Program-made: the position numbers and the translations under genes
Shown here: one piece after another, positions 1-42,186 of the stretch
Numbering within the stretch: position 1 is the stretch's first letter
How the letters are laid out: each line of letters starts with the position of its first letter
Notes under the pieces: generated by a model
Databases searched by the model: none
What the model was told of the DNA's origin: nothing
The model's input: only the letters and a program-made list of their open reading frames with translations
Source of the DNA: an uncultured Candidatus Saccharibacteria bacterium
GTDB taxonomy: Bacteria; Patescibacteriota; Minisyncoccia; Phycocordibacterales; UBA9973
DNA length: 42,186 bases
Assembly: GCA_964408305.1 (NCBI GenBank)
Contig: CAYOYW010000005.1
Coordinates: forward strand, 1 to 42,186
Direction of reading: 5' to 3'

Positions 1-55
1 ACTAGTAAAACATATAAAAGCATTTTATTTATTTGTATCATAACATGAAAGTACT
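1..55. repeat. Terminal direct repeat, identical to 42132..42186. This is the signature of a circular or circularly permuted assembly.
   Basis: actagtaaaacatataaaagcattttatttatttgtatcataacatgaaagtact occurs at both window ends. Confidence 0.95.
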
Positions 56-1025
56 GTCACTATTTGACTGAATAAGTTGTTGAATGATTGCACTAGAACG
101 TGCATGAATCAATGTAGAGAAATATTATGCTGCAGAAATAAAAAAAGATGCTATTCTTATTTCTCAAGACAATTACCCAGATATAATAAGGCTTGGTGAT
201 GTGAGAGATATTGACATTATTGAGGGGGGGGGGATAGATATAATTATATGATGAAGTCCTTGTCAATCGTTTTCCAATGCTTGAAAAAAAGAGTGATTTG
301 ATTGAAAAAGTTGATTATTTTACGAGTTTTTGAGAATACTTAGGGCTAATAAGCCTAGATTTTTCTTATTGGAAAATGTGAAGATGAAAAAGGAATGGCA
401 GGATATGATAACAAATATGTTGCTAGAAATATACCCAGATACAAAACTATATAATATAAATAGCTCTCTAGTATCTGCACAACTTAGAAACAGATTCTAC
501 TGGACCAATATACCATGAATTACTATGCCGGATGATAAGTGAATTGTCTTACAAGATATATTAGAAAGTTGATATACGGAAAGAAAAAAATATAGAGAAT
601 TATTAGAAAGTGATAGTAGACCACTAATTACAAAAGATAAAATGTTGTGGAGGTATATGGCTACATGATTTACAACTCTAGTATGGGATAGTGAAAAAAC
701 ATATTTGAGAGTAAAAGAAGCTACTAAAAAATGATATGTAGATATATGAGTAGATGAATGAGTAGATCTATCATATCCTACAAGTAAAACAAGAAGAGGA
801 AGAAGTATGAAAAGCAAAATACACACAATTACAAAAACAAAAAATGAATACTATCTTTTTGATGGTGAAGATATTAGATATCTTACTCAACAAGAACTAG
901 AAAAATGTCAAACATTGCCTGTATGATATACAAAATGTTTGCCTAGAAATAAGGCAGCATGATGTATAGGAGATTGACGAACGGTAGATGTTATCGCCCA
1001 CATATTTAGCTTTATTAAAAAATAA
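45..1025 (+). CDS. DNA (cytosine-5)-methyltransferase, 326 aa
   Basis: Code-25 translation gives MKVLSLFDGISCGMIALERAGI (motif I), IIIGGSPCQSFSNAGK (motif IV, catalytic Cys), PRFFLLENV (motif VI) and a C-terminal IGDGRTVDVIAHIF. Several of the motif glycines are TGA codons. TAA stop at 1023. Confidence 0.95.
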
Positions 1026-1028
1026 TAA

Positions 1029-1844
1029 ATGGAAAATCCTAGTTACTACGCAATCATACCAGCAGATGTGAGGTACTCAGATATCAAAGCAAATGCGAAG
1101 CTCCTATATGGAGAAATAACAGCCCTATCAAATAAGACAGGGATATGTTTTGCTAGTAATTCATATTTTGCTAATTTATATGGCGTATCTGACAAACAAG
1201 TATCTCTATGGATCAAAGAGCTTATGAATAAGTGATTTATAGATGTTGTTATCAAGCAAGAGGAGGGTAACAAAAGGTATATAACTATACACCAAAAAGT
1301 TACTACCTATACACCAAAAGGTGATGAGGGTATACACCAAAAGGTTTGATATAATAATACAAGTAATAATAATACCTCTAAAATCTCTACTAAAGTAGAT
1401 ACACCTGACGGTGATATAACGCCATCTGATCCTAAAATTGAAACCACCTGAAAAAAACCAGCTCACCCCCCAAAGCCCCCCTCTCAAGATTGACGTAGCG
1501 ACAGATCTCGTGAAGATATAAATACGCTAATTAAAACACTGAGGGAAACAGCGAAGGAACTTTGATTTGTATATGACAATGACAATGAACGCTTTTTTTG
1601 CAAGCATATACTAGACAGTACATTATTTTGAGACTTTGCTCAAAAGATATGAAAGTCCAGGACTGAAACAGCCGTGAGGATTATGATCCAAAGTAAGCAA
1701 TTCTACAAAACATGTATGTGACCAAAGGCGATATACAAAAACTACGCTCAGGTATACAATGACTTTGTACAGAAAAAACAACCAAAACAAGATACGAAAA
1801 ACTGAGTAACTAATTTATCCGCTTTAGCTAACCAATGAAAATAA
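1029..1844 (+). CDS. Replication-associated helix-turn-helix protein (replisome-organizer/DnaD-like N-terminus), 271 aa
   Basis: N-terminus YYAIIPADVRYSDIKANAKLLYGEITALSNKTGICFASNSYFANLYGVSDKQVSLWIKELMNKGFI is typical of the phage replication HTH family. The frame is open with TGA=Gly. TAA at 1842. Confidence 0.7.
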
Positions 1845-2224
1845 AACCTTACATCCCAGTAGTAAAAATTGAAATGAGATCTATGTGAAACGAAAAAGAG
1901 TACATAGATTGCCCTGAAATTATTACAAAGGAAATGCTTGATGCAGCACTTGCTGATTGATCTAGGTTTATCAACCTATGAGATGAAACAATCAACAAGG
2001 CAGATATCAAGAGAGTATTCATTGTGAGACCTCAGAATGATATTGAGGAGTTTATAGCACAACAGTCGTGAGATTTCAAAAAACAACTCCAAGATATATA
2101 CAACGAAAGAAAAGAAAAGAAAGTTAATACAAATTGAATTACACATTTACAGAATATACGAAAAGATAGATTTTGAGAAAAGAAAGTAGACAGTCAGAAA
2201 GCCATAAAACCTACTAAAAAATAA
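1835..2224 (+). CDS. Hypothetical protein, 129 aa
   Basis: The ATG overlaps the upstream stop region. The frame is open to TAA at 2222 once TGA is read as sense. Confidence 0.6.
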
Positions 2225-2238
2225 TCTCGTATTTCCTC

Positions 2239-2266
2239 TTGCAAATAAGAACTACGTTCGTATACT
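2239..2266 (+). promoter_or_regulatory. Sigma70-like promoter TTGCAA-N16-TATACT (copy 1 of a conserved CTCTTGCAA element)
   Basis: cctcTTGCAAataagaactacgttcgTATACT lies in a 74-nt gap upstream of the ATG at 2299. The same core is seen at 9299, 16039 and 41636. Confidence 0.6.
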
Positions 2267-2298
2267 ATAAACACTCATTTAGCACTTACAGATAAAAT

Positions 2299-2529
2299 AT
2301 GTCAGTAGTAAAACAAGAGAGTATCACGGAAGAGATGATCGATAAACACGTAGAAAAGTTTATTGATAGATTAGATATCTTATTCCATATACACTATCCA
2401 AAACGACTAGCTGATAAATTGTACTGAACTGCTAGATATGATCAGATAATAAGATGATATGCTAGAGATGAATTGGAAGCCGAAGAAGAAAACCTACAGA
2501 ATGATTTATCTCGTGAAAAATCAGAATAA
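2299..2529 (+). CDS. Hypothetical protein, 76 aa
   Basis: ATG at 2299 to TAA at 2527, with two in-frame TGA codons. Confidence 0.55.
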
Positions 2530-2648
2530 TGTATTACACTATATTACGTTTCAAGAGAGAGTTATTAGAAAAAATATACAAATGAATGATGATTGTATAC
2601 GCTGGTATAGCTATAACAATTATTATCGTAGGTATATGTATCAATTAG
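2529..2648 (+). CDS. Small hydrophobic protein, 39 aa
   Basis: TAATG stop/start overlap. Contains the TM-like stretch MMIVYAGIAITIIIVGICI. TAG at 2646. Confidence 0.35.
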
Positions 2649-2676
2649 TTTTTATCCGTAATTTATATAACCATAG

Positions 2677-3111
2677 ATGAAGTACAACGAACAGTGTTCA
2701 TGCTGCGGTAACAGAGTTACTGCATACACACATGGATTGAACTTGTGACTGATCAAAGCATTAGATGAGTTATGCAAGTTGCGAGATAAAAAGAGAAAAC
2801 CAATCAATGAGAGAAAGGAGTTGAATCTCACACTAAATGTACACTGTAACTTTCAAAAGCTCCGTTATTGGGGGCTAGTACAGCTTGTAGCTGGGGGGTG
2901 ATGGGAACCAACTCTTCTCTGATTGAGGTTCTGGCAATGATTAGAACCAGTACCAAACATTGTTGCTGCTATGCGTAATGAAGTACTACCGTACGATCAT
3001 ATAGCATGGACAACACATAAAGCACAACCTAAAAACAAGTACATACGAGAAGAAAAAGAGTTCGCATATAAAAAGCGTGAAGACTACGCTCAAGAAAGGT
3101 CTCCATTTTAA
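2677..3111 (+). CDS. Hypothetical Cys-cluster (CSCC...H) putative DNA-binding protein, 144 aa
   Basis: MKYNEQCSCCGNRVTAYTHGLNLGLIKALDEL...NFQKLRYWGLVQL. The frame was verified codon by codon. TAA at 3109. Confidence 0.6.
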
Positions 3112-3129
3112 TCCTTATTTCAAAAGACC

Positions 3130-3639
3130 ATGCAAAATATGACTCCTAATAATATACAAATCTGGTATAATTCGTATATTCAAAGAACATGACGTTCTAA
3201 TAATTCTGAGGAAGAATTATCATTGCTTATTGATTTTGCAAAAGATCATAATCTATATGACGAAGAAGCTGAGGCAAGAAATGAAATGAATGTAACAAGA
3301 CCAATTTTGAGACAAGTACCAGAAGACAAAGATTGACAATGAGATACAAGAATGTACAGATCTTGAACGTGGGAACCTCTTAGCGAATATGATATCAGAG
3401 ATCTAAAAGACTTTGATAGAGTATATTATTGGTATGAATCATGATCTTATGAATGAAGCTGATATATGATTGGTATAAAAAACGGTAAATGGTATTGAAA
3501 AGATATGTGACATTGTTCTTGCTACGGTCCTACTGAAGGTATAGAAAATGCAACACCATATAATTCATTTGAGGAATGTCTGGCAAATGCAACATTCACT
3601 CATGTACAAAAAGAATATATCAAAAAGGATTATCTTTAA
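3130..3639 (+). CDS. Hypothetical protein, 169 aa
   Basis: ATG at 3130 to TAA at 3637 with many in-frame TGA codons. No family recognised. Confidence 0.6.
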
Positions 3640-3651
3640 TTGATATCTCCT

Positions 3652-4914
3652 ATGGGGGATATTACAATGGATGGATATCTGTCTATTGTAATATCCTTTT
3701 ATATGGTAAACGCCTTACGTATGAAGATATTCTGAAAAGAAATTATTGAAGACAAAGTACTGGATCAACTCAATAATTGTATGATCCCAGGATCAATATG
3801 AGTTCTTACTGCAGATGCACATTACGGATATTCTATGCCAGTAGGTTGAGCAGTAGCGTATGAAAATCATATATCACTTTCATGAGTGGGTTTTGATATC
3901 TGATGTGGAAACAAAGCAGTCAAAACTAACCTAAAAGTATCTGATATTGATATCACACAAGTTATGCACAGAATATCGAGAGAGATATGATTCGGAGTAG
4001 GAAGACCAAACCCTGATCCAGTTGACCATCCAGTATTGGATAAAATCAAAAATGCAGTATTTGCTCCTCAAAGAGAACTTTATGAGCTTGCATCTAAACA
4101 ACTAGGTACAGTATGATCTGGAAATCATTATGTAGATATTTTCAAAGACGAAGAAGATACAATATGGATTTGAGTACATTTTTGATCAAGATGATTCGGA
4201 CACAAAACAACTATGATGTTTATAGCTATGTCACAATGACTACAGCCATTTGACAAAGCACACGAGTGACCTATGGATGGTAAACCTATCCTATTTGATA
4301 TGGACACACAAATATGAAAAGACTATTTTGAGGCAATGTCACTAGCAGGAGAGTATGCTTACGCTGGGCGTGATATTGTGTGTAATAAAGTTCTGGAGAT
4401 ACTAGGAGGCGTTTCAGTGGAAGAAATACACAATCATCACAATTTCGCACGAAAGGAAAGCCACTTTTGACGTGATTATTATGTGGTTAGGAAAGGATGT
4501 ACTCCTGCTTTCCCATGACAGAAATGATTTGTTGGAGCAAATATGGCAGATCAGTCAGTTATCCTAGAGTGAGTAGATTCAGAAGATTCAAAACAATGAC
4601 TTTATTCTACTGTGCATTGAGCTGGTAGAGTTATGGGAAGAAACGAAGCTGCATGAAAGAAGAGATGGAGAAAAGATAGAAAAATACGAGAGGTTATTCG
4701 TGAATGAAAAGTCAACTTTGATAATGTAAAAGATTATATGAAATCAAAAGGTATTGAGCTTGTAGGAGCATGAGCTGACGAAGCTCCTGAATGCTACAAA
4801 TCTCTCAAAGAAGTATTAGCATATCAATGAGATACAGTAAAAATCTTACACACGCTTACTCCAATATGAGTCGCTATGGCTGGAGAAGATGTGTACGATC
4901 CGTACAAAGACTAA
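3652..4914 (+). CDS. rtcB: RtcB-family RNA 3'-phosphate/5'-OH ligase, about 420 aa
   Basis: Motifs ADAHYGYSMPVGGAVAY, GFDIGCGN, VGSGNHYVDIF, HFGSRGFGHK, HNHHNFA, VRKGCTPA and STVHGAGR. Every line was checked in frame. TAA at 4912. The true start may be an internal ATG at 3703 or 3721. Confidence 0.93.
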
Positions 4915-4945
4915 TTTATTTATATACCTTATATAGTACAGACAA

Positions 4946-5929
4946 ATGAAAATATCTGAAGAACAGCCAACACCAGTAGAGTGAAAGGATTGGGTAATAT
5001 GATGTATGAAATCAATAAATACTAAACTATATAACGCAGGATTTAAGTTAGATAATACAAAATACGTGTTTATAGAAGAGGAAATAAGGAAGCACATGCC
5101 CCAACAGCTCAAACCTCTGGATATTGAAAAAATAGAAAAAGAAGTAGGACAAGAAGTTATTAGAAGACATCGTACTGAATGAATACCTATACCTGAAGAA
5201 GCATATATCAATAAGTATGAGATACTGTTATCTATCCTCTCCCAATACTGACAAGCACCCACTTCTACAGAGGGAGAGAAAATAGATAGACTATATAATG
5301 TAAAAGAAATAATGGAAAATTGAGGTATTATGTCTTCTGATAGTATAGACTGGGTAAATCCAATAATATCAGTTGATAAATGAGTTCCTTGATGAGATAT
5401 GACCTGTAGAACAGTATCTGTAAAAGACAAGAATTGAAAGATATTTATGATAGATAGTTTTACATATCCTACTCCCCAACCCCAAGAGTCACAGAAAGTA
5501 GAATATAAAATGTGAACATTAGAATGTTATTTACAATGACTGTGATATGAGGAGTGAGATATAAAAGAGATTATGCAGTTCGCAAATATATTCATATCAA
5601 AAAAAGTAGAGCCACAGAGCCAATCTGTCAATGTGGATGAACTGGTAAGAGACTTTATGTTGGATATTTGAGATGTATACCAAGAGGTTGACGGCCCTTC
5701 TTGTATTACATGCAGTGGAGAATATAATTATAAATATTATACAGTAGTTATCAGAGATAAGCTCAAACAACTCCTCTCTCACATAGTACCACAGAAGCAG
5801 CAATATCCCAGAACTAAGGTTTCAGAGTGGTTGTTAAAATCTTGATGGGTTTCTCATAATGAAGAAGAAAATGAGTGCCTACAAGTATTGCGAGATTTCC
5901 TCAAAGACAACTGACTCCTAAGGGAGTAA
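4946..5929 (+). CDS. Hypothetical protein, 327 aa
   Basis: Frame verified codon by codon from ATG at 4946 to TAA at 5927, with more than 20 in-frame TGA codons. No family recognised. Confidence 0.7.
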
Positions 5930-5956
5930 CACCTATTTATATACTCGTTACACACT

Positions 5957-6205
5957 ATGACTAAGCAAGAGATGTTAAAAGAAATATATAGAATAATCAA
6001 AACCCACCCTGAGTGAGATACTTGATATTCCACAATAAGAATTGGAGATATAATAGACCACCTATTTACATTTATGGACGATAGAGAAGTGTTTTTACGC
6101 ATACAAGGTATTATAGATGAAAAGTATAACACATCACATGCAACTGAAATATCAAACCGACCGATAGAAGCCATACACTACACCTACTCCATAATAACTA
6201 AGTAA
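5957..6205 (+). CDS. Hypothetical protein, 82 aa
   Basis: ATG at 5957 to TAA at 6203. Confidence 0.5.
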
Positions 6206-6232
6206 TCTATTTATCAATAATATATCTAAATC

Positions 6233-6445
6233 ATGAACAGAACAGAAAAAGTAAACGTATACGTTCAATGGCGAGTTATCAAAGAAAACTTTACATTCGG
6301 TAGATACGGTACGCCTAGAGAGGCAGAAATCAAACTTGTGGAACTAGGAGAATGAGTTATCAAAAAAGTCACTACGGTAACTACTAGGACTTTTGAGGAA
6401 TACAATCCTTTAGATCCTATCCCAGAAGAAGATGGTGGTGAATAA
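6233..6445 (+). CDS. Hypothetical protein, 70 aa
   Basis: ATG at 6233 to TAA at 6443. Confidence 0.5.
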
Positions 6446-7004
6446 TATATCAAAGTTCCCTTGGGTATTCAAATGAGGGGAACATTATTTCATACAGATC
6501 CTGGATCGCAATAGAAGTGCATCAGGCAATAACAATAGATGTATCAAAGCATACTTCATTAGTACAAAGGAAGAACTAGATGAAAAACTAGACGAAATAA
6601 TGAAAATTGCAAAAGCTACAAACAGTAGAGTATACATGCACCCAGCTAGGAGAGATAAAAAAGCTCTTGCTATTGATTTACTAAGGTATGTAGTGGCTTG
6701 TGTTACTACTCGGTCTATTGCTAGGCTGCGAAGATGTTACGAAACAGTAGCAGGTAGAAACATAGGAACAGAGAAAATGCGAATTGTAGATATAGATACA
6801 AAAGATCAGAAAATCATAGATGAAACAATCGATCATATTGCTATTATTAGACCATTCAGAAGACCATTCAAGATGCTTGAAACTGTAGATTGATATCATG
6901 CTATCTACCAATGAGGTTTTGATAGAGATGAATACTACAGAACTCGTATACATAAATGGGATGTACATACAAATAATCCAACAATCCTTTATGCCGAACA
7001 ATAA
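6432..7004 (+). CDS. Hypothetical protein with DxD / GYH motifs (possible nucleotidyltransferase or Prim-Pol-like fold), 190 aa
   Basis: GGEHYFIQILDRNRSASGNNNRCIKAYFI...SRVYMHPARRD...MRIVDIDTKD...LETVDGYHAIY...HKWDVHTNNPTILY. It sits between rtcB and cca. The function is a guess. Confidence 0.6.
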
Positions 7005-7007
7005 AAA

Positions 7008-8375
7008 ATGATACATCCATTCCAAGTAACAATAGCCCTAGAGCTATGCAAAGAGATATGATGAAAAACCTATATTGTATGAGGTGCAGTAAGAGATATT
7101 GTCATGGGTAAAGTTCCCAAGGATGTAGATCTTGCAACAAATGTGCCTATTTCAGATATATGTCATAGATTCGAAACTCATGATATTGGTAAAAACAAAG
7201 ATTTTGGTATTGTAGTCGTTATCTATAAATGATTTCACTTTGAGGTAGCACATTTCAGAAAAGATGGAAAATACTCTGATAGCAGAAGACCTGACTCAGT
7301 TCAACTTATTGATGATTTATACGAAGATCTTGCAAGGAGAGATTTTACTATGAATGCAATGGCATACGATGGTGAAAACATCATAGATCCATATAATTGA
7401 AAACAAGATATCAAAAAATGAATTATTAGATTTGTGTGAAATCCAAACGATAGAATTACTGAAGATAATCTCAGAGTTTTGAGGGCATATAGATTTGCTG
7501 CAAGATATAACTTCGATATCGCTGATGAGTTAGTTATGAAATGATATAGTCTTTTATGAGTAGCACAGGAGAGAGTCACTGATGAACTCAAGAAAGTAGC
7601 AAGCTATGGATGAAAACCACTTGCATCATTTATTCATAGATTGACAAATAACTCTATTGTGATTATACCAGAAATACAATCAAACCATTTATCGCAATCA
7701 ATGCTGCACCATCCAGAGTGATCTGTATTCAACCATATTATCCAATGTTTATGTGTTTCAGATATAGAAAACTATCTTGTTAATTTGTGTATATTATTCC
7801 ATGATGTAGGCAAACTAAACACATATAATCTAAAAGACGGTAAACATACATTTTATGGCCATGATACGGTAGGTGCAGAAATGATGGAAGCTATTGGGAA
7901 AAGAATGAAGTTCAGTACTGATGAAATAGAAACAATGAAATATGTCTGTAGAAATCACATGATCTGGCGATGGATGACAGACATGAAAAAATCTAGGATG
8001 GCAGATATAATAGTACACAAAGATTATCCTATTTTAGAGCAAGTATGTTTATGTGACGAGCTTGGTAGATTATATATGTGAGATATATTCAAACGAGCTA
8101 CTCAAAAATGAATTATTGATTTGACTAGAGTTTTGTATGATAAAAAGTCAGAATATGATAAGAAAATAAAATCATTTGTAGATGGTCGCAAGATAATGGA
8201 ACTCCGCCCAGACTTAGAATGATCTTATATTGGTATTGTAAAAAATATCGTAGTTGAGTATATCACCGATAGAGATTTCAAAGTGGACCAGGAGGAAGTT
8301 GAGAAGATAATCAAAAACTATAACAAAGAATTGAAGATCCAACCAAACCCTATCAAGCACCACAAAATACCATAG
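7008..8375 (+). CDS. cca: CCA-adding enzyme (class II tRNA nucleotidyltransferase with HD domain), 455 aa
   Basis: Motifs GGAVRDIVMGKVPKDVDLAT, RRDFTMNAMAY, FVGNPNDRITEDNLRVLRAYRFAARY and the HD motif LFHDVGK. Verified codon by codon. TAG at 8373. Confidence 0.93.
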
Positions 8376-8398
8376 TTTTATATCCTATACTCGATTGT

Positions 8399-8980
8399 AT
8401 GGTAGTAACACCCAAAACACGCAGAATAGTTTTGAGAAGACAATGAGGTATGTGTCGAGTAGAATGATGTACAAACAAACCATTGGAAATGCACCATATA
8501 TATTTCAAATCTCAGTATAAAAAAGATGATAGGGATGAGGCATGGAATCTGGCGTGATTATGTTCTAAACATCACAAAGACAATGTCGTGTGAGTACATG
8601 GATCCAACACAGAGTTGCGTGAAGCTCTTGTTGCACAAGCTGACCGTATCAAGCCACCTTATGAGAGATCTTTGGAGGTAATAAAAAAAGAAAGAAAGGA
8701 AGAGGTAGTATTGACTGATCACGAACTTAAAATGCTACAACGAGCAAAACAAAGAGACAAAGAGTACAGAAGACAGAGAGCGGTAGCATGGAAAAACAAA
8801 CAAGATCCAGAAATCGCAAAAGTTAGAAAAGAACGTAGAAAAAGAAGAGAGAAAAAATATAGGTTTGACAAAGAGATGTCTTTTAGAGCTACACATAATT
8901 GATTCAGTCCATCTCAATATAACTACAGAAAGCAAAAAGATTATTTACGTAACCAAAGGAAGTTATGAAGATATCTATAA
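8399..8980 (+). CDS. HNH endonuclease, 193 aa
   Basis: RRQGGMCRVEGCTNKPLEMHHIYF...DEAWNLAGLCSKHHKD followed by a basic tail. TAA at 8978. Confidence 0.85.
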
Positions 8981-9294
8981 AACCTCTTTCAATAAATAAG
9001 GCATTTCAGGGACGCAGATTCAAGACACAAGACTATAGGAGCTACGAACAATGACTCATGCTATTACTTCCTAATATAAAGTTACCAAAGGATATTAAGA
9101 TATCAATGACTATCGAGCGACACTTTTCGAATGAAGCTCAAGATATAGATAGTTCGGTAAAACTAACACTAGATGTCCTGCAAAAAAAATGGTGATTCAA
9201 CGACAAGCAGATATATCAACTAAATATGACTAAAAAGATTGTACCAAAATGAATGGAATGATTTACACTAGACGTTTGAGAAATTGTAGAATAA
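8965..9294 (+). CDS. rusA: RusA-family Holliday-junction resolvase, 109 aa
   Basis: KPLSINKAFQGRRFKTQDYRSYE...EAQDIDSSVKLTLDVLQKKWGFNDKQI. It overlaps the HNH gene by 16 nt. Confidence 0.8.
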
Positions 9295-9298
9295 TCTC

Positions 9299-9326
9299 TT
9301 GCAAATAAGAATGTAGTTCTTATTAT
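9299..9326 (+). promoter_or_regulatory. Promoter TTGCAA-N16-TATTAT (copy 2)
   Basis: atctcTTGCAAataagaatgtagttctTATTATacta. The first 16 nt are nearly identical to copy 1. Confidence 0.6.
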
Positions 9327-9357
9327 ACTAATATATTTATTTCATATACAAGTTTAC

Positions 9358-10167
9358 ATGACAGATACAGCTGGGGGGGAAATTGTACAAAAACCATGAT
9401 CGATTGCTATTTTTGATAGAGTCGATGTCAAGGATAAGTTCAAAGCGGTACTATGAAAGAAGTCGCCACAATTTATAGCATCTGTACTAACAGTAGTGAG
9501 TCAAAATGACTTACTCAAAAAAGCAGATCCTACTAGTATTTACTTAGCAGCACTTGTAGCAGCTACGCTAGATCTACCAATAAATCCTAACCTATGATAC
9601 GCACATATTGTGCCATATGGTGGGAAAGCACAGTTCCAAATGTGATATAGATGATTTATTCAATTAGCACATAGGACGAACCTTTTTAGAGATATTGATG
9701 CACAACCAGTGTATGAATGACAACGTGTACAGGATGATACTGTATTCGGATGATGGACATTCAAACGAAGTGCAAAAACATCTGATAAGATTATATGATA
9801 CGCTTCGTACTTCGAACTCATATCGTGATTCAAGCATACATTCTACATGAGCTTGGAAGAGATCCAAGAACATGGGAAAGAGTATAGTAAAACATACTGA
9901 CTAGAAAGTGGTAGATGGAAAAAAGATTTTGATGCAATGGCAGAAAAAACTGTATTGAAATTACTACTAAATAAGTACGCACCACTATCATTGGAAAACA
10001 CATACCAACTTGCAGAAGCTATCAAATATGATCAAGCGATTATCAATGCTGACTGAACTCCAGATTATGCGGACAATGAGCCAAGTATGGAGGCAGTAAT
10101 GGAATGATTCGAAAAGAGTCCTTTACCTTCTAACAAAGGTGGAGATGCAGAAGAATGATTATCTTAA
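9358..10167 (+). CDS. recT: RecT-family single-strand annealing recombinase, 269 aa
   Basis: LPINPNLGYAHIVPYGGKAQFQMGYRGFIQLAHRT and FDAMAEKTVLKLLL. Verified codon by codon. TAA at 10165. Confidence 0.92.
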
Positions 10168-10219
10168 TCTAACAGGTATATGAAGACAAGTAGTTGAGGC
10201 ATGGCTAGAACATAAAATT

Positions 10220-11284
10220 ATGAAAGATGAGTCGGTAGATATTGGTACTCAAATGTCATACGAGGAAAAAATTGAAAAGTATTTGTGTGACGAATGCAAG
10301 GATCGATATGTTATTCGTACTAGATGATCAATAACGGCATCAAAGATAAAATGCTTTATGAAAAACCCAGAAGAGTTCTGGATCAGATACGAGCTTGAAC
10401 TTCCAGAGTTTGAGCCGAAAGATAAACAAGCATTCAAGATGTGATCAGCGTTTGATGTTATGATATCAAGTGGTATAGATAAGTTCTCAGAATTATATTA
10501 CATTGATAAATGATATGTAAAATGAGATCTTATCAAACATATATCCTCTATGATTGATAAATACAAAGATGAGATTATGAAACATGAGAAACTAGCAAAG
10601 GAAGCTATCGAAGAAAAAATCCTAGAGCTGAAGAGCGAATCTCATATATTAAAATGGAGAGAAAAACAAAAGAATATAACTCCAGAAGATGTACTAGAAT
10701 GTCTTACGCTTGATCAGTTGAGAGATATATTTTATGAGGCATGAGATAGAATCAGATTGACTCCAGCTGAAGCTAGAGATATAATGGCTATGTATCATGA
10801 ATACGTTAGACAACCTCTATTTGATAGAGAATGAGAATATCAATGACAACATTATATTGAAGCTAAGTATGGAATCCTTCGTATTACATGAACTCTTGAT
10901 AGATTCTCATTGGAGAAAAAACTCATTAGAGATACAAAAACATCAGGTCGTATAGATAGATTCGAATATGATGTAGAGCATACATTTGACTATATAACTC
11001 AAATGGCGTTCTACTTCACACTTGCATACATACAATATGATGAATTAGAATGTGATGTATTGTTAGATATAGTTTCAACAAGTTCACCGTATGCCAGTAT
11101 CGTGTACAAGGTTAGCAAAAAGAAATTGAAGCTAAAAATGATGCAGGAAATCAAACCGGCATTTGCATCGCTTATCAGATGTTACGAAACAAATGAATGG
11201 CCAGTATGAGATAGAATGGCATCAATAACATCACCATACTATCCTATTATGCAAACAAGTATAATGTACCAGCCAGTAGAATAG
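10220..11284 (+). CDS. PD-(D/E)XK nuclease, probable exonuclease partner of RecT, 354 aa
   Basis: RITGTLDRFSLEKKLIRDTKTSG (D...D/E-x-K core). It lies immediately downstream of recT. TAG at 11282. Confidence 0.75.
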
Positions 11285-11307
11285 CTTTATTATTCACAAA
11301 CATATAC

Positions 11308-11454
11308 ATGATACAATCGTATATCTTATCAAAGATAGCAATCGCATTATGAGTAAAATCTGGGCTTATCAACTTTTTTGGTAACGACATTGTAGTAACC
11401 ATTGGTATTGCAATAGAGATTATTCATACGCTGTTTAAGTCAAGAAAAAATTAG
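11308..11454 (+). CDS. Small hydrophobic protein, 48 aa
   Basis: MIQSYILSKIAIALGVKSGLINFFGNDIVVTIGIAIEIIH. TAG at 11452. Confidence 0.35.
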
Positions 11455-11481
11455 TATTTTATCATTTATTACATATCCACC

Positions 11482-12351
11482 ATGAGACTATTTGACGAAG
11501 AAGGGATACCAACAAAAAAGTTTATTTTATCAATTATATTTGTTATATTGTGATTGATATTATTCTTTGGTAGTTGCTTTACAGTATCTCAATGATACGT
11601 TGCTGTAACAAAAACCTTCAGTAAAATGAATGACAAAGTATATCAACCTTGACTACATTTCAAGACTCCAATCATTGATTCAGTTGAAAAGTTCAACATC
11701 CAAACAAACAAAGATCAAGCTATTGCAGCAGCATCATCAAAAGATTTACAAAATGTAAGTACAGAGGTGGCAGTGAACTACAATATCGATCAAACAAGGG
11801 TAAAAGATATTTACACAAGTTTAGGAAATATGAATGCAGTTCAAGAAAAAGTAGTAACTCCAAGTATTCAAGAAGTAGTGAAAGCTGTGACATCAAAATA
11901 TAGTGCAGAAGAACTAGTTACAAAAAGATGACAAGTATCTATAGATATCACTGAATGATTGAAAGTAAAGTTATGAAATTATGGAGTGAATGTAATTGAT
12001 GTGAATATAATCAATTTTGAGATGTCAGAATGATTCAACGCATCTATTGAAGCTAAAGTTAAGGCAGAACAAGATGCTCTGGCACAAAAGAACGTATTGG
12101 AAAGAGTAAAATATGAGCAACAACAAAAGGTGATTACTGCAGATGCAGATCTACAAGCTCAAAAGCTATCAGCAGAATGAGTAGTAGTAGCTGCGAAAGC
12201 AGAAGCAGAAGCTATCAGATTGAAGTCTTCAGCAGTAGTTAATCAATGAGGTAAAGAGTATGTCCAACTCAAATGGATTGAAAAATGGAAATGAGAAATA
12301 CCTCAATATCAATTAGGATGAGCAACACCTTTAATTCAATTACCAAACTAA
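11482..12351 (+). CDS. SPFH/band-7 (prohibitin/HflC-like) membrane protein, 289 aa
   Basis: An N-terminal TM (FILSIIFVILGLILFFGSCF) is followed by GYVAVTKTFSKMNDKVYQPGLHFKTPIIDSV...VVTPSIQEVVKAVTSKYSAEELVTKRG and a coiled coil AEQDALAQKNVLERVKYEQQQK. Verified codon by codon. Confidence 0.85.
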
Positions 12352-12352
12352 T

Positions 12353-12601
12353 ATGAAAAAATGTTTTACAATAATAGAATTACTAATAGTATTTGTAATC
12401 ATTGGTATTCTTGCTGCTGCACTGATTCCTAGATTACATAGTATAAATAAGGGAACAGAGGAATATAGAGTATGAAATAATGCTATATGCTACTGATTTT
12501 ATGGTAAGATTGTTAAAAAATCAGAAAAGAAACTAGTAATTGAAACCAAAGTATGAGAGGAGAAAGTATTCTCTTCTTATGAATGTGAGAAGACAGACTA
12601 A
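12353..12601 (+). CDS. Type IV pilin-like / pseudopilin-like protein, 82 aa
   Basis: MKKCFTIIELLIVFVIIGILAAALIP is a class-III (prepilin) signal with Glu+5, but Cys replaces the usual Gly at -1. Confidence 0.75.
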
Positions 12602-12623
12602 TTTTATATTATTTTACGAAACC

Positions 12624-13286
12624 ATGTTCCAAAACATTGTATACCGTTGACTCAAAAGTACAACGAAGGAGTGAGAAGTAATTGATATTGCGATACCAGG
12701 ATATGATAATCCGATTGGTGAATCAAAGTTCCTAATCAAAGCTAGGAGAAAAGCAGTTGATGAGCAATCTATTGAAAACGGAGTGAAAATACTCTACTCA
12801 GATAGACTCAATAATCTCATTGATGATCCTGATAATATCCGCAGAGAAATGAAAAAAGAATTGGATGATCGTATCTACAAAGCATGGGAGGAATGGCAAA
12901 AACTCCCAAAAGCTATGATTTTTGAAGTATTTATTAGAAAGGTAGAAAGAAAGAGTGGACATACATATTTGTTATGTTCAGTAAGTCTACCAGTAGCTAG
13001 ATACTTCATAGAAAACAAGGAAAAAATACATAGAATGGAGTTCGACTTTGAAAAGATACCATACTTCACGTTTGATACTGATATGGCTTGATTCATTAGA
13101 GAAAGAGTAAATCTATTCAATGATGACTACACAGTAAAATCTGGACCAGAAAACAAAACACAATCTCCTCAGATAAACAAAGAGGACTGGGCTATCTATG
13201 ATAAAATCGAATTAGCTGATCCAGAGAAAACAGAGGGAAGAGTGAAACCAATTAGAAAAGTAACACCTACAAAGAAAAAGAAATAA
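12624..13286 (+). CDS. Hypothetical protein, 220 aa
   Basis: ATG at 12624 to TAA at 13284. Contains the track ORF 12783..13091 in the same frame. Confidence 0.65.
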
Positions 13287-13313
13287 TTTACATATTTTTT
13301 CACTCAACCCTCT

Positions 13314-14009
13314 ATGGATAAAAAGGTAGTCATACTTGACACAGAAACAAACTGATTCGTACATAATGAGATTATACAATTAGCGTATGTTATGGCACAT
13401 TGATATTGATATAATTCTCTCCGAGAAAGAAGTATATACTTTTCGGCAGAAAACCCCATTGATATAGAAGCCATGGCAGTACATCATATTACAGAGGATA
13501 AAATCTTTACAATGCCTAGGTTTTCATTAGACTCACTAATCCAAGCTATATGAGAAGATTCTATCATTGTAGCACACAACGCTCAATTCGATATAGGCGT
13601 TCTCCGTAAATATGGAGAAGTAAAAAATCCACACATCTGTACTATGAAACTTGCAGTATCTCTACAGAGATGGCCAAAAGTATCATTGCAATATCTAAGA
13701 TATGCTATATGATTATCTCAGGAATGAAAAGCACACGATGCTCTATGAGATGCAGTAATATGCCATAAGTTATTTGAGCATCTAAGAGACACAATCATTG
13801 CAGAGAAAGGTATGTCACTGGATGAGTTCTATGACTACGCCATAGGATTGAGTATGAAAGATATGTTCAACTTCGGTAAGCATAAATGAAAGTTTATGGA
13901 GGAAGTAAAAAAGGAGGATCCATGATATTTCAGATGGCTTATCGATGCAGAGAATAGAAAAGAAAGTCCAGACCAGACACAAATATGAGTATGGCAAAAG
14001 TATCTTTAA
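13314..14009 (+). CDS. DEDDh 3'-5' exonuclease (DnaQ/epsilon-like), 231 aa
   Basis: VVILDTETNG (Exo I), IIVAHNAQFDIGVL (Exo II), HDALGDAVI (Exo III) and a C-terminal FGKHKGKFMEEVKKEDPGYFRWL. Confidence 0.88.
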
Positions 14010-14018
14010 CATTACGAA

Positions 14019-14276
14019 ATGCCTATGATGTATAAATTAGATTTACCCAAGTTCAACAGACTAGTGAAGATGTATAGGGCAAAAAAATGAGAATGACATC
14101 ACATCCAACCTATTAGAGATTTTATGAAAGATGTATGAATCAACTGAATGCGTAGCTTGTATAATATCATGGAGAAATGAATTATACAAGAAAGAACCAA
14201 GGACAAGTTAGAAAACTTTTTCAAGGAAGCATTGAAAAGACCTCATTTTAGATTGCCTCTAAAAAAGACCAAGTAA
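14019..14276 (+). CDS. Hypothetical protein, 85 aa
   Basis: ATG at 14019 to TAA at 14274. Confidence 0.45.
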
Positions 14277-14297
14277 TCTTTACTATTCACCACTAAC

Positions 14298-14567
14298 ATG
14301 AGCATCACAGATAGACAAGCCATGTACTTCAAGACTATCCAAGCTCTAGTGGATGATGCTGCAGCACACTGAGAAGTCCTCATGATCTGAATATACATGA
14401 GAGATCCTATAGACACCTCTCCTATGAATCCGATGGGGAGGTTGTCATATAGTATGATGGCCACAAACCATACGGACTATGATAGACTCATGCTACCAGC
14501 AACAGTGAAGCTAGAAATGGACACAATGAGAGTTACAGATCATTTTGATACAAGAAAAAAATTATAG
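14298..14567 (+). CDS. Hypothetical protein, 89 aa
   Basis: ATG at 14298 to TAG at 14565. Confidence 0.45.
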
Positions 14568-14593
14568 TTTTTAATTGTTCCCCAATATAATCC

Positions 14594-14917
14594 ATGAAAA
14601 TCAACTTCAAAACCCCTATCATGAAAGTAGACAATACTGTATTCTCTGAAACAAAGGACGGAGAAACGATACCGTATATGCTCAACGAAACACTTGCAAA
14701 TGATGTATTAGCTGATGCACCTAATGCAACAGATAACGCCATCAAGTTTACTGAGTGGGCTGAAATGCTACACAAAACATGAGAGCTAAATATAGATTCA
14801 ACTGATGCTAAAATCCTGGAACAACTTATCAAAGATTCTGGACTCAGAACATTCATCAAATGACAAGCTCTAAAGTTGATAGATGCAGCAAGATTATGAG
14901 CATCTATTTCAGCATAA
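14594..14917 (+). CDS. Hypothetical protein, 107 aa
   Basis: Extends the track ORF 14594..14782 through three TGA codons to TAA at 14915. Confidence 0.55.
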
Positions 14918-14923
14918 AAAAAG

Positions 14924-14989
14924 CCCTACCGTTAATACGATAGGGTAGCCCTGATTCGCAGGGTATACGTGTTGCACATAAAATGCAAC
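14924..14989. other. Three tandem hairpins at the convergence point of rightward and leftward transcription
   Basis: ccctaccg/cgataggg (one mismatch), ccctg/caggg, and gttgca-cataaaa-tgcaac. Confidence 0.5.
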
Positions 14990-15022
14990 CGCTATATATG
15001 AATAAAAATACATAATGCAAGA

Positions 15023-15682
15023 CTATCGCCTGAAGCTAAAATCTCAGGTGATTTTTTTGTTATGGATCATTCACATACAATTCAATACATTTACTTCCCA
15101 ACTACTTGTAGATGTAGCATAGAATGGAGCCGTACCTCAAGAGTATGGAGATAGATCTCATATAGTTTGCTTTCACTTTAGATATGATCAATTCAACACC
15201 CATCATATAGCATTGATACCTTGTTCTATATTCTTGAATCAAACCTTGTCACCACGATCATTATTACCTACATTCCCCCAGTTAAAAGGAGTCTTGAGAT
15301 GTTTACCTATTGACGTATCGGCGTATGTTATACATAGTAAAACTTCTGGATATACTTGGTGAATACGTGCAGTATGAATAAATGTACTCCATACAGCAGC
15401 TCCGCTTTGTCAGTAATCATTCAATAATTCTATAGCTCTTGCATCCCTACCTTTTCATTGCAAATCAGTGTATTTTTGAGATTTACCATTTTCATTCAGT
15501 AGCCATCGATCAGTAGGTTTTGTTGTTATTATTTCATCAGAAGGTAATCATATTTTGTCATTGTGCATCCAATCAGCCAGAACTGATCTACCAAATAGCA
15601 AAGTCACTACAATTCACACTATGAGAACTAGCTTTTGAGACGTTTTATTTATTGTTACTGGAACATATATTGTTTGTTTCAT
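15023..15682 (-). CDS. Membrane-anchored or secreted protein, possibly lysozyme-like, 219 aa
   Basis: All 220 minus-strand codons were checked, with no TAA or TAG. N-terminal TM LVLIVGIVVTLLF, then CITYADTSIGKHLKTPFNWGNVGNNDRGDKVGFKNIEQGINAIGWVL, which resembles glucosaminidase/transglycosylase-type motifs. The function is tentative. Confidence 0.65.
15027..15058 (+). terminator. Rho-independent terminator ending the early rightward arm
   Basis: cgcctga-agctaaaatc-tcaggtg followed by a T7 run. It overlaps the 3' end of the convergent minus-strand gene. Confidence 0.7.
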
Positions 15683-16044
15683 TAGTCTAATAGTTTAGGA
15701 GATAAAATGAGTGCTGATTCCATAGAGTCAAAATCCATCAATAAGATTTGATGACGTATTCTTTTCCCAATAGGATTGATAACTGATAGAGCTACTTTGT
15801 TTCCTTCAGCTCTTACTGGTCAAAGAACTACACATTGTTTACAAGTAATATCTACTACTTGCATAATTTCCTTCTTGTGATCTTGGAGTGTTGTTTCACT
15901 GATGGTAGTACATGAGTGAAATCGTGCGATAAGTGCTAATAACATGTTTGTATAAATAACGAAATAAATATCGTGTGATATTAGTATAGTCAGAAAAATA
16001 ATCTTGTCAAAAAATTGAATACTTTTTTCAAAAACCCCTTGCAA
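15682..16044 (-). CDS. Hypothetical protein (120 aa from TTG at 16044; 87 aa if the ATG at 15945 is used)
   Basis: The track ORF 15820..16044 extends through one TGA to a TAA that shares one nucleotide with the downstream ATG (TAATG coupling). No family recognised. Confidence 0.5.
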
Positions 16045-16066
16045 ACCATATAGGGAATTGTATGTT
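16039..16066 (+). promoter_or_regulatory. Promoter TTGCAA-N16-TATGTT (copy 3), start of the late rightward arm
   Basis: ccccTTGCAAaccatatagggaattgTATGTT, placed back to back with the leftward cassette. Confidence 0.5.
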
Positions 16067-16096
16067 AGTAGTAATTTACTTTTTACTAAACGCCCT

Positions 16097-16501
16097 ATGA
16101 CTGATACAACAAACGCAGAATTGGCTCAACAAAGCCAATCTGAAACTACTGCACAAAAAGACACTAATGTTTCAGAACAAGCATTTAGTTCTCCTTCAGA
16201 AGAAGTTGCAACAACAGAAACTCAAAACACATCTGATGTGCAACAATCAGAAGGAACAGATCCATCTACATTGCCTCAAGAAAACAAACTCAATGGAGTA
16301 GAGTTCGGAGGACAAAGTACACCACAAACTCCAGTGAATGCAGAAACAGGAGTGCCAGTTACAGTAGATAACGGTCAAGAGAAGGAAGAGGAAGTTGCAA
16401 CAGCACCATCTGAACATCCAACGTATAAGAATGCTGAGACAGGACAACCAGTTCCATCTGATACTCCAGTAGCAACAACAACTGAAGAAAACCCAGCGTA
16501 G
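16097..16501 (+). CDS. Acidic, T/Q/E/P-rich low-complexity protein, 134 aa
   Basis: MTDTTNAELAQQSQSETTAQKD...TTTEENPA. It has no in-frame TGA and ends in TAG. The ATG at 16097 was chosen over the TTG at 16058. Confidence 0.6.
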   Translation: MTDTTNAELAQQSQSETTAQKDTNVSEQAFSSPSEEVATTETQNTSDVQQSEGTDPSTLPQENKLNGVEFGGQSTPQTPVNAETGVPVTVDNGQEKEEEVATAPSEHPTYKNAETGQPVPSDTPVATTTEENPA

Positions 16502-16592
16502 ATTTATTCATAACATCCCATCCAATATGAAAAAAGGTACAAAGGGTTGAAAGTGAGGAAAAAAATGATGCTAATACATCTCTCGGCCATGG

Positions 16593-16702
16593 GCTGAGAC
16601 TGATGGCTATACGAAAGTATAGAACAATCCAGGATTTTCGCCTGGCTTAGGTAGCTTGCTACATTGTTGTGGAGGTGAATACTAGCACCCATCGCTCTCA
16701 GC
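16593..16702 (+). ncRNA. Candidate structured RNA (multi-stem element closed by a 7-bp helix)
   Basis: The closing helix gctgaga(16593-16599)/tctcagc(16696-16702) encloses four hairpins: ctatac-GAAA-gtatag, ccagg-attttcg-cctgg, gtag-cttg-ctac and ggtg-aatactag-cacc. It sits in a 230-nt gap with no credible code-25 ORF. Confidence 0.3.
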
Positions 16703-16731
16703 TTATAGTTTTACAAATAATCAACGCCTTG

Positions 16732-17019
16732 ATGAAACAACTAAGAACACGGATCATTGTCATTTGACTAATTGCATACATTGTCTACCAAAGCAGAGTG
16801 ATTGCACAAATGGGAAAGAAACAGGAGGAAATCGTGCAAGATAATATCATCACATGTCAGAACTTTTCAACTGCGGTATGCAAAAACACAGCGTACAACG
16901 ATATCCTTGCAGTAATGGAGATGAGGAAGAACTATTGCATACAACAATCTAGGATCATGTACTACGAATCAGAGGAAGATAGATTCTTCCAATTCGCAGA
17001 CTGTACAGTCAAAAGATAA
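16732..17019 (+). CDS. Hypothetical small membrane protein, 95 aa
   Basis: MKQLRTRIIVIGLIAYIVYQ (TM). The track ORF 16798..17019 is in the same frame. TAA at 17017. Confidence 0.5.
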
Positions 17020-17045
17020 TCATATTTATTTTCTTTTATCACAGC

Positions 17046-17918
17046 ATGGGGGGAAGGCCAGAAGAAGAGATAGTCGAGGGAGGCGAGGACGTGCTGGATA
17101 ATTTAGACATAAAACAGAAGCCCAAGAGAAAAGGTCCAGAGAAGCCAAAGGAAGGAGAACTCCGAGAGACAAAGATCCGATACAAACCAAAGGATCCAGC
17201 AGATTACACAGAACCACAAATCTACCCATCTGATTACGTCACAGTCACACAAGAGATTTACAGGCGTAGAAAATCAGGACAACCTCCAATACGAGAGGAC
17301 GAGCAAGCATGTACAGAGGCAATAAACACATACCTTGAAAGATGCTTTGAGAAAAAGAAAGTCCTAGAGGAAGAACCAATAGAATCAGAAACCTGAAACG
17401 TCTATGTAAAACAGAAAGTAGTAGAGAAGATTGTTATGAAGAGCTTGCCAACAGTAACTGGTATTGCTTTTTTTCTATGATTAGACAGAAGAACTTTATT
17501 GAACTACTGCAAAAAAGAAGAATACTTTCCCGCGGTGATATGATTTGTGAGATTAGTGGAGCAAATGACAATTCAGGAATGAATGAAATGAAATCTAAAT
17601 ACAAAGATAATATCAATGCTACTAACAAACAATTATGGCTACAGAGACTCAGTAAAAGACAAAGACGATGAAGACAAATGATTCGGATTGTGAGATATTA
17701 TTTGAGCTATTATGCAAGCAAACGAAGCGAAAAGGGAAATGGATTATGCCAAACAGAAGGAAAGTATTACTCCATGAGAGGCAGAAAAAGCATCCAAAAC
17801 GATAGAGCATATTGACATTTCACAAAAACAGGAAACACAATGAGTACCTATGGTTTGAGTGGAGTGAGACAAGAATGCTCCAGCGGAGAAACACACGCCA
17901 ACATTTTATCGCAAATAA
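17046..17918 (+). CDS. terS: Terminase small subunit, 290 aa
   Basis: A charged N-terminal extension is followed by the HTH SLPTVTGIAFFLGLDRRTLLNYCKK and ...SMLLTNNYGYRD. Verified codon by codon. TAA at 17916. Confidence 0.8.
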
Positions 17919-17927
17919 TGTCAAGTC

Positions 17928-19469
17928 ATGGAAAACAAGCTAGATGCTAACCAGCAACAAATGCTCAAGAAGCTATGAGACAAACGATGGAGACTCACAT
18001 CAGGAATGATCTACAAGATCAAAGAGAAGGATGGAGTTATTAGGCCATTCATACCAAATGCACATCAGTTGCAGTTTTTCCGTTTAAGAATGCTATACAA
18101 TAAAATTGTTATTCCAAAGTCTAGGCAACTTGGTATGTCTACAGCGGAACAGATAGACGACTTCGATGATGCACTATTTATGAGAAACATCACAATCGGT
18201 ATCATTGCCGATACAAAAGATACAGCAAGGATGATCTTTACAGATAAAATCAAAGTCCTATGGGATAACTTGCCACCACGATTGAAATATGTGAACTGAG
18301 TGAGTTGAAAAACAAATTGGGTACTAAATACAGATACGACAAATCAGTTATCATTTGAAAATACATGATCGACTATTTACGTAGGTACATCTTTCCGTTG
18401 AGGTACATTGCAAAGACTCCATGTATCAGAACTATGAAAGATTGGATCTAAATACCCTATGAAGGCCAGGGAAATAGTCACAGGTTGATTCGAAGCGGTT
18501 TGACCAGCAGGAAAGATTACAGTGGAAAGTACATCAATGGGTGCTGAAGGTCCATTCTATGATATTGCCAAAGCAGCGTATGATCTGGATTTATCTTGAG
18601 GCGAACCAGGTCCAATGGAGTTCAAGCTATTATTCTTGCCACGGTTTATTGAAAACACATATAGGAGTAATGATACAATCATGTTCACATTGCCAGAGGT
18701 ACAATACTTCAACGATTTGAGAGACAAATGAATATATCTGGACAAGATGCAAATGACATGGTACGCATTGAAACGCAGAGTGCTGAAGGAAGATATGTTC
18801 AGAGAATATCCATCAACATTCGAAGAGGCGTTCATGCTTATTACAGAGTGAAGCTATTACGAGAAAGAAATCAACCAAGCTAGGACATCAAAAAGGATAT
18901 GTAGAACGGCTTATGATCCTAACCTTTTAGTGCATACTGCATGGGATTTATGATGAGCTTGAGGTTGAGACGATACGAGCATCCGATTCTTTCAAGTATA
19001 CTGACATGAAATACGTATCATTGATTATTGGGAGTGAAACCGTATGAGTCTAGTTGCAATCATTGAGCAAATCATTAAGACGAAGGGGTACAAATACTGA
19101 AAACACTTCTGACCACATGATATGATGGTAACTGAATATAGCTCTTGAGTGACAAGATATGATACAGCACTCAAACAATGAATTGAGTTCACTGTACTAG
19201 AGAAGAATGCTATCAAAGAAGGTATAGACAATGTGAGAAACATATTCCCAAAATGCTACTTTGATGAGGAGAAAACAAAAACGTGAATCCAACATCTATC
19301 AAGATACCGCAGATCCTTCAATGAGAAACACTGAGTTTATACGGATCAGGTAGAAAAGAATGGATCACAACATGCTGCGGATGCTTTCAGATATCTTGCG
19401 ACATGAATACTAGACATCATGGTAGAGGATAGAGAATCATTTGTTTACAATCCTAACTATAACTACTAA
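17928..19469 (+). CDS. terL: Terminase large subunit, 513 aa
   Basis: An ATPase half (IVIPKSRQLGMST...IIADTKD...RLHVSELGKIG) and a nuclease half (HTAWDLGGAGGGDDTSIRFFQV...GSQHAADAFRYLA). TAA at 19467. Confidence 0.9.
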
Positions 19470-19471
19470 TT

Positions 19472-19478
19472 CTGGGGG
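19472..19478 (+). promoter_or_regulatory. CTGGGGG motif, 27 nt upstream of the portal ATG
   Basis: ttCTGGGGGtATTTAtataatacc... Confidence 0.4.
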
Positions 19479-19505
19479 TATTTATATAATACCAAAACAT
19501 CTAAT

Positions 19506-21476
19506 ATGACAACATCTCAACCTTGAGTAATGCCAGCAGTTCACAATCCAGCATCTAGCGTGGTAACACATCAACAACTTCCATTCAATGAATGAGATGC
19601 TCTAATGCAAATACAGAGCGAGTTCATGCAGTCGTATGCTTTCATGAGTCCAAAGCAAATCGATTGGCTAGAATACTTGAGAGCATACCATGACGGTAGA
19701 ATGCAAAAAGAAAAAGTGAAAATCAATCTTGCGTTTTCTAATATCAATGGATTGCAAGCTCTTGAAGCTATGGACCAACTACGTATCAAATACGTAGGAC
19801 AAAGCTACGAAGATTTTCCTAAGTGTGACAACTGGAATAAGCTAGCCAAGAACGCATATCAAAAAATGGGTATGACTCTGATTGATATCGAATGAGGTAC
19901 AAACAAGTACATGTACTGAGTGAAAGTAAAGCTCCTAGATATTGATGAGGACGGAGAAAGCATATCAGAGATTTTTGATACAAGACTCTTTTTCCCTGAT
20001 CCAAGTGGATGCTACCATGCTGAAAGATACAGATGGATGTGATTCAGAAAGTTCATGACAAAGGAGGATATGAAAGCTATGTGATTTGCTAACATAGGAC
20101 AATTCAGCAGATTGAAAGGTAATGATCTCCTTGAATGGAATCCATATCTTTGATTCGGACAATCACTTGAAATGGGAACAAACCTCCAGATGAACTTGTA
20201 CGCAGTGTATATGCACATGACAATCATTGGATGACACAAGTATATTATCTACACAAACGATGCGATGAACTGCATCGCTAAAGTTGTTAGATGTACTGAT
20301 CTCATACCGGCGTTGAAGAAAAGAACACTGGGAATCAAGTGAGAATTATGGCCAGTTGAACTAGACTTCTGGAGACCACAATATGGAAATCCAGTAGGTA
20401 TTTCAGTTATGGATCTAGTGTATGATAAACAGATAGCATTGTCTCAGGCAGTTAATCTACAAATGAAACGTGCAATCAGAATATCACTATGAGGACATAA
20501 GTTTTACGATATCAATATGATCAGAAACAGAAACGACATAGCAAAGATGGGAGTTGATCCAACTATTGTCGGAATAAATCTCAAGCAGTGACAAAGTCTA
20601 TCAAATGCAGTATACGAGCAACCAATCGCTGCACAAATGCCACCAGATAATTTCAACCTCCAAGATACGCTCCAATACCATACAAGACTATGAACTGGTA
20701 TGGATGCAAACCAACTAGGAGTTATGAACCAATGAGATCAAACTGCAACAGAGGTAAATAATCAGCAAGCAAATAGTAATGTGATACAATGATTCGGTAC
20801 AGTGCTTAACATTGAATCGGAAAAACTATTCCGGCTGAAGTGGTATCTCATGATGAAAAAGTCTCTCAAGTGAGTGCATAAAATAACAGTACTAAATACA
20901 CTCGGTGAAAAAGCCCTTGAATTCGGAAAGGATGACCTTATGATGGGCGAGATTGATGACGTTGTTATCAAGAGTGCATTAGACGAAATAGCCAAAGGTC
21001 AAAAGATGCTTAATGATATGCAACTAATGATACCTTTCGTATGATCTCTATGAGAATACTCTCAAAGAAAATACTATAGAGATATATGTGAACTCATTAC
21101 ATGAGACAAAGACAAAGCACTTGAATACGTCTATTATTCATCGGATGAGCTACAAGCTATGATCGATGTAAAACTCCTAAACAATGGAGAAAAACTTGGA
21201 CCAGTGACTGACATTATGACTGAAGACCATATTGCATACATAATGCGATACCAGCAAGCGAAGGATTCAGCATACAAAACACTTGCTATTCAGAACAGAA
21301 TGGAAGCTCTCAAAGAAAAAGAGAAAGCAATGAAACAACAACAAATAAATCAAGCACAAAATCCATGAGGACAAATGGCTTGATTACAAAGCCAGATGGC
21401 AGGTGCAATGGTCAACAAAGCTACTCAACAATGACAAGTAGCAGGTCAACCTACTGCAGCACCACAGGCAGCTTAG
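19506..21476 (+). CDS. Portal protein, 656 aa
   Basis: Called on size and its position directly after terL. The frame was verified line by line. TAG at 21474. Confidence 0.75.
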
Positions 21477-21501
21477 TTTTACAATCTTACTAACATATCA
21501 C

Positions 21502-22143
21502 ATGTCAACGTCTTGAAAAATCGTAGAAACACCATTCTTGAATAAGATGCAAGAGGAAACAGGTATCAACATGCTAGCTACCACAATCGAAGAACTAGGA
21601 GACAAGTTTCCAGTGAACTTCGCAGCTATGTCAAAGAAATCATTGCAACTAGCTATTGATGAACTAGAAAAAACATACCTAGAAAACATCCTTGCTATTA
21701 TCGGATCTCCTTTCAACCAATCATATCTTGCAAAAACAAGTGCTAATGCGGCAAAGGAAGTACAATCATTGAAACAACACAATGAGGTTATGCAAGAAGA
21801 AATTGAGCAAAAGAATAAAAAAACAGTTGAATTTGATGAAGCTATCAAAACTAAAAAAGCAGCTGAGAAAGCAGAAAGCAATGTATCAGTGAAAGACGTT
21901 CTCAAAAAAGAAATCCATGTACTTATGAAAGAGAAATCAAATCATATTACTGAGATTGAAAAGATTGAGGAACTTATCAAAGCTAATGAAGCTATCATTG
22001 AAAAACATCTTACTCAAATTGATGCTGATGCAACACAGTTGCAAGCTAATCTAGTTAATATAGATAATGGTCTTGAGTTCATGCCTTGGTATGAGAAAAA
22101 GATTTTAATCTTAAAAAAGTATCGTGATGCAGCAACAGACTAG
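21502..22143 (+). CDS. Coiled-coil protein, 213 aa
   Basis: Extends the track ORF 21538..22143 to the ATG at 21502. Only one in-frame TGA. Rich in E/K heptads. Confidence 0.65.
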
Positions 22144-22180
22144 TTTTTATCAAAAGAGAGCAGGTGAAACATGAAGCCCC

Positions 22181-22990
22181 ATGGATTCAGGTCCGAAGAA
22201 AATCACTGATGTGAACTTCGGACTGAACTTCTGAAGGTTATGAATGTACGGTGTCGCTCCTTTGAAAAAAGCAGGATGAATGCAAACTATTTGAATGTAC
22301 ACTCCGATAGATTTTATCATGGAGAAGTACTGAATCCTAAAAGACTCATACGATTGAAAAACTGAGAACCAGCAACGCAATAGTATGAAGTCTTATCTAG
22401 GAAAAGGTATCAAAGATCCTATTGAGATCCAAGCCATAGATGAATACTTTGCATATTTTTTGTGAGTATCAGAGCCAGGCGATTTCACTGCATATCTACA
22501 AGAGAAGGATTATGAACCAGTCGTTGCACAATCTGAGCAAGACAAACAACTTGCTATGCAAATGAAAACAGATGAAGAACAACGTGCAAAAGACAGGGAA
22601 GCTATCCAAAATACTGACATGACTTGAGTAGTTGCTGCAATGCAGGAACAAAACCAACTACTACGAGCATTGATCAAAGCTAACGGTCTTTTACCTTCTG
22701 TACCAGCTAATGTCGCTCCAGTCGAACAAGCCCAAGAGGCAAAGCAAGAAGTCATTGAAGCTCAATGAAGCTCAGAAGCCATCATTTGAGAAAGCATTCA
22801 GTGAACCATGATTGCAACCGATTGAAAAACAATCGAAGAAGAAATCCCCAAAGCAGCTCCAGTCGAACTCGTCATCCCTGACAAAGTCCTTGCCACTGAC
22901 AAGATCCAAGAAGACGCAACAGACGACTTCGAAGACTCGCTCATTGACGAAGACGAAAGGAAAGCAGCAGAAGAGAGTGACGACATCTAA
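22181..22990 (+). CDS. Hypothetical head-module protein with an acidic C-terminus, 269 aa
   Basis: The only long open code-25 frame here: MDSGPKKITDVNFGLNFGRLGMYGVAPL...DEDERKAAEESDDI. TAA at 22988. Confidence 0.65.
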
Positions 22991-23021
22991 TTGATTACCA
23001 GTTGAATCAGTATGGAGGAAA

Positions 23022-23399
23022 ATGGAAGACTACAATCAAAAGGTAGCAGCTGCAAACGTAAGTGATGAGGATGAGGAAATCGTACAAGACCTTGAAGACA
23101 TCATTATCAGAACTGATGAGGACAAGGCAATGTTCGAAACATATCTCAAGACATTACGTGCAAGTCCATGATGGAGAATGCTGATGTGATCTATCAAAAA
23201 AAGAATGAAAACACTAGACGATAACATTCACACAGATTTCTCTTGAAATCGCAAAACATTATCGTATAGCATAGATGAATTAGAAAAGGTCGAGTACAAT
23301 ATGTGGAAGGCAGTCCTTGAAATGCCAGACGACTTATTGGCTCAGATCGAAGTGATTGTCCAGAAGGTGCAATCGCAATCATTAACATATAAGGAATAA
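23022..23399 (+). CDS. Hypothetical protein, 125 aa
   Basis: ATG at 23022 to TAA at 23397. Confidence 0.55.
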
Positions 23400-23402
23400 A
23401 CT

Positions 23403-23446
23403 CTGGGGGAGTTTCTGTAAGTATTACAGAGAAGATCGCCCCCCAG
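23403..23446 (+). other. Long hairpin closed by CTGGGGG/CCCCCAG
   Basis: ctggggg...tctgta-agtat-tacaga...cccccag. Confidence 0.5.
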
Positions 23447-23462
23447 CTGTCTTCTCTCTACT

Positions 23463-23493
23463 ACTTATGGACACTCTCCATAAGTTTTTTTTT
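23463..23493 (+). terminator. Rho-independent terminator
   Basis: cttatgga-cactc-tccataag followed by a T9 run. Confidence 0.85.
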
Positions 23494-23527
23494 ACTTGCA
23501 GACAAGCTGCGTAATAATCTTTGTACT

Positions 23528-24325
23528 ATGCCAATACTAACTCCAGAACAGGAGAAAGCTCTTGAAGAGCAAATCCTAACATGAAAACCTGATCTAGTAG
23601 CACTAGAAAAGGGAACTACTCCTACCACTCAACAGGGTGATGAAGGAACTCCAGCTGCGAAACCAGCTGAACCAGTAACTCCTCCAGCGAAAGAGCCAGA
23701 GCCAAAGACTGAGGAAGTCAAGACTCCTGAAGCTACTAAAACTGAAGAGTGAAAACCTGATGAACCAGGGAATAAGAAAGAGACGGATTGGAAAACTAAG
23801 TACCACCGTGATATTACTATCAAAAATCAACAGCACAAAAAGGAAATCGAAGATGCCGTTCAAGCTGCACTCAAAGCAGCATGAGTTCAACCAAAGGATG
23901 TTAATCTCGAAGATTTCGATGAGGAACAAATCTGAATGGTAGAAAAAGTAGCATCGCAAGTAGTTGAAAAAGCAGGAGCGAAAACTCCAGCGTATGAACT
24001 TACTGATGATGACCTCAAAGAGCTTGATGCCTTCCTAGAGAAAAATCCACAAGCTGGAGATTCTGAAGAGAAGATAGATAAACTTATTCAGTTCAAAAAA
24101 GCACTACCCATTGCATCATTCTCAAAACTATATAAGAACCGACTTCAACCAGATGATCCAGAAACGCCTCAACAACCAGCAAGGACAGTGACAGCATGAC
24201 AAAGCATGGCAGGCACTGAACCAGAAAAAAAAGACGGCTGAGATAAGGGGGGCGACAGAAAGGAATACACTGACGAAGAGGTGAAGGCAAGTTTCATTAG
24301 AATGTCATGAATGGGGCAGGTGTAA
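23528..24325 (+). CDS. Putative scaffolding protein, 265 aa
   Basis: Lies immediately upstream of the capsid gene. It has a P/E/K/T-rich low-complexity segment and helical acidic regions. The track ORF 23936..24199 is in the same frame. Confidence 0.6.
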
Positions 24326-24355
24326 TATATTTACTTCTCTGTACTCAAACTACAC

Positions 24356-25315
24356 ATGACGTTTCCATTAAGTTCAATTAACATCAAAAATCCAAGTGCG
24401 GAACCATTTGTGTCATATATCAACAACAAGTTCTTGAAGCAATTCGAACCAAACTTGTTTTTTGCGAGATTCGCAGAACCACCAGTGGCACAAGAAGGTT
24501 ACAAATCAGTAACCTGGGTAAAAGCACAAAGATCTGAAGTAACTCCAGATCAAGCCAAGATGACTCCAGGTATCACACCTCCAGACTCTGGGCAAAAGTT
24601 AGATACCATTGAAGCTACGGCTAAACAATATGGTATGTATACAATTATCACTGACGAACTTGAATTGATTGCAAAGAACTTGCCATTGATGTCTCAAGTT
24701 GCTGAATTGATATCAAACAATATGGCACGTATCGTAGATCGTATCGTACAAGACGAAGTTCTTGATAATGCGGTTTATAGATTATATGCTGCAACTACTT
24801 CTGGATGAGTTCGTGCTGCCAACAGAGCTGCATTGACTGCTAACCACAAGTTATTTGCATTAGACTTTGTAAGAGCTAATACTCTTCTTCAAGAAAAGTA
24901 TGTTCCTTACAGAGAAGGTAACAGTTATATCGCTATTGTTCACCCAAGAGTGACTGATGGTCTTAAAACTGAAACTACTGTAGGTGCCTTCATTGACGTA
25001 CGTAAGTACTCTCAACCTGAAGATATTATCAGAGGTGAAATCGGTAAGCTCAATAACATCAGAATCGTAGAAAGTCCATTCGTTAAAGTTGTATCTAACG
25101 GTTCAATTAACGTATACCAAACTGCAGTATTCGGTTATCAAGCATACGGTATGGCTCAACTGGATAATATGAAATCTATCGTGAAACCATTCGGTTCAGG
25201 TGGAACAGAAGATCCATTGAATCAAAGAATGACTATCGGTGCTAAAACATTCTTCGCTGCTAAGATCCTTCAACAAGAAGCTATCCTAGTAATGGAATCT
25301 GCTGGTGCATTTTAG
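24356..25315 (+). CDS. Major capsid protein (HK97-fold type inferred), 319 aa
   Basis: Two track ORFs (24356..24808 and 24833..25315) are in one frame, joined through a single TGA at 24806. Sequence includes ...TEDPLNQRMTIGAKTFFAAKILQQEAILVMES. Position follows the scaffold gene. Confidence 0.85.
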
Positions 25316-25321
25316 TCAATA

Positions 25322-25347
25322 GGAGGTGGGGAGTAATCCCCATCTCC
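25322..25347 (+). terminator. Strong 11-bp hairpin with a GTAA (GNRA) loop just after the capsid gene (attenuator or mRNA stabiliser)
   Basis: ggaggtgggga-gtaa-tccccatctcc. No T-run follows. Confidence 0.5.
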
Positions 25348-25381
25348 ATTACACTTATTTACATCTCAACCCAACTCAACT

Positions 25382-25948
25382 ATGCTATTTCAATTCGAGG
25401 AAAGTACTCCTCTATCAGCCGTGACAATCACGAGTTCAGCATCTCCTGATGTTGTTATTCCTGCTGCGGTAACTTACAAATCAAGATGAATAGTTAATGT
25501 GGGAACTGGTATCACAACAGCATTCGCTCTTGTACCAGCATTCGCTGCATCAACTGCATACTTAAGAGGTCAATTCGTACAAAGTGGATGAATAATCTAC
25601 TCTGCTAAAGTTGATTTCACTTCAGGTGCTTCATTCTCAGCTTCAGATTGGAACGCATTCGGATCAAATGTAGTAGGTACAACTCAATATAGATGGATTG
25701 CTATCTATGTGAGAAAAAACTCTGCAGGTGCATTCGTAGCATTCTCTGAAGTAGGACCATTGACTGACTTTACAGCTGATGGTATCCAATATGCAAATGG
25801 GCCGTTTGATTCTCTTGTAGATCCAAACGCATGTCTAATATGAAGAGTTCTTGTATATGGAACAGGTGGTGCCGTAACAATCGGTACAACTAACCTTTCA
25901 GCTACAAACTCAGTAATAGTGGTAAATCCATCTGCAATCGGTGGGTAA
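25382..25948 (+). CDS. Putative capsid decoration or head fibre protein (by position only), 188 aa
   Basis: ATG at 25382 to TAA at 25946. Rich in Ala/Ser/Thr/Gly, beta-type sequence. Confidence 0.6.
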
Positions 25949-25955
25949 TCATACA

Positions 25956-25992
25956 CTGGGCGGAGTTTTCTCAAGGCGTTGACTCCGCCCAG
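25956..25992 (+). terminator. GC-rich 11-bp hairpin
   Basis: ctgggcggagt-(15 nt)-actccgcccag. No T-run follows. Confidence 0.45.
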
Positions 25993-26021
25993 ACATCATT
26001 ATCTGCTAACCTACATTTCCC

Positions 26022-26858
26022 ATGAACTGACAAGCTATCATTGATATGGCACTAGAAACAACAGGAACTAAAATAGCGGATCTCGGATGATATCCGTCTT
26101 TTTCTAAGTTTTTGGATGTCGTACATAAAATGTACTATGAGTGAATCAAAGAAATCAATGAGGACTTCCTAGATGATAGGATTTTTGTTGATTTTGTTGC
26201 ATTCCAAAATGCCTATGATCTTGGATTGCCGACATCTGTATCAGGATGAATAGACAAAATCCTCAGAGTAGGGGTAAAATACCAACTAGAATCATATCCA
26301 GCATGGGATGCTACGGCAACGTATAATAAATATGATCGTGTGATATATAATAACGGTGCATATATGGCTAAAACCAGCATTTCACCTAACGCTATTTTCC
26401 AATCAGCTTCATTTGTACAACTATATGACTGATATGTCGATTCAAGAGAAACAACACGCTATGAAAAGGACACTGATAGTCTAAATACACAGTCAGTTAT
26501 GAATAGCTATGAGTTCCAAACTCCGGTAGCTCCAAGACATATACTACAAAACAACACATTATATGTATTTCCATGGCCACAAAATGATATTGCCAAAGGT
26601 TTGAAAATAGATTATGTAAAATGACCAGCTGATATAGATTACAACACCGCTGAAGCTGACATACCAGTACCTAGACAATACCATTGGTATCTAGCAATGA
26701 CACTCAGAAGATTTGTATTTATGAAAGAGATGCGTGCTGAAGAAATAAATGCGAAAGTATACTCGGATGAGTTTTTCAACAAATGTATCAATGATATCAG
26801 AATGAGAAATTACGGTACAATCACTGAAACGAAAGACGATTTATCATATTATAGATAA
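26022..26858 (+). CDS. Putative head-tail connector/adaptor (by position only), 278 aa
   Basis: ATG at 26022 to TAA at 26856. Confidence 0.6.
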
Positions 26859-26860
26859 TC

Positions 26861-28369
26861 ATGCCATCTACACAGCTACCAAAGGCGTGGGCTTGAGTAT
26901 ATAAATGAGAAGCTGACAATGATTTTATAGCTGCGGATTACTACTACTACGCCAGTGAGAACATTGATACGCTATCTAATCCAAAATACTACAAGTTATC
27001 AGCAAAGCCAGTAACGGTATACGACAAAACTGCGGATGCAAATTGGGACTGATCGCTCACAATTTTTTCTAAATATGCCAAGATTATCAATATATCAAAT
27101 AACAACTGATCATGAGATGCTTATGTGTACAATAATGGAGTATACGCAACATCTATTCATAACGTAGCGACAATATACAAAGCCATTGAGTTCCAAAATA
27201 AGATTTTTTTCGCATATCTCAGAAGTGGATATGAGTTTGCAGTGCCATATACAATCCACTATGGATATATGGAAATAGATAGTACAACATGAAACATAAT
27301 GTCGGTATACAATCCAGTAGAATGGAGAGTTACTGATTTTTGAACGTATAATGTAGAGCTATATAATTTCAATGATGCTCTTCTAGTGTTTGCAGTATGA
27401 TATAAAATCCGAGCGGTACAGCGACCATTGCTAGTGAATCCAACTGGATGAATATATCCTTGTGATACAGTTACGCCAACGCTCTCATTGAGAAGACGTG
27501 ACAATGTAGTATGAATAGTACAGTATATGGAACAATTCAAGATATACACAACATACGGTGATAGAGATAATCCTCAAACATCATGTGCGTATATTTGTAA
27601 TCAAGCCGACATAGAGGCTGGTACTTTCACTCAAAAGATTGATTATCCATCAATAAACATCAAAGCGGTCATATCTAACTGATCTATTGATTATGCTATA
27701 TGTTCAGATGGTGATTATTTACTCAGTGGATGACAAAATCCAAAAAAAATATCATCAAAGCCATCATATACTGATTTCAGAAGAGCAAATACAACATTTT
27801 ATTGATCAAATTATGTCACTACAAACATAGATTGAGATTATAATGTAAGAGTGTATGGGAAAGAGGTAGCATGATTTCCAGACCAAATCACAAACTACGT
27901 TGAGTTCACAAATATCAAATCAATGACGTCTTGAAATGGTAAAATAATTGTCTCAGGGACATATAATTGAATCAAGTGAGTATTCTATGTACAATATGAT
28001 CCAACTGACGTGCTAGAGAAAGTGGATACATGAAGTCTTACATATATGAAGTTCTATTGAAATCTTGCAAGCACACTAAAAACTATGGATCAATTCACTC
28101 TTGGCCACAAGCTACCAGTGTGAACGTCAATAGCAATGCAAGTATCACTAGATGAAGGTCCATTCACAACCATCAAGACATTCTCATGAGCGGATTATGA
28201 ATGAAAGACAAGATCTTTTCTATTCGCTGATCAGATGGCGTTGACATCAAAAGAATGGTGATGGATGCAACTGAAAATAGTACTCACATCTAGTTCAGAT
28301 AATAGAGTATTGACTCCATGGATTATGGATATACTCATGCTTTATTCAGATATTATCAAATGACGTTAA
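26861..28369 (+). CDS. Putative tail structural protein, 502 aa
   Basis: ATG at 26861 to TAA at 28367, with about 40 in-frame TGA codons. No family recognised. Confidence 0.65.
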
Positions 28370-28611
28370 CAACTACAATAGATTGATTCAAGATACCGAA
28401 TCCACCTCAAGTAGAAATCAATCCAGTCTTCAAAGACGAGGATTGATTGAACGCTCCTAGAAAAGAAGGTAGATTCCAAATCAGAAACAATCTTGCATCG
28501 TATGGTAAACCAATCAATACAACAATCACTCCTACAAAATATATAGTGGTAGAGATAAATTGAAAAAGATATCAGGTTCCAGTAGTGCCTACAACCGAAA
28601 AGCTAACATAA
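28360..28611 (+). CDS. Hypothetical protein, 83 aa
   Basis: Overlaps the upstream gene by 10 nt. TAA at 28609. Confidence 0.45.
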
Positions 28612-28659
28612 TCATATTGCTTTTCGCAAAGTAAAATATACTACTACGAGTAATATCTT

Positions 28660-28667
28660 GCTGGGGG
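28660..28667 (+). promoter_or_regulatory. GCTGGGGG motif, 26 nt upstream of the ATG at 28694
   Basis: ttGCTGGGGGagcATTTAatc. Confidence 0.4.
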
Positions 28668-28693
28668 AGCATTTAATCATTTTAATCGAAACT

Positions 28694-31408
28694 ATGGCAA
28701 GAACCCCAGAACAAATCGCAGCGACAAAGGCAGTAGTAGAAAAAAGAAGAGCAGAAAATACTGCAAAAAATGCTTTGCCTACTACACAAGTTGTTCAATG
28801 ATGACCTCAGCAAACTGCAGAGGCAGTTCAAGCAGCACAGGCAAAACAAGCTAATGCACCAGTAGGATGAACTCCTCCAGCGGTGCCAACTCCATGAGCT
28901 ACGCCGGCAAATCCTACTCCACCAGCAAATCCAACACAAGCACCTAATCAGTCAGTTGCTTTGCCAAAAATAGGTGCTACTGCTAACATAAATCCTACAA
29001 CAGGAGCTATGACAAATGCAGATGGTACTCCATACGTTCCTGGTCCTAACAGTACAATGAACCCAAAGACTGAAGACCAATCAATGCTATTCGGAGATGC
29101 TGCAGTTGCCAAAAATCTTGAAGATCCAAAGTTCATACAAAATAGAGATGCAAGTATTATCAAAGAGCTAAGTGCCAAATGACAATACGGCGATATGAAT
29201 GATGCAGAACTCAAGAAAAACATTGAAGCTGACCTAGTGAGAAGAGGTGCTGATATCAAAGATCCTAGAATATCACAAACAATAGATAGAGTTGCTTCAG
29301 GGATAAGATGAGTACAACCTATGAGAACTGCGGATGATTACTACAATATCCTAGCACAAGGTTGAACTCTACCAAACCAAGACATATCAAACCCAAATGC
29401 ACAATATGCTATGTCTACTTTCAAAAAAGTGCAAAACATAGCTACAAAAACTCCTCAACAAATATCGTCTGATCTTGCATCAGGTAATTTGCTTATTTGA
29501 GGTAATCTATACAACAAACTAGTTGCTGCATGATACTGACCTAAATTGGAAGAGGCAAAGAAATACAAAAACCTTCAGTTTAGACAAGACGTAAACAACT
29601 ATCTTACATCAGGTACAGATGTTGATCCAGACAAACCGCTTGGAGAACAAAAAACATCATTTCCTGACCATCCTAATTTTGAGGAATCGCTTTCTCAAGA
29701 GTTTTCTACAAAATCTCCAAATTATGTAGATATGTTTAGAGAAAGTATAGCTAATAACCAAGAACTCAATGATGCTAAAACAGCTGCAAGATCTACATTG
29801 GATGCCATCAATGAAAAAAGAAGACTAATCAGTAATTTGTCAGCAGATATAAAAGCTCAAATAATCGCATTAGGAGGTACAATAAGTGACTGATACCTTG
29901 CTCTTTTGGCACAAAATAAATCAAAACCTATCGTGAGAGAATTGGAAGGATTACAAGATCAATATAATTCAGAAATGGCACTTGTTAGTGACCTAAAAGA
30001 TACAGCAAAGACTGAGTTCGAACTTAAGATGAAACAATACGGAGAAGATAGAGAAGTTGCATTGGAAAATATGAAATTCGAAAGAGATTACAAAAAACAA
30101 CTCAATATCATGGGGATCCAGGATCAATACGCTCAACAAGCAGAGGAAAGAGCGTTCGGAAGAGATCTGAAAAAGATGGATATCCAAGACCAATACAGTC
30201 AAGCTGCAGAAGAAAGACAATTCGGAAGACAAATCAAGCTCGGAGATATCCAATACGACAGAGATCTCAACAAGATACAAATTGGATTCGAACAAGATAT
30301 CAAGAAACTCCAAATGTCTCAAAACTTCGATCTTAACAAGATGGATAAACAAGCATATATCAACCAACAGCAAGCGAAGTATGAATATGATCTTAAAAAC
30401 CAAGCTACTATGAATAGTAACCTTGGTATGGTAGATGTTAGCCAAATAGAACAAGCAAGAGAAAAGTATGGATACGCTCCATGATGGGATAATCCACAAA
30501 TTGCAAAACTATGTCTACCAGACGGTTCAAACGCTGGTCAATGTGCTAAATATGTGAATGATCTCTATGCTGCAGCATGAGCTGGAAGGCCATTCGGTTG
30601 AGCAGATCAAACAATCAAGGGGAAAATCGCAGTTACACAATCTGATAAACGAGGATCTACAAAGCCAGTTATCGGATGATCAGTTGTGTCTGATTTTGGA
30701 TTACAAGATCCTGATACAAAACAAAATTATGGTCACGTTGAGCAAATCATTGCTATCAAACCAGATGGTACATTGGTAGTATCAGGTTCTAACTTTACAA
30801 ACGACAAAAACAGTCCTAAATATAACAAAGCATATACAAGAGAAATCTTGCCATGAGATCCAACAGTGAAATGATATACAAAAGCTCCATGAGCTGAAAC
30901 ATGAATCCAACATGCTCAGTTGACTGATAAAAACTTCACTCAATTCAACCAAGCTACTCAAAACTTTAGAAACAATCCAGTTGTTCAAAGCTATGAAAAA
31001 GCTATTACATCAAGTAGAAATCTCCTTTCATCATTGAATGATGCAAGTGGACCTGGTGATGTAGCAGGTATATTTGACTTCATGAAAACATTGGATCCTA
31101 CGTCTACAGTTAGAGAAGGTGAGTTCGCTCTTGCAGCAAAAAGTGCATGATTGAAATGAGATATCCAAAACCTTTACAATAGAGTTGTAAATGGTCAAAG
31201 ACTTACAGCTGATCAAAGAAGAGAGTTCTGACAACTTGCAAAAACGTATATTAGAAACCAAGGTAAGTCATACGATAGAGTCTATGATGATATGGTAAGA
31301 GCTTATGAGGCAGGATGAATTGATAAATACTACTTGCCTACAAGTGCATCAAAAGAACTAGATGATATATGGGGAGATACAGACCTCAAAGATCCATACG
31401 AAGAATAA
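28694..31408 (+). CDS. Large virion-associated protein with a CHAP peptidoglycan-hydrolase domain, 904 aa
   Basis: Five track ORFs lie in one frame, verified line by line. CHAP signature LPDGSNAGQCAKYVNDLY (Cys at 30542), ...NYGHVEQIIAI (His at 30734), ...VSGSN. Tandem IQDQY-AEER-FGR repeats near 30115-30260. Confidence 0.85.
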
Positions 31409-31428
31409 TTTATCTATTTCAGGACAAG

Positions 31429-34400
31429 ATGTTCAACATATTCGATACTATTGATGAGCTAGCAGCTCAAAACAGAAAAAAGAAACAAATAGCTAGTGGA
31501 CAACAGTACGCTAGTTTTGTCAATAATGTCGAGCCAACTACTCCATCTCCGAAAAAGATGGATTTTTCTCTTATTCCATGATATAACACTCCATCAGTTC
31601 CCACATCGATCACAGGTGGGAAAAGTATCGCATATACAGACAATCCATGAACGGTTGCACAAATAGAGCAGAACACTGTGAACCAAGTAAAAAGTATACT
31701 ATTCTCAAACGCTGAGATACTTAAACTCAGAGAACTCAAAAAACAATGAGTTTCTAAACAAGCTGCATACGAGCAAATCGCAAAAGATAGAGCGACTGAG
31801 TCATCACAAAACCCACAAACTCAATGAGGTATAAAACGTGGACTTACTCCAGATCAAGTAGATCCATCAGAAGCTGCATATAATCCAGTATGATATGGAT
31901 TCGAAAAGCTAGACAACGCTGCACAAGGAATACCTACTATTGATGTAAGAGGTAATGTATCGCAAGAGATAAATGACAAGGTAGCAAAATTGCCACAATC
32001 AGAAATTGATAGAAAGACAAAAAAGTTCAATGATACACGATGGATACAAAAACTATATGGTAATGTAAACAACTATATCAGAGAGACGTCAAAATCATAT
32101 ATGGAATGATTGAGAGAAGATTTTGCTACTCCTCTCAACATTTTTGCTAATGCTCCAGCAAGTGCCATAAAAACGGCAACTGCAACTGCAAGATGAGTGA
32201 CAAATCCACTAGATACGATAAAAGGTATATATACGCTCTTTGCTACCCCAGAAGGTAAGCAAGCTCTTACGGATAGATATTGAAGTATGGACAATATATT
32301 GAAAACAATGGAAACTGATCCAGTATGATTGGCAAGTGATGTACTTACACTACTTGAGTGAGGTGCGAACCTTACAAAACTATGAGCAAAATGAACTTCA
32401 CTAGTTGCGAAAGCTGCAGGTGCAAGTGATATTGCTAAGAGTGCGGAAAGGGTAGCAACGACTGCATGAGATATTGCACACACTGCAGGCCAAGCAGCAG
32501 ATCTATGAGTAAGTACTATGGTACCAGCATGATTTGATGTTGCGAAAGGTGCATTCAAAGGTAATTCGGCATTTGACAAGGCAGCTAGATTTACGATTGA
32601 TGCGGCAAAAGCTCCTACGGCTCCATTAGAAACTGCAGGTAAAGTCGCAAAAGCTATTGTGCCAAAAGGATTTGATGTATTTAATCCAAAAGTAAAAGCA
32701 CAATGATCAAAACCTGATTTTGCTGACAGAGTAGCTGCAGCTCATTTTGGTGTTGATGCTGAAAGTGTTAATATAGCTAGACAAAACCCTGAGATATTCA
32801 AACAAATTGATGAAGGTAAAATAACAAAGAAGACAGTGATTGATGATTTAAGATCTCTTGTTAGCGATAAAAAATGACAAAAATCTGAACTATGAGCATT
32901 ATATGAAGATGTATACAAAGCTCCTGAAAAGTTCAACAGTGTAGAGATGGCGAAAGATATAGCTAGCAAACTACAAGAGGAATGAATTGAGATGACGGAT
33001 GGAAAAGTTACATGATATGATCCATCAAAGACGACACTCACTGATACAGAGTTTTCAGCACTCAAAAGCAAGTATAACAATACACTTTCAAACCTTACAT
33101 CAAAACCACGTGAATTATCGGTAGAGGAAGTACACAATATCAGAAAAGACATATACAACACATCATACAATGATGGTGTTAGATCTAAAAAAGCAAAAGG
33201 TGTGGATATCATATCTAACCTTATCAATGAAAAATATCTCCATACAGTTCCATGATTCAAAGAACTAGACACAGAGTTCGGAGATGTAGCTAGTATCGCT
33301 AGAGAAGTATCAAAGATAATTACAAACAAAGACGGAGAGTTCAAAGGTACATTGAAAGCACTCCTAGGAGAAAAACAAGCTCCTAGATTAGAACTACTTG
33401 AAAAATACGTTCCTGGTATCACTCAAACACTAGAAACAATAAAAGCACACGATGATTTCGTAAGAACAAGAGATACTCACAAAGTATGATTATATGGCAA
33501 AATAGTGAAATGAGCTACTAGCACATGAGTAGGCTTTGCTCTTGGTGGCCCAGTATGAGCATTCATAGGATGAGTAGGTTGAGCATTACTCGATCAATTT
33601 TTGTCAAATCCAGATTTATTGAAAAAATATATCAAAAATATAGACGGTGGTAAAACTCTTGCCAAATTGGAAGCTGGAAAAGAACTTAGTGCGGTTGAGC
33701 AGGCAAAAGTTAAAATTGCAGCAGCAAAGGTACAATGAGAAGCCGATAGAAAGGTAAAAATGGAAGCTCAAAGAGTTGAAGCTGAAGCCAAGGCAAAAAT
33801 GGAGGAAGAGAAAAAGATTATCCAAAGTAAGAAAACTGAAGCGTTTAATAAAATCAAGAATGATCCAGAATATGTGAAAAGAGCAGAAGCTGGCCACAGA
33901 GTAGATAAGCCACTTGTATGAGATATTACAAGAGAATGAAAAGTTACTGCAGTGAAAGAAACTGGTGGTCAATATAATCATTTCAGAGTACAAATTGACG
34001 GAAAATCTGAATGGATGAAACCTGAAAATGTAGGTGGTGTTTACGGTAAAAAAACAGTTGACACAAAACCTCCAGTAGAAGATTTTGACGAAACTATGAG
34101 AAAAACAGTTGAATCAGCTACTACAGAAAAAGATCCATTATCAACATTTGCTGAAGGATGAAAAAGAGAATACTATGTCAACTCATTGAGTGAATACGGC
34201 GTTGATGTAGGTAAAATAACAGATATGTGAGATAGACAAAAAATAGCTGACATGATCAATGCTAGAAGTACAGATAAGCAATACGAACTTTTCAAAGAAA
34301 TTATTGAAAAACACGGTGATGATGCCTCAAAAGAAATGTTCCAAAGTGCTAGAATTGCATGACAAACTATAAGTAATCAAGAAGCTACAAAAACTGTACT

Positions 34401-35826
34401 GAAATACTTTTCTCCAGAGGAAGTATCAGTACAATTTGTCAAATCTCTTACTACTCCAGAGTGACAAGAGGCACGAGGATCATACCACAATAAAATCATA
34501 AAGTTCGTAGACAACCCTGATAAAAATACCCCAACACACGAAGTGTTGCATGCTTACTTTGATATGTTCACAGATCCGTCAAGAAAGGTGGATATTTTAG
34601 AAACAGTAAAAAGACAAGCTCAAGTAGATAATCCAGGATCTAAAATGACAAATGTGGATGCAGAAGAATGGCTAGCAGATAATTTTGTGCAATATGTAAG
34701 AGGTGCTGAAACATTCACCGGTAAAATCAAAAAATACTTCGAGAATATGTGGAATACAATGAAAAATATATTCGGACAAGGAGACAAGATAAGAAACCTA
34801 TATAACGATATCATTGATAAAAAAAGAAGTAAATGATCGAATAAATGAATAGCTATGTTTCAAGAAAAAGACAATCATCTCTACGAAGAAGCAAGGAAGT
34901 ATAAGAGTGCAGAGGAGTTTATAAGCAATTCCGATGTGGTTTACCATTGAAGCAGGGCTAGTATAGGAAATGCACAACTCACTCCATGATTAAAAGGTTC
35001 TAGGGGTGGTGGTATATATACTACAAAAGATGTTCAACAGGCAAGTAATTACTGAGATATAAATACTAGATATATTACTTCTAATGCACGTAAGTTTGAT
35101 TTTGATTCTATGAGGAAGAAAGATATTATTGATACTATACAATCATGATTGGAAAAGAACAATATTGCAGTAAATAGAGATTGAGATTTGCTCGTTACGA
35201 AATACTGAAGACTAGATTTCGAGTATTGAAAAGATAAATATGCTCTAAACTCTTTATTGATGGATTTGAAAAATGACTGAATCAGTCAAGAAAGGTTCTT
35301 TACAGATATGTGATACGATTTAGTAAATCTATGAGATTGAGAAAAACAGATAGTCGTATATAATCCTAGTGTCTTAAAAACTAAAGACCAACTCCGCCAA
35401 ATCCGAGAGGAAGCAAATAAAAATACTAGAGAATATGCTTGAACGCACCAAATAGATGAGAATACTTCTTCTTCGATTGTGGATATATCTAATAATACTA
35501 TCGATTCATTTGTTAGCGACTTCAAATCGAAATATTGATACCCAGCTCTAAAGAATAAAGAAATAGCTAAGATGAAAGAGTTAATGTCTAATAAATCTGA
35601 AGAAGTAACTATATATAGAGCATCTCCCAAGAATGAGCTTAATCCTGGTGACTGGGTTACAATAGATAAGGCATATGCACAAGACATAAAAAAACAGAAT
35701 GGATGAAGAGTATATAAATATAAGGTCAAAGCAAAAGACTTATACTACCCAACAACCAAGGAATGATTTGACGAATTACCGTCACTAGCAAAACGAAGTT
35801 CATTTAGCTATAACCCTAAAAAATAG
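31429..35826 (+). CDS. Giant polyvalent virion protein, 1465 aa, with a zincin metallopeptidase motif and a PARP-like ADP-ribosyltransferase motif
   Basis: All codons 31429-35826 were checked. TAG at 35824. HEVLH at 34537-34551 with AEEWLADNF 37 residues later (ImmA/IrrE-like pattern). VVYHGSRASIGNAQLTPGLKGSRGGGIYTTKDVQQASNYG from 34936 and GEKQIVVYNPSVL at 35341 form an H-Y-E pattern. Glycine-zipper GVGFALGGPVGAFIGGVGGALL. Confidence 0.85.
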
Positions 35827-35872
35827 TATTGAAAACACCCAATAAAAACTTATATACGAACTAATAATAAAA

Positions 35873-35881
35873 GCTGGGGGG
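35873..35881 (+). promoter_or_regulatory. GCTGGGGGG motif, 27 nt upstream of the ATG at 35909
   Basis: aaaaGCTGGGGGGcttATTTActcc. Confidence 0.4.
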
Positions 35882-35908
35882 CTTATTTACTCCTAGCTTT
35901 TTTGCAAT

Positions 35909-36262
35909 ATGGACACTCCAAGAGAATACGCTAGTATCCTAGCACAGGATACAATACAGGCATCTACACGTAAGGTAGTATACACTGTACCAACTGGGAT
36001 GAATGCACATATCGCCAGGATATTCTGGACGAATACTGACTGAAACGCTCATACATTCAGTTTTGGTGTAGCAAAAGCATGAGCAGCTGATGCCGTAAAA
36101 CAATACCTATACTCAAATCTACCTCTATCAGGGAATGATTGTTTCGTACTTGCCGCAGATCTAGGACTTGAGTCTTGAGATCAGCTTTTTGTTAATGGAG
36201 ATAGTTCACTTATAGCGGTTAATGTTCATTGATCTGAGTTCAGATATAAATGAGAAAAATAA
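35909..36262 (+). CDS. Hypothetical tail-module protein, 117 aa
   Basis: ATG at 35909 to TAA at 36260. Confidence 0.55.
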
Positions 36263-36285
36263 TTTTATATAGCAATAAATCGTAG

Positions 36286-37599
36286 ATGGCTCCTCACTGA
36301 TATACCTCTGAAGGTTCAACAGTAATCACAAAACAAGTACAGACAGCAAACTCTGATCCAGGAAGTCTAAGTATGATTTTTTCTGATACATCAAACCTAG
36401 CAAAAATATACGCTCTAGTAGCAGGTAGTAGAATAACACTAGATAGGAACGTAAACGGTAGAATGACTATAGCAGTAGATTTGACTGGATTATCTAGTTC
36501 TGATATTACTAATTTTCAAGCAGCAGTTTCAGCTAATACAGACGTTGCAGCTAATACTGTAGCAAGACATACACACGCTAACAAAACAACTCTTGATAAG
36601 TTCTCAGAGCCATGAGGAGTATTGAACTTTAATGGTGTTCCAGTGAACTTCGAAAATCCTTTCCTAGGACAATGACAAGATGGAGCAGTTACAATATCAG
36701 TAGATACAACTCTTACTAGAGATATGTACTATGACACGCTCGTAGTAAATGCCTGAGTAAGATTGAATGCTGCATGATATCGTATTTTTGCAAAAACTAG
36801 TGTAACAGTAAATGGTATAATTAGTAACAACTGATTCAACGCATCTTGATCAACAGGATGATTGTGAGCTAGTGCTGGTACATTGAAATGATGACTTGAC
36901 GGTAAAAATGGTAGTATCTGAGCTACTGGTGCTATACCAGCGGTTGCAGGTACTGCATGATTAACAGGTACTGCATCAGCAAATAGTCTATGAGTTGCAG
37001 GTACTGCATGAGGTGCTGGATGAGATACTGGAAATTATGGTCCAAATAGTATTGCATCAGGTGGTGCATCTTGAGCTGGATGAGCAAGAACAGTTGCCAT
37101 AAATCTACCAAAATCTATCTATCAATTCATGGCATTCGTAGATGCCAATTATAGTGTTAACAACGTAACAGCATACTACTCTTCTTCAGCATGAGGTGGA
37201 TGAGGTGGATGAGGTGCAGCATATTGATCTCCAGCTACTGGTTGAACTGGTGGATGAGGTGGATGATGATGAGGTATCGTATTCATCTATACTCCTAGCT
37301 TGACTATATGAGCTACATGAGTGATCGAAGCGAATTGATGAGCTGGTTGAAACGGAACGGCTTGAACTGGCGGTACTGGATGACAGACTGCAGGTTGAGG
37401 TGGATGAGGTTCTGGATGAGCAGGATGAGTTGTTATCTTGATATATAAAGCTATTAGTAATGCTTGAGTTGTTAGAGCGTTATGATGAGCTGCATGAGCA
37501 GGATGATCTCCATTGCAATTCGGTGGTACATGAGCTACTGCATGAGCAGGTTGAGTATCATGAAATACATGAAATACTTACACTTACACATATATCTAA
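36286..37599 (+). CDS. Glycine-rich tail fibre/spike-like protein, 437 aa
   Basis: Every line was checked. There are about 48 in-frame TGA codons by hand count. Sequence includes SSSAGGGGGGGGAAYGSPATGGTGGGGGGGGGIVFIYTP and VIEANGGAGGNGTAGTGGTGG. Confidence 0.8.
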
Positions 37600-37850
37600 T
37601 GATAGAAAAAGCCAAACAATTAGTCACAATACAGGTGGATCGAGATATTCCAGAAGAGCGATATTGGAGAAAGCTCTATATGGAGTATTTCGAACATCTA
37701 TGAATGGAGTACGTAACAAAATCCATTGTCCATGTGTTTGACTGGATTGATAAAAGAGTAAATAACAACTATTGAAAACAAGCTGAAGCGTTCGCAGAAA
37801 TAGTGATACGTTTCCAGTGAAATCCTATTTTAGATGCTATCCCAAACTAA
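37599..37850 (+). CDS. Hypothetical protein, possibly a fibre assembly factor (by position only), 83 aa
   Basis: TAATG stop/start overlap with the upstream gene. TAA at 37848. Confidence 0.5.
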
Positions 37851-37853
37851 CAA

Positions 37854-39641
37854 ATGTGAGCTACAGTACACGGTTATACGTGAAAGAATCAATCACCAAC
37901 TATGGTTGCATGGGGGAATATCACAGGTACGCTTGCGAATCAAGCCGACCTAGTTGCAGCACTCGCTACCAAAGCGAATGATTCTACGGTTGTTCACAAA
38001 GCTGGTAACGAAACTATCACAGGCGTAAAAACATTCAATGATAGTACTATTGTTATGCAAAATGTAGCAGGTACTTTTACGGTAACACTCACTAATACAG
38101 TTACTGCGAATAGAGTACTTACATTGCCAAATGTTACTGATGTTCTAATTAGTAGATCATCTTCTGATACTGTGACTAATAAAACATTTTCTAATAATAC
38201 GAAACTTGCAGGATCTACTCAAACTACAAGTACATCAGTAACAACAACATCTAATCCAGTTCAATACGTAGATGCTACCGCTTGAAATATAACTATTACA
38301 TTGCCAACTATTGCAAACTGACAGTGGTATAGGATCTATAAAATAGATGCAACTGCAAATACCGTAACAGTACAAAGAGCTTGAACTGATACAATAAATG
38401 GTGGTACTAATGTGGTAATATCTAAACAATACGCATGATATGAATGTCTTTGATGATGAGGTACTAACTGGGTAGCTGAATATATGCAACCTACAGAAAC
38501 TGCATGATGAACTCCATGAGGTTCAAGTACACAACTCCAATACAACAATGCTGGAGTTTTTTGAGGTATTACATGAGCAACTACAAATGGTACTACAGTT
38601 ACTCTTACATCTCCAATAATCACGACTTCTATAACAACAGGTTCAGCAACATTATCTGTGTTTGATGCGACTGCTACTACAGTGACTGCGTTCCAAGCTG
38701 CAACAACTATGACAATAGGTTGAACTCCTACAACAGCTATCACACATAACTATTCTACAAATGCTACTGCTGCAGCAACTACAAAAACAGTTAATCTTGG
38801 AACTTGAGGTGCAGCATCTTCTACAACAAATATCAATATATGATCAGCAAATGGTGGTACTACTACAATCAATTCACTACTAATTTCATTGTGAGGTATT
38901 ACATGAGCAACTACTACAGGTACTATTGAATTGTGAAACGCTTCAGATACTACATTATCAAGAAGTGCCGCAGGTAGATTAGCGGTAGAATGAGTTAATG
39001 TGGTTACTATATCAAGTGCTGATACATTGACTAACAAAACAATGACAGCAAGTACTAATGTTATCGGTTGAGTTACAATGACTCTTGGTACAGATGCTAC
39101 ATGAGATATTTATTACAGAAGTGCCGGATGAGTACTAACAAGATTGCCTATATGATCTGGTACACAAGTTCTTTGAGTTTCGGCAGGTATACCAGCGTGG
39201 ACAACTCCTTCTGGATGAGTTTGAGATCACGGTTGTTACTTAACACAAACAACAGGTACTACAGGTGCATTCGGTGCATATACTACATTATGATTTGATA
39301 CTGAATCGTATGATACTGATGGTTACCATGATAATGTCACAAACAACAGTAGAATTACAATTCCAGCAAGTAGATGAGGTACATATATAATCAGTGGATG
39401 AGCTGGTCAAAGTGTTAACTTCAGAGCGTTGAAACTAATCAAAAACTGAACTACTCAGTTAACAGTACAAGGTGCAGTAGGTTCTTCATGATCTCCATCA
39501 GGTACAGATGCTGGTACATTCAACTTATCATGGACTGGTAGATTGGTAGTTACAGACTTTGTTGAACTACAACTATATACAACGTCTAATACTGTAACAT
39601 CTTCTACATACACATACTTCTCTGCTCAACAAATCGCATAA
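37854..39641 (+). CDS. Tail fibre protein, 595 aa
   Basis: WGNITGTLANQADLVAALATKANDSTVVHKAGNETITGVKTF, a repeated GGITGATT motif, and LSRSAAGRLAVEG. Verified line by line. TAA at 39639. An alternative start is at 37902. Confidence 0.85.
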
Positions 39642-39688
39642 TGGATTTGATATTCATGTGAAAATATCTATACAACAATCAATAACAA

Positions 39689-39696
39689 GCTGGGGG
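39689..39696 (+). promoter_or_regulatory. GCTGGGGG motif, 22 nt upstream of the ATG at 39719
   Basis: caaGCTGGGGGcTTTTAgtt. Confidence 0.4.
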
Positions 39697-39718
39697 CTTT
39701 TAGTTATGATACACTGCG

Positions 39719-40009
39719 ATGCTAGAAACCCTTATATTGCCTACTCTCAAAGAATACTGACCTTTCATGTGAATGGTTATATTAGCAGTAATATACTTCG
39801 TATATGAGCTTAGAAAAAAGGATTTATATATAATTGATATCACCAACAAGTTCATCAATATCGCTCAGGATAACATAAAAGTAAACACAGAAATCAGTGT
39901 TACTATCAAAAATCTTAGCGAAATGATGAGGACACAAACTATGCTTATGCAAGATAGTCAACAAAAACTCACTGAGGTATTGACAGAAGTGAAGTTTATG
40001 AGAAAGTAG
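39719..40009 (+). CDS. Small membrane protein with a coiled-coil tail (holin or lysis-regulator candidate), 96 aa
   Basis: The TM MVILAVIYFVY is followed by a helical region. TAG at 40007. Confidence 0.55.
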
Positions 40010-40030
40010 TTTTTATCATTTCCAACGCCT

Positions 40031-40210
40031 ATGGAACTAGAGATCTTATCACTCCGACACGGAAAGAAAAAGCTCTGAAGAAGAGCTACAAAAGAATACG
40101 TTGCATTTATAGTTCTTTTTCTATTTTCAACAGTATATCGATGACATGCAAATACAGTTATTCATACTCTTGGGCTATATTCCTTCAACACTACTTTATA
40201 TTCTACCTAA
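40031..40210 (+). CDS. Possible small membrane protein, 59 aa
   Basis: TM VAFIVLFLFSTVY. It overlaps the next ORF by 65 nt in another frame, so it is doubtful. Confidence 0.25.
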
Positions 40211-40469
40211 CATAATCATGACTCCAGAAATCCCATCATTACCAAACCAGCTCAATAAAACAGACATCGTAAAACGGCTCATCAATGTTATCAAGTACTT
40301 TGGATGAGTTGTTATTATGTCAATTTTCGATTACTTCATGGCATTCTTTGGAATGTGAGTTTTTTCTCTACATGACCTATGGCTATGAATCGCATGAGCG
40401 GTAGTCGGTGCTGCACTTGATCTATATCACAGATATAAATCAAATAACACATTGCCTTTACTCCCATAA
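40146..40469 (+). CDS. Multi-pass membrane protein, holin candidate, 107 aa
   Basis: MQIQLFILLGYIPSTLLYILPNII...GGVVIMSIFDYFMAFFGMGVF...LGIAGAVVGAALDLY. It lies immediately upstream of the endolysin. Confidence 0.6.
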
Positions 40470-40478
40470 CAAATCACC

Positions 40479-40982
40479 ATGACTCACCAAGAATACATCA
40501 AAAAGTATTTGTGAATGAGGGTAGATTTTGACAACGCTTATGCTTATCAATGTGTTGATCTTGCACGCCATTACTGCGGTATGGTATGGCAATATCTTAC
40601 ATGATTATTTTGAGGTAGTGCATACGCAGGATGGGTTAATAGACAAAAGACTTTCAAGTGAAAAGCATATATCACATGATTCCCAAAGGATTCATCTACC
40701 GTAAAAGTGTGAAGTGTTGTTATTTTCAAGCCAGGTGCAACAATTATGACAAAGTATCCATGAAACAACCAAGCATGGAGAAAAATCAGATTTTGAAAAG
40801 ACTGACACGTTTGAGTTATTGATTATATTGACAACGATTGAGTCATGAGAATCATTGAGCAAAACTGAATCAATGGTAGAATTATCAATGGGAAAAGAGT
40901 GTACGATTGATTATGAGAAAACGCTATCCGCCTAATGTGATACCAAGGGAAAGATGCAGTAGCATGATTTATTTTGCAATAA
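40479..40982 (+). CDS. CHAP-domain endolysin, 167 aa
   Basis: FDNAYAYQCVDLARHY (Cys at 40551), ...DGHVGVIDYID, ...IIEQN. Confidence 0.85.
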
Positions 40983-40986
40983 TACC

Positions 40987-41544
40987 ATGATACCAGCTCC
41001 AAAACACACCTTCAGCGAGAAAATGTATGAGTTCAATCAGCATGATATGGATGAGAGTTGATGTACGTATATTACAGGTATAACAATCATAGCAAACAAC
41101 CATTGAATACATTTCACTGACGAAAACATAAAAACGCTATTAGATAACAGACCAAAATTACCACAAAGATCTTCTAGTAATTTATGATTCGCATTCAGCA
41201 AATTGGTGCTGGATGTAAATATAATGTTCAATGTGAAACTTAATCTCCAAAAAATCGACTTAATTATGGCTTACGATTGGATGCAAAAGTGACGAATGGT
41301 GGCAGTCCAATGAAAAATCAATACTTTGTACGTTAACGACATAAAAGATTGAAAATGGGACAAATCATTTCCAATACAAGCCAATGATGATCAGCACGCT
41401 AGATGTATGCACATTATGTGAAATTACACTTACATAACAGAGAACTTCAAATGAATATTGCCATACAATACATTCCGTGTTAACCGTTTTATACAAATGG
41501 TTACAGATGGAGTTCTAAAAAGAGAGGCATTTACAATAATATAA
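40987..41544 (+). CDS. Hypothetical protein with a Cys...His pattern (possible cysteine peptidase), 185 aa
   Basis: DESGCTYITGITIIAN and DDQHARCMHIMG. Verified line by line. TAA at 41542. Confidence 0.6.
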
Positions 41545-41546
41545 GA

Positions 41547-41627
41547 ATGAAACTAACAAAATTGAGAAAGACATTGATATGGATCCGCATTGTATTGCTT
41601 ATTTTAGGCATATCAAAAAGAAGATAA
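41547..41627 (+). CDS. Possible 26-aa membrane peptide
   Basis: MKLTKLRKTLIWIRIVLLILGISKRR. Confidence 0.25.
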   Translation: MKLTKLRKTLIWIRIVLLILGISKRR

Positions 41628-41635
41628 AAAATCTC

Positions 41636-41663
41636 TTGCAATCAAAAATATATTGCTTATACA
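41636..41663 (+). promoter_or_regulatory. Promoter TTGCAA-N16-TATACA (copy 4)
   Basis: aatctcTTGCAAtcaaaaatatattgctTATACAat. Confidence 0.55.
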
Positions 41664-41788
41664 ATCTCCAGCCACCTATATCTACGTATAGGTAGGTAAA
41701 AGACCATTCTCTTGCAGGTACGGAAGTAGTGAGCCGTCAGGCAAGCTATCATGTACCACTCACTACGCAAGTTGAGTGGTCTTTTTTT
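41664..41788 (+). ncRNA. Candidate small RNA bounded by promoter copy 4 and a terminator
   Basis: About 125 nt with no ORF. It contains the hairpin acctata-tctacg-tataggt, internal pairings cttgc/gcaag and ggtac/gtacc, and a terminal terminator hairpin. Confidence 0.3.
41756..41788 (+). terminator. Rho-independent terminator
   Basis: ccactca-ctacgcaagt-tgagtgg, then tc and a T7 run. Confidence 0.8.
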
Positions 41789-41808
41789 ATTCAAATTATT
41801 TACAAAAC

Positions 41809-42174
41809 ATGGATAGACATTGAATTGAACTAGAACTTATTGAAAGCCTCATTGAGGCAATACAATTAGTTAATTGAGAGATGTTCTCAAAAGAAGAATT
41901 GATAAGTCGATTGCGTAAGCAACAAGATATAATTTCACAAGAGGAAGATGAGGAAGAAATGTTTGACGAGCAATGAGACATAGATTTCCTAAATGCAATC
42001 GCTGAGGCAACAAAGCAAAAATTCGCATTTTGAGATCGACAATTCTCAGGATGAAACTTTTTTGCAAAAATGTGAGTGTGAAACAAGGCATCAATATCAT
42101 TGTGACAAACTCAAGCTACAGCAAACAATAAACTAGTAAAACATATAAAAGCATTTTATTTATTTGTATCATAA
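41809..42174 (+). CDS. Hypothetical acidic protein, 121 aa, spanning the circularisation junction
   Basis: ATG at 41809. The TAA at 42172 corresponds to positions 41-43, 1 nt before the methyltransferase ATG at 45. Confidence 0.55.
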
Positions 42175-42186
42175 CATGAAAGTACT
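42132..42186. repeat. Terminal direct repeat (copy of 1..55)
   Basis: Exact 55-nt identity with the window start. Confidence 0.95.

Follow-up and report, generated by a model that had tools for sequence, protein, structure and literature searches.

Gene content and completeness

The window, that is, the whole stretch of 42,186 nucleotides analysed here, resolves into about 48 non-overlapping genes covering ~94% of its length when TAA and TAG are taken as the only stops. The original description was of some 50 packed plus-strand genes of up to 1465 aa; the longest gene encodes 1485 aa, and the minus strand carries at least two genes. The main features are as follows.

1-55: terminal overlap, 55 bp, an exact match to 42132-42186 and to nowhere else in the window
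45-1025, plus: C5 cytosine DNA methyltransferase (MTase; PF00145, DNA_methylase, 4.9e-38), 19 in-frame TGA
3652-4914, plus: RtcB RNA ligase (PF01139, 1.7e-59), 24 TGA codons
7008-8375, plus: CCA-adding tRNA nucleotidyltransferase with HD domain (PF01743, PolyA_pol head, 1e-31; PF01966), 14 TGA
8399-11284, plus: recombination module, comprising the next four genes
8399-8980, plus: HNH endonuclease (PHROG HNH families)
8965-9294, plus: RusA-like resolvase (PF05866, 6.9e-4, a weak match)
9358-10167, plus: RecT (PF03837, 2.8e-47)
10145-11284, plus: PD-(D/E)XK exonuclease (PF12705, 9.2e-9)
11482-12351, plus: SPFH/Band-7 protein (PF01145, 3.5e-28)
12353-12601, plus: 82-aa protein whose N-terminus resembles that of type IV prepilins, directly after the SPFH/Band-7 gene
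13314-14009, plus: ExoX-like 3'-5' exonuclease (PF00929, 2.1e-17; PF20600, 2.8e-10)
15023-15945, minus: minus-strand island between the early and late modules
15023-15682, minus: 219-aa membrane-anchored protein
15682-15945, minus: 87-aa ORF of the same island
17046-17918, plus: terminase small subunit (TerS; PF16677, 3.9e-15)
17928-19469, plus: terminase large subunit (TerL), 24 TGA codons, 821 homologues, no Pfam match
19506-21476, plus: putative portal protein, 656 aa, directly downstream of TerL
24356-25315, plus: major capsid protein (PF25209, 2e-10)
28694-31408, plus: 904-aa protein with an internal CHAP peptidoglycan-hydrolase domain (PF05257, 6.6e-6, residues 611-700)
31369-35826, plus: 1485-aa protein, the longest gene, 51 TGA codons, no family match and no Pfam hit
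36286-39641, plus: tail-fibre-like proteins of 437 aa and 595 aa (weak BppL_N match, 5.7e-5)
39719-40982, plus: lysis region, two small membrane proteins and a CHAP endolysin
39719-40009 and 40146-40469, plus: the two small membrane proteins, holin candidates
40479-40982, plus: CHAP endolysin (PF05257, 1e-9)

The exact 55-bp overlap joins the contig ends, so the assembly is circular and the genome complete, as had been proposed, with a unique length of 42,131 bp. The junction breaks no gene: the last ends at 42174 (equivalent to position 43) and the MTase gene begins at 45. TerS, TerL, the capsid protein, the fibres and the CHAP lysin mark the genome as that of a phage. ARAGORN found no tRNA genes and Rfam no RNA families on the contig, and neither a release factor nor an aminoacyl-tRNA synthetase was found among the phage genes.

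On the early side, the families named in the original prediction (MTase, RtcB, CCA-adding enzyme and RecT) are all borne out by the Pfam matches listed, and RtcB and the CCA-adding enzyme form a tRNA-repair pair. In the 82-aa protein, the N_methyl, GspG, ComGC and PilA models fit the N-terminus only, with scores under their cut-offs. The 219-aa minus-strand protein has no match in Pfam, NCBIfam, PHROG or PDB; homologues of it are encoded on two further phage contigs with recoded TGA (L001, 52% identity; L108, 38%).

On the late side, the putative portal protein is 26-28% identical to the ORF that occupies this place in each of five recoded relatives, and resembles the portal-position ORFs of standard-code prophages weakly (hhalign probability 36%, E 3.7e-4). 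We infer that the 904-aa and 1485-aa proteins are virion-associated, and the two small membrane proteins are candidate holins by position and hydrophobic segments. Judged by the capsid protein, the nearest cultured phages are the podophages Pascal, Page and Pony of Bacillus megaterium, with 29-30% identity across 93% of that protein. Their genomes are similar in size (about 40 kb), but they use the standard code and share no detectable DNA similarity with this phage; the relationship is remote. The morphology is probably that of a podovirus.

UGA encodes glycine

If TAA, TAG and TGA all terminate, stop-to-stop ORFs reach no more than 208 aa on the plus strand and 226 aa on the minus strand, in agreement with the ceiling of about 230 aa described before. 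Reading TGA as sense yields plus-strand ORFs of up to 1499 aa (1485 aa when counted from the initial ATG), 52 of them of at least 100 aa and totalling 14,530 aa, and no comparable gain is obtained if TAG or TAA is made sense instead. The share of the window in ORFs of at least 150 aa rises from 13% under code 11 to 90% once TGA is sense, the gain in coding density expected by the original prediction. The genes end in TAA (n=38) or TAG (n=9) and in no other codon; termination occurs only at UAA and UAG.

The in-frame TGA sequences on which the glycine assignment was first based are all found in place.

63-83, plus: MTase, TTTGACTGAATAAGTTGTTGA
249-266, plus: MTase, TGATGAAGTCCTTGTCAA
4111-4128, plus: RtcB, TGA at 4114, GTATGATCTGGAAATCAT
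7080-7097, plus: CCA-adding enzyme, TGAGGTGCAGTAAGAGAT
18945-18974, plus: TerL, GAT TTA TGA TGA GCT TGA GGT TGA GAC GAT = DLGGAGGGDD

At the 62 TGA codons of RtcB, TerL and the CCA-adding enzyme, glycine makes up 67% of the cells of standard-code homologues and tryptophan 0.00. Forty-six of these pooled columns have a majority residue, which is glycine at 40, and conversely, of the 56 columns where glycine reaches 80% or more in homologues of the three families, 28 are written as TGA here. Family by family, glycine fills 2346 of 2856 cells at the 24 RtcB columns (119 homologues), 900 of 1656 non-gap cells in TerL (82 standard-code homologues) and 686 of 1454 in the CCA-adding enzyme, where tryptophan is not among the commonest residues and makes up 0.8% of the background of the alignment. 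Alignments to PDB structures agree: when the MTase is aligned to DNMT3A/B, TGA falls on the glycines in FDG, in motif I and in GGSPC, and in RecT (7UB2) it falls on glycine at six of eight aligned columns; the PDB alignment of the CCA-adding enzyme supports the same reading. Translating TGA as glycine instead of X raises the family-profile scores by 65, 38 and 28 bits. Asked whether TGA columns prefer tryptophan or gaps, the codons, profiles and structures all favour glycine.

A code-4 phage, with UGA read as tryptophan in a Mycoplasma- or Spiroplasma-like host, is the reading under which a public protein collection translates the contig (W at all 24 RtcB TGA positions), and the low GC content of the genome (36%) would suit it. 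However, it is ruled out by the alignments to standard-code homologues, with their lack of tryptophan at TGA columns, and we give it virtually no weight. Translating TGA as tryptophan also scores below the masked (X) translation in the family profiles, leaves a glycine content of merely 3.8% and creates long, implausible tryptophan runs in a fibre protein. In this phage genome TGA encodes glycine, not tryptophan.

TGA is the commonest glycine codon (479/943 genome-wide, 51%) and occurs in 46 of the 47 plus-strand genes. The 437-aa fibre-like protein is 22.7% glycine, from 48 TGA and 51 GGN codons that include mixed poly-glycine runs, and the endolysin uses TGA for 16 of 23 glycines. The statement that TGA serves early and late genes alike holds in that both carry it (60% of glycine codons in the early module, 46% in the late), but its use is not uniform: the capsid gene has TGA at 1 of 19 glycines (Fisher p=2.7e-5 against the genome), a near-exclusion that is repeated in five relatives. 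The capsid gene also has no CGA or CGG codon.

CGA and CGG encode tryptophan

In alignable families, CGA and CGG sit on conserved tryptophan columns of homologues. RtcB codon 267 (CGA, 4450-4452) is tryptophan in 111/111 standard-code homologues; in TerL, a CGG (18642-18644) and a CGA (18984-18986) lie on conserved tryptophan columns, with W at codon 239 in 81/82 and at codon 353 in 57/82; and the MTase CGA at 978-980 aligns with the tryptophan of the DNMT3 'GRSWSVPV' motif. None falls on a conserved arginine column of RtcB, TerL or the CCA-adding enzyme (0/23). Pooled over these three proteins, homologue cells are 99% W at CGG columns, and 32% W and 4% R at CGA columns. The columns of CGT, CGC, AGA and AGG are arginine in homologues, the W/R cells numbering 296/31 for CGA and CGG versus 11/3219 for those four codons. 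Reading CGR as tryptophan rather than arginine gains 5, 14 and 2.4 bits in profile scores.

Only ~8 of the roughly 44-48 CGA/CGG codons lie in alignable families. In alignments with recoded relatives, the partner of the phage's CGA/CGG codons is tryptophan or CGR in 35 of 50 cases and in none is it R or K. CGA (32 per 10,000 codons) and CGG (4) together make up about a third of the phage's tryptophan codons. CGA and CGG are read as tryptophan in this phage. TGG does still encode tryptophan, as the earlier view had it, but it is not alone in doing so, and translation table 25 as it stands, although right for UGA, does not describe the code. At RtcB codon 346, a CGA/CGG on a variable column, Pro, Arg and Lys prevail, and several CGA codons stand in charged contexts where arginine would look natural; decoding of CGA may be ambiguous.

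The charged contexts would also fit a plain table-25 phage of a Gracilibacteria (BD1-5) host, in which the CGA and CGG at tryptophan columns are true Trp-to-Arg substitutions, TGG to CGG being a single transition. A distant TerL relative (43% identity) does sit in an NCBI 'Candidatus Gracilibacteria' MAG. This alternative is nevertheless unlikely. True arginine substitutions should mostly be AGA, which makes up 67% of Arg-box codons, whereas the codon pairs aligned among recoded relatives comprise 88 CGA-TGG and 50 CGG-TGG (138 together) and a single AGA-TGG, and the columns in question are invariant or nearly so in RtcB (111/111) and TerL (81/82). The TGA-recoded relatives of this TerL family divide into a group with CGA/CGG as tryptophan, which includes this phage, and a sister group with CGA/CGG as arginine. 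It is to the latter that the Gracilibacteria-binned contig belongs, and it shows the reverse pattern, with CGA/CGG on arginine columns and none on tryptophan columns.

Host and relation to other recoded phages

For the Absconditabacterales, a code that combines UGA = Gly with tryptophan at CGA and CGG has been predicted (Shulgina & Eddy 2021, PMC8629427; see also PMC13092985). They are the only lineage with that predicted combination, and the host-side CGA/CGG assignment is itself computational. Absconditabacterales (SR1) are, on the code alone, the most likely host. In the phage, CGA and CGG are as infrequent as has been published for Absconditabacteria (CGA <37, CGG <7 per 10,000 codons; PMC8629427). 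Since the phage carries no tRNA and uses TGA in nearly every plus-strand gene, the one reading that works is a host that natively reads UGA as glycine, as originally proposed; the meaning of CGA and CGG narrows the 'Gracilibacteria/Absconditabacteria' of that proposal to the Absconditabacterales type. The favoured overall reading, at a probability of about 0.8, is that the contig is a complete, circularly assembled genome of a tailed dsDNA phage and uses the same code as such a host. As the phage brings neither tRNAs nor any other recoding machinery, host tRNAs must decode all of its genes: a host tRNA-Gly(UCA) would decode UGA, in early genes too, and a CGR-reading tRNA-Trp would decode CGA and CGG, in a cell lacking RF2 activity on UGA.

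A phage may instead impose its own code on a standard-code host, as has been proposed for the recoded Lak and crAss-like phages, which also read in-frame stops as sense (TAG as Gln, TGA as Trp; 10.1101/2021.08.26.457843) and whose hosts are standard-code Bacteroidota and Firmicutes. We consider this very unlikely here. Those phages often carry suppressor tRNAs or release factors, whereas this phage has neither, nor a synthetase. In-frame stops occur in 26-71% of their genes (clade means), compared with ~90% in code-25 phages (10.1101/2021.08.26.457843) and 46/47 here; with TGA so widespread, and denser in the early module, the earliest-expressed genes would be untranslatable in a standard-code host. 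A sense-to-sense change of CGA/CGG to tryptophan would, moreover, require displacing the host tRNA-Arg.

Code-25 phages of Absconditabacteria are already known (Borges et al., 10.1101/2021.08.26.457843; Liu et al., PMC10746230). Like them, this phage is an uncultivated metagenome sequence that relies on the host code, has TGA as glycine in ~90% or more of its genes and collapses in density under code 11. Their hosts were linked through CRISPR spacers, whereas here the host is judged from the code. What is new is the reading of CGA and CGG as tryptophan, and with it the refined code and host: the published papers take the code as table 25, and Liu et al. make no mention of CGA or CGG (PMC10746230). 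A parallel is provided by phages predicted to read AGG as methionine (Shulgina & Eddy 2021). They come from samples that also contain AGG-recoded Bacilli, and they likewise lack the relevant tRNA and follow the sense-codon reassignment of their presumed host. That case involves a different codon, a different amino acid and a different host lineage, however, and here stop and sense reassignments are combined.

The predicted Absconditabacterales code has the same three reassignments as the phage, with CGA and CGG rare in both. That prediction concerns bacterial genomes, while here the signal is borne by a virus without tRNA genes, and so provides independent, parasite-side support for the code predicted for the Absconditabacterales.

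Genome structure and gene content

An exact repeat of 55 bases lies at the two ends of the contig and nowhere else in the window, which commonly marks a circular assembly path; allowing for this overlap, the unique genome is therefore 42,131 bp. No ORF is longer than 226 aa under the three standard stops, whereas with TAA and TAG as the only terminators the plus strand carries one of 1499 aa from stop to stop, and the share of the window covered by ORFs of 150 aa or more rises from 13% (code 11, the standard stops) to 90%. Treating TAG or TAA as sense in the same window gave no comparable gain. The collapse of ORFs under the standard code, and the restored density once TGA is re-called as sense, had both been described in the original prediction and are borne out, and the sequence strings that it quoted are all present at their coordinates. 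A gene set without overlaps spans about 94% of the window, with 38 genes terminated by TAA and nine by TAG. Greedy ORF picking also returned minus-strand ORFs at 14012-14398, 16076-16692 and 23030-24297, which were rejected on composition as antisense artefacts of plus-strand genes. The longest stretch that appears to be non-coding (264 bp, 41545-41808) directly precedes the last gene and the circular junction. The genes are arranged as follows.

45-14917, plus strand: early module, encoding a C5 methyltransferase, an HTH protein, RtcB, a CCA-adding enzyme with an HD domain, HNH and RusA-like proteins, RecT, a PD-(D/E)XK nuclease, an SPFH protein, a small pilin-like protein and an ExoX-like exonuclease
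15023-15945, minus strand: short region separating the early and late modules
Late module: TerS, TerL, a putative portal, the capsid protein, two very large virion proteins (one with a CHAP domain), Gly-rich fibres, two holin candidates and a CHAP endolysin

TerS matches PF16677, TerL has 821 homologues, and the capsid protein matches PF25209 as well as named phage capsid proteins, sharing 29-30% identity with its counterparts in the Bacillus podophages Pascal, Page and Pony. The putative portal is assigned by position and by a weak profile match to portal-position ORFs of standard-code prophages (hhalign probability 36%). Relatives have P22-type portal and SU10-type adaptor domains, and the window phage, by these genes a probable tailed dsDNA phage (Caudoviricetes), is itself likely to be a podovirus. 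The proteins scanned included no convincing integrase; a 169-aa protein (3130-3639) gave the sole hint, a partial and weak match to PHROG (E 3.7e-5). The structural region (17928-25315) had no blastn match among GenBank phages, and a scan of IMG/VR with back-translated capsid patterns found no relative; alignment of TerL with TGA masked as X succeeded.

RtcB (3652-4914) and the CCA-adding enzyme (7008-8375) form a tRNA-repair pair. On other TGA-recoded phage-like contigs (L167, L168 and L169) a homologous CCA enzyme adjoins a PNKP-type kinase/phosphatase, with a TROVE (Ro-like) protein also present on one of them, and repair of tRNA damage may be a common need of phages infecting these hosts. 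Beside the SPFH gene (11482-12351) lies a gene for an 82-aa protein (12353-12601) whose N-terminus, MKKCFTIIELLIVFVIIGILAAALIP, resembles a prepilin or pseudopilin leader followed by a hydrophobic helix. Its matches to GspG, ComGC, PilA and N_methyl are all under the cut-offs; it could be a phage pilin-like protein that acts on host type IV pili. The minus-strand gene at 15023-15682 specifies a membrane-anchored protein of 219 aa with no match in Pfam, PHROG, NCBIfam or the PDB, yet it is kept in two TGA-recoded phage contigs, L001 (52% identity) and L108 (38%), and in L001 it again lies on the strand opposite RtcB. A fibre-like protein of 437 aa (36286-37599) is 22.7% Gly, with runs of 8-11 Gly residues that mix TGA and GGN codons. 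The 1485-aa protein at 31369-35826 has 51 TGA codons, no family match and an HExxH motif (THEVLHAYF), and may be an enzyme that is injected or associated with the virion.

The meaning of TGA, CGA and CGG

The reading of TGA was examined by masking it as X, gathering homologues and tabulating the aligned columns for three enzymes.

Residues opposite TGA codons in three protein families
RtcB (3652-4914): 24 TGA codons; 119 homologues, including 8 TGA-recoded, mistranslated ones; Gly in 2346 of 2856 cells
TerL (17928-19469): 24 TGA codons; 82 standard-code homologues; Gly in 900 of 1656 non-gap cells
CCA-adding enzyme (7008-8375): 14 TGA codons; 111 standard-code homologues; Gly in 686 of 1454 non-gap cells

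The eight mistranslated RtcB homologues are the source of the Trp cells in that family. When the 62 TGA codons are pooled against standard-code homologues, the columns are 67% Gly with a Trp fraction of 0.00, and behave like GGA columns (71% Gly) and GGT columns (72%); a majority residue is present at 46 TGA columns and is Gly at 40. Profile HMMs built from standard-code homologues gain 65, 38 and 28 bits over the masked sequence when TGA is read as Gly, and alignments to proteins of solved structure (DNMT3A/B, a CCA-adding enzyme and RecT, PDB 7UB2) agree. The possibility of a code-4 phage, with UGA read as Trp, was rejected, since Trp is absent from the TGA columns and the Trp translation scores below X in the same profiles. 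TGA makes up 479 of the 943 Gly codons, and if it were left out Gly would fall to only 3.8% of residues. It occurs in 46 of the 47 plus-strand genes, the published figure for code-25 phages being about 90% (preprint 10.1101/2021.08.26.457843), and its share of Gly codons is 60% across the early module (45-14917) and 46% across the late one, so that its proposed use in early and late genes alike holds. The phage thus has three features of the code-25 type (UGA as Gly): collapse and recovery of coding density, TGA on Gly positions and TGA in nearly all genes.

The major capsid gene (24356-25315) nearly excludes TGA, which accounts for one of its 19 Gly codons but for 51% in the genome as a whole (p=2.7e-5); in the gene that follows (25382-25948) the count is three of 20. 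Five related TGA-recoded phage contigs, L087, L088, L108, L007 and L010, have TGA at 0/28, 2/29, 6/27, 0/26 and 0/25 of their capsid Gly codons, and at 39-72% of the Gly codons of their TerL and portal genes. Use of other codons in the window capsid gene is also tilted, towards ACT, ATC, AAC, GGT and CGT, and the pattern resembles general selection for optimal codons, UGA being a non-optimal codon for Gly. Its near-absence from capsid genes suggests that UGA is a poor Gly codon for high expression.

Because Absconditabacteria are predicted to use CGA and CGG for Trp besides UGA for Gly (Shulgina & Eddy, PMC8629427), a reassignment restated for Absconditabacterales in a 2026 paper (PMC13092985), the Arg-box codons of the window were tabulated. 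Codon 267 of RtcB (CGA, 4450-4452) falls on a column that is Trp in all 111 standard-code homologues, and codon 239 of TerL (CGG, 18642-18644) on one that is Trp in 81 of 82. Two further CGA codons of TerL lie opposite Trp in 57 of 82 homologues (codon 353) or have Trp as the commonest homologue residue (codon 118), and in a PDB alignment CGA codon 312 of the methyltransferase lies opposite the Trp of the DNMT3 GRSWSVPV motif. Pooled columns are 99% Trp for CGG, for which there is one comparable column against standard-code homologues, and 32% Trp and 4% Arg for CGA, while CGT, CGC, AGA and AGG fall on Arg. Expressed as cells, Trp and Arg stand at 296 to 31 for CGA and CGG together, and at 11 to 3219 for the remaining four codons. 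None of the 23 conserved Arg columns in the RtcB, TerL and CCA alignments is coded by CGA or CGG, and reading CGR as Trp instead of Arg improves the profile scores by 5, 14 and 2.4 bits. The alignable families take in only about eight of the 44-48 CGA and CGG codons; one of the alignable ones lies on a variable Pro/Arg/Lys column, and some others are in charged contexts.

Trp positions that had truly mutated to Arg could also place CGA and CGG on Trp columns. However, true substitutions would use mainly AGA, and in codon pairs among TGA-recoded relatives AGA and AGG are each matched with TGG once, against 88 times for CGA and 50 for CGG; this explanation was therefore ruled out. Reassignment to Trp also agrees with the window CGG codons that could be paired with relatives (n=13), which face Trp in nine cases and CGA or CGG in three. 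The frequencies of CGA and CGG (32 and 4 per 10,000 codons) are within the ranges reported for Absconditabacteria (PMC8629427). The code originally proposed was thus right for TGA but incomplete, as it missed the use of CGA and CGG at Trp positions such as RtcB 267 and TerL 239. Full-text literature searches found no report of CGA or CGG as Trp in a phage, and the two codons are unmentioned by Liu et al. (PMC10746230).

Two code groups in one terminase family and the host

The 37 nearest TerL homologues in a large protein collection are all Trp-rich and Gly-poor, and are therefore mistranslated TGA-recoded sequences; the longest contigs that bear them are 38-48 kb. In 22 of the 37, 'Arg' appears at Trp columns of the standard-code family, against just 14 of 984 cells of standard-code homologues at these columns. 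These 22 comprise 20 of the 25 sequences with at least 42% identity to the window but two of the 12 below 42%. In the DNA itself, related TGA-recoded phage contigs show reciprocal patterns.

Placement of CGA and CGG in related TGA-recoded phage contigs
Group A (window, L087, L088, L108, L051): on conserved Trp columns, yes; on conserved Arg columns, never
Group B (L004, L007, L008, L010): on conserved Trp columns, never; on conserved Arg columns, yes

In a second TerL alignment the window has CGA or CGG at none of 12 conserved Arg columns, whereas group B relatives have them at one to five of the same 12. L001, whose overlap with the window is limited to RtcB and the minus-strand protein of 219 aa, also has CGA codons that pair with Trp. 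One group B member, the 38-kb contig L008, comes from a MAG labelled 'Candidatus Gracilibacteria' by NCBI. Judged by codon placement, the split matches the published codes of the two host lineages, and the window falls with the Absconditabacterales type. Overall, we consider it somewhat better than an even chance (about 0.55) that the window phage and roughly twenty related uncultivated phages (about 40 kb where the contig is complete) use CGA and CGG for Trp as well as UGA for Gly, while a sister terminase group keeps Arg.

A phage of a standard-code host might impose a code of its own, as in the Lak and crAss type, in which a suppressor tRNA or release factor is encoded by the phage and in-frame stops are found in a smaller part of the genes. 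No tRNA gene was detected in the window by ARAGORN and no RNA family by Rfam, nor was a release factor or aminoacyl-tRNA synthetase present among the proteins scanned. TGA already makes up 0.60 of the early-module Gly codons, and a self-imposed code would be unworkable because the first phage genes could not be translated; moreover, a phage-borne suppressor could not divert CGA and CGG from the host tRNA-Arg. A host that supplies the code is the reading supported. Among bacteria, UGA is known as a Gly codon only in the class to which Absconditabacterales and BD1-5 both belong (PMC8629427). No spacer, prophage or co-binning link was found; from the code we infer a host, which would be of the Absconditabacterales type. 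The decoding cell would be expected to have tRNA-Gly(UCA) and a tRNA-Trp that reads CGR, and to lack RF2. The proposal that the host natively decodes UGA as Gly thus gains support from the absence of phage tRNAs and the spread of TGA throughout the genes, and is narrowed to this lineage.

A TerL scan of GTDB genomes returned mostly prophages of standard-code Proteobacteria and Chlamydiae (34-40% identity); five of the 80 loci kept were recoded, none of them a close relative and one in a Gracilibacteria-labelled MAG. The nearest named relatives of RtcB are from Bacteroidota (e.g. Rufibacter, 62%) and those of the CCA enzyme are on other TGA-recoded phage-like contigs; the origins of these genes give no pointer to the host. 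Recoded phage contigs also occur within GTDB representative MAGs labelled Neisseriaceae (L010, RXJX01000004.1), Cytophagales (L051, JAAEPT010000134.1) and 'uncultured bacterium' (L007, CALMFT010000007.1), the first two being almost certainly binning errors.

Annotation and implications

In a public protein collection the window RtcB carries Trp at all 24 TGA positions, and the stored copy was therefore translated with code 4. Many relatives are likewise stored in a Trp-rich, Gly-poor form, and this composition provides a quick flag for mistranslated code-25 proteins. With table 25, some 45 Trp positions would still be rendered as Arg, and these include invariant Trp residues of RtcB and TerL; if the double reassignment is true, pipelines using table 4, 11 or 25 all mistranslate these genomes.

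That phages use UGA as Gly is already known, Liu et al. 2023 (PMC10746230) having used spacers to assign phages to Absconditabacteria (50 phages) and Gracilibacteria (57). The original observation is confirmed and its interpretation supported with two refinements, CGA and CGG as Trp and a host of the Absconditabacterales type. Useful additions are the second reassignment, the two-group code split and the tendency of capsid genes to avoid TGA, though none of them is categorically new; phages that follow the reassignment of AGG to Met, reported by Shulgina & Eddy (PMC8629427), are a precedent for the tracking of a sense-codon reassignment by a phage.

As a marker, the CGA/CGG signature is cheap and dispenses with alignment to a host genome; when spacers are absent, it can sort TGA-recoded phages into those of Absconditabacterales and those of Gracilibacteria. 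If the reading given here is true, the code itself separates phages of Absconditabacterales from those of BD1-5/Gracilibacteria, and for the sense-codon reassignment predicted in Absconditabacterales these phages would be the first evidence from the virus side. A parasite without tRNA genes that tracks a sense-codon change lends independent support to the code computationally predicted for the host. The presence of two code variants within one terminase family suggests that the difference in code limits host switching between sister CPR lineages.

Follow-up and report, generated by a model that had tools for sequence, protein, structure and literature searches.

A candidate RNA-repair module in a code-25 tailed phage and its ties to a large, uncharacterised phage protein family

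Phage T4 repairs tRNA-Lys cut by PrrC in a heal-and-seal fashion, with Pnkp and Rnl1. The multifunctional CCA-adding/repair enzyme of Escherichia coli, on its side, carries an HD domain reported to clear 3′- or 2′,3′-cyclic phosphates from 3′ ends, and RtcB belongs to the bacterial Rtc operon (RtcR-RtcA-RtcB) and to the RtcB-archease pairs of archaea and eukaryotes. RtcB and CCA-adding enzymes are already established in phages, hundreds of which carry them (in our searches, homologs were present in 518 and 422, respectively, of the 50,697 phage records). Together with Rnl and PNK, they have already been read as RNA-repair counter-defence in jumbo and other phages (Iyer et al. 2021, PMC7824862).

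The locus described here belongs to a DNA stretch of 42,186 nucleotides (the window), and has in common with those published phage sets an RtcB and a Pol-beta-superfamily CCA-adding enzyme. It differs from them in lying in a small, 42 kb code-25 phage without tRNA genes, Rnl, PNK or RlaP, and in that its cca is coupled to a gene of an uncharacterised family, hereafter ORF5fam. With T4 it would share the logic of a phage restoring tRNA cut by a host anticodon nuclease, and T4-like kinase-phosphatase-Rnl clusters are a setting of ORF5fam in other phages. However, T4 uses Pnkp and Rnl, whereas the window has neither and would instead rely on direct sealing by RtcB, with no kinase/phosphatase step; judged by its gene content, the candidate module is not a member of the Pnkp + Rnl system, and would resemble T4 repair in outcome. 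The cca product has the architecture of the E. coli enzyme, its PolyA_pol head preceding an HD/HDIG domain in which the metal ligands are present, but differs in that its head and neck are nearest to the Bacillus type; phosphatase/cyclic-phosphodiesterase activity belongs to the HD domain of the E. coli enzyme and is assumed for the product here. As for the Rtc operon and the RtcB-archease pairs, the catalytic core and residues of RtcB are common to them and to this phage, whereas RtcA, RtcR and archease are missing here and the genetic partners are ORF5fam and CCA.

We think it fairly likely that the region serves to repair RNA, most probably tRNA, as a module within the early array of a complete, ~42.1-kb code-25 tailed phage, with three of its six genes as credible parts. 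Read with table 11, the ORFs of the region are broken up, which rules that reading out. Once TGA counts as a sense codon, each of the six ORFs runs open from an ATG to a TAA or TAG at exactly the coordinates given in a preliminary description; all are on the + strand and tightly packed, and the six-gene stretch from 3652 to 8375 is thus confirmed with TGA as Gly (code 25). From the first gene to the sixth, there are 24, 16, 2, 1, 3 and 14 in-frame TGA codons. Among the positions they occupy are invariant glycines of RtcB (in GSGNH, VHxGSRGxGH and HGAGR) and of the CCA enzyme (in GGAVRD). This occupancy of invariant glycine positions rules out code 4 (TGA as Trp) and, together with TGA being the commonest Gly codon (3.9% of codons), identifies the code as 25. 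Codon-usage log-odds favor the claimed frame for six out of six ORFs, ORF3 being the weakest and ORF4 the strongest. In public databases the proteins of code-25 phages are translated with Trp at TGA, so that homology is masked and structure prediction prevented.

The successive genes are separated by gaps of 31, 27 and 27 nt, a 14-nt overlap (ORF4/ORF5) and 3 nt (ORF5/cca). No terminator-like site was found on the + strand in any intergenic gap of the stretch, and a promoter scan was uninformative, giving fewer sites than in shuffles. The genes had been described as one operon; they are indeed co-directional and tightly spaced, but they are embedded in a 14-kb co-directional early/replication array (methylase, HTH protein, the six genes, HNH, RusA, RecT, PD-(D/E)XK and Band_7) and are not demonstrably a separate operon. 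Scans of the whole window for tRNA, tmRNA and Rfam families gave no matches. PNK, archease, RtcA and tRNA are not encoded in the window, and kinase, HAD phosphatase and Rnl domains are absent from the six ORFs and their flanks in Pfam and PHROGs searches.

The first gene, rtcB (3652..4914, + strand), encodes an RNA ligase of the type joining 3′-phosphate or 2′,3′-cyclic-phosphate to 5′-OH ends. It matches Pfam RtcB (PF01139) at 1.7e-59 (202.6 bits; cut-off 27), residues 51-408 covering profile positions 16-424 of 426, as well as phrog_1075 (5.5e-67); the RtcB models of NCBIfam also match, with scores under their equivalog cut-offs. The metal- and GMP-binding residues are all kept (D55, H57, D82, C85, N158, H159, H176, H263 and H322, counted from the start at 3652), and correspond to D65, H67, D95, C98, N202, H203, H234, H329 and H404 of P. 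horikoshii RtcB in the 4dwr/1uc2 alignment. Hence the metal- and GTP-binding histidines, on which the preliminary description had made its reading depend, are in place on proper alignment. The true start of the gene may be at 3721, since the first 23 codons have a poor codon score and lie outside the homology.

The last gene, cca (7008..8375, + strand), encodes a class II tRNA nucleotidyltransferase, probably of the CCA-adding type, that ends in an HD/HDIG phosphohydrolase domain. Pfam recognizes the PolyA_pol head (1e-31) and HD (1.1e-5; 26.1 bits against a cut-off of 22), HDIG TIGR00277 reaches 36.8 (cut-off 27.6), and residues 20-339 of the product are colinear with NF008137, the ‘multifunctional CCA addition/repair’ model of E. 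coli type. Among the NCBIfam models that would tell CCA-adding from A-adding enzymes or poly(A) polymerases, the best match is NF009814, ‘CCA tRNA nucleotidyltransferase’ (194 bits against a cut-off of 290), with PcnB models lower and the product under every NCBIfam equivalog cut-off. Head plus neck match CCA enzymes of the Bacillus type (1e-39 to 6e-40). The head holds motifs A (GGAVRD 25-30 and DVD 39-41), B (RRD 110-112) and D (EDNLR 152-156), and the HD domain holds HHPEG 234-238, HD 265-266 and GHD 284-286, its metal ligands being H234/H235, H265-D266, H285-D286 and D350. CC-adding enzymes are marked by the loss of the flexible loop that links motifs A and B; here it is retained, residues 83-98 (FRKDGKYSDSRRPDSV) aligning ungapped to FKTDGDYEDYRRPESV in 1miv, the Geobacillus CCA enzyme. 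Both the RtcB and the class II CCA-adding-type enzyme with an HD domain had been proposed at these positions, and both are upheld by Pfam, PHROGs and NCBIfam. A capacity for RNA/tRNA repair is credible because the catalytic residues of RtcB and the CCA enzyme, the loop and the HD residues are all kept.

Three of the intervening genes are orphans: ORF2 (4946..5929, + strand, 327 aa), ORF3 (5957..6205, + strand, 82 aa) and ORF4 (6233..6445, + strand, 70 aa with an acidic C-terminus), the last being the one that overlaps ORF5. None matches Pfam, PHROGs, NCBIfam or PADLOC. With ORF2, tblastn against the 50,697 phage records gave nothing, a search of 5.8 billion proteins returned its own record alone and a viral-contig scan was negative. 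HMMER against 1.84 billion representatives brought up three relatives, all partial and W-rich (recoded), besides one low-complexity false match. These relatives are on short contigs of other TGA-recoded sequences, with neither rtcB nor cca adjoining any of them, and ORF2 appears to be restricted to TGA-recoded phages. Its AF2 model, from the Trp-mistranslated database sequence, has a pLDDT of 38.6 and is unusable. ORF3 and ORF4 had no match in tblastn against phages, nor in the other searches. As far as their sequences go, ORF2, ORF3 and ORF4 are lineage-restricted orphans between repair genes, and nothing links them to RNA repair.

ORF5 (6432..7004, + strand), whose stop is 3 nt upstream of the cca start, is a member of ORF5fam, a large uncharacterised phage family (phrog_14949-like). 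Its matches in PHROGs are phrog_14949 (2.8e-8) and phrog_8839, neither of which has an assigned function, and it has none in Pfam, NCBIfam or PADLOC. All four intervening ORFs had been called uncharacterised, and this stands; of the searches proposed for them, those with profiles and structures place ORF5 in ORF5fam, with no PDB fold match, and those with profiles place ORF2-4 in no families. A first viral scan with a two-sequence ORF5 alignment was negative. In the profile search the family comprises at least 1,389 protein clusters without a Pfam domain, and neither Pfam nor NCBIfam has a model for it. ORF5 is 54% identical to the member P0001 and 24-35% identical to remoter ones. Across 59 sequences N5, R26, R66, G108, D120, G154, H156, F163 and N181 are invariant, and D122 is nearly so. 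The AF2 model of the family is confident (pLDDT 88, pTM 0.82), and Foldseek against PDB finds no fold match for it (best E = 0.11, TM at most 0.27), whilst against BFVD only uncharacterised phage proteins are found. The family profile has no match among PDB sequences at E up to 10, and the longer members show no Pfam domain and no informative domain fusion. The D-x-D-T, G-x11-DxD and G-x-H motifs prompted readings of ORF5 as a HAD phosphatase, Pol-beta NTase or AEP primase, which were rejected on an unfit secondary-structure order and the lack of Foldseek or profile relatives; Tpt1/KptA and archease were likewise rejected, having neither Pfam nor fold support.

What ties this family to RNA ends is its genomic neighbourhood. 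In a viral set of 88 standard-code loci, forming 43 groups at 80% identity and scanned with HMMs home-built from Pfam-checked seeds, 16 of the 43 groups have a gene for an RNA-end enzyme no more than 300 nt from ORF5fam, the enzymes being AAA_33 (PNK-like) kinase, HAD_SAK_2, Metallophos, RNA_ligase and PolyA_pol, and the recurring gene orders including ORF5fam-kinase-Rnl-phosphoesterase. Such a gene directly flanks ORF5fam in 12/43 groups (28%), compared to 50/981 (5%) of the other genes at the same loci (Fisher p = 3e-6); dereplication at 50% leaves 5/16 against 26/392 (p = 0.004). ORF5fam adjoins PolyA_pol in Cellulophaga phage phi17:2 (gp033/gp032) and in L009/L010 and L168, and, in a separate genome-contig set, it is directly upstream of rtcB in two loci (L159 and L148) and 2.2 kb from it in another (L155). 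In addition, tRNA genes are found within 8 kb of ORF5fam in 16 out of 52 loci, nine of which have arrays of at least six genes, some directly flanking it. Roughly 60-70% of ORF5fam loci have no recognisable RNA-repair neighbour, and the neighbours there are genes for DNA polymerase, helicase, DNA ligase, ThyX, dUTPase and PAPS-reductase. The proposal that the sandwiched unknowns are accessory factors thus survives for ORF5, linked to cca in the closest relative and to RNA-end enzymes, RtcB and tRNA arrays elsewhere, and has no evidence in its favour for the orphans ORF2-4.

The proximity of rtcB and cca themselves, 2 kb apart here, is not a conserved arrangement. RtcB is absent from the 19.6 kb examined in the closest relative found (L001), 45 viral loci that carry full-length homologs of CCA/HD have no RtcB and no ORF5fam within 10 kb of these homologs, and Tunturiibacter phage Tunturi_5, which gives the best phage match for both RtcB and CCA, has the two genes ~9 kb apart on opposite strands. 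All this, together with the orphan state of ORF2-4 and the lack of distinct boundaries in the single co-directional array spanning 45-14,000, would fit the absence of any functional cassette, with rtcB and cca as independent auxiliary genes brought ~2 kb apart by chance and all four ORFs, ORF5 too, unrelated to them. We consider this unlikely, because ORF5 and cca are kept in proximity in L001, with one gene separating them, at 54% (ORF5) and 62% (CCA) protein identity and with the remaining neighbours changed, because ORF5fam is ~7-fold enriched beside RNA-end enzymes and adjoins rtcB in unrelated elements, and because the ORF4/ORF5 overlap and the short ORF5/cca gap imply co-translation. The linkage in relatives that had been asked for is therefore found between ORF5 and cca and missing between RtcB and CCA. 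Given that the latter linkage is unconserved, that ORF2-4 are orphans and that ORF5 is linked, the credible module is RtcB + ORF5 + CCA/HD.

In such a repair module, RtcB would seal RNA breaks with 2′,3′-cyclic phosphate or 3′-phosphate and 5′-OH ends, via His322-GMP with Mn2+, whilst the CCA/HD enzyme would restore the missing 3′-terminal C, C and A on tRNA and its HD domain would probably remove the 3′- or 2′,3′-cyclic phosphate blocking extension. ORF5, apparently coupled to cca in translation, may work on tRNA ends that are broken or not yet mature. It could be an end-processing enzyme, relying on its conserved D-x-D / H / R / N constellation, or a cofactor presenting the tRNA, and appears to partner whichever healing, sealing or nucleotide-adding enzymes each phage has. 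These substrates and the role of ORF5 are what we infer from the genes and their company, and counter-defence against host tRNA-targeting nucleases would be a reasonable purpose in the light of the literature.

A housekeeping role is the other purpose to be weighed, in which the genes supply tRNA CCA addition and RNA ligation to a reduced-genome code-25 host (Absconditabacteria or Gracilibacteria) poor in both. The heavy use of TGA under code 25, the dependence on host tRNAs of a phage without tRNA genes of its own, the streamlined genomes of CPR hosts (PMC10746230) and the frequent presence of ORF5fam inside phage tRNA arrays, where phage tRNAs need maturation, would all agree with it. The gain would be better translation for a phage that writes glycine most often as TGA. 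However, RtcB has no known bacterial role in tRNA maturation and joins specifically nuclease-type ends (PMC7824862). Besides, the neighbours of ORF5fam are mostly end-healing kinases, phosphatases and ligases, which indicates repair of breaks, and a housekeeping role seems doubtful to us.

We give little credence to ORF5fam being a DNA/nucleotide-metabolism protein (e.g., in DNA end processing or base modification) brought near RNA-repair genes by early-region clustering of nucleic-acid enzymes: although an ATP-dependent DNA ligase is near it in 22 loci, other frequent neighbours are DNA polymerase A, helicases, dUTPase, thymidylate synthases, dNMP kinase, NAMPT, UDG and PAPS reductase, and DNA ends are also possible substrates of metallophosphoesterases and PNK-like kinases such as those found nearby, the genes directly adjoining it tend to be specific for RNA (PF09414 and PF09511 RNA ligases, RtcB, HAD_SAK_2 and PolyA_pol/CCA), ORF5fam is interleaved with tRNA genes, and general clustering is already covered by the same-locus control.

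Since RtcB and CCA enzymes are established in phages, the cassette by itself adds only one example, from a code-25 (CPR-infecting) phage; the report on CPR-infecting phages in PMC10746230 makes no mention of rtcB/cca-type genes. Of more use is a very large phage family, without a Pfam or NCBIfam model, that is statistically tied to RNA-end enzymes and tRNA arrays. We tentatively raise the possibility that ORF5fam is an unrecognised, new-fold component of phage tRNA repair/maturation, with ligases (RtcB or Rnl), PNK-type healing enzymes and CCA/PolyA_pol nucleotidyltransferases as interchangeable partners. Being such an interchangeable part would explain its spread over more than 1,000 phage lineages and its embedding in tRNA arrays. 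Should ORF5fam turn out to be a new activity or cofactor in RNA repair, it would supply a missing part of the conflict between phages and their hosts over tRNA, and it might also give a new tool enzyme for RNA ends.

The region 3652-8375 gives only short fragments under the standard bacterial code, and the coverage of the window by ORFs of at least 100 codons, on both strands, increases from 16 kb to 76 kb once TGA is taken as a sense codon. Read in this way, the six + strand genes that the preliminary description had proposed are all open exactly where it placed them: rtcB (ORF1, 3652-4914), ORF2 (4946-5929), ORF3 (5957-6205), ORF4 (6233-6445), ORF5 (6432-7004) and cca (ORF6, 7008-8375), with 24, 16, 2, 1, 3 and 14 in-frame TGA codons respectively and TAA or TAG as stops. 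TGA occupies invariant glycines in RtcB (GSGNH, VHxGSRGxGH and HGAGR) and in the nucleotidyltransferase (GGAVRD), and is the commonest glycine codon (3.9% of codons); the code is therefore 25 (TGA = Gly), and code 4 is ruled out. The claimed frame has the highest codon-usage log-odds in all six ORFs, ORF3 being the weakest, and the true start of rtcB may be at 3721, because the first 23 codons score poorly and fall outside the homologous region. The ends of the contig (1-42186) share an exact 55-bp overlap, which indicates that the assembly is complete and circular, at about 42.13 kb, and a large terminase subunit and a major head protein are encoded, the window being a tailed phage that uses code 25. 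No tRNA, tmRNA or Rfam-recognisable RNA was found in it. In its tail region, a 437-aa ORF (36286-37599) with 48 TGA codons, 23% glycine and long poly-Gly/Ala/Thr runs is probably a glycine-rich fibre or receptor-binding protein.

Gaps of 31, 27 and 27 nt separate the first four of the six genes; ORF4 and ORF5 overlap by 14 nt, and 3 nt lie between ORF5 and cca. The gaps contain no terminator-like site on the + strand. The six genes lie inside a co-directional early array of about 14 kb, in which a C5 methylase and an HTH_36 protein precede them and HNH, RusA-like, RecT, PD-(D/E)XK and Band_7 genes follow. A 169-aa ORF (3130-3639) ending 12 nt upstream of rtcB could be in the same transcription unit; it has weak PHROG matches only, to phrog_8792 of unknown function (2.5e-5) and to an ‘integrase’ family (3.7e-5 over 46 residues). 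The recombination module of RusA-like, RecT and PD-(D/E)XK genes ends with an SPFH/Band_7 membrane protein (11482-12351, Pfam 3.5e-28), which is unusual cargo for a phage.

The two enzymes bracketing the cassette are what they had been taken for. ORF1 is an RtcB (Pfam 1.7e-59; phrog_1075 5.5e-67), and every residue checked against the P. horikoshii structures is intact in the alignment (D55, H57, D82, C85, N158, H159, H176, H263 and H322, the last being the one that accepts GMP); the loss of histidines that would have told against the preliminary description is therefore not seen. ORF6 is a class II tRNA nucleotidyltransferase, whose head and neck match Bacillus and Geobacillus CCA-adding enzymes at 1e-39 to 6e-40, with motifs A (GGAVRD, DVD), B (RRD) and D (EDNLR) and no gap in the flexible loop, and whose C-terminal HD/HDIG domain is above the curated cut-offs and has its H...HD...H...D ligands. 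Over residues 20-339 it aligns colinearly with the E. coli-type ‘multifunctional CCA addition/repair protein’ model, and it scores under every NCBIfam equivalog cut-off, so that CCA-adding rather than A-adding specificity is likely, not proven.

The presence of RtcB and a CCA enzyme in one phage is not unusual. By tblastn, homologs of the former occur in 518 and of the latter in 422 of 50,697 phage records, and the best match for both is the jumbo phage Tunturi_5 of Tunturiibacter, where the genes are about 9 kb apart. Phage RtcB, ATP-dependent RNA ligases, polynucleotide kinases/phosphoesterases and CCA-adding enzymes have been described as repair against host attack on tRNA (Iyer et al. 2021, PMC7824862), and a paper on phages of Absconditabacteria and Gracilibacteria (PMC10746230) does not mention these genes. 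The cassette as first framed is thus of a kind already known, RNA-repair genes in a phage, here in one using code 25. Its close rtcB-cca linkage is not conserved. The nearest relative found, a TGA-recoded Logan contig (L001) with a 62% identical CCA enzyme, has no RtcB in the 19.6 kb fetched, and the 45 IMG/VR loci whose CCA/HD homologs are full-length (best-segment identity 30-62%, mostly 34-46%) all lack one within 10 kb.

The four sandwiched ORFs had been put forward as accessory factors, and for three of them nothing supports this. Pfam, PHROGs, NCBIfam and PADLOC contain no family that matches ORF2, ORF3 or ORF4, and tblastn against the phage collection gives nothing for them with E relaxed to 1. 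Of 5.8 billion proteins, ORF2 matches its own record alone, and an exhaustive HMMER search of 1.84 billion representatives yields three partial relatives; these are rich in tryptophan where ORF2 has TGA-encoded glycine, and so are proteins of other recoded phages mistranslated with code 4. They share only the N- and C-terminal motifs, the middle being variable, and neither rtcB nor cca is beside the homolog on their three contigs, all short, one of which has a methylase fragment upstream of it. Nothing found therefore ties these three ORFs to RNA repair, and they look like lineage-specific accessory genes. Public databases translate the proteins of this contig and its relatives (e.g., P0001, at L001 10001-10624) with TGA as Trp, the ORF2 record (P0121, window 4946-5929) having W at 16 of 16 TGA sites, and this depresses homology detection for code-25 proteins; the AlphaFold model of ORF2 made from that record is unusable (pLDDT 38.6).

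ORF5 is a different case. Two PHROG families, neither of known function, match it (phrog_14949 at 2.8e-8), and a direct search returns one homolog, about 53% identical (P0001), which lies on L001 one gene downstream of the cca homolog, the remaining neighbourhood differing from that in the window. The gene between them (9675-10001, 108 aa) matches neither Pfam nor PADLOC and has no equivalent in the window. Distant members were found by tblastn in Cellulophaga phage phi17:2, Dulem virus 40 and a human-gut phage, and a five-sequence profile extends the family to at least 1,389 clusters, whose proteins are about 200-215 aa long and have neither names nor Pfam domains. Among 185,579 bacterial and archaeal species, each represented by one genome, only 24 loci carry it, most of them on MAG contigs; it is essentially phage-borne. 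Across 59 diverse members N5, R26, R66, G108, D120, G154, H156, F163 and N181 are invariant and D122 nearly so, a pattern that suggests an enzyme. The AlphaFold model from a 58-sequence alignment is confident (pLDDT 88.4, pTM 0.82), and Foldseek gives it no significant match among solved structures (best E 0.11, TM at most 0.27), nor does the profile match any PDB sequence at E <= 10; in a viral structure library it matches uncharacterised phage proteins only, e.g., of Campylobacter phage CP21. ORF5 belongs to a very large unannotated phage family with, judging by this model, an apparently novel fold, and this is the part that goes beyond the known, even if Burroughs & Aravind 2016 may already mention the family.

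In phi17:2 (L004, 5947-8455) the family member gp033 directly precedes gp032, a PolyA_pol-family ‘tRNA nucleotidyltransferase’, followed by a PARP-domain protein, and the same pairing is seen in marine contigs L009/L010 and in L168, where the order is Rnl1 (PF09511), AAA_33 kinase, three genes, the family member, one gene, PolyA_pol, one gene and RNase_T. The phi17:2 gp032 is a head-only PolyA_pol of 245 aa and gp031 is annotated with a PARP catalytic domain (PF00644); NAMPT genes recur near the family, and the PARP neighbour hints at a link of the module to NAD+/ADP-ribose chemistry. We fetched 80 viral loci, clustered the neighbours and checked the recurrent families against Pfam, which gave an AAA_33 P-loop kinase (6e-12), HAD_SAK_2, the ‘HAD domain in Swiss Army Knife RNA repair proteins’ (5e-18), calcineurin-like phosphoesterases, RNA_ligase PF09414 (2e-8) and PolyA_pol, together with ATP-dependent DNA ligase and nucleotide-metabolism enzymes. 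The spacing is remarkably tight. In 10 loci the kinase gene touches or overlaps the family gene, as HAD_SAK_2 does in three; PolyA_pol is within 235 nt in three, and orders such as family member, kinase, Rnl and two phosphoesterases recur.

With HMMs built in-house from the Pfam-checked seeds, an RNA-end enzyme (AAA_33 kinase, HAD_SAK_2, Metallophos, RNA_ligase or PolyA_pol) is at most 300 nt from the family gene in 16 of 43 groups dereplicated at 80% identity, and within 8 kb in 21; at 50% identity, it is at most 300 nt away in 9 of 16. Such an enzyme flanks the family gene in 12/43 cases versus 50/981 for other genes of the same loci (odds ratio 7.2, Fisher p = 3e-6), and in 5/16 versus 26/392 at 50% dereplication (p = 0.004). 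The family's linkage to RNA-repair enzymes is thus statistically supported. In an independent set of genome contigs, rtcB itself comes directly after the family gene, overlapping it by 4 nt, in Prevotella sp. MGM2 (L159, 7863-9778) and Palleniella muris NM73_A23 (L148, 8576-9617), and is 2.2 kb distant in an Omnitrophota MAG (L155). In L148 a frameshift splits rtcB into two overlapping ORFs, a sign either of a pseudogene or of an error in sequencing; the gene that follows rtcB is radical-SAM-like. That rtcB, cca and the intervening genes are coincidental neighbours would agree with the unconserved rtcB-cca linkage and the orphan ORF2-4, but not with the ORF5-cca proximity in L001 or the enrichment beside RNA-end enzymes, and we consider it unlikely.

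Transfer RNA genes occur within 8 kb of the family in 16 of 52 loci, and six or more in 9 of them, these being raw counts with no background rate; in L077 and L064 they flank the family gene directly. Large arrays of up to 28 tRNAs surround it in L077 (3176-15510), L064 (5155-13433), L070, L024 and L084; a phage tmRNA gene is present in three tRNA-array loci, and one of the L064 tRNAs is an amber suppressor with anticodon CTA (‘Pyl’ in ARAGORN). Housekeeping tRNA maturation for a reduced host would agree with the family's place in tRNA arrays; set beside the family's occurrence with ligases and healing enzymes, it seems an improbable account of the cassette. About 60-70% of the family's loci have no recognisable RNA-repair neighbour, many sit among DNA-replication or nucleotide-metabolism genes, and kinases and metallophosphoesterases are not RNA-specific, all of which would suit a DNA or nucleotide enzyme, a reading that, next to the flanking statistics, we think quite improbable. 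In L005 (MT835492.1, 4468-7151) a DNA polymerase A gene, upstream of the ORF5 homolog and followed by a LAGLIDADG-like 232-aa ORF, may be split by an intron or homing-endonuclease element.

The reading that we favour, if with no great assurance, is RNA repair by a functional unit consisting of RtcB and the translationally coupled ORF5-cca pair. RtcB would seal breaks by joining 2',3'-cyclic phosphate or 3'-phosphate to 5'-OH, and the CCA/HD enzyme would restore trimmed 3' ends, its HD domain plausibly removing blocking phosphates, as is known from the E. coli CCA enzyme. Since it is found with RtcB and Rnl ligases, healing enzymes, nucleotide adders and tRNA genes, the ORF5 family may work on these substrates too, be it as an enzyme that processes ends or as a cofactor that handles tRNA. 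By analogy with T4 and the jumbo-phage literature (PMC7824862), it can reasonably be inferred that the module would counter host tRNA-targeting nucleases.

Follow-up and report, generated by a model that had tools for sequence, protein, structure and literature searches.

Some phage late promoters lack a -35 box and depend on an activator or a sigma factor, as do the late promoters of T4 (TATAAATA) and the four Ogr-activated promoters of P2. Stoperators are asymmetric phage sites that occur throughout the genome in the direction of transcription, often between genes, and that an identified repressor binds in lysogens. The Start-Associated Sequences (SAS) of Cluster K mycobacteriophages are 13 bp long, lie 3-7 bp from the start codon, contain a Shine-Dalgarno-like core, mark many non-structural genes and are conserved across subclusters, according to the portions of the source available to us, which also mention the stoperators of Cluster A mycobacteriophages (PMC3203893). 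Almost nothing is known about gene expression in the Gracilibacteria and Absconditabacteria and their phages. In these bacteria TGA encodes glycine and Shine-Dalgarno pairing is largely missing; in the accessible part of one survey the Absconditabacteria are entered as Shine-Dalgarno-scarce and without CCUCC (PMC10783764).

The window analyzed here (the whole stretch of 42,186 nt) is a complete phage contig of ~42 kb in which TGA is read as glycine (code 25). Nearly all phage genes are on the + strand, and the late genes are arranged in portal, virion-protein, fibre and lysis modules. The capsid protein is a member of the N4-gp56 family. The virion protein that starts at ATG 28694 has 904 aa and a weak CHAP domain (27.0 bits against a cut-off of 26), a CHAP endolysin is encoded at 40479-40982, and a 96-aa membrane protein (ATG 39719) is the opening gene of the lysis module. 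A 1485-aa protein has no sequence match in the PDB.

The heptamer CTGGGGG occurs seven times on the + strand (2891, 9371, 19472, 23403, 28661, 35874 and 39690) and twice on the - strand (15275-15281 and 23440-23446). A preliminary description of this DNA gave the same positions, apart from setting the first minus-strand copy one base off at 15274-15280. Its estimate that less than one copy should occur by chance agrees with 100 dinucleotide-preserving shuffles, which have a mean of 0.45 and a maximum of 3 copies and never reach the nine observed. The longer form GCTGGGGG is present six times against 0.09 in shuffles, and 0/100 shuffles equal this count. CT precedes 9 of the 17 runs of at least five G residues on the two strands, which indicates that the signal is the 7-mer and not G-runs as such. 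Six of the nine copies fall within the 3885 nt (9.2%) called intergenic, and the other three are within coding sequence. Strict sense orientation had also been claimed. Formally this holds for eight of the nine copies, each of which is on the strand of the transcribed gene or leader, including the copy in the leftward gene. However, little can be concluded from the bias, since almost every gene is on one strand, and the 7:2 split is not significant alone. Contigs from a second sample are identical over 19400-39399 and provide no variation to compare, and a search for RNA runs that contain the phage gave no match. The copies and the structures around them are as follows.

19472..19478, + strand: CTGGGGG, followed by a 2-nt spacer and a TTTA box (19481-19484) 25 nt 5' of the portal ATG at 19506.
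28660..28667, + strand: GCTGGGGG in the 82-nt gap 5' of the 904-aa virion protein; TTTA box at 28672-28675, ATG at 28694.
35869..35901, + strand: hairpin AAAAGCUGGGGG / CUCCUAGCUUUU, then U-rich sequence; -18.1 kcal/mol, z -3.4, 1/200 shuffles as good.
35873-35881, + strand: GCTGGGGGG, the 5' arm of the 35869..35901 hairpin.
35886-35889, + strand: TTTA box in the loop of the 35869..35901 hairpin.
39689..39696, + strand: GCTGGGGG in the 77-nt gap 5' of the 96-aa membrane protein; TTTA box at 39699-39702, ATG at 39719.
23403..23494, + strand: long hairpin with CTGGGGG (23403-23409) at its start; -40.4 kcal/mol, z -7.3, 0/200 shuffles.
2890..2897, + strand: coding copy GCT GGG GGG (Ala-Gly-Gly) in a 144-aa gene (2677-3111), without a TTTA box behind it.
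9370..9377, + strand: coding copy in codons 5-7 of the RecT-like gene (ATG 9358), without a TTTA box behind it.
15275..15281, - strand: coding copy C TGG GGG, sense within the leftward gene 15023-15682.

Four of these copies end 2-5 nt 5' of a gene-start TTTA box. In each case one to four bases follow the heptamer and then (A/T)TTTA, and the last G lies 27 nt (ATG 19506), 26 nt (28694), 28 nt (35909; 27 with the sixth G included) or 22 nt (39719) from the start codon, so the spacing and the following pentamer reported in the preliminary description are confirmed. With ~37 boxes and a tolerance of 7 nt, a random site would be linked to a box with p ~0.006, and four of seven sites with p ~5e-8 (hand arithmetic). 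The shorter words TGGGGG and CTGGGG each occur four times at most 16 nt 5' of gene-start boxes against 0.05-0.07 expected, and a variant of CTGGGGG with one mismatch is never found in the 10 nt 5' of a TTTA. Each of the four modules (portal, virion-protein, fibre and lysis) has a box-linked copy before its leading gene. Three of these copies occupy gaps of 77-82 nt, and all four are therefore 5' of structural and lysis operons, where late promoters would be expected. These four placements fit a cis-acting expression signal for late units, and CTGGGGG probably marks late expression units.

The (A/T)TTTA element itself is a general gene-start box. It had been described as part of a late-specific motif, but it is found ~23 nt 5' of the ATG in 37/44 genes, both early and late. 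The box is common to all sampled TGA-recoded relatives and also occurs in some Gracilibacteria lineages, including inside ribosomal-protein operons, where it precedes 16/23 and 19/25 genes versus 3-4 in control windows. Leaders in the window contain 8.5% G between -22 and -3 versus 19.1% genome-wide, with C at 18.7% versus 16.8%, and the pooled relatives have the same G depletion from -25 to -4. The box-bearing leader looks selected at the RNA level. If it is, then the transcript start must lie 5' of the box, which is exactly the place of CTGGGGG. Shine-Dalgarno sequences resemble CTGGGGG in being a purine-rich block 5' of start codons. This identity is rejected because CTGGGGG is 22-28 nt from the ATG instead of the required 5-13 nt and because the 16S tail of Gracilibacteria is GGACTATCTCCTTA; the likely host group has UCUCC, not CCUCC, and no GGAG is present in the leaders of the window. 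Neither the TTTA box nor CTGGGGG is described in the available portions of the literature, including PMC9297842, PMC6851277 and PMC10746230.

For two copies out of nine, those at 23403 and 35874 (the latter also box-linked), the heptamer is the 5' arm of a strong terminator-type hairpin. A stable GC-rich hairpin with a U-run, as expected for an intrinsic terminator, is present at both sites (z -7.3 and -3.4). The hairpin at 35869..35901 follows the gene for the 1485-aa protein and is 7 nt 5' of ATG 35909, which begins the first gene of the fibre module. The hairpin at 23403..23494 ends with an intrinsic terminator (stem 23463-23485 and T9 in a terminator scan) that closes the portal module, and its center is a C-run that is the complement of the minus-strand copy at 23440-23446. 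This copy had been called the pairing partner of 23403. The inverted repeat exists, but the pairing is not the one of minimum energy: in that fold the G-run pairs with a downstream CUCUCC and the C-run occupies the apical loop. No significant hairpin is present at 19472, 28661 or 39690 (z -0.35, -0.91 and -1.24). A further hairpin in the window (25962-25998) begins with CTGGGCGG. Six related loci (L059, L060, L066, L072, L074 and L096) have a G5-run hairpin just after the capsid gene with a T-rich tract that merges into the next box, and the G-run arms of these hairpins have prefixes other than CT.

Two clear early promoters, at 2239 and 9299, consist of TTGCAA, a spacer of 16 nt and TATACT or TATTAT.

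9296..9339, + strand: early sigma-70-type promoter (CTCTTGCAA, 16 nt, TATTAT) 5' of the RecT gene; box at 9336.
2236-2266, + strand: second early sigma-70-type promoter, 5' of a 76-aa gene starting at 2299.

The end of the -10 hexamer is 11 nt from the box at promoter 2239 (by eye) and 9 nt from it at promoter 9299. These distances imply a start 1-5 nt 5' of the box, and the same geometry would put the late starts in the G-run. Among 21 promoter-like sites in the phage family, this distance is 6-14 nt for 12, a loose clustering that is not clearly non-uniform. Intergenic copies of the CTCTTGCAA -35 box occur at 2236, 9296, 41633 and 41709, with the variant CCCTTGCA at 16036, and a check against the gene map finds no copy in the intergenic gaps of the late region. 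From 19 to 39 kb, sigma-70-like sites number 78 against 71 expected, which is no enrichment. The late modules consequently appear to need a different signal. No -10 or -35 element is shared upstream of the CTGGGGG copies, as none of 21 pairs (50-nt flanks) exceeds chance and the best is reached by 17/500 shuffles. Promoters of the sigma-54 and T7 types are rejected from a reading of the sites, where the spacing from TGG to TTTA varies from 8 to 11 nt without a long conserved block. N4-type transcription is also set aside: no N4-like polymerase was detected despite the N4-gp56-family capsid protein, and the N4 review contains no promoter sequence to compare.

The preliminary description had looked to positional conservation in related genomes, and the available relatives do not provide it. 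All 30 recoded related loci with a length of 4 kb or more lack CTGGGGG on the plus strand, a weak test since the closest has only 52% capsid-protein identity, and no analogous box-adjacent motif was found in the 18 of them searched for one. Enrichment of 7-mers in the relatives is dominated by coding bias, and the sole G-rich match (L088) is a repeat cluster and not a gene-start motif. Closer relatives exist in the protein database (portal identities of 66% and 65%, capsid-protein identity of 86%). Portal searches found no usable relative in viral, metagenome or genome contigs, and among 401 genomes of the bin's phylum they gave three matches, of which the two that are not the window's own are weak. 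TerL has 23 loci in viral contigs with at most 44% identity and at most 39% identity to named phages. In five box-using Gracilibacteria genomes (1.0-1.3 Mb), TGGGGG-N0-6-TTTA occurs 1, 1, 8, 2 and 5 times versus 0, 1, 2, 3 and 3 times for a reversed control, and none of the 17 composite sites has an ATG at the box distance (by eye). Among the contigs of the bin, CTGGGGG is missing from C23, C27 and C35, the three largest with code 25, and is rare in those of 40% GC. Judged from the Gracilibacteria counts, the CTGGGGG-box composite is not a host signal, and CTGGGGG is its phage-specific part, seen in one genome. Code 25 was not seen in the bin's own phylum: five candidate genomes have no TGA inside RpoB, and among the 90 matches listed no genome except the window's own has more than one TGA.

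The preliminary description took the motif for a late-gene regulatory element. Its nonrandom occurrence and its fixed place before four late modules agree with this claim, but two copies are arms of terminator hairpins and a cognate factor was not found. The reading that we favor, and hold tentatively, is that CTGGGGG tags the promoter-proximal or initiation region of late transcription units. It builds on direct observations in the window: CTGGGGG is enriched, is fused exactly to the box, stands at module starts and takes part in hairpins. CTGGGGG would be a short, phage-specific cis element fused to the 5' side of the TTTA box before the first genes of four late modules. These would have late promoters without a -35 box, whose transcripts begin in or beside the G-run, and host RNA polymerase would read CTGGGGG together with a putative phage factor. 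The TTTA box and the G-poor leader behind it would then make up the 5' region of late mRNAs. The G-run at 35874 is at the same time the 5' arm of the terminator hairpin of the upstream unit; a transcript starting inside this hairpin could not fold it, so that it would escape termination and the box would stay free. Among the phage proteins, PHROGs and Pfam detect neither a sigma factor nor an RNA polymerase nor a known late activator, and many small genes have no assignment. Several observations sit poorly with a promoter. The 19472 copy begins 2 nt past the TerL stop codon without a preceding terminator, and both CTGGGGG and a TTTA box are missing at the scaffold/capsid unit (ATG 23528), where the highest expression would be expected. 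A promoter also leaves the three coding copies and the 23403 hairpin copy unexplained.

The main competing explanation, possible but rather doubtful, is that CTGGGGG acts in RNA as a leader element. CUGGGGG 5' of the UUUA box could be bound by an RNA-binding protein of phage or host origin, mark a point of processing, or pair with the C-rich apical loop GCCCCCCAGC (23437-23446) in the stable 3' hairpin of the portal unit, and it would tune the translation or stability of late mRNAs. An RNA element accommodates the coding copies as well as the sense orientation of eight copies, and the ninth is the complement that lies in the loop of the minimum-energy hairpin. This ninth copy matches GCUGGGGGGC (35873-35882) over 10 nt, and its match to the other leaders extends over 7-9 nt, although the proposed pairing involves one complementary copy and a different local fold places the C-run inside a stem. 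Both the box and the G-poor leader resemble RNA-level features, and the boxes inside Gracilibacteria ribosomal-protein operons favor a translation-type signal that a neighboring RNA element could be coupled to. However, PHROGs and Pfam identify no RNA-binding protein among the phage proteins, the three non-hairpin leaders have no significant structure, and the motif is not conserved in relatives. A broader version that we consider unlikely would make the TTTA box an undescribed Shine-Dalgarno substitute for RNA-level ribosome recruitment in part of the Gracilibacteria and their code-25 phages. CUGGGGG would then be a 5' leader module invented by the phage and placed before the box on late mRNAs, where it might switch late translation or mRNA stability, either because the transcript starts with it or because a phage protein or the C-rich loop of the 23403-23485 hairpin docks on it.

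It is quite improbable that the heptamer is a by-product of termination, in which the G-rich 5' arms with which this phage group would usually build its terminator hairpins, or remnants of such arms, adjoin a box because a U-tract runs into the TTTA of the next gene. The strong hairpins at 35869-35901 and 23403-23485, the hairpin that begins with CTGGGCGG and the G5-run hairpins that commonly merge into the next box after the capsid gene of relatives all agree with such an origin. Yet the motif is 2-5 nt 5' of the box at all four sites while a 3' arm is present only at 35874, and the other three copies lack a significant hairpin. A stem also does not need an exact CT-prefixed 7-mer, which accounts for 9/17 G-runs here and is replaced by other prefixes in the relatives. 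Still less probable is a DNA-level site unrelated to expression, such as a Chi-like recombination signal, a strand-specific nick, or a packaging or methylation target. The phage does encode RecT, an exonuclease and a C-5 cytosine methyltransferase, GCTGGGGG is one base away from the E. coli Chi sequence, and over-representation, strand bias and coding copies would all be natural for such a site. Exact fusion to the box at four sites would be unexpected, however, the strand bias is uninformative where almost all genes share one strand, and the contigs C23, C27 and C35 lack the motif, which is also rare in those of 40% GC. A chance or compositional artifact is scarcely credible. Markov models of orders 3-4 raise the expectation to as much as 1.2-2.2 copies per strand, but they are trained on the motif copies themselves. 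GGG codons do tend toward runs (for example, G10 at 224-233). Chance leaves the CT prefix and the box fusion unexplained. The shuffles, the CT-prefix count and the box adjacency largely refute this explanation.

The window provides a compact three-layer map, with sigma-70-type early promoters, a universal TTTA box ~23 nt 5' of starts and a phage-specific G-rich late tag. If CTGGGGG is a late switch, then it offers a handle on the phage factor that reprograms a CPR host and could make the calling of genes and operons in recoded phages more reliable. The TTTA box, which is common to the host lineage, may be the more general result.

Among known systems, intrinsic (Rho-independent) terminators share with two CTGGGGG copies a 5' arm of a GC-rich hairpin followed by a U-run, but only one of the four box-linked copies has a significant hairpin. 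Stoperators are likewise asymmetric, scattered, transcription-oriented and often intergenic. Their repressor is identified, whereas no repressor or credible integrase was found in this phage, whose sole integrase-family match is weak (E 3.7e-5). The SAS, in the portions of PMC3203893 available to us, resemble CTGGGGG as short asymmetric repeats in one orientation that the host lacks and that lie 5' of the start codons of some phage genes. CTGGGGG is instead 7-8 bp long, is 22-28 nt from the ATG and precedes four genes that lead late modules in one genome; its length, distance and lack of conservation exclude it from the SAS. Compared with the late promoters of T4 and P2, which have a -10-like or upstream activator site, CTGGGGG is G-rich and directly adjoins a general gene-start box, lacks conservation in the sampled relatives and has no cognate sigma factor or activator found in its phage. 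It nevertheless shares with them the arrangement of a short phage-specific motif before a few late operons, while the early genes use sigma-70-type promoters.

The window is the entire contig C5 of a 77-contig, 914-kb bin. Under the standard code it has nearly no long reading frames; such frames span 90% of it when TGA is read as a sense codon and 13% under table 11. The glycine and tryptophan readings of TGA were compared on three conserved enzymes, and glycine scored higher in all three: RtcB (202.6 vs 160.4 bits), C-5 DNA methylase (131.8 vs 96.8 bits) and the head domain of CCA/poly(A) polymerase (110.3 vs 94.9 bits). TGA is also the most frequent glycine codon (506 of 995). On these grounds, the window is a code-25 phage. 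Its main features are as follows.

45-14900: methyltransferase, replication initiator, RtcB, CCA-adding enzyme, HNH endonuclease, RecT, exonuclease and others
15023-15682, minus strand: leftward gene
17046: TerS
17928: TerL
19506: portal
24356: N4-gp56-type capsid protein
28694 (904 aa) and 31369 (1485 aa): two giant virion proteins
36286 and 37854: glycine-rich fibres
39719-40982: lysis module including a CHAP endolysin

Several details of this gene content stand apart from the motif discussed below. Small early genes of unknown function include those at 2677-3111, 14019-14276 and 16732-17019. Among the phage's enzymes are an RtcB RNA ligase and a CCA-adding enzyme (3652-4914, 7008-8375), but no tRNA gene was found in the window; the pair looks like a tRNA-repair module, which may serve to counter anticodon nucleases. 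The C-5 DNA methyltransferase gene contains a run of ten G residues at 224-233, made up of three consecutive GGG codons and flanking bases, a tract that might allow slippage or phase variation. In the fibre-like glycine-rich protein at 36286-37599, which has long poly-glycine stretches, TGA accounts for 48 of 437 codons. A 76-aa plus-strand gene at 2299-2529, with a promoter and a gene-start box, is overlooked by simple longest-ORF calling. A long minus-strand frame (15682-16293) is probably spurious; it overlaps a plus-strand gene (16097-16501) that has a sigma-70-like promoter and a gene-start box.

The heptamer CTGGGGG occurs nine times in the window against 0.45 expected from 100 dinucleotide-preserving shuffles, which bears out an earlier claim of over-representation. 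The coordinates reported for the copies in the preliminary description also held, apart from one that was a single base off. The CT prefix is present on nine of the 17 runs of at least five G residues, and six of the nine copies are intergenic; intergenic sequence makes up 9.2% of the contig. Four copies (19472, 28661, 35874 and 39690) precede the first genes of the portal, virion-protein, fibre and lysis modules, where they are followed by a TTTA box after spacers of 2, 4, 5 and 2 nt, respectively. 

TGGGGG and CTGGGG stand out among the 6-mers in the 16 nt upstream of the boxes, with four occurrences each where 0.05-0.07 would be expected, and no one-mismatch variant of CTGGGGG adjoins a TTTA in the window. 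The three coding copies are at 2891, 9371 and 15281, and two of them represent the rare GGG codon (39 of 995 glycine codons) used twice consecutively. CTGGGGG is thus a real motif linked to late-module starts, and its placement suggests that it may be a phage-specific late regulatory motif.

The preliminary description had treated (A/T)TTTA as the other half of this late motif, but it is a general gene-start box. A TTTA starts 29-16 nt upstream of the ATG in 37 of the 44 genes of our own gene list, with a mode at -23, and the genes that bear it include early ones and ones that begin before the preceding gene has ended. Automatic gene calling finds the box at 39 of 50 genes, versus 2 and 1 of 50 in a pair of control windows placed further upstream. 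No Shine-Dalgarno motif was found in the window's leaders. Between the box and the ATG, G is depleted (8.5% vs 19.1% genome-wide) and C is not (18.7% vs 16.8%). The proposal of a late-gene cis element remains a reasonable hypothesis for CTGGGGG, which is tied to late-module starts; half of the motif as first drawn is a general signal.

Related phage contigs were gathered from IMG/VR and metagenomes by capsid-protein alignment, and the box survey covered related loci L040-L050 and L059-L097 together with Gracilibacteria loci L120-L222. All 30 TGA-recoded related loci of 4 kb or longer have the box, which precedes 43-100% of their genes; in seven standard-code relatives it precedes 0-17% of genes. 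When 298 genes from 32 recoded loci are pooled, 63 TTTA starts fall at -23 and 252 between -26 and -20, and G drops to 4-11% between -25 and -4 against a background of 19%. Plus-strand CTGGGGG, by comparison, is absent from all 30 recoded loci, which are distant relatives with at most 52% capsid-protein identity, and no other box-adjacent motif appeared in the 18 of these loci that were examined for one. The sole hint is in L042, a related phage locus (~4600-4645), where 'TGAGGGGCTAATTTA' / TGAGGGGC precedes the portal gene's TTTA box by 3 nt; no other G-rich sequence next to a box was seen at a homologous position. Across five Gracilibacteria genomes that use the box, TGGGGG-N0-6-TTTA is about as frequent as its reversed control and, by eye, never lies at box distance from an ATG. 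Its absence from recoded relatives and this control-level frequency indicate from sequence comparison that CTGGGGG is not a signal of the host, nor one common to the whole phage family. Positional conservation in related genomes had been named beforehand as a test of the late-element interpretation, and on that test the result counts against it, though it comes from distant loci. Closer relatives exist: a 9.8-kb contig encodes proteins with 66% portal and 86% capsid-protein identity.

Two sigma-70-type promoters precede early genes, each with TTGCAA followed after 16 nt by TATACT (2239) or TATTAT (9299). An extended -35 box, CTCTTGCAA, is common to 2236-2266 and 9296-9326, with intergenic repeats at 41633-41640 and 41709-41716, and a variant (CCCTTGCA / CCCTTGCAA) occurs at 16036 (16036-16066). 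The early -10 hexamers end 9 and 11 nt before the TTTA box (the latter read by eye), so early transcripts should start 1-5 nt upstream of it. When -35 box positions were read against the gene map, no early-type promoter was found in the intergenic gaps of the late region, where sigma-70-like sites are not enriched (78 vs 71 expected). Because of this geometry and the lack of such promoters in the late gaps, we tentatively regard CTGGGGG as a promoter-proximal or initiation-region tag of late units, a reading that we hold with rather less than even confidence. By the early-promoter geometry, a late transcript containing the box would have its start within the G-run or next to it. Several observations weigh against this reading: the 50-nt upstream flanks of the copies are alike in base composition only, the -10-to-box distance is loosely clustered across 21 promoter-like sites of the phage family, CTGGGGG and the box are both missing from the scaffold and capsid unit, and the 19472 copy immediately follows the TerL stop codon. 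No factor able to read CTGGGGG was detected among the phage's genes, nor was any RNA polymerase or sigma factor.

Some copies are associated with RNA structure. Two lie within a structure spanning 23403-23494 that is very stable (-40.4 kcal/mol, z -7.3) and ends in a classic terminator, a stem at 23463-23485 followed by T9. The box-linked copy at 35874 also serves as 5' arm in a hairpin at 35869-35901, which is significant (-18.1 kcal/mol, z -3.4), holds the box in its loop and is followed by U-rich sequence; if transcription starts inside this terminator hairpin, new transcripts would escape termination. No significant structure was found in the leaders at 19472, 28661 and 39690. Strong hairpins (-22 and -27 kcal/mol) are also present at 25328-25353, immediately behind the capsid gene, and at 25962-25998, behind the gene that follows it; the latter hairpin starts CTGGGCGG, and relatives have G-run hairpin terminators at the equivalent position.

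An RNA-level leader element is a possible but less favored explanation. It would account for the sense orientation of the copies, for those in coding sequence and for the complementary C-run. In the minimum-energy fold this C-run occupies the apical loop, and it matches 10 nt of the leader at 35873-35882; it is the single complementary copy on which the explanation depends. That CTGGGGG is a by-product of terminators is unlikely: two sites agree with it, and G-run terminator arms are frequent after the capsid gene in relatives, yet it is at odds with the three unstructured sites and with the CT prefix. More doubtful still is a DNA-level role, such as Chi-like (GCTGGGGG), nick or packaging sites, which would leave the fusion of CTGGGGG to the box unexplained. 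Chance is hardly credible as the origin of the pattern given the copy number, the CT prefix and the enrichment of box-adjacent 6-mers.

The bin (G000, contigs C1-C77) is mixed. It contains standard-code contigs of ~40% GC from a small-genome bacterium, high-GC contaminants (many 53-76% GC), the phage and a few TGA-recoded contigs. Recoded contigs C23 and C27 are cellular, and the bin holds TGA-recoded Gracilibacteria fragments; many relatives of the ribonuclease HII-QueH fusion protein of C27 are named 'Candidatus Gracilibacteria'. Contig C23 bears a Zot-family (filamentous-phage assembly) gene as well as an integrase. None of the bin's recoded contigs shows a TTTA-box peak, which makes the co-binned Gracilibacterium an improbable host for the phage. 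In relatives of the C27 organism the box precedes 0 of 17 and 0 of 15 genes.

In cellular genomes the box is limited to some lineages, and low-GC ones have it. Pooling 80 Gracilibacteria loci gives 75 TTTA at -23 against ~22 per position. Among individual Gracilibacteria genomes, the box is found at 10 of 18 genes in oral HOT-871 (2-3 in controls) and at 8 of 17 in GN02-872 (1 in controls). Within the ribosomal-protein gene cluster it precedes 16 of 23 genes in HOT-871 and 19 of 25 in GN02-872, versus 3-4 in control windows. Such clusters are generally co-transcribed in bacteria, so a box in front of their internal genes points tentatively to a translation-type signal rather than a per-gene promoter. 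We found no prior description of the box in the literature searched. Present in code-25 phages and in some of the Gracilibacteria, it is a more general by-product of this analysis than CTGGGGG. The 16S 3' end of two Gracilibacteria genomes (L218 2960-2985; L217 1636-1655) reads GGACTATCTCCTTA, which implies an anti-Shine-Dalgarno core of UCUCC instead of CCUCC. A published survey describes two Absconditabacteria as scarce in Shine-Dalgarno signals and as having no CCUCC (PMC10783764). The TTTA box may substitute for the Shine-Dalgarno signal.

What the first reader, a model, noticed from the sequence alone, without database searches (positions are those of the whole stretch)
31429..35826. 1465-aa polyvalent virion protein combining a zincin protease motif with a PARP-like ADP-ribosyltransferase motif
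Seen: one uninterrupted code-25 ORF, with every codon checked. It contains the following elements:
- HEVLH (34537-34551), followed 37 residues later by AEEWLADNF. This is the HExxH...ExxAxxF arrangement of ImmA/IrrE-type zincins.
- VVYHGSRASIGNAQLTPGLKGSRGGGIYTTKDVQQASNYG (from 34936) and GEKQIVVYNPSVL (35341). These reproduce the H-G-S-R / G-x-G-I-Y / E-x-x-I-V-V-Y layout of H-Y-E (PARP/diphtheria-toxin-class) ARTs.
- A glycine-zipper segment near 33520-33600.
- A terminal TIYRASPKNELNPGDWVTIDKAYA domain.
Established: large polyvalent proteins of phages and conjugative elements bundle peptidase, ART and other effector domains that are delivered with the DNA to neutralise host defences.
Inference: this is an ejected multi-effector protein. 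To my knowledge, none has been described for phages of code-25 or CPR hosts.
Basis: partly seen in the sequence, partly recalled or inferred. Interest (0 to 1): 0.8.

Follow-up and report, generated by a model that had tools for sequence, protein, structure and literature searches.

The report
Polyvalent virion effector protein, code-25 phage
This 1465-residue gene in a complete phage genome that reads TGA as glycine encodes a phage "polyvalent" protein: a membrane-inserting chassis carrying a zinc protease, an ADP-ribosyltransferase and a third conserved module. It is a clear new example of a kind of protein already described in other phages, not a new kind.

Summary
Window 31429-35826 (+) is one ORF of 1465 codons with 51 in-frame TGA and a TAG stop, and TGA = Gly (code 25) is proven.

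The HExxH segment (residues 971-1134) is a real zincin-like metallopeptidase domain:
- It has 391 relatives, almost all inside 1,000-5,500-aa proteins.
- H1037, E1038, H1041 and E1080 are invariant.
- The AlphaFold model is confident and matches giant crAss-like "structural" proteins and "large polyvalent protein" proteins.

The next segment (1141-1335) belongs to the ART-PolyVal (H-Y-[EDQ]) family.

The terminal domain (1336-1465) is PHROG 2579, an autonomous phage module, possibly a degenerate ART-like fold.

Relatives keep the same N-terminal chassis and zincin but swap the ART for a PBECR5 RNase. The gene always follows a large LysM/CHAP protein downstream of a podovirus-type adaptor.

Best reading: an ejected multi-effector protein. 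Packaging into virions and enzyme activity are inferred, not shown. Verdict: a new member of a known kind (Iyer et al. 2017), the first noted in a code-25 phage. Interest is moderate.

The parts
31429..35826 (+). Complete ORF, 1465 aa in code 25 (51 TGA = Gly), TAG stop; AGGA at 31421-31424
31429..33510 (+). N-terminal region (residues 1-694). No family assignment. Part of the conserved 'chassis'.
   Evidence: No Pfam, PHROG, NCBIfam or PDB hit. Weak BLAST similarity to the N-terminal parts of the 600-900-aa relatives P0002 and P0021.
32692..33864 (+). Core of the chassis (residues 422-812), shared with other zincin-bearing proteins
   Evidence: phmmer: P0050 E=1e-97, P0049 1e-22, P0067 5e-19, P0122 6e-13, P0054 3e-8
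33511..33603 (+). Glycine-zipper hydrophobic segment (residues 695-725), probably a single membrane-inserting helix
   Evidence: Only strongly hydrophobic window in the protein. 5 of its glycines are TGA. Weak hits to small glycine-zipper membrane families.
33604..34338 (+). Charged, probably coiled-coil stretch plus a small unassigned region (residues 726-970)
   Evidence: Read from the sequence; no significant family hit
34339..34830 (+). Zincin-like metallopeptidase domain (residues 971-1134)
   Evidence: 391 relatives. Invariant H, E, H, E. AF2 pLDDT 89.6, pTM 0.85, topology helix / 3 strands / HExxH helix / Glu helix. BFVD matches down to E=1.6e-7, TM 0.71. PDB profile hit to Zmp1/PPEP-1, E=0.005.
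34537..34551 (+). HEVLH: H1037, E1038, H1041 (predicted zinc ligands and general base)
34666..34668 (+). E1080, invariant, predicted third zinc ligand. D1084 at i+4 gives an ExxxD arrangement.
34849..35433 (+). ART-PolyVal-type ADP-ribosyltransferase domain (residues 1141-1335), including the N-terminal KYKSAEEF helix and the C-terminal KTKDQL...EEANK linker
   Evidence: Pfam PF18760 E=5e-4 over profile positions 8-131 of 140, plus DUF3990 and PARP. Relatives P0013 (42% identical) and P0020 (passes the gathering score). 89 profile hits, many carrying PF18760.
34945..34947 (+). H1173 (strand 1 His of the ART triad)
   Evidence: H in 33 of 41. Aligned to the HG[ST] histidine of tankyrase-2, diphtheria toxin and PARP12.
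35017..35019 (+). Y1197 (strand 2 Tyr of the ART triad)
   Evidence: Y or F in 29 of 41. Aligned to the GxGIYF tyrosine of tankyrase-2 and the G.Y tyrosine of diphtheria toxin.
35341..35349 (+). E1305-K1306-Q1307. Q1307 occupies the strand-5 catalytic column; E1305 is at position -2.
   Evidence: Column 1307: E 17, Q 5, S 4, T 4, V 4, N 3 of 41. Column 1305: E 11 of 41.
35434..35823 (+). C-terminal conserved module (residues 1336-1465), equal to PHROG 2579; possibly a compact degenerate ART-like fold
   Evidence: phrog_2579 E=2e-11 for the whole protein and in 19 of 19 members. Best-conserved part of the family. AF2 pLDDT 81. No significant PDB match; weak hits include ART-fold proteins. Stand-alone in mycobacteriophage Eureka gp128 and embedded in a P22-like phage protein.
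28694..31408 (+). Upstream partner gene: 904-aa protein with a CHAP peptidoglycan hydrolase domain. This adjacency is conserved in related phages.
   Evidence: Pfam CHAP 27.0 bits, cut-off 26. A LysM/CHAP protein of 959-998 aa lies directly upstream of the homologue in L001 and L002.

Best explanation
The gene encodes a phage polyvalent protein in the sense of Iyer et al. 2017: one polypeptide made late with the virion proteins, probably packaged and ejected with the DNA.

Proposed parts and roles:
- N-terminal ~800 residues: a conserved chassis with one glycine-zipper membrane helix. Like the internal or ejection proteins of podoviruses, it is proposed to leave the capsid with the genome and insert into the host envelope. 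It would work with the upstream CHAP-bearing protein, which opens the cell wall.
- C-terminal ~500 residues: cargo. This comprises a zincin-like metallopeptidase with an intact HExxH...E centre, an ART-PolyVal ADP-ribosyltransferase with an H-Y-Q (ExQ) active site, and a third autonomous module (PHROG 2579).

Once in the cell, the ART is proposed to mono-ADP-ribosylate a host target using NAD+. The peptidase is proposed either to cut the polyprotein into its modules or to cleave host proteins.

Shown: the ORF, the genetic code, homology of each module, conservation of catalytic residues, module swapping among relatives, and conserved gene order.

Inferred: packaging, ejection, membrane insertion, both enzymatic activities and their targets.
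For: Context:
- The window is a phage genome with terminase small and large subunits and a major head protein upstream, fibre-like Gly-rich proteins and a CHAP endolysin downstream, and a 55-nt terminal repeat.
- In related contigs the order SU10-type adaptor, two large proteins, LysM/CHAP ~960-1000 aa, then the homologue is conserved (L004 has a related layout in which the LysM protein lies further upstream).

Zincin:
- 391 relatives, 139 of them at E<=1e-10, median length 1850 aa.
- H1037, E1038, H1041, E1080 and F1086 invariant.
- AF2 pLDDT 89.6 with the zincin core topology that Iyer et al. describe (PMC5512222).
- 14 BFVD matches at E<=1e-3, including crAss-like 'Structural protein' (E=1.6e-7, TM 0.71). 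Weaker matches (E 1e-3 to 1e-2, prob >=0.99) include 'Large polyvalent protein associated domain-containing protein', a RelA/SpoT protein, and the Cellulophaga phage phi14:2 'Structural protein'.
- PDB profile hit to Zmp1/PPEP-1 with the invariant H, E, H, E aligned to its HExxH and Glu.

ART:
- PF18760 E=5e-4 over nearly the whole profile.
- P0020 passes the Pfam cut-off (35.9 vs 31.2 bits) and is linked to the query at E=1.4e-11.
- H and Y aligned with diphtheria toxin, tankyrase-2 and PARP12.

Module swapping:
- P0050, P0067 and P0054 share the chassis and zincin but carry PBECR5; P0122 carries ART-PolyVal.
- The terminal domain occurs at internal positions in nine giant proteins.
- In GenBank it lies inside a 679-aa protein of a P22-like phage, between the tail adaptor and the stabilization protein and next to YHG-type ART-like segments.
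- P0024 (ART-like module plus terminal domain) sits right after the terminase and a portal-sized gene.
Against: - No direct evidence that the protein is in virions or is ejected.
- The direct Pfam score for ART-PolyVal is below the gathering score (21.3 vs 31.2 bits).
- The catalytic strand-5 column holds Gln, not Glu or Asp. From general knowledge of E-to-Q mutants of diphtheria toxin and PARP1, this would be expected to lower activity or limit it to mono-ADP-ribosylation. The domain could therefore be a weak enzyme, an NAD+ binder or inactive.
- The zincin domain matches no Pfam model, including MPTase-PolyVal, and has no significant PDB structural neighbour (best E=0.17).
- The N-terminal 700 residues have no detectable relationship to any characterised ejection protein.
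- The terminal domain also occurs as a small stand-alone protein in the non-structural arm of mycobacteriophages, so these modules are not always virion cargo.
Confidence: 0.72

Rival explanations
1. A mainly structural ejection or tail-channel protein (functionally like a tape measure or internal core protein). Its HExxH domain would serve virion maturation or cell-envelope penetration, and its ART-like and terminal domains would be catalytically dead scaffolds or binding modules rather than host-directed effectors.
For: - Position between a CHAP-bearing large protein and the fibres, plus a single glycine-zipper helix.
- Gln at the catalytic ART column.
- The terminal domain of this clade lacks the otherwise universal Glu of the E[FY]GY motif (S1458 instead).
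- The N4 virion RNAP's zincin region is needed for encapsidation rather than known host attack (PMC5512222).
Against: - H1173 and Y1197 and the whole NAD-pocket half of the ART are conserved.
- The cargo position is swapped for a PBECR5 RNase in relatives. That pattern fits interchangeable effectors, not structural parts.
- The zincin catalytic residues are invariant over 391 relatives.
Confidence: 0.17
2. An intracellular late protein that is not packaged. It would act inside the already infected cell, for example against superinfecting phages or host defences.
For: - The terminal module occurs as a free 117-aa protein among non-structural genes of mycobacteriophage Eureka.
- No packaging signal or MuF/portal-binding domain was detected.
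Against: - Conserved placement inside the structural/ejection gene block in several independent contigs.
- Structural relatives are named 'Structural protein' in crAss-like and Cellulophaga phages.
- The membrane-helix chassis is hard to explain for a soluble cytoplasmic enzyme.
Confidence: 0.08
3. An artefact: several genes merged into one by reading through genuine TGA stops, or an assembly chimera.
For: Under the standard code the frame is broken 51 times.
Against: - TGA sits at conserved glycines in the methyltransferase, in the ART 'YHG' motif and in the glycine zipper.
- All genes of the window carry in-frame TGA.
- No ORF on another frame or strand of comparable length is free of TGA.
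- Relatives from standard-translated records have the same multi-domain layout.
Confidence: 0.02

Closest known systems
Phage-type polyvalent proteins (Iyer, Burroughs, Anand, de Souza, Aravind 2017, J Bacteriol; PMC5512222)
   Same: - One very large polypeptide encoded among late/virion genes.
- A zincin-like MPTase hub domain combined with an ART of the H-Y clade.
- Relatives swap in PBECR RNase modules.
   Different: - The zincin domain is not recognised by the Pfam MPTase-PolyVal model or any other Pfam model.
- The effector array is fused to an ~800-aa chassis with a glycine-zipper membrane helix.
- The genome uses code 25.
ART-PolyVal (Pfam PF18760), prototyped by the ART in the N4-like virion RNAP protein of Roseovarius Plymouth podovirus 1; Tox-ART-HYD2 clade
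   Same: - Same fold family by profile.
- His in strand 1 and Tyr in strand 2 are conserved.
   Different: - The family is described with Asp in strand 5 (PMC5512222). Here the aligned column is Gln1307 with Glu1305 at position -2.
- The direct score is below Pfam's gathering score.
Giant virion-associated proteins of crAss-like phages and Cellulophaga phage phi14:2
   Same: The zincin model superposes on fragments of these proteins (E down to 1.6e-7, TM 0.63-0.72). Several are named 'Structural protein'.
   Different: - Sequence identity is only 13-21%.
- tblastn with the whole protein found no match in 50,697 GenBank phage records.
- Those proteins are 2-5 times larger and carry other modules.
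679-aa protein UOF78806.1 of P22-like phage MW202573 ('DNA repair protein')
   Same: It contains the same terminal module (39.8% identity to a family member), followed by YHG-type ART-like segments, and is encoded between the tail adaptor and the stabilization/injection genes.
   Different: No zincin domain or glycine-zipper chassis was seen. The module order is reversed (terminal-type module first, ART after).
Clostridioides difficile Zmp1 / Pro-Pro endopeptidase 1 (MEROPS M34, anthrax lethal factor family)
   Same: HExxH helix and the Glu-bearing helix align residue for residue: H1037/E1038/H1041 to its HExxH, and E1080 to the second Glu of its PEEFFAE segment, which by my count from the printed alignment is zinc ligand E185.
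   Different: E=0.005 only. The Foldseek match is weak (E=2.6, TM 0.40). Nothing suggests shared substrate specificity.
Phage T4 Alt and MuF-fused ARTs (head-packaged ARTs)
   Same: Concept: an ART delivered from the capsid with the DNA (PMC9503650). P0024, a relative with an ART-like module and the terminal domain, occupies the MuF-like position after the portal-sized gene.
   Different: From general knowledge, Alt belongs to the R-S-E clade; here the main ART is H-Y-Q. No MuF domain was detected in the window protein.

Membership tests
Polyvalent proteins (Iyer et al. 2017) | Two or more biochemically unrelated domains in one polypeptide | tested here: met
   Zincin peptidase, ART and the PHROG 2579 module on one 1465-aa chain
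Polyvalent proteins (Iyer et al. 2017) | Encoded by a phage or conjugative element, for phages among late/virion genes | tested here: met
   Terminase, head, CHAP, fibre and lysin genes around it. Same order in L001 and L002.
Polyvalent proteins (Iyer et al. 2017) | Domains belong to the shared, recombining domain network (MPTase hub, ART, PBECR and others) | tested here: met
   Relatives combine the same zincin with PBECR5, ART-PolyVal or the terminal module, in varying order. BFVD hits are named 'Large polyvalent protein associated domain-containing protein'.
Polyvalent proteins (Iyer et al. 2017) | Delivered into the host with the DNA (virion-packaged) | not testable with these tools
   Needs virion proteomics. 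Only gene order and the names given to structural relatives speak for it.
Zincin-like metallopeptidase superfamily | HExxH on a helix plus a downstream Glu on a later helix | tested here: met
   H1037, E1038, H1041 and E1080 are invariant in 32 sequences. Both lie on predicted helices, 64-77 and 105-124 of the model.
Zincin-like metallopeptidase superfamily | Core of an N-terminal helix and a three-stranded sheet before the HExxH helix | tested here: met
   AF2 elements H13-21, E30-34, E47-50, E53-57, H64-77; pLDDT 89.6
Pfam MPTase-PolyVal (PF18818) | Match to the family model | tested here: not met
   No hit at E<=10 for the segment. No hit in nine giant relatives scanned at E<=1e-3.
ImmA/IrrE (Peptidase_M78, PF06114) | Match to the family model | tested here: not met
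   No hit at E<=10. Only one weak BFVD neighbour is named IrrE-like (E=0.058).
MEROPS M34 (lethal factor / PPEP-1) | Significant sequence or structure similarity with aligned zinc ligands | tested here: inconclusive
   Profile E=0.005 with the motif residues aligned, but Foldseek E=2.6
ART-PolyVal (PF18760) | Match to the family model at the curated score | tested here: inconclusive
   Direct: 21.3 bits against a cut-off of 31.2, E=5e-4, profile positions 8-131 of 140. Indirect: P0020 scores 35.9 bits and matches the query at E=1.4e-11. A profile of the segment retrieves many PF18760 proteins.
ART-PolyVal / H-Y-[EDQ] ART clade | His in strand 1 | tested here: met
   H1173. H in 33 of 41. Aligned to the HG[ST] histidine of diphtheria toxin, tankyrase-2 and PARP12.
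ART-PolyVal / H-Y-[EDQ] ART clade | Tyr in strand 2 | tested here: met
   Y1197 in GGGIYTT, aligned to the GAGIYF tyrosine of tankyrase-2 and the KGFYS tyrosine of diphtheria toxin
ART-PolyVal / H-Y-[EDQ] ART clade | Asp, Glu or Gln at the start of strand 5 | tested here: inconclusive
   The family column has E in 17 of 41; this protein has Q1307 with E1305 two residues upstream. Q is allowed by the clade definition (PMC9503650) but differs from the Asp described for the polyvalent family (PMC5512222).
PARP catalytic domain (PF00644) | Match to the family model | tested here: not met
   16.0 bits against a cut-off of 26.7, covering only the N-terminal half. The relationship is at superfamily level only.
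PHROG 2579 ('ParB C-terminal domain') | Match to the family profile | tested here: met
   E=2.3e-11 for the whole protein. 19 of 19 family members match, best E=1.4e-26.

The most novel reading that the evidence does not exclude
The terminal 130-residue module (PHROG 2579; signature IYR...GDW[VI][ST]L[SD]...E[FY]GY) may be an unrecognised, minimal R-[ST]-E-type ADP-ribosyltransferase-like domain. It is currently mislabelled 'ParB C-terminal domain'. It is widespread in phages, both free (mycobacteriophage Eureka gp128) and fused to ejection proteins. On this reading the window protein would carry two ART-type modules: an H-Y-Q one, and a degenerate R-T-S one that has lost the Glu. In addition, the fusion of a membrane-inserting ejection chassis to swappable effector cargo (ART or PBECR5) would define a distinct delivery architecture in phages of code-25 CPR bacteria.
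Probability: 0.25. Interest if true: 0.55.

Novelty: new member of a known kind. Interest (0 to 1): 0.38.

Why it matters
- It extends the polyvalent-effector strategy (peptidase plus NAD+-dependent modifier delivered with the genome) to phages of Absconditabacteria/Gracilibacteria-type hosts. Almost nothing is known about infection mechanisms in these hosts.
- It gives concrete, separable domains with named catalytic residues to test: H1037/E1038/H1041/E1080 and H1173/Y1197/E1305/Q1307.
- It shows that a large zincin family (391 or more members in giant phage proteins) is missing from Pfam.
- It shows that public protein sets hold many of these proteins mistranslated with Trp at TGA, which hides them from homology searches.

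Tried and rejected
- Whole-protein searches of Pfam, PHROGs and PDB sequences gave nothing for the zincin or the ART. Only domain-wise scans exposed ART-PolyVal.
- The word-indexed homology search with the full 1465 aa returned only the protein itself.
I used the code-4 database copy of the zincin stretch, which differs at 2 residues.
- Pfam on nine giant zincin-bearing relatives found no peptidase model.
- Foldseek against the PDB gave no significant neighbour for either model.
- NCBIfam gave only noise.
- tblastn of the whole protein against 50,697 GenBank phages found no match.
- A joint ART plus terminal-domain alignment for structure prediction failed, because MAFFT kept stacking the two domains on each other. 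The ART domain was therefore not modelled.
- hhalign of the terminal domain against the ART gave 92.9%, but only over the last strand and the shared linker, so I do not count it as proof of homology of the cores.
- PDB profile searches with 5- and 18-sequence ART profiles reached only the N-terminal half, so they could not settle the strand-5 register.
- I considered the KYKSAEEF helix as a universal inter-module linker or cleavage site. I rejected that as a general rule because it occurs in only 16 of 150 zincin giants.
- I rejected TGA = Trp (code 4).

Full report
**The sequence.** Window 31429-35826 on the + strand is one reading frame of 1465 sense codons ending in TAG. Under the standard code it is broken 51 times, every time by TGA. 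An AGGA lies 4 nt before the ATG. The upstream gene stops at 31406-31408, so the start is credible. The public protein collection holds exactly this ORF, but translated with Trp at TGA.

**The genetic code.** TGA is glycine, not tryptophan.
- In the cytosine-5 methyltransferase at 45-1025, the glycines of motif I (F-x-G-x-x-x-G) and motif IV (GGSPCQ) are TGA codons.
- GGN codons alone give 3.8% Gly and GGN plus TGA gives 7.7%. TGG plus TGA would give an implausible 4.6% Trp.
- Inside the target ORF, the conserved Gly of the ART 'YHG' motif is a TGA.

**Context.** The window's first and last 55 nt are identical, so it is probably a complete circularly assembled genome of about 42.1 kb. Nearly all genes are on the + strand.
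- Upstream lie small and large terminase, a portal-sized gene and the major head protein.
- Directly upstream is a 904-aa protein with a CHAP domain.
- Downstream are glycine-rich fibre-like proteins, one with 48 TGA in 437 codons, and a CHAP endolysin.
- In two related contigs the homologue follows a 959-998-aa LysM/CHAP protein, itself downstream of an SU10-type adaptor and two 480-670-aa proteins. A third contig is similar, though its LysM protein lies further upstream.

This gene order places the protein in the tail/ejection block of a podovirus-like phage.

**The HExxH domain.** Pfam, PHROGs, NCBIfam and PDB sequence searches with the single sequence found nothing. An exhaustive HMMER search with residues 935-1134 found 391 proteins at E<=1e-3 and 139 at E<=1e-10. 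Nearly all are 1,000-5,500 aa long, with a median of 1850.

In an alignment of 32 diverse members, H1037, E1038, H1041, E1080 and F1086 are invariant, and D1045, E1079 and A1083 are nearly so. The consensus is TP.G..A.G.Y....I....NP...T..HEAVHAY.D.F...AEE.LAD.F..Y.

The AlphaFold model built from that alignment is confident (pLDDT 89.6, pTM 0.85). Its order of elements is helix, three strands, the HExxH helix, a helix, then the Glu-bearing helix. That is the zincin core as described in PMC5512222.

A profile search of PDB sequences gives *C. difficile* Zmp1/Pro-Pro endopeptidase as best hit (E=0.005). The family's invariant H, E, H and E align with its HExxH and with the second Glu of its PEEFFAE segment. 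By my count from the printed alignment that Glu is E185, which I recall as the zinc ligand.

Foldseek against the PDB finds no significant neighbour (best E=0.17). Its top list is mostly zincins: SPRTN, MATCAP, LTA4 hydrolase, PPEP-1, and an *M. tuberculosis* regulator that I recall carries an ImmA/IrrE-like module.

Against predicted viral structures there are 14 matches at E<=1e-3. The best is a crAss-like 'Structural protein' (E=1.6e-7, TM 0.71), followed by many crAss-like phage giants. Weaker matches (E 1e-3 to 1e-2, prob >=0.99) include 'Large polyvalent protein associated domain-containing' proteins, a RelA/SpoT-containing phage protein and the Cellulophaga phage phi14:2 'Structural protein'.

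So this is a genuine zincin-like metallopeptidase domain with an intact catalytic centre. It is of the kind that forms the hub of phage polyvalent proteins. It is not covered by the Pfam MPTase-PolyVal or Peptidase_M78 models.

**The ART domain.** Scanned alone, residues 1120-1330 hit three families of the same superfamily, all below their cut-offs:
- ART-PolyVal: E=5e-4, 21.3 bits, profile positions 8-131 of 140
- DUF3990
- PARP

Relatives close the gap:
- P0013 is 42% identical over the domain and P0020 passes the Pfam cut-off at 35.9 bits. Both match the query strongly (E=1e-41 and 1.4e-11).
- A profile of five such segments retrieves 89 proteins, many carrying PF18760.
- Profiles of 5 and 18 members have tankyrase-2, diphtheria toxin and PARP12 as their best ART hits in the PDB. 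The E-values (0.1-1.7) are not significant.
- All three alignments place H1173 on the HG[ST] histidine and Y1197 on the G.Y tyrosine. From memory these are the triad residues (diphtheria toxin H21/Y54).

For the third residue, these alignments stop before strand 5. In the 41-sequence family alignment, the column directly before the hydrophobic strand (x-I-V-V-Y) is E in 17 members, Q in 5, and S/T/V/N in others. The window protein and its nearest relative have Q there (Q1307), with a Glu two residues upstream (E1305). From established knowledge, PARP1 E988 directly precedes Y-I-V-Y, the same register as Q1307-I-V-V-Y.

The clade is formally named H-Y-[EDQ] (PMC9503650), and the polyvalent family was described as H-Y-D (PMC5512222). 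Gln is therefore a permitted but less active-looking variant. Whether E1305 substitutes for it cannot be decided without coordinates.

A small subclade of the same family has YRGG, G[VI]S[VA] and ExE, a classical R-S-ExE site. It occurs as a second tandem copy in P0020 and P0029.

**The terminal domain.** Residues 1336-1465 are the best-conserved part of the protein. They are 52-66% identical to the C-termini of a dozen 500-900-aa proteins. All 19 aligned members match PHROG 2579, labelled 'ParB C-terminal domain'.

A more distant member of the family finds 181 GenBank phages:
- In mycobacteriophage Eureka the domain is a free 117-aa protein, gp128, among small non-structural genes.
- In a P22-like phage it lies in a 679-aa protein between the tail adaptor and the stabilization protein. 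It is followed by two YHG-type ART-like segments, and a 'DNA injection protein' gene lies close by.

The universal signature is IYR...GDW[VI][ST]L[SD]...E[FY]GY. The window's clade has an 11-residue insertion and S1458 in place of that Glu.

Three weak lines of evidence suggest a compact ART-like fold:
- MAFFT repeatedly stacked this domain on the ART domain: IYRAS over VYHGS, GDWVTIDK over GGIYTTKD, FSYNP over VVYNP.
- The AlphaFold model (pLDDT 81) is a small alpha/beta unit.
- Its non-significant PDB neighbours include C3larvin, ExoS, Tse6, IcmQ and a CNFy fragment, which I recall as ART or ART-like folds.

The evidence is suggestive only. hhalign aligned just the last strand and the shared linker.

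**The chassis and module swapping.** The N-terminal 930 residues match no library. Residues 422-812, which include the only strongly hydrophobic segment (glycine zipper, 695-725), are shared with other zincin-bearing proteins: P0050 at E=1e-97, then P0049, P0067, P0122 and P0054.

Those relatives carry PBECR5, a polyvalent-protein RNase, next to the zincin (P0050, P0067, P0054), or ART-PolyVal (P0122). Nine giant proteins have the terminal module at internal positions. P0024, which has an ART-like module plus the terminal module, sits right after the terminase and a portal-sized gene, the position of MuF-type head proteins.

A conserved chassis and zincin with interchangeable enzymatic cargo is exactly the behaviour described for polyvalent proteins.

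**Mechanism.** Most likely (0.72) the protein is packaged and ejected with the DNA. The steps would be:
1. The CHAP protein opens the wall.
2. The chassis inserts through its glycine-zipper helix.
3. The zincin processes the polyprotein or cleaves host proteins.
4. The ART mono-ADP-ribosylates a host target.

Packaging, ejection and both activities are inferences from gene order, from the names and proteomic status of structural relatives, and from residue conservation.

The main rival (0.17) is a chiefly structural ejection protein whose ART-like modules are inactive. The Gln at the catalytic column and the lost Glu in the terminal domain favour this. The module swapping and the conserved NAD-pocket half argue against it. 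A non-packaged intracellular role (0.08) and an artefact of read-through (0.02) are unlikely.

**Novelty.** Polyvalent proteins, their zincin hub, ART-PolyVal and PBECR5 are all published (PMC5512222). Code-25 phages of Absconditabacteria and Gracilibacteria are published too (PMC10746230), though that paper mentions neither polyvalent proteins nor ADP-ribosylation.

This is a new member of a known kind in an unexplored host group. Three modest points of interest remain:
- a large zincin family absent from Pfam
- the H-Y-Q/ExQ site
- a widespread terminal module that may be a minimal ART-like fold

A practical by-product: the database copy of this protein, 5 of 29 relatives and 25 of 150 zincin giants, are translated with Trp at TGA.

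Noticed in passing
window 1-55 and 42132-42186: The first and last 55 nt are identical. The contig is probably a complete, circularly assembled phage genome of about 42.13 kb.
   Followed up: partly
whole window: No tRNA gene was found, so there is no phage-borne suppressor tRNA. Reading TGA as Gly must depend on the host, which points to a code-25 host (Absconditabacteria or Gracilibacteria). One relative (P0004) comes from an Absconditabacterales assembly.
   Followed up: partly
P0001; P0009-P0011, P0018, P0026; 25 of P0031-P0180: Public protein sets hold this protein and many relatives translated with code 4 (Trp at TGA): W 4-9% and G 1.5-4.5%. This mistranslation lowers their detectability.
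   Followed up: partly
window 36286-37599 (+): A 437-codon gene with 48 TGA codons encodes a poly-glycine, fibre-like protein. It shows how strongly TGA is used for Gly.
   Followed up: no
P0020 695-852, P0029 139-300, P0195, P0199, P0218: A subclade of the ART-PolyVal-like family has an R-S-ExE-type site (YRGG / G[VI]S[VA] / ExE). In P0020 and P0029 it occurs as a second tandem copy behind another module of the same family.
   Followed up: partly
window 34897-34920 (residues 1157-1164); relatives: A highly conserved helix, EA[KR]KYKSAEEF, precedes ART-type and terminal-domain modules: 83 of 88 ART hits, but only 16 of 150 zincin giants. A conserved tail, KTKSQLTDIWNKANK, follows them. These may be a module boundary, docking or processing signal.
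   Followed up: partly
L006 2420-2773 (Mycobacterium phage Eureka gp128); L007 2398-4437 (MW202573): The terminal module (PHROG 2579, 'ParB C-terminal domain') is a free 117-aa protein in cluster-E-type mycobacteriophages. In a P22-like phage it is part of a 679-aa protein with two YHG-type ART-like segments, annotated 'DNA repair protein'. Both names look uninformative.
   Followed up: partly
P0041 residues 793-912: A 2163-aa zincin-bearing giant protein contains DNA polymerase III beta (sliding clamp) domains (PF02767 E=1.4e-15). This is an unusual cargo for a polyvalent protein.
   Followed up: no
window 28694-31408 and 40479-40982: There are two separate CHAP-domain proteins: a 904-aa one with long coiled-coil-like repeats directly upstream of the target (probably virion-associated), and a 167-aa one in the lysis region (probably the endolysin).
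   Followed up: partly
window 14000-16500; minus-strand ORF 15023-15694: GC skew dips here, and a 224-codon minus-strand ORF with 12 TGA lies in this region. It may be a divergently transcribed regulatory or early region between the replication and packaging modules.
   Followed up: no
window 45-1025 (+): A cytosine-5 DNA methyltransferase sits at the start of the contig. Its motif glycines served as the code-25 test, and it is a likely anti-restriction function.
   Followed up: no
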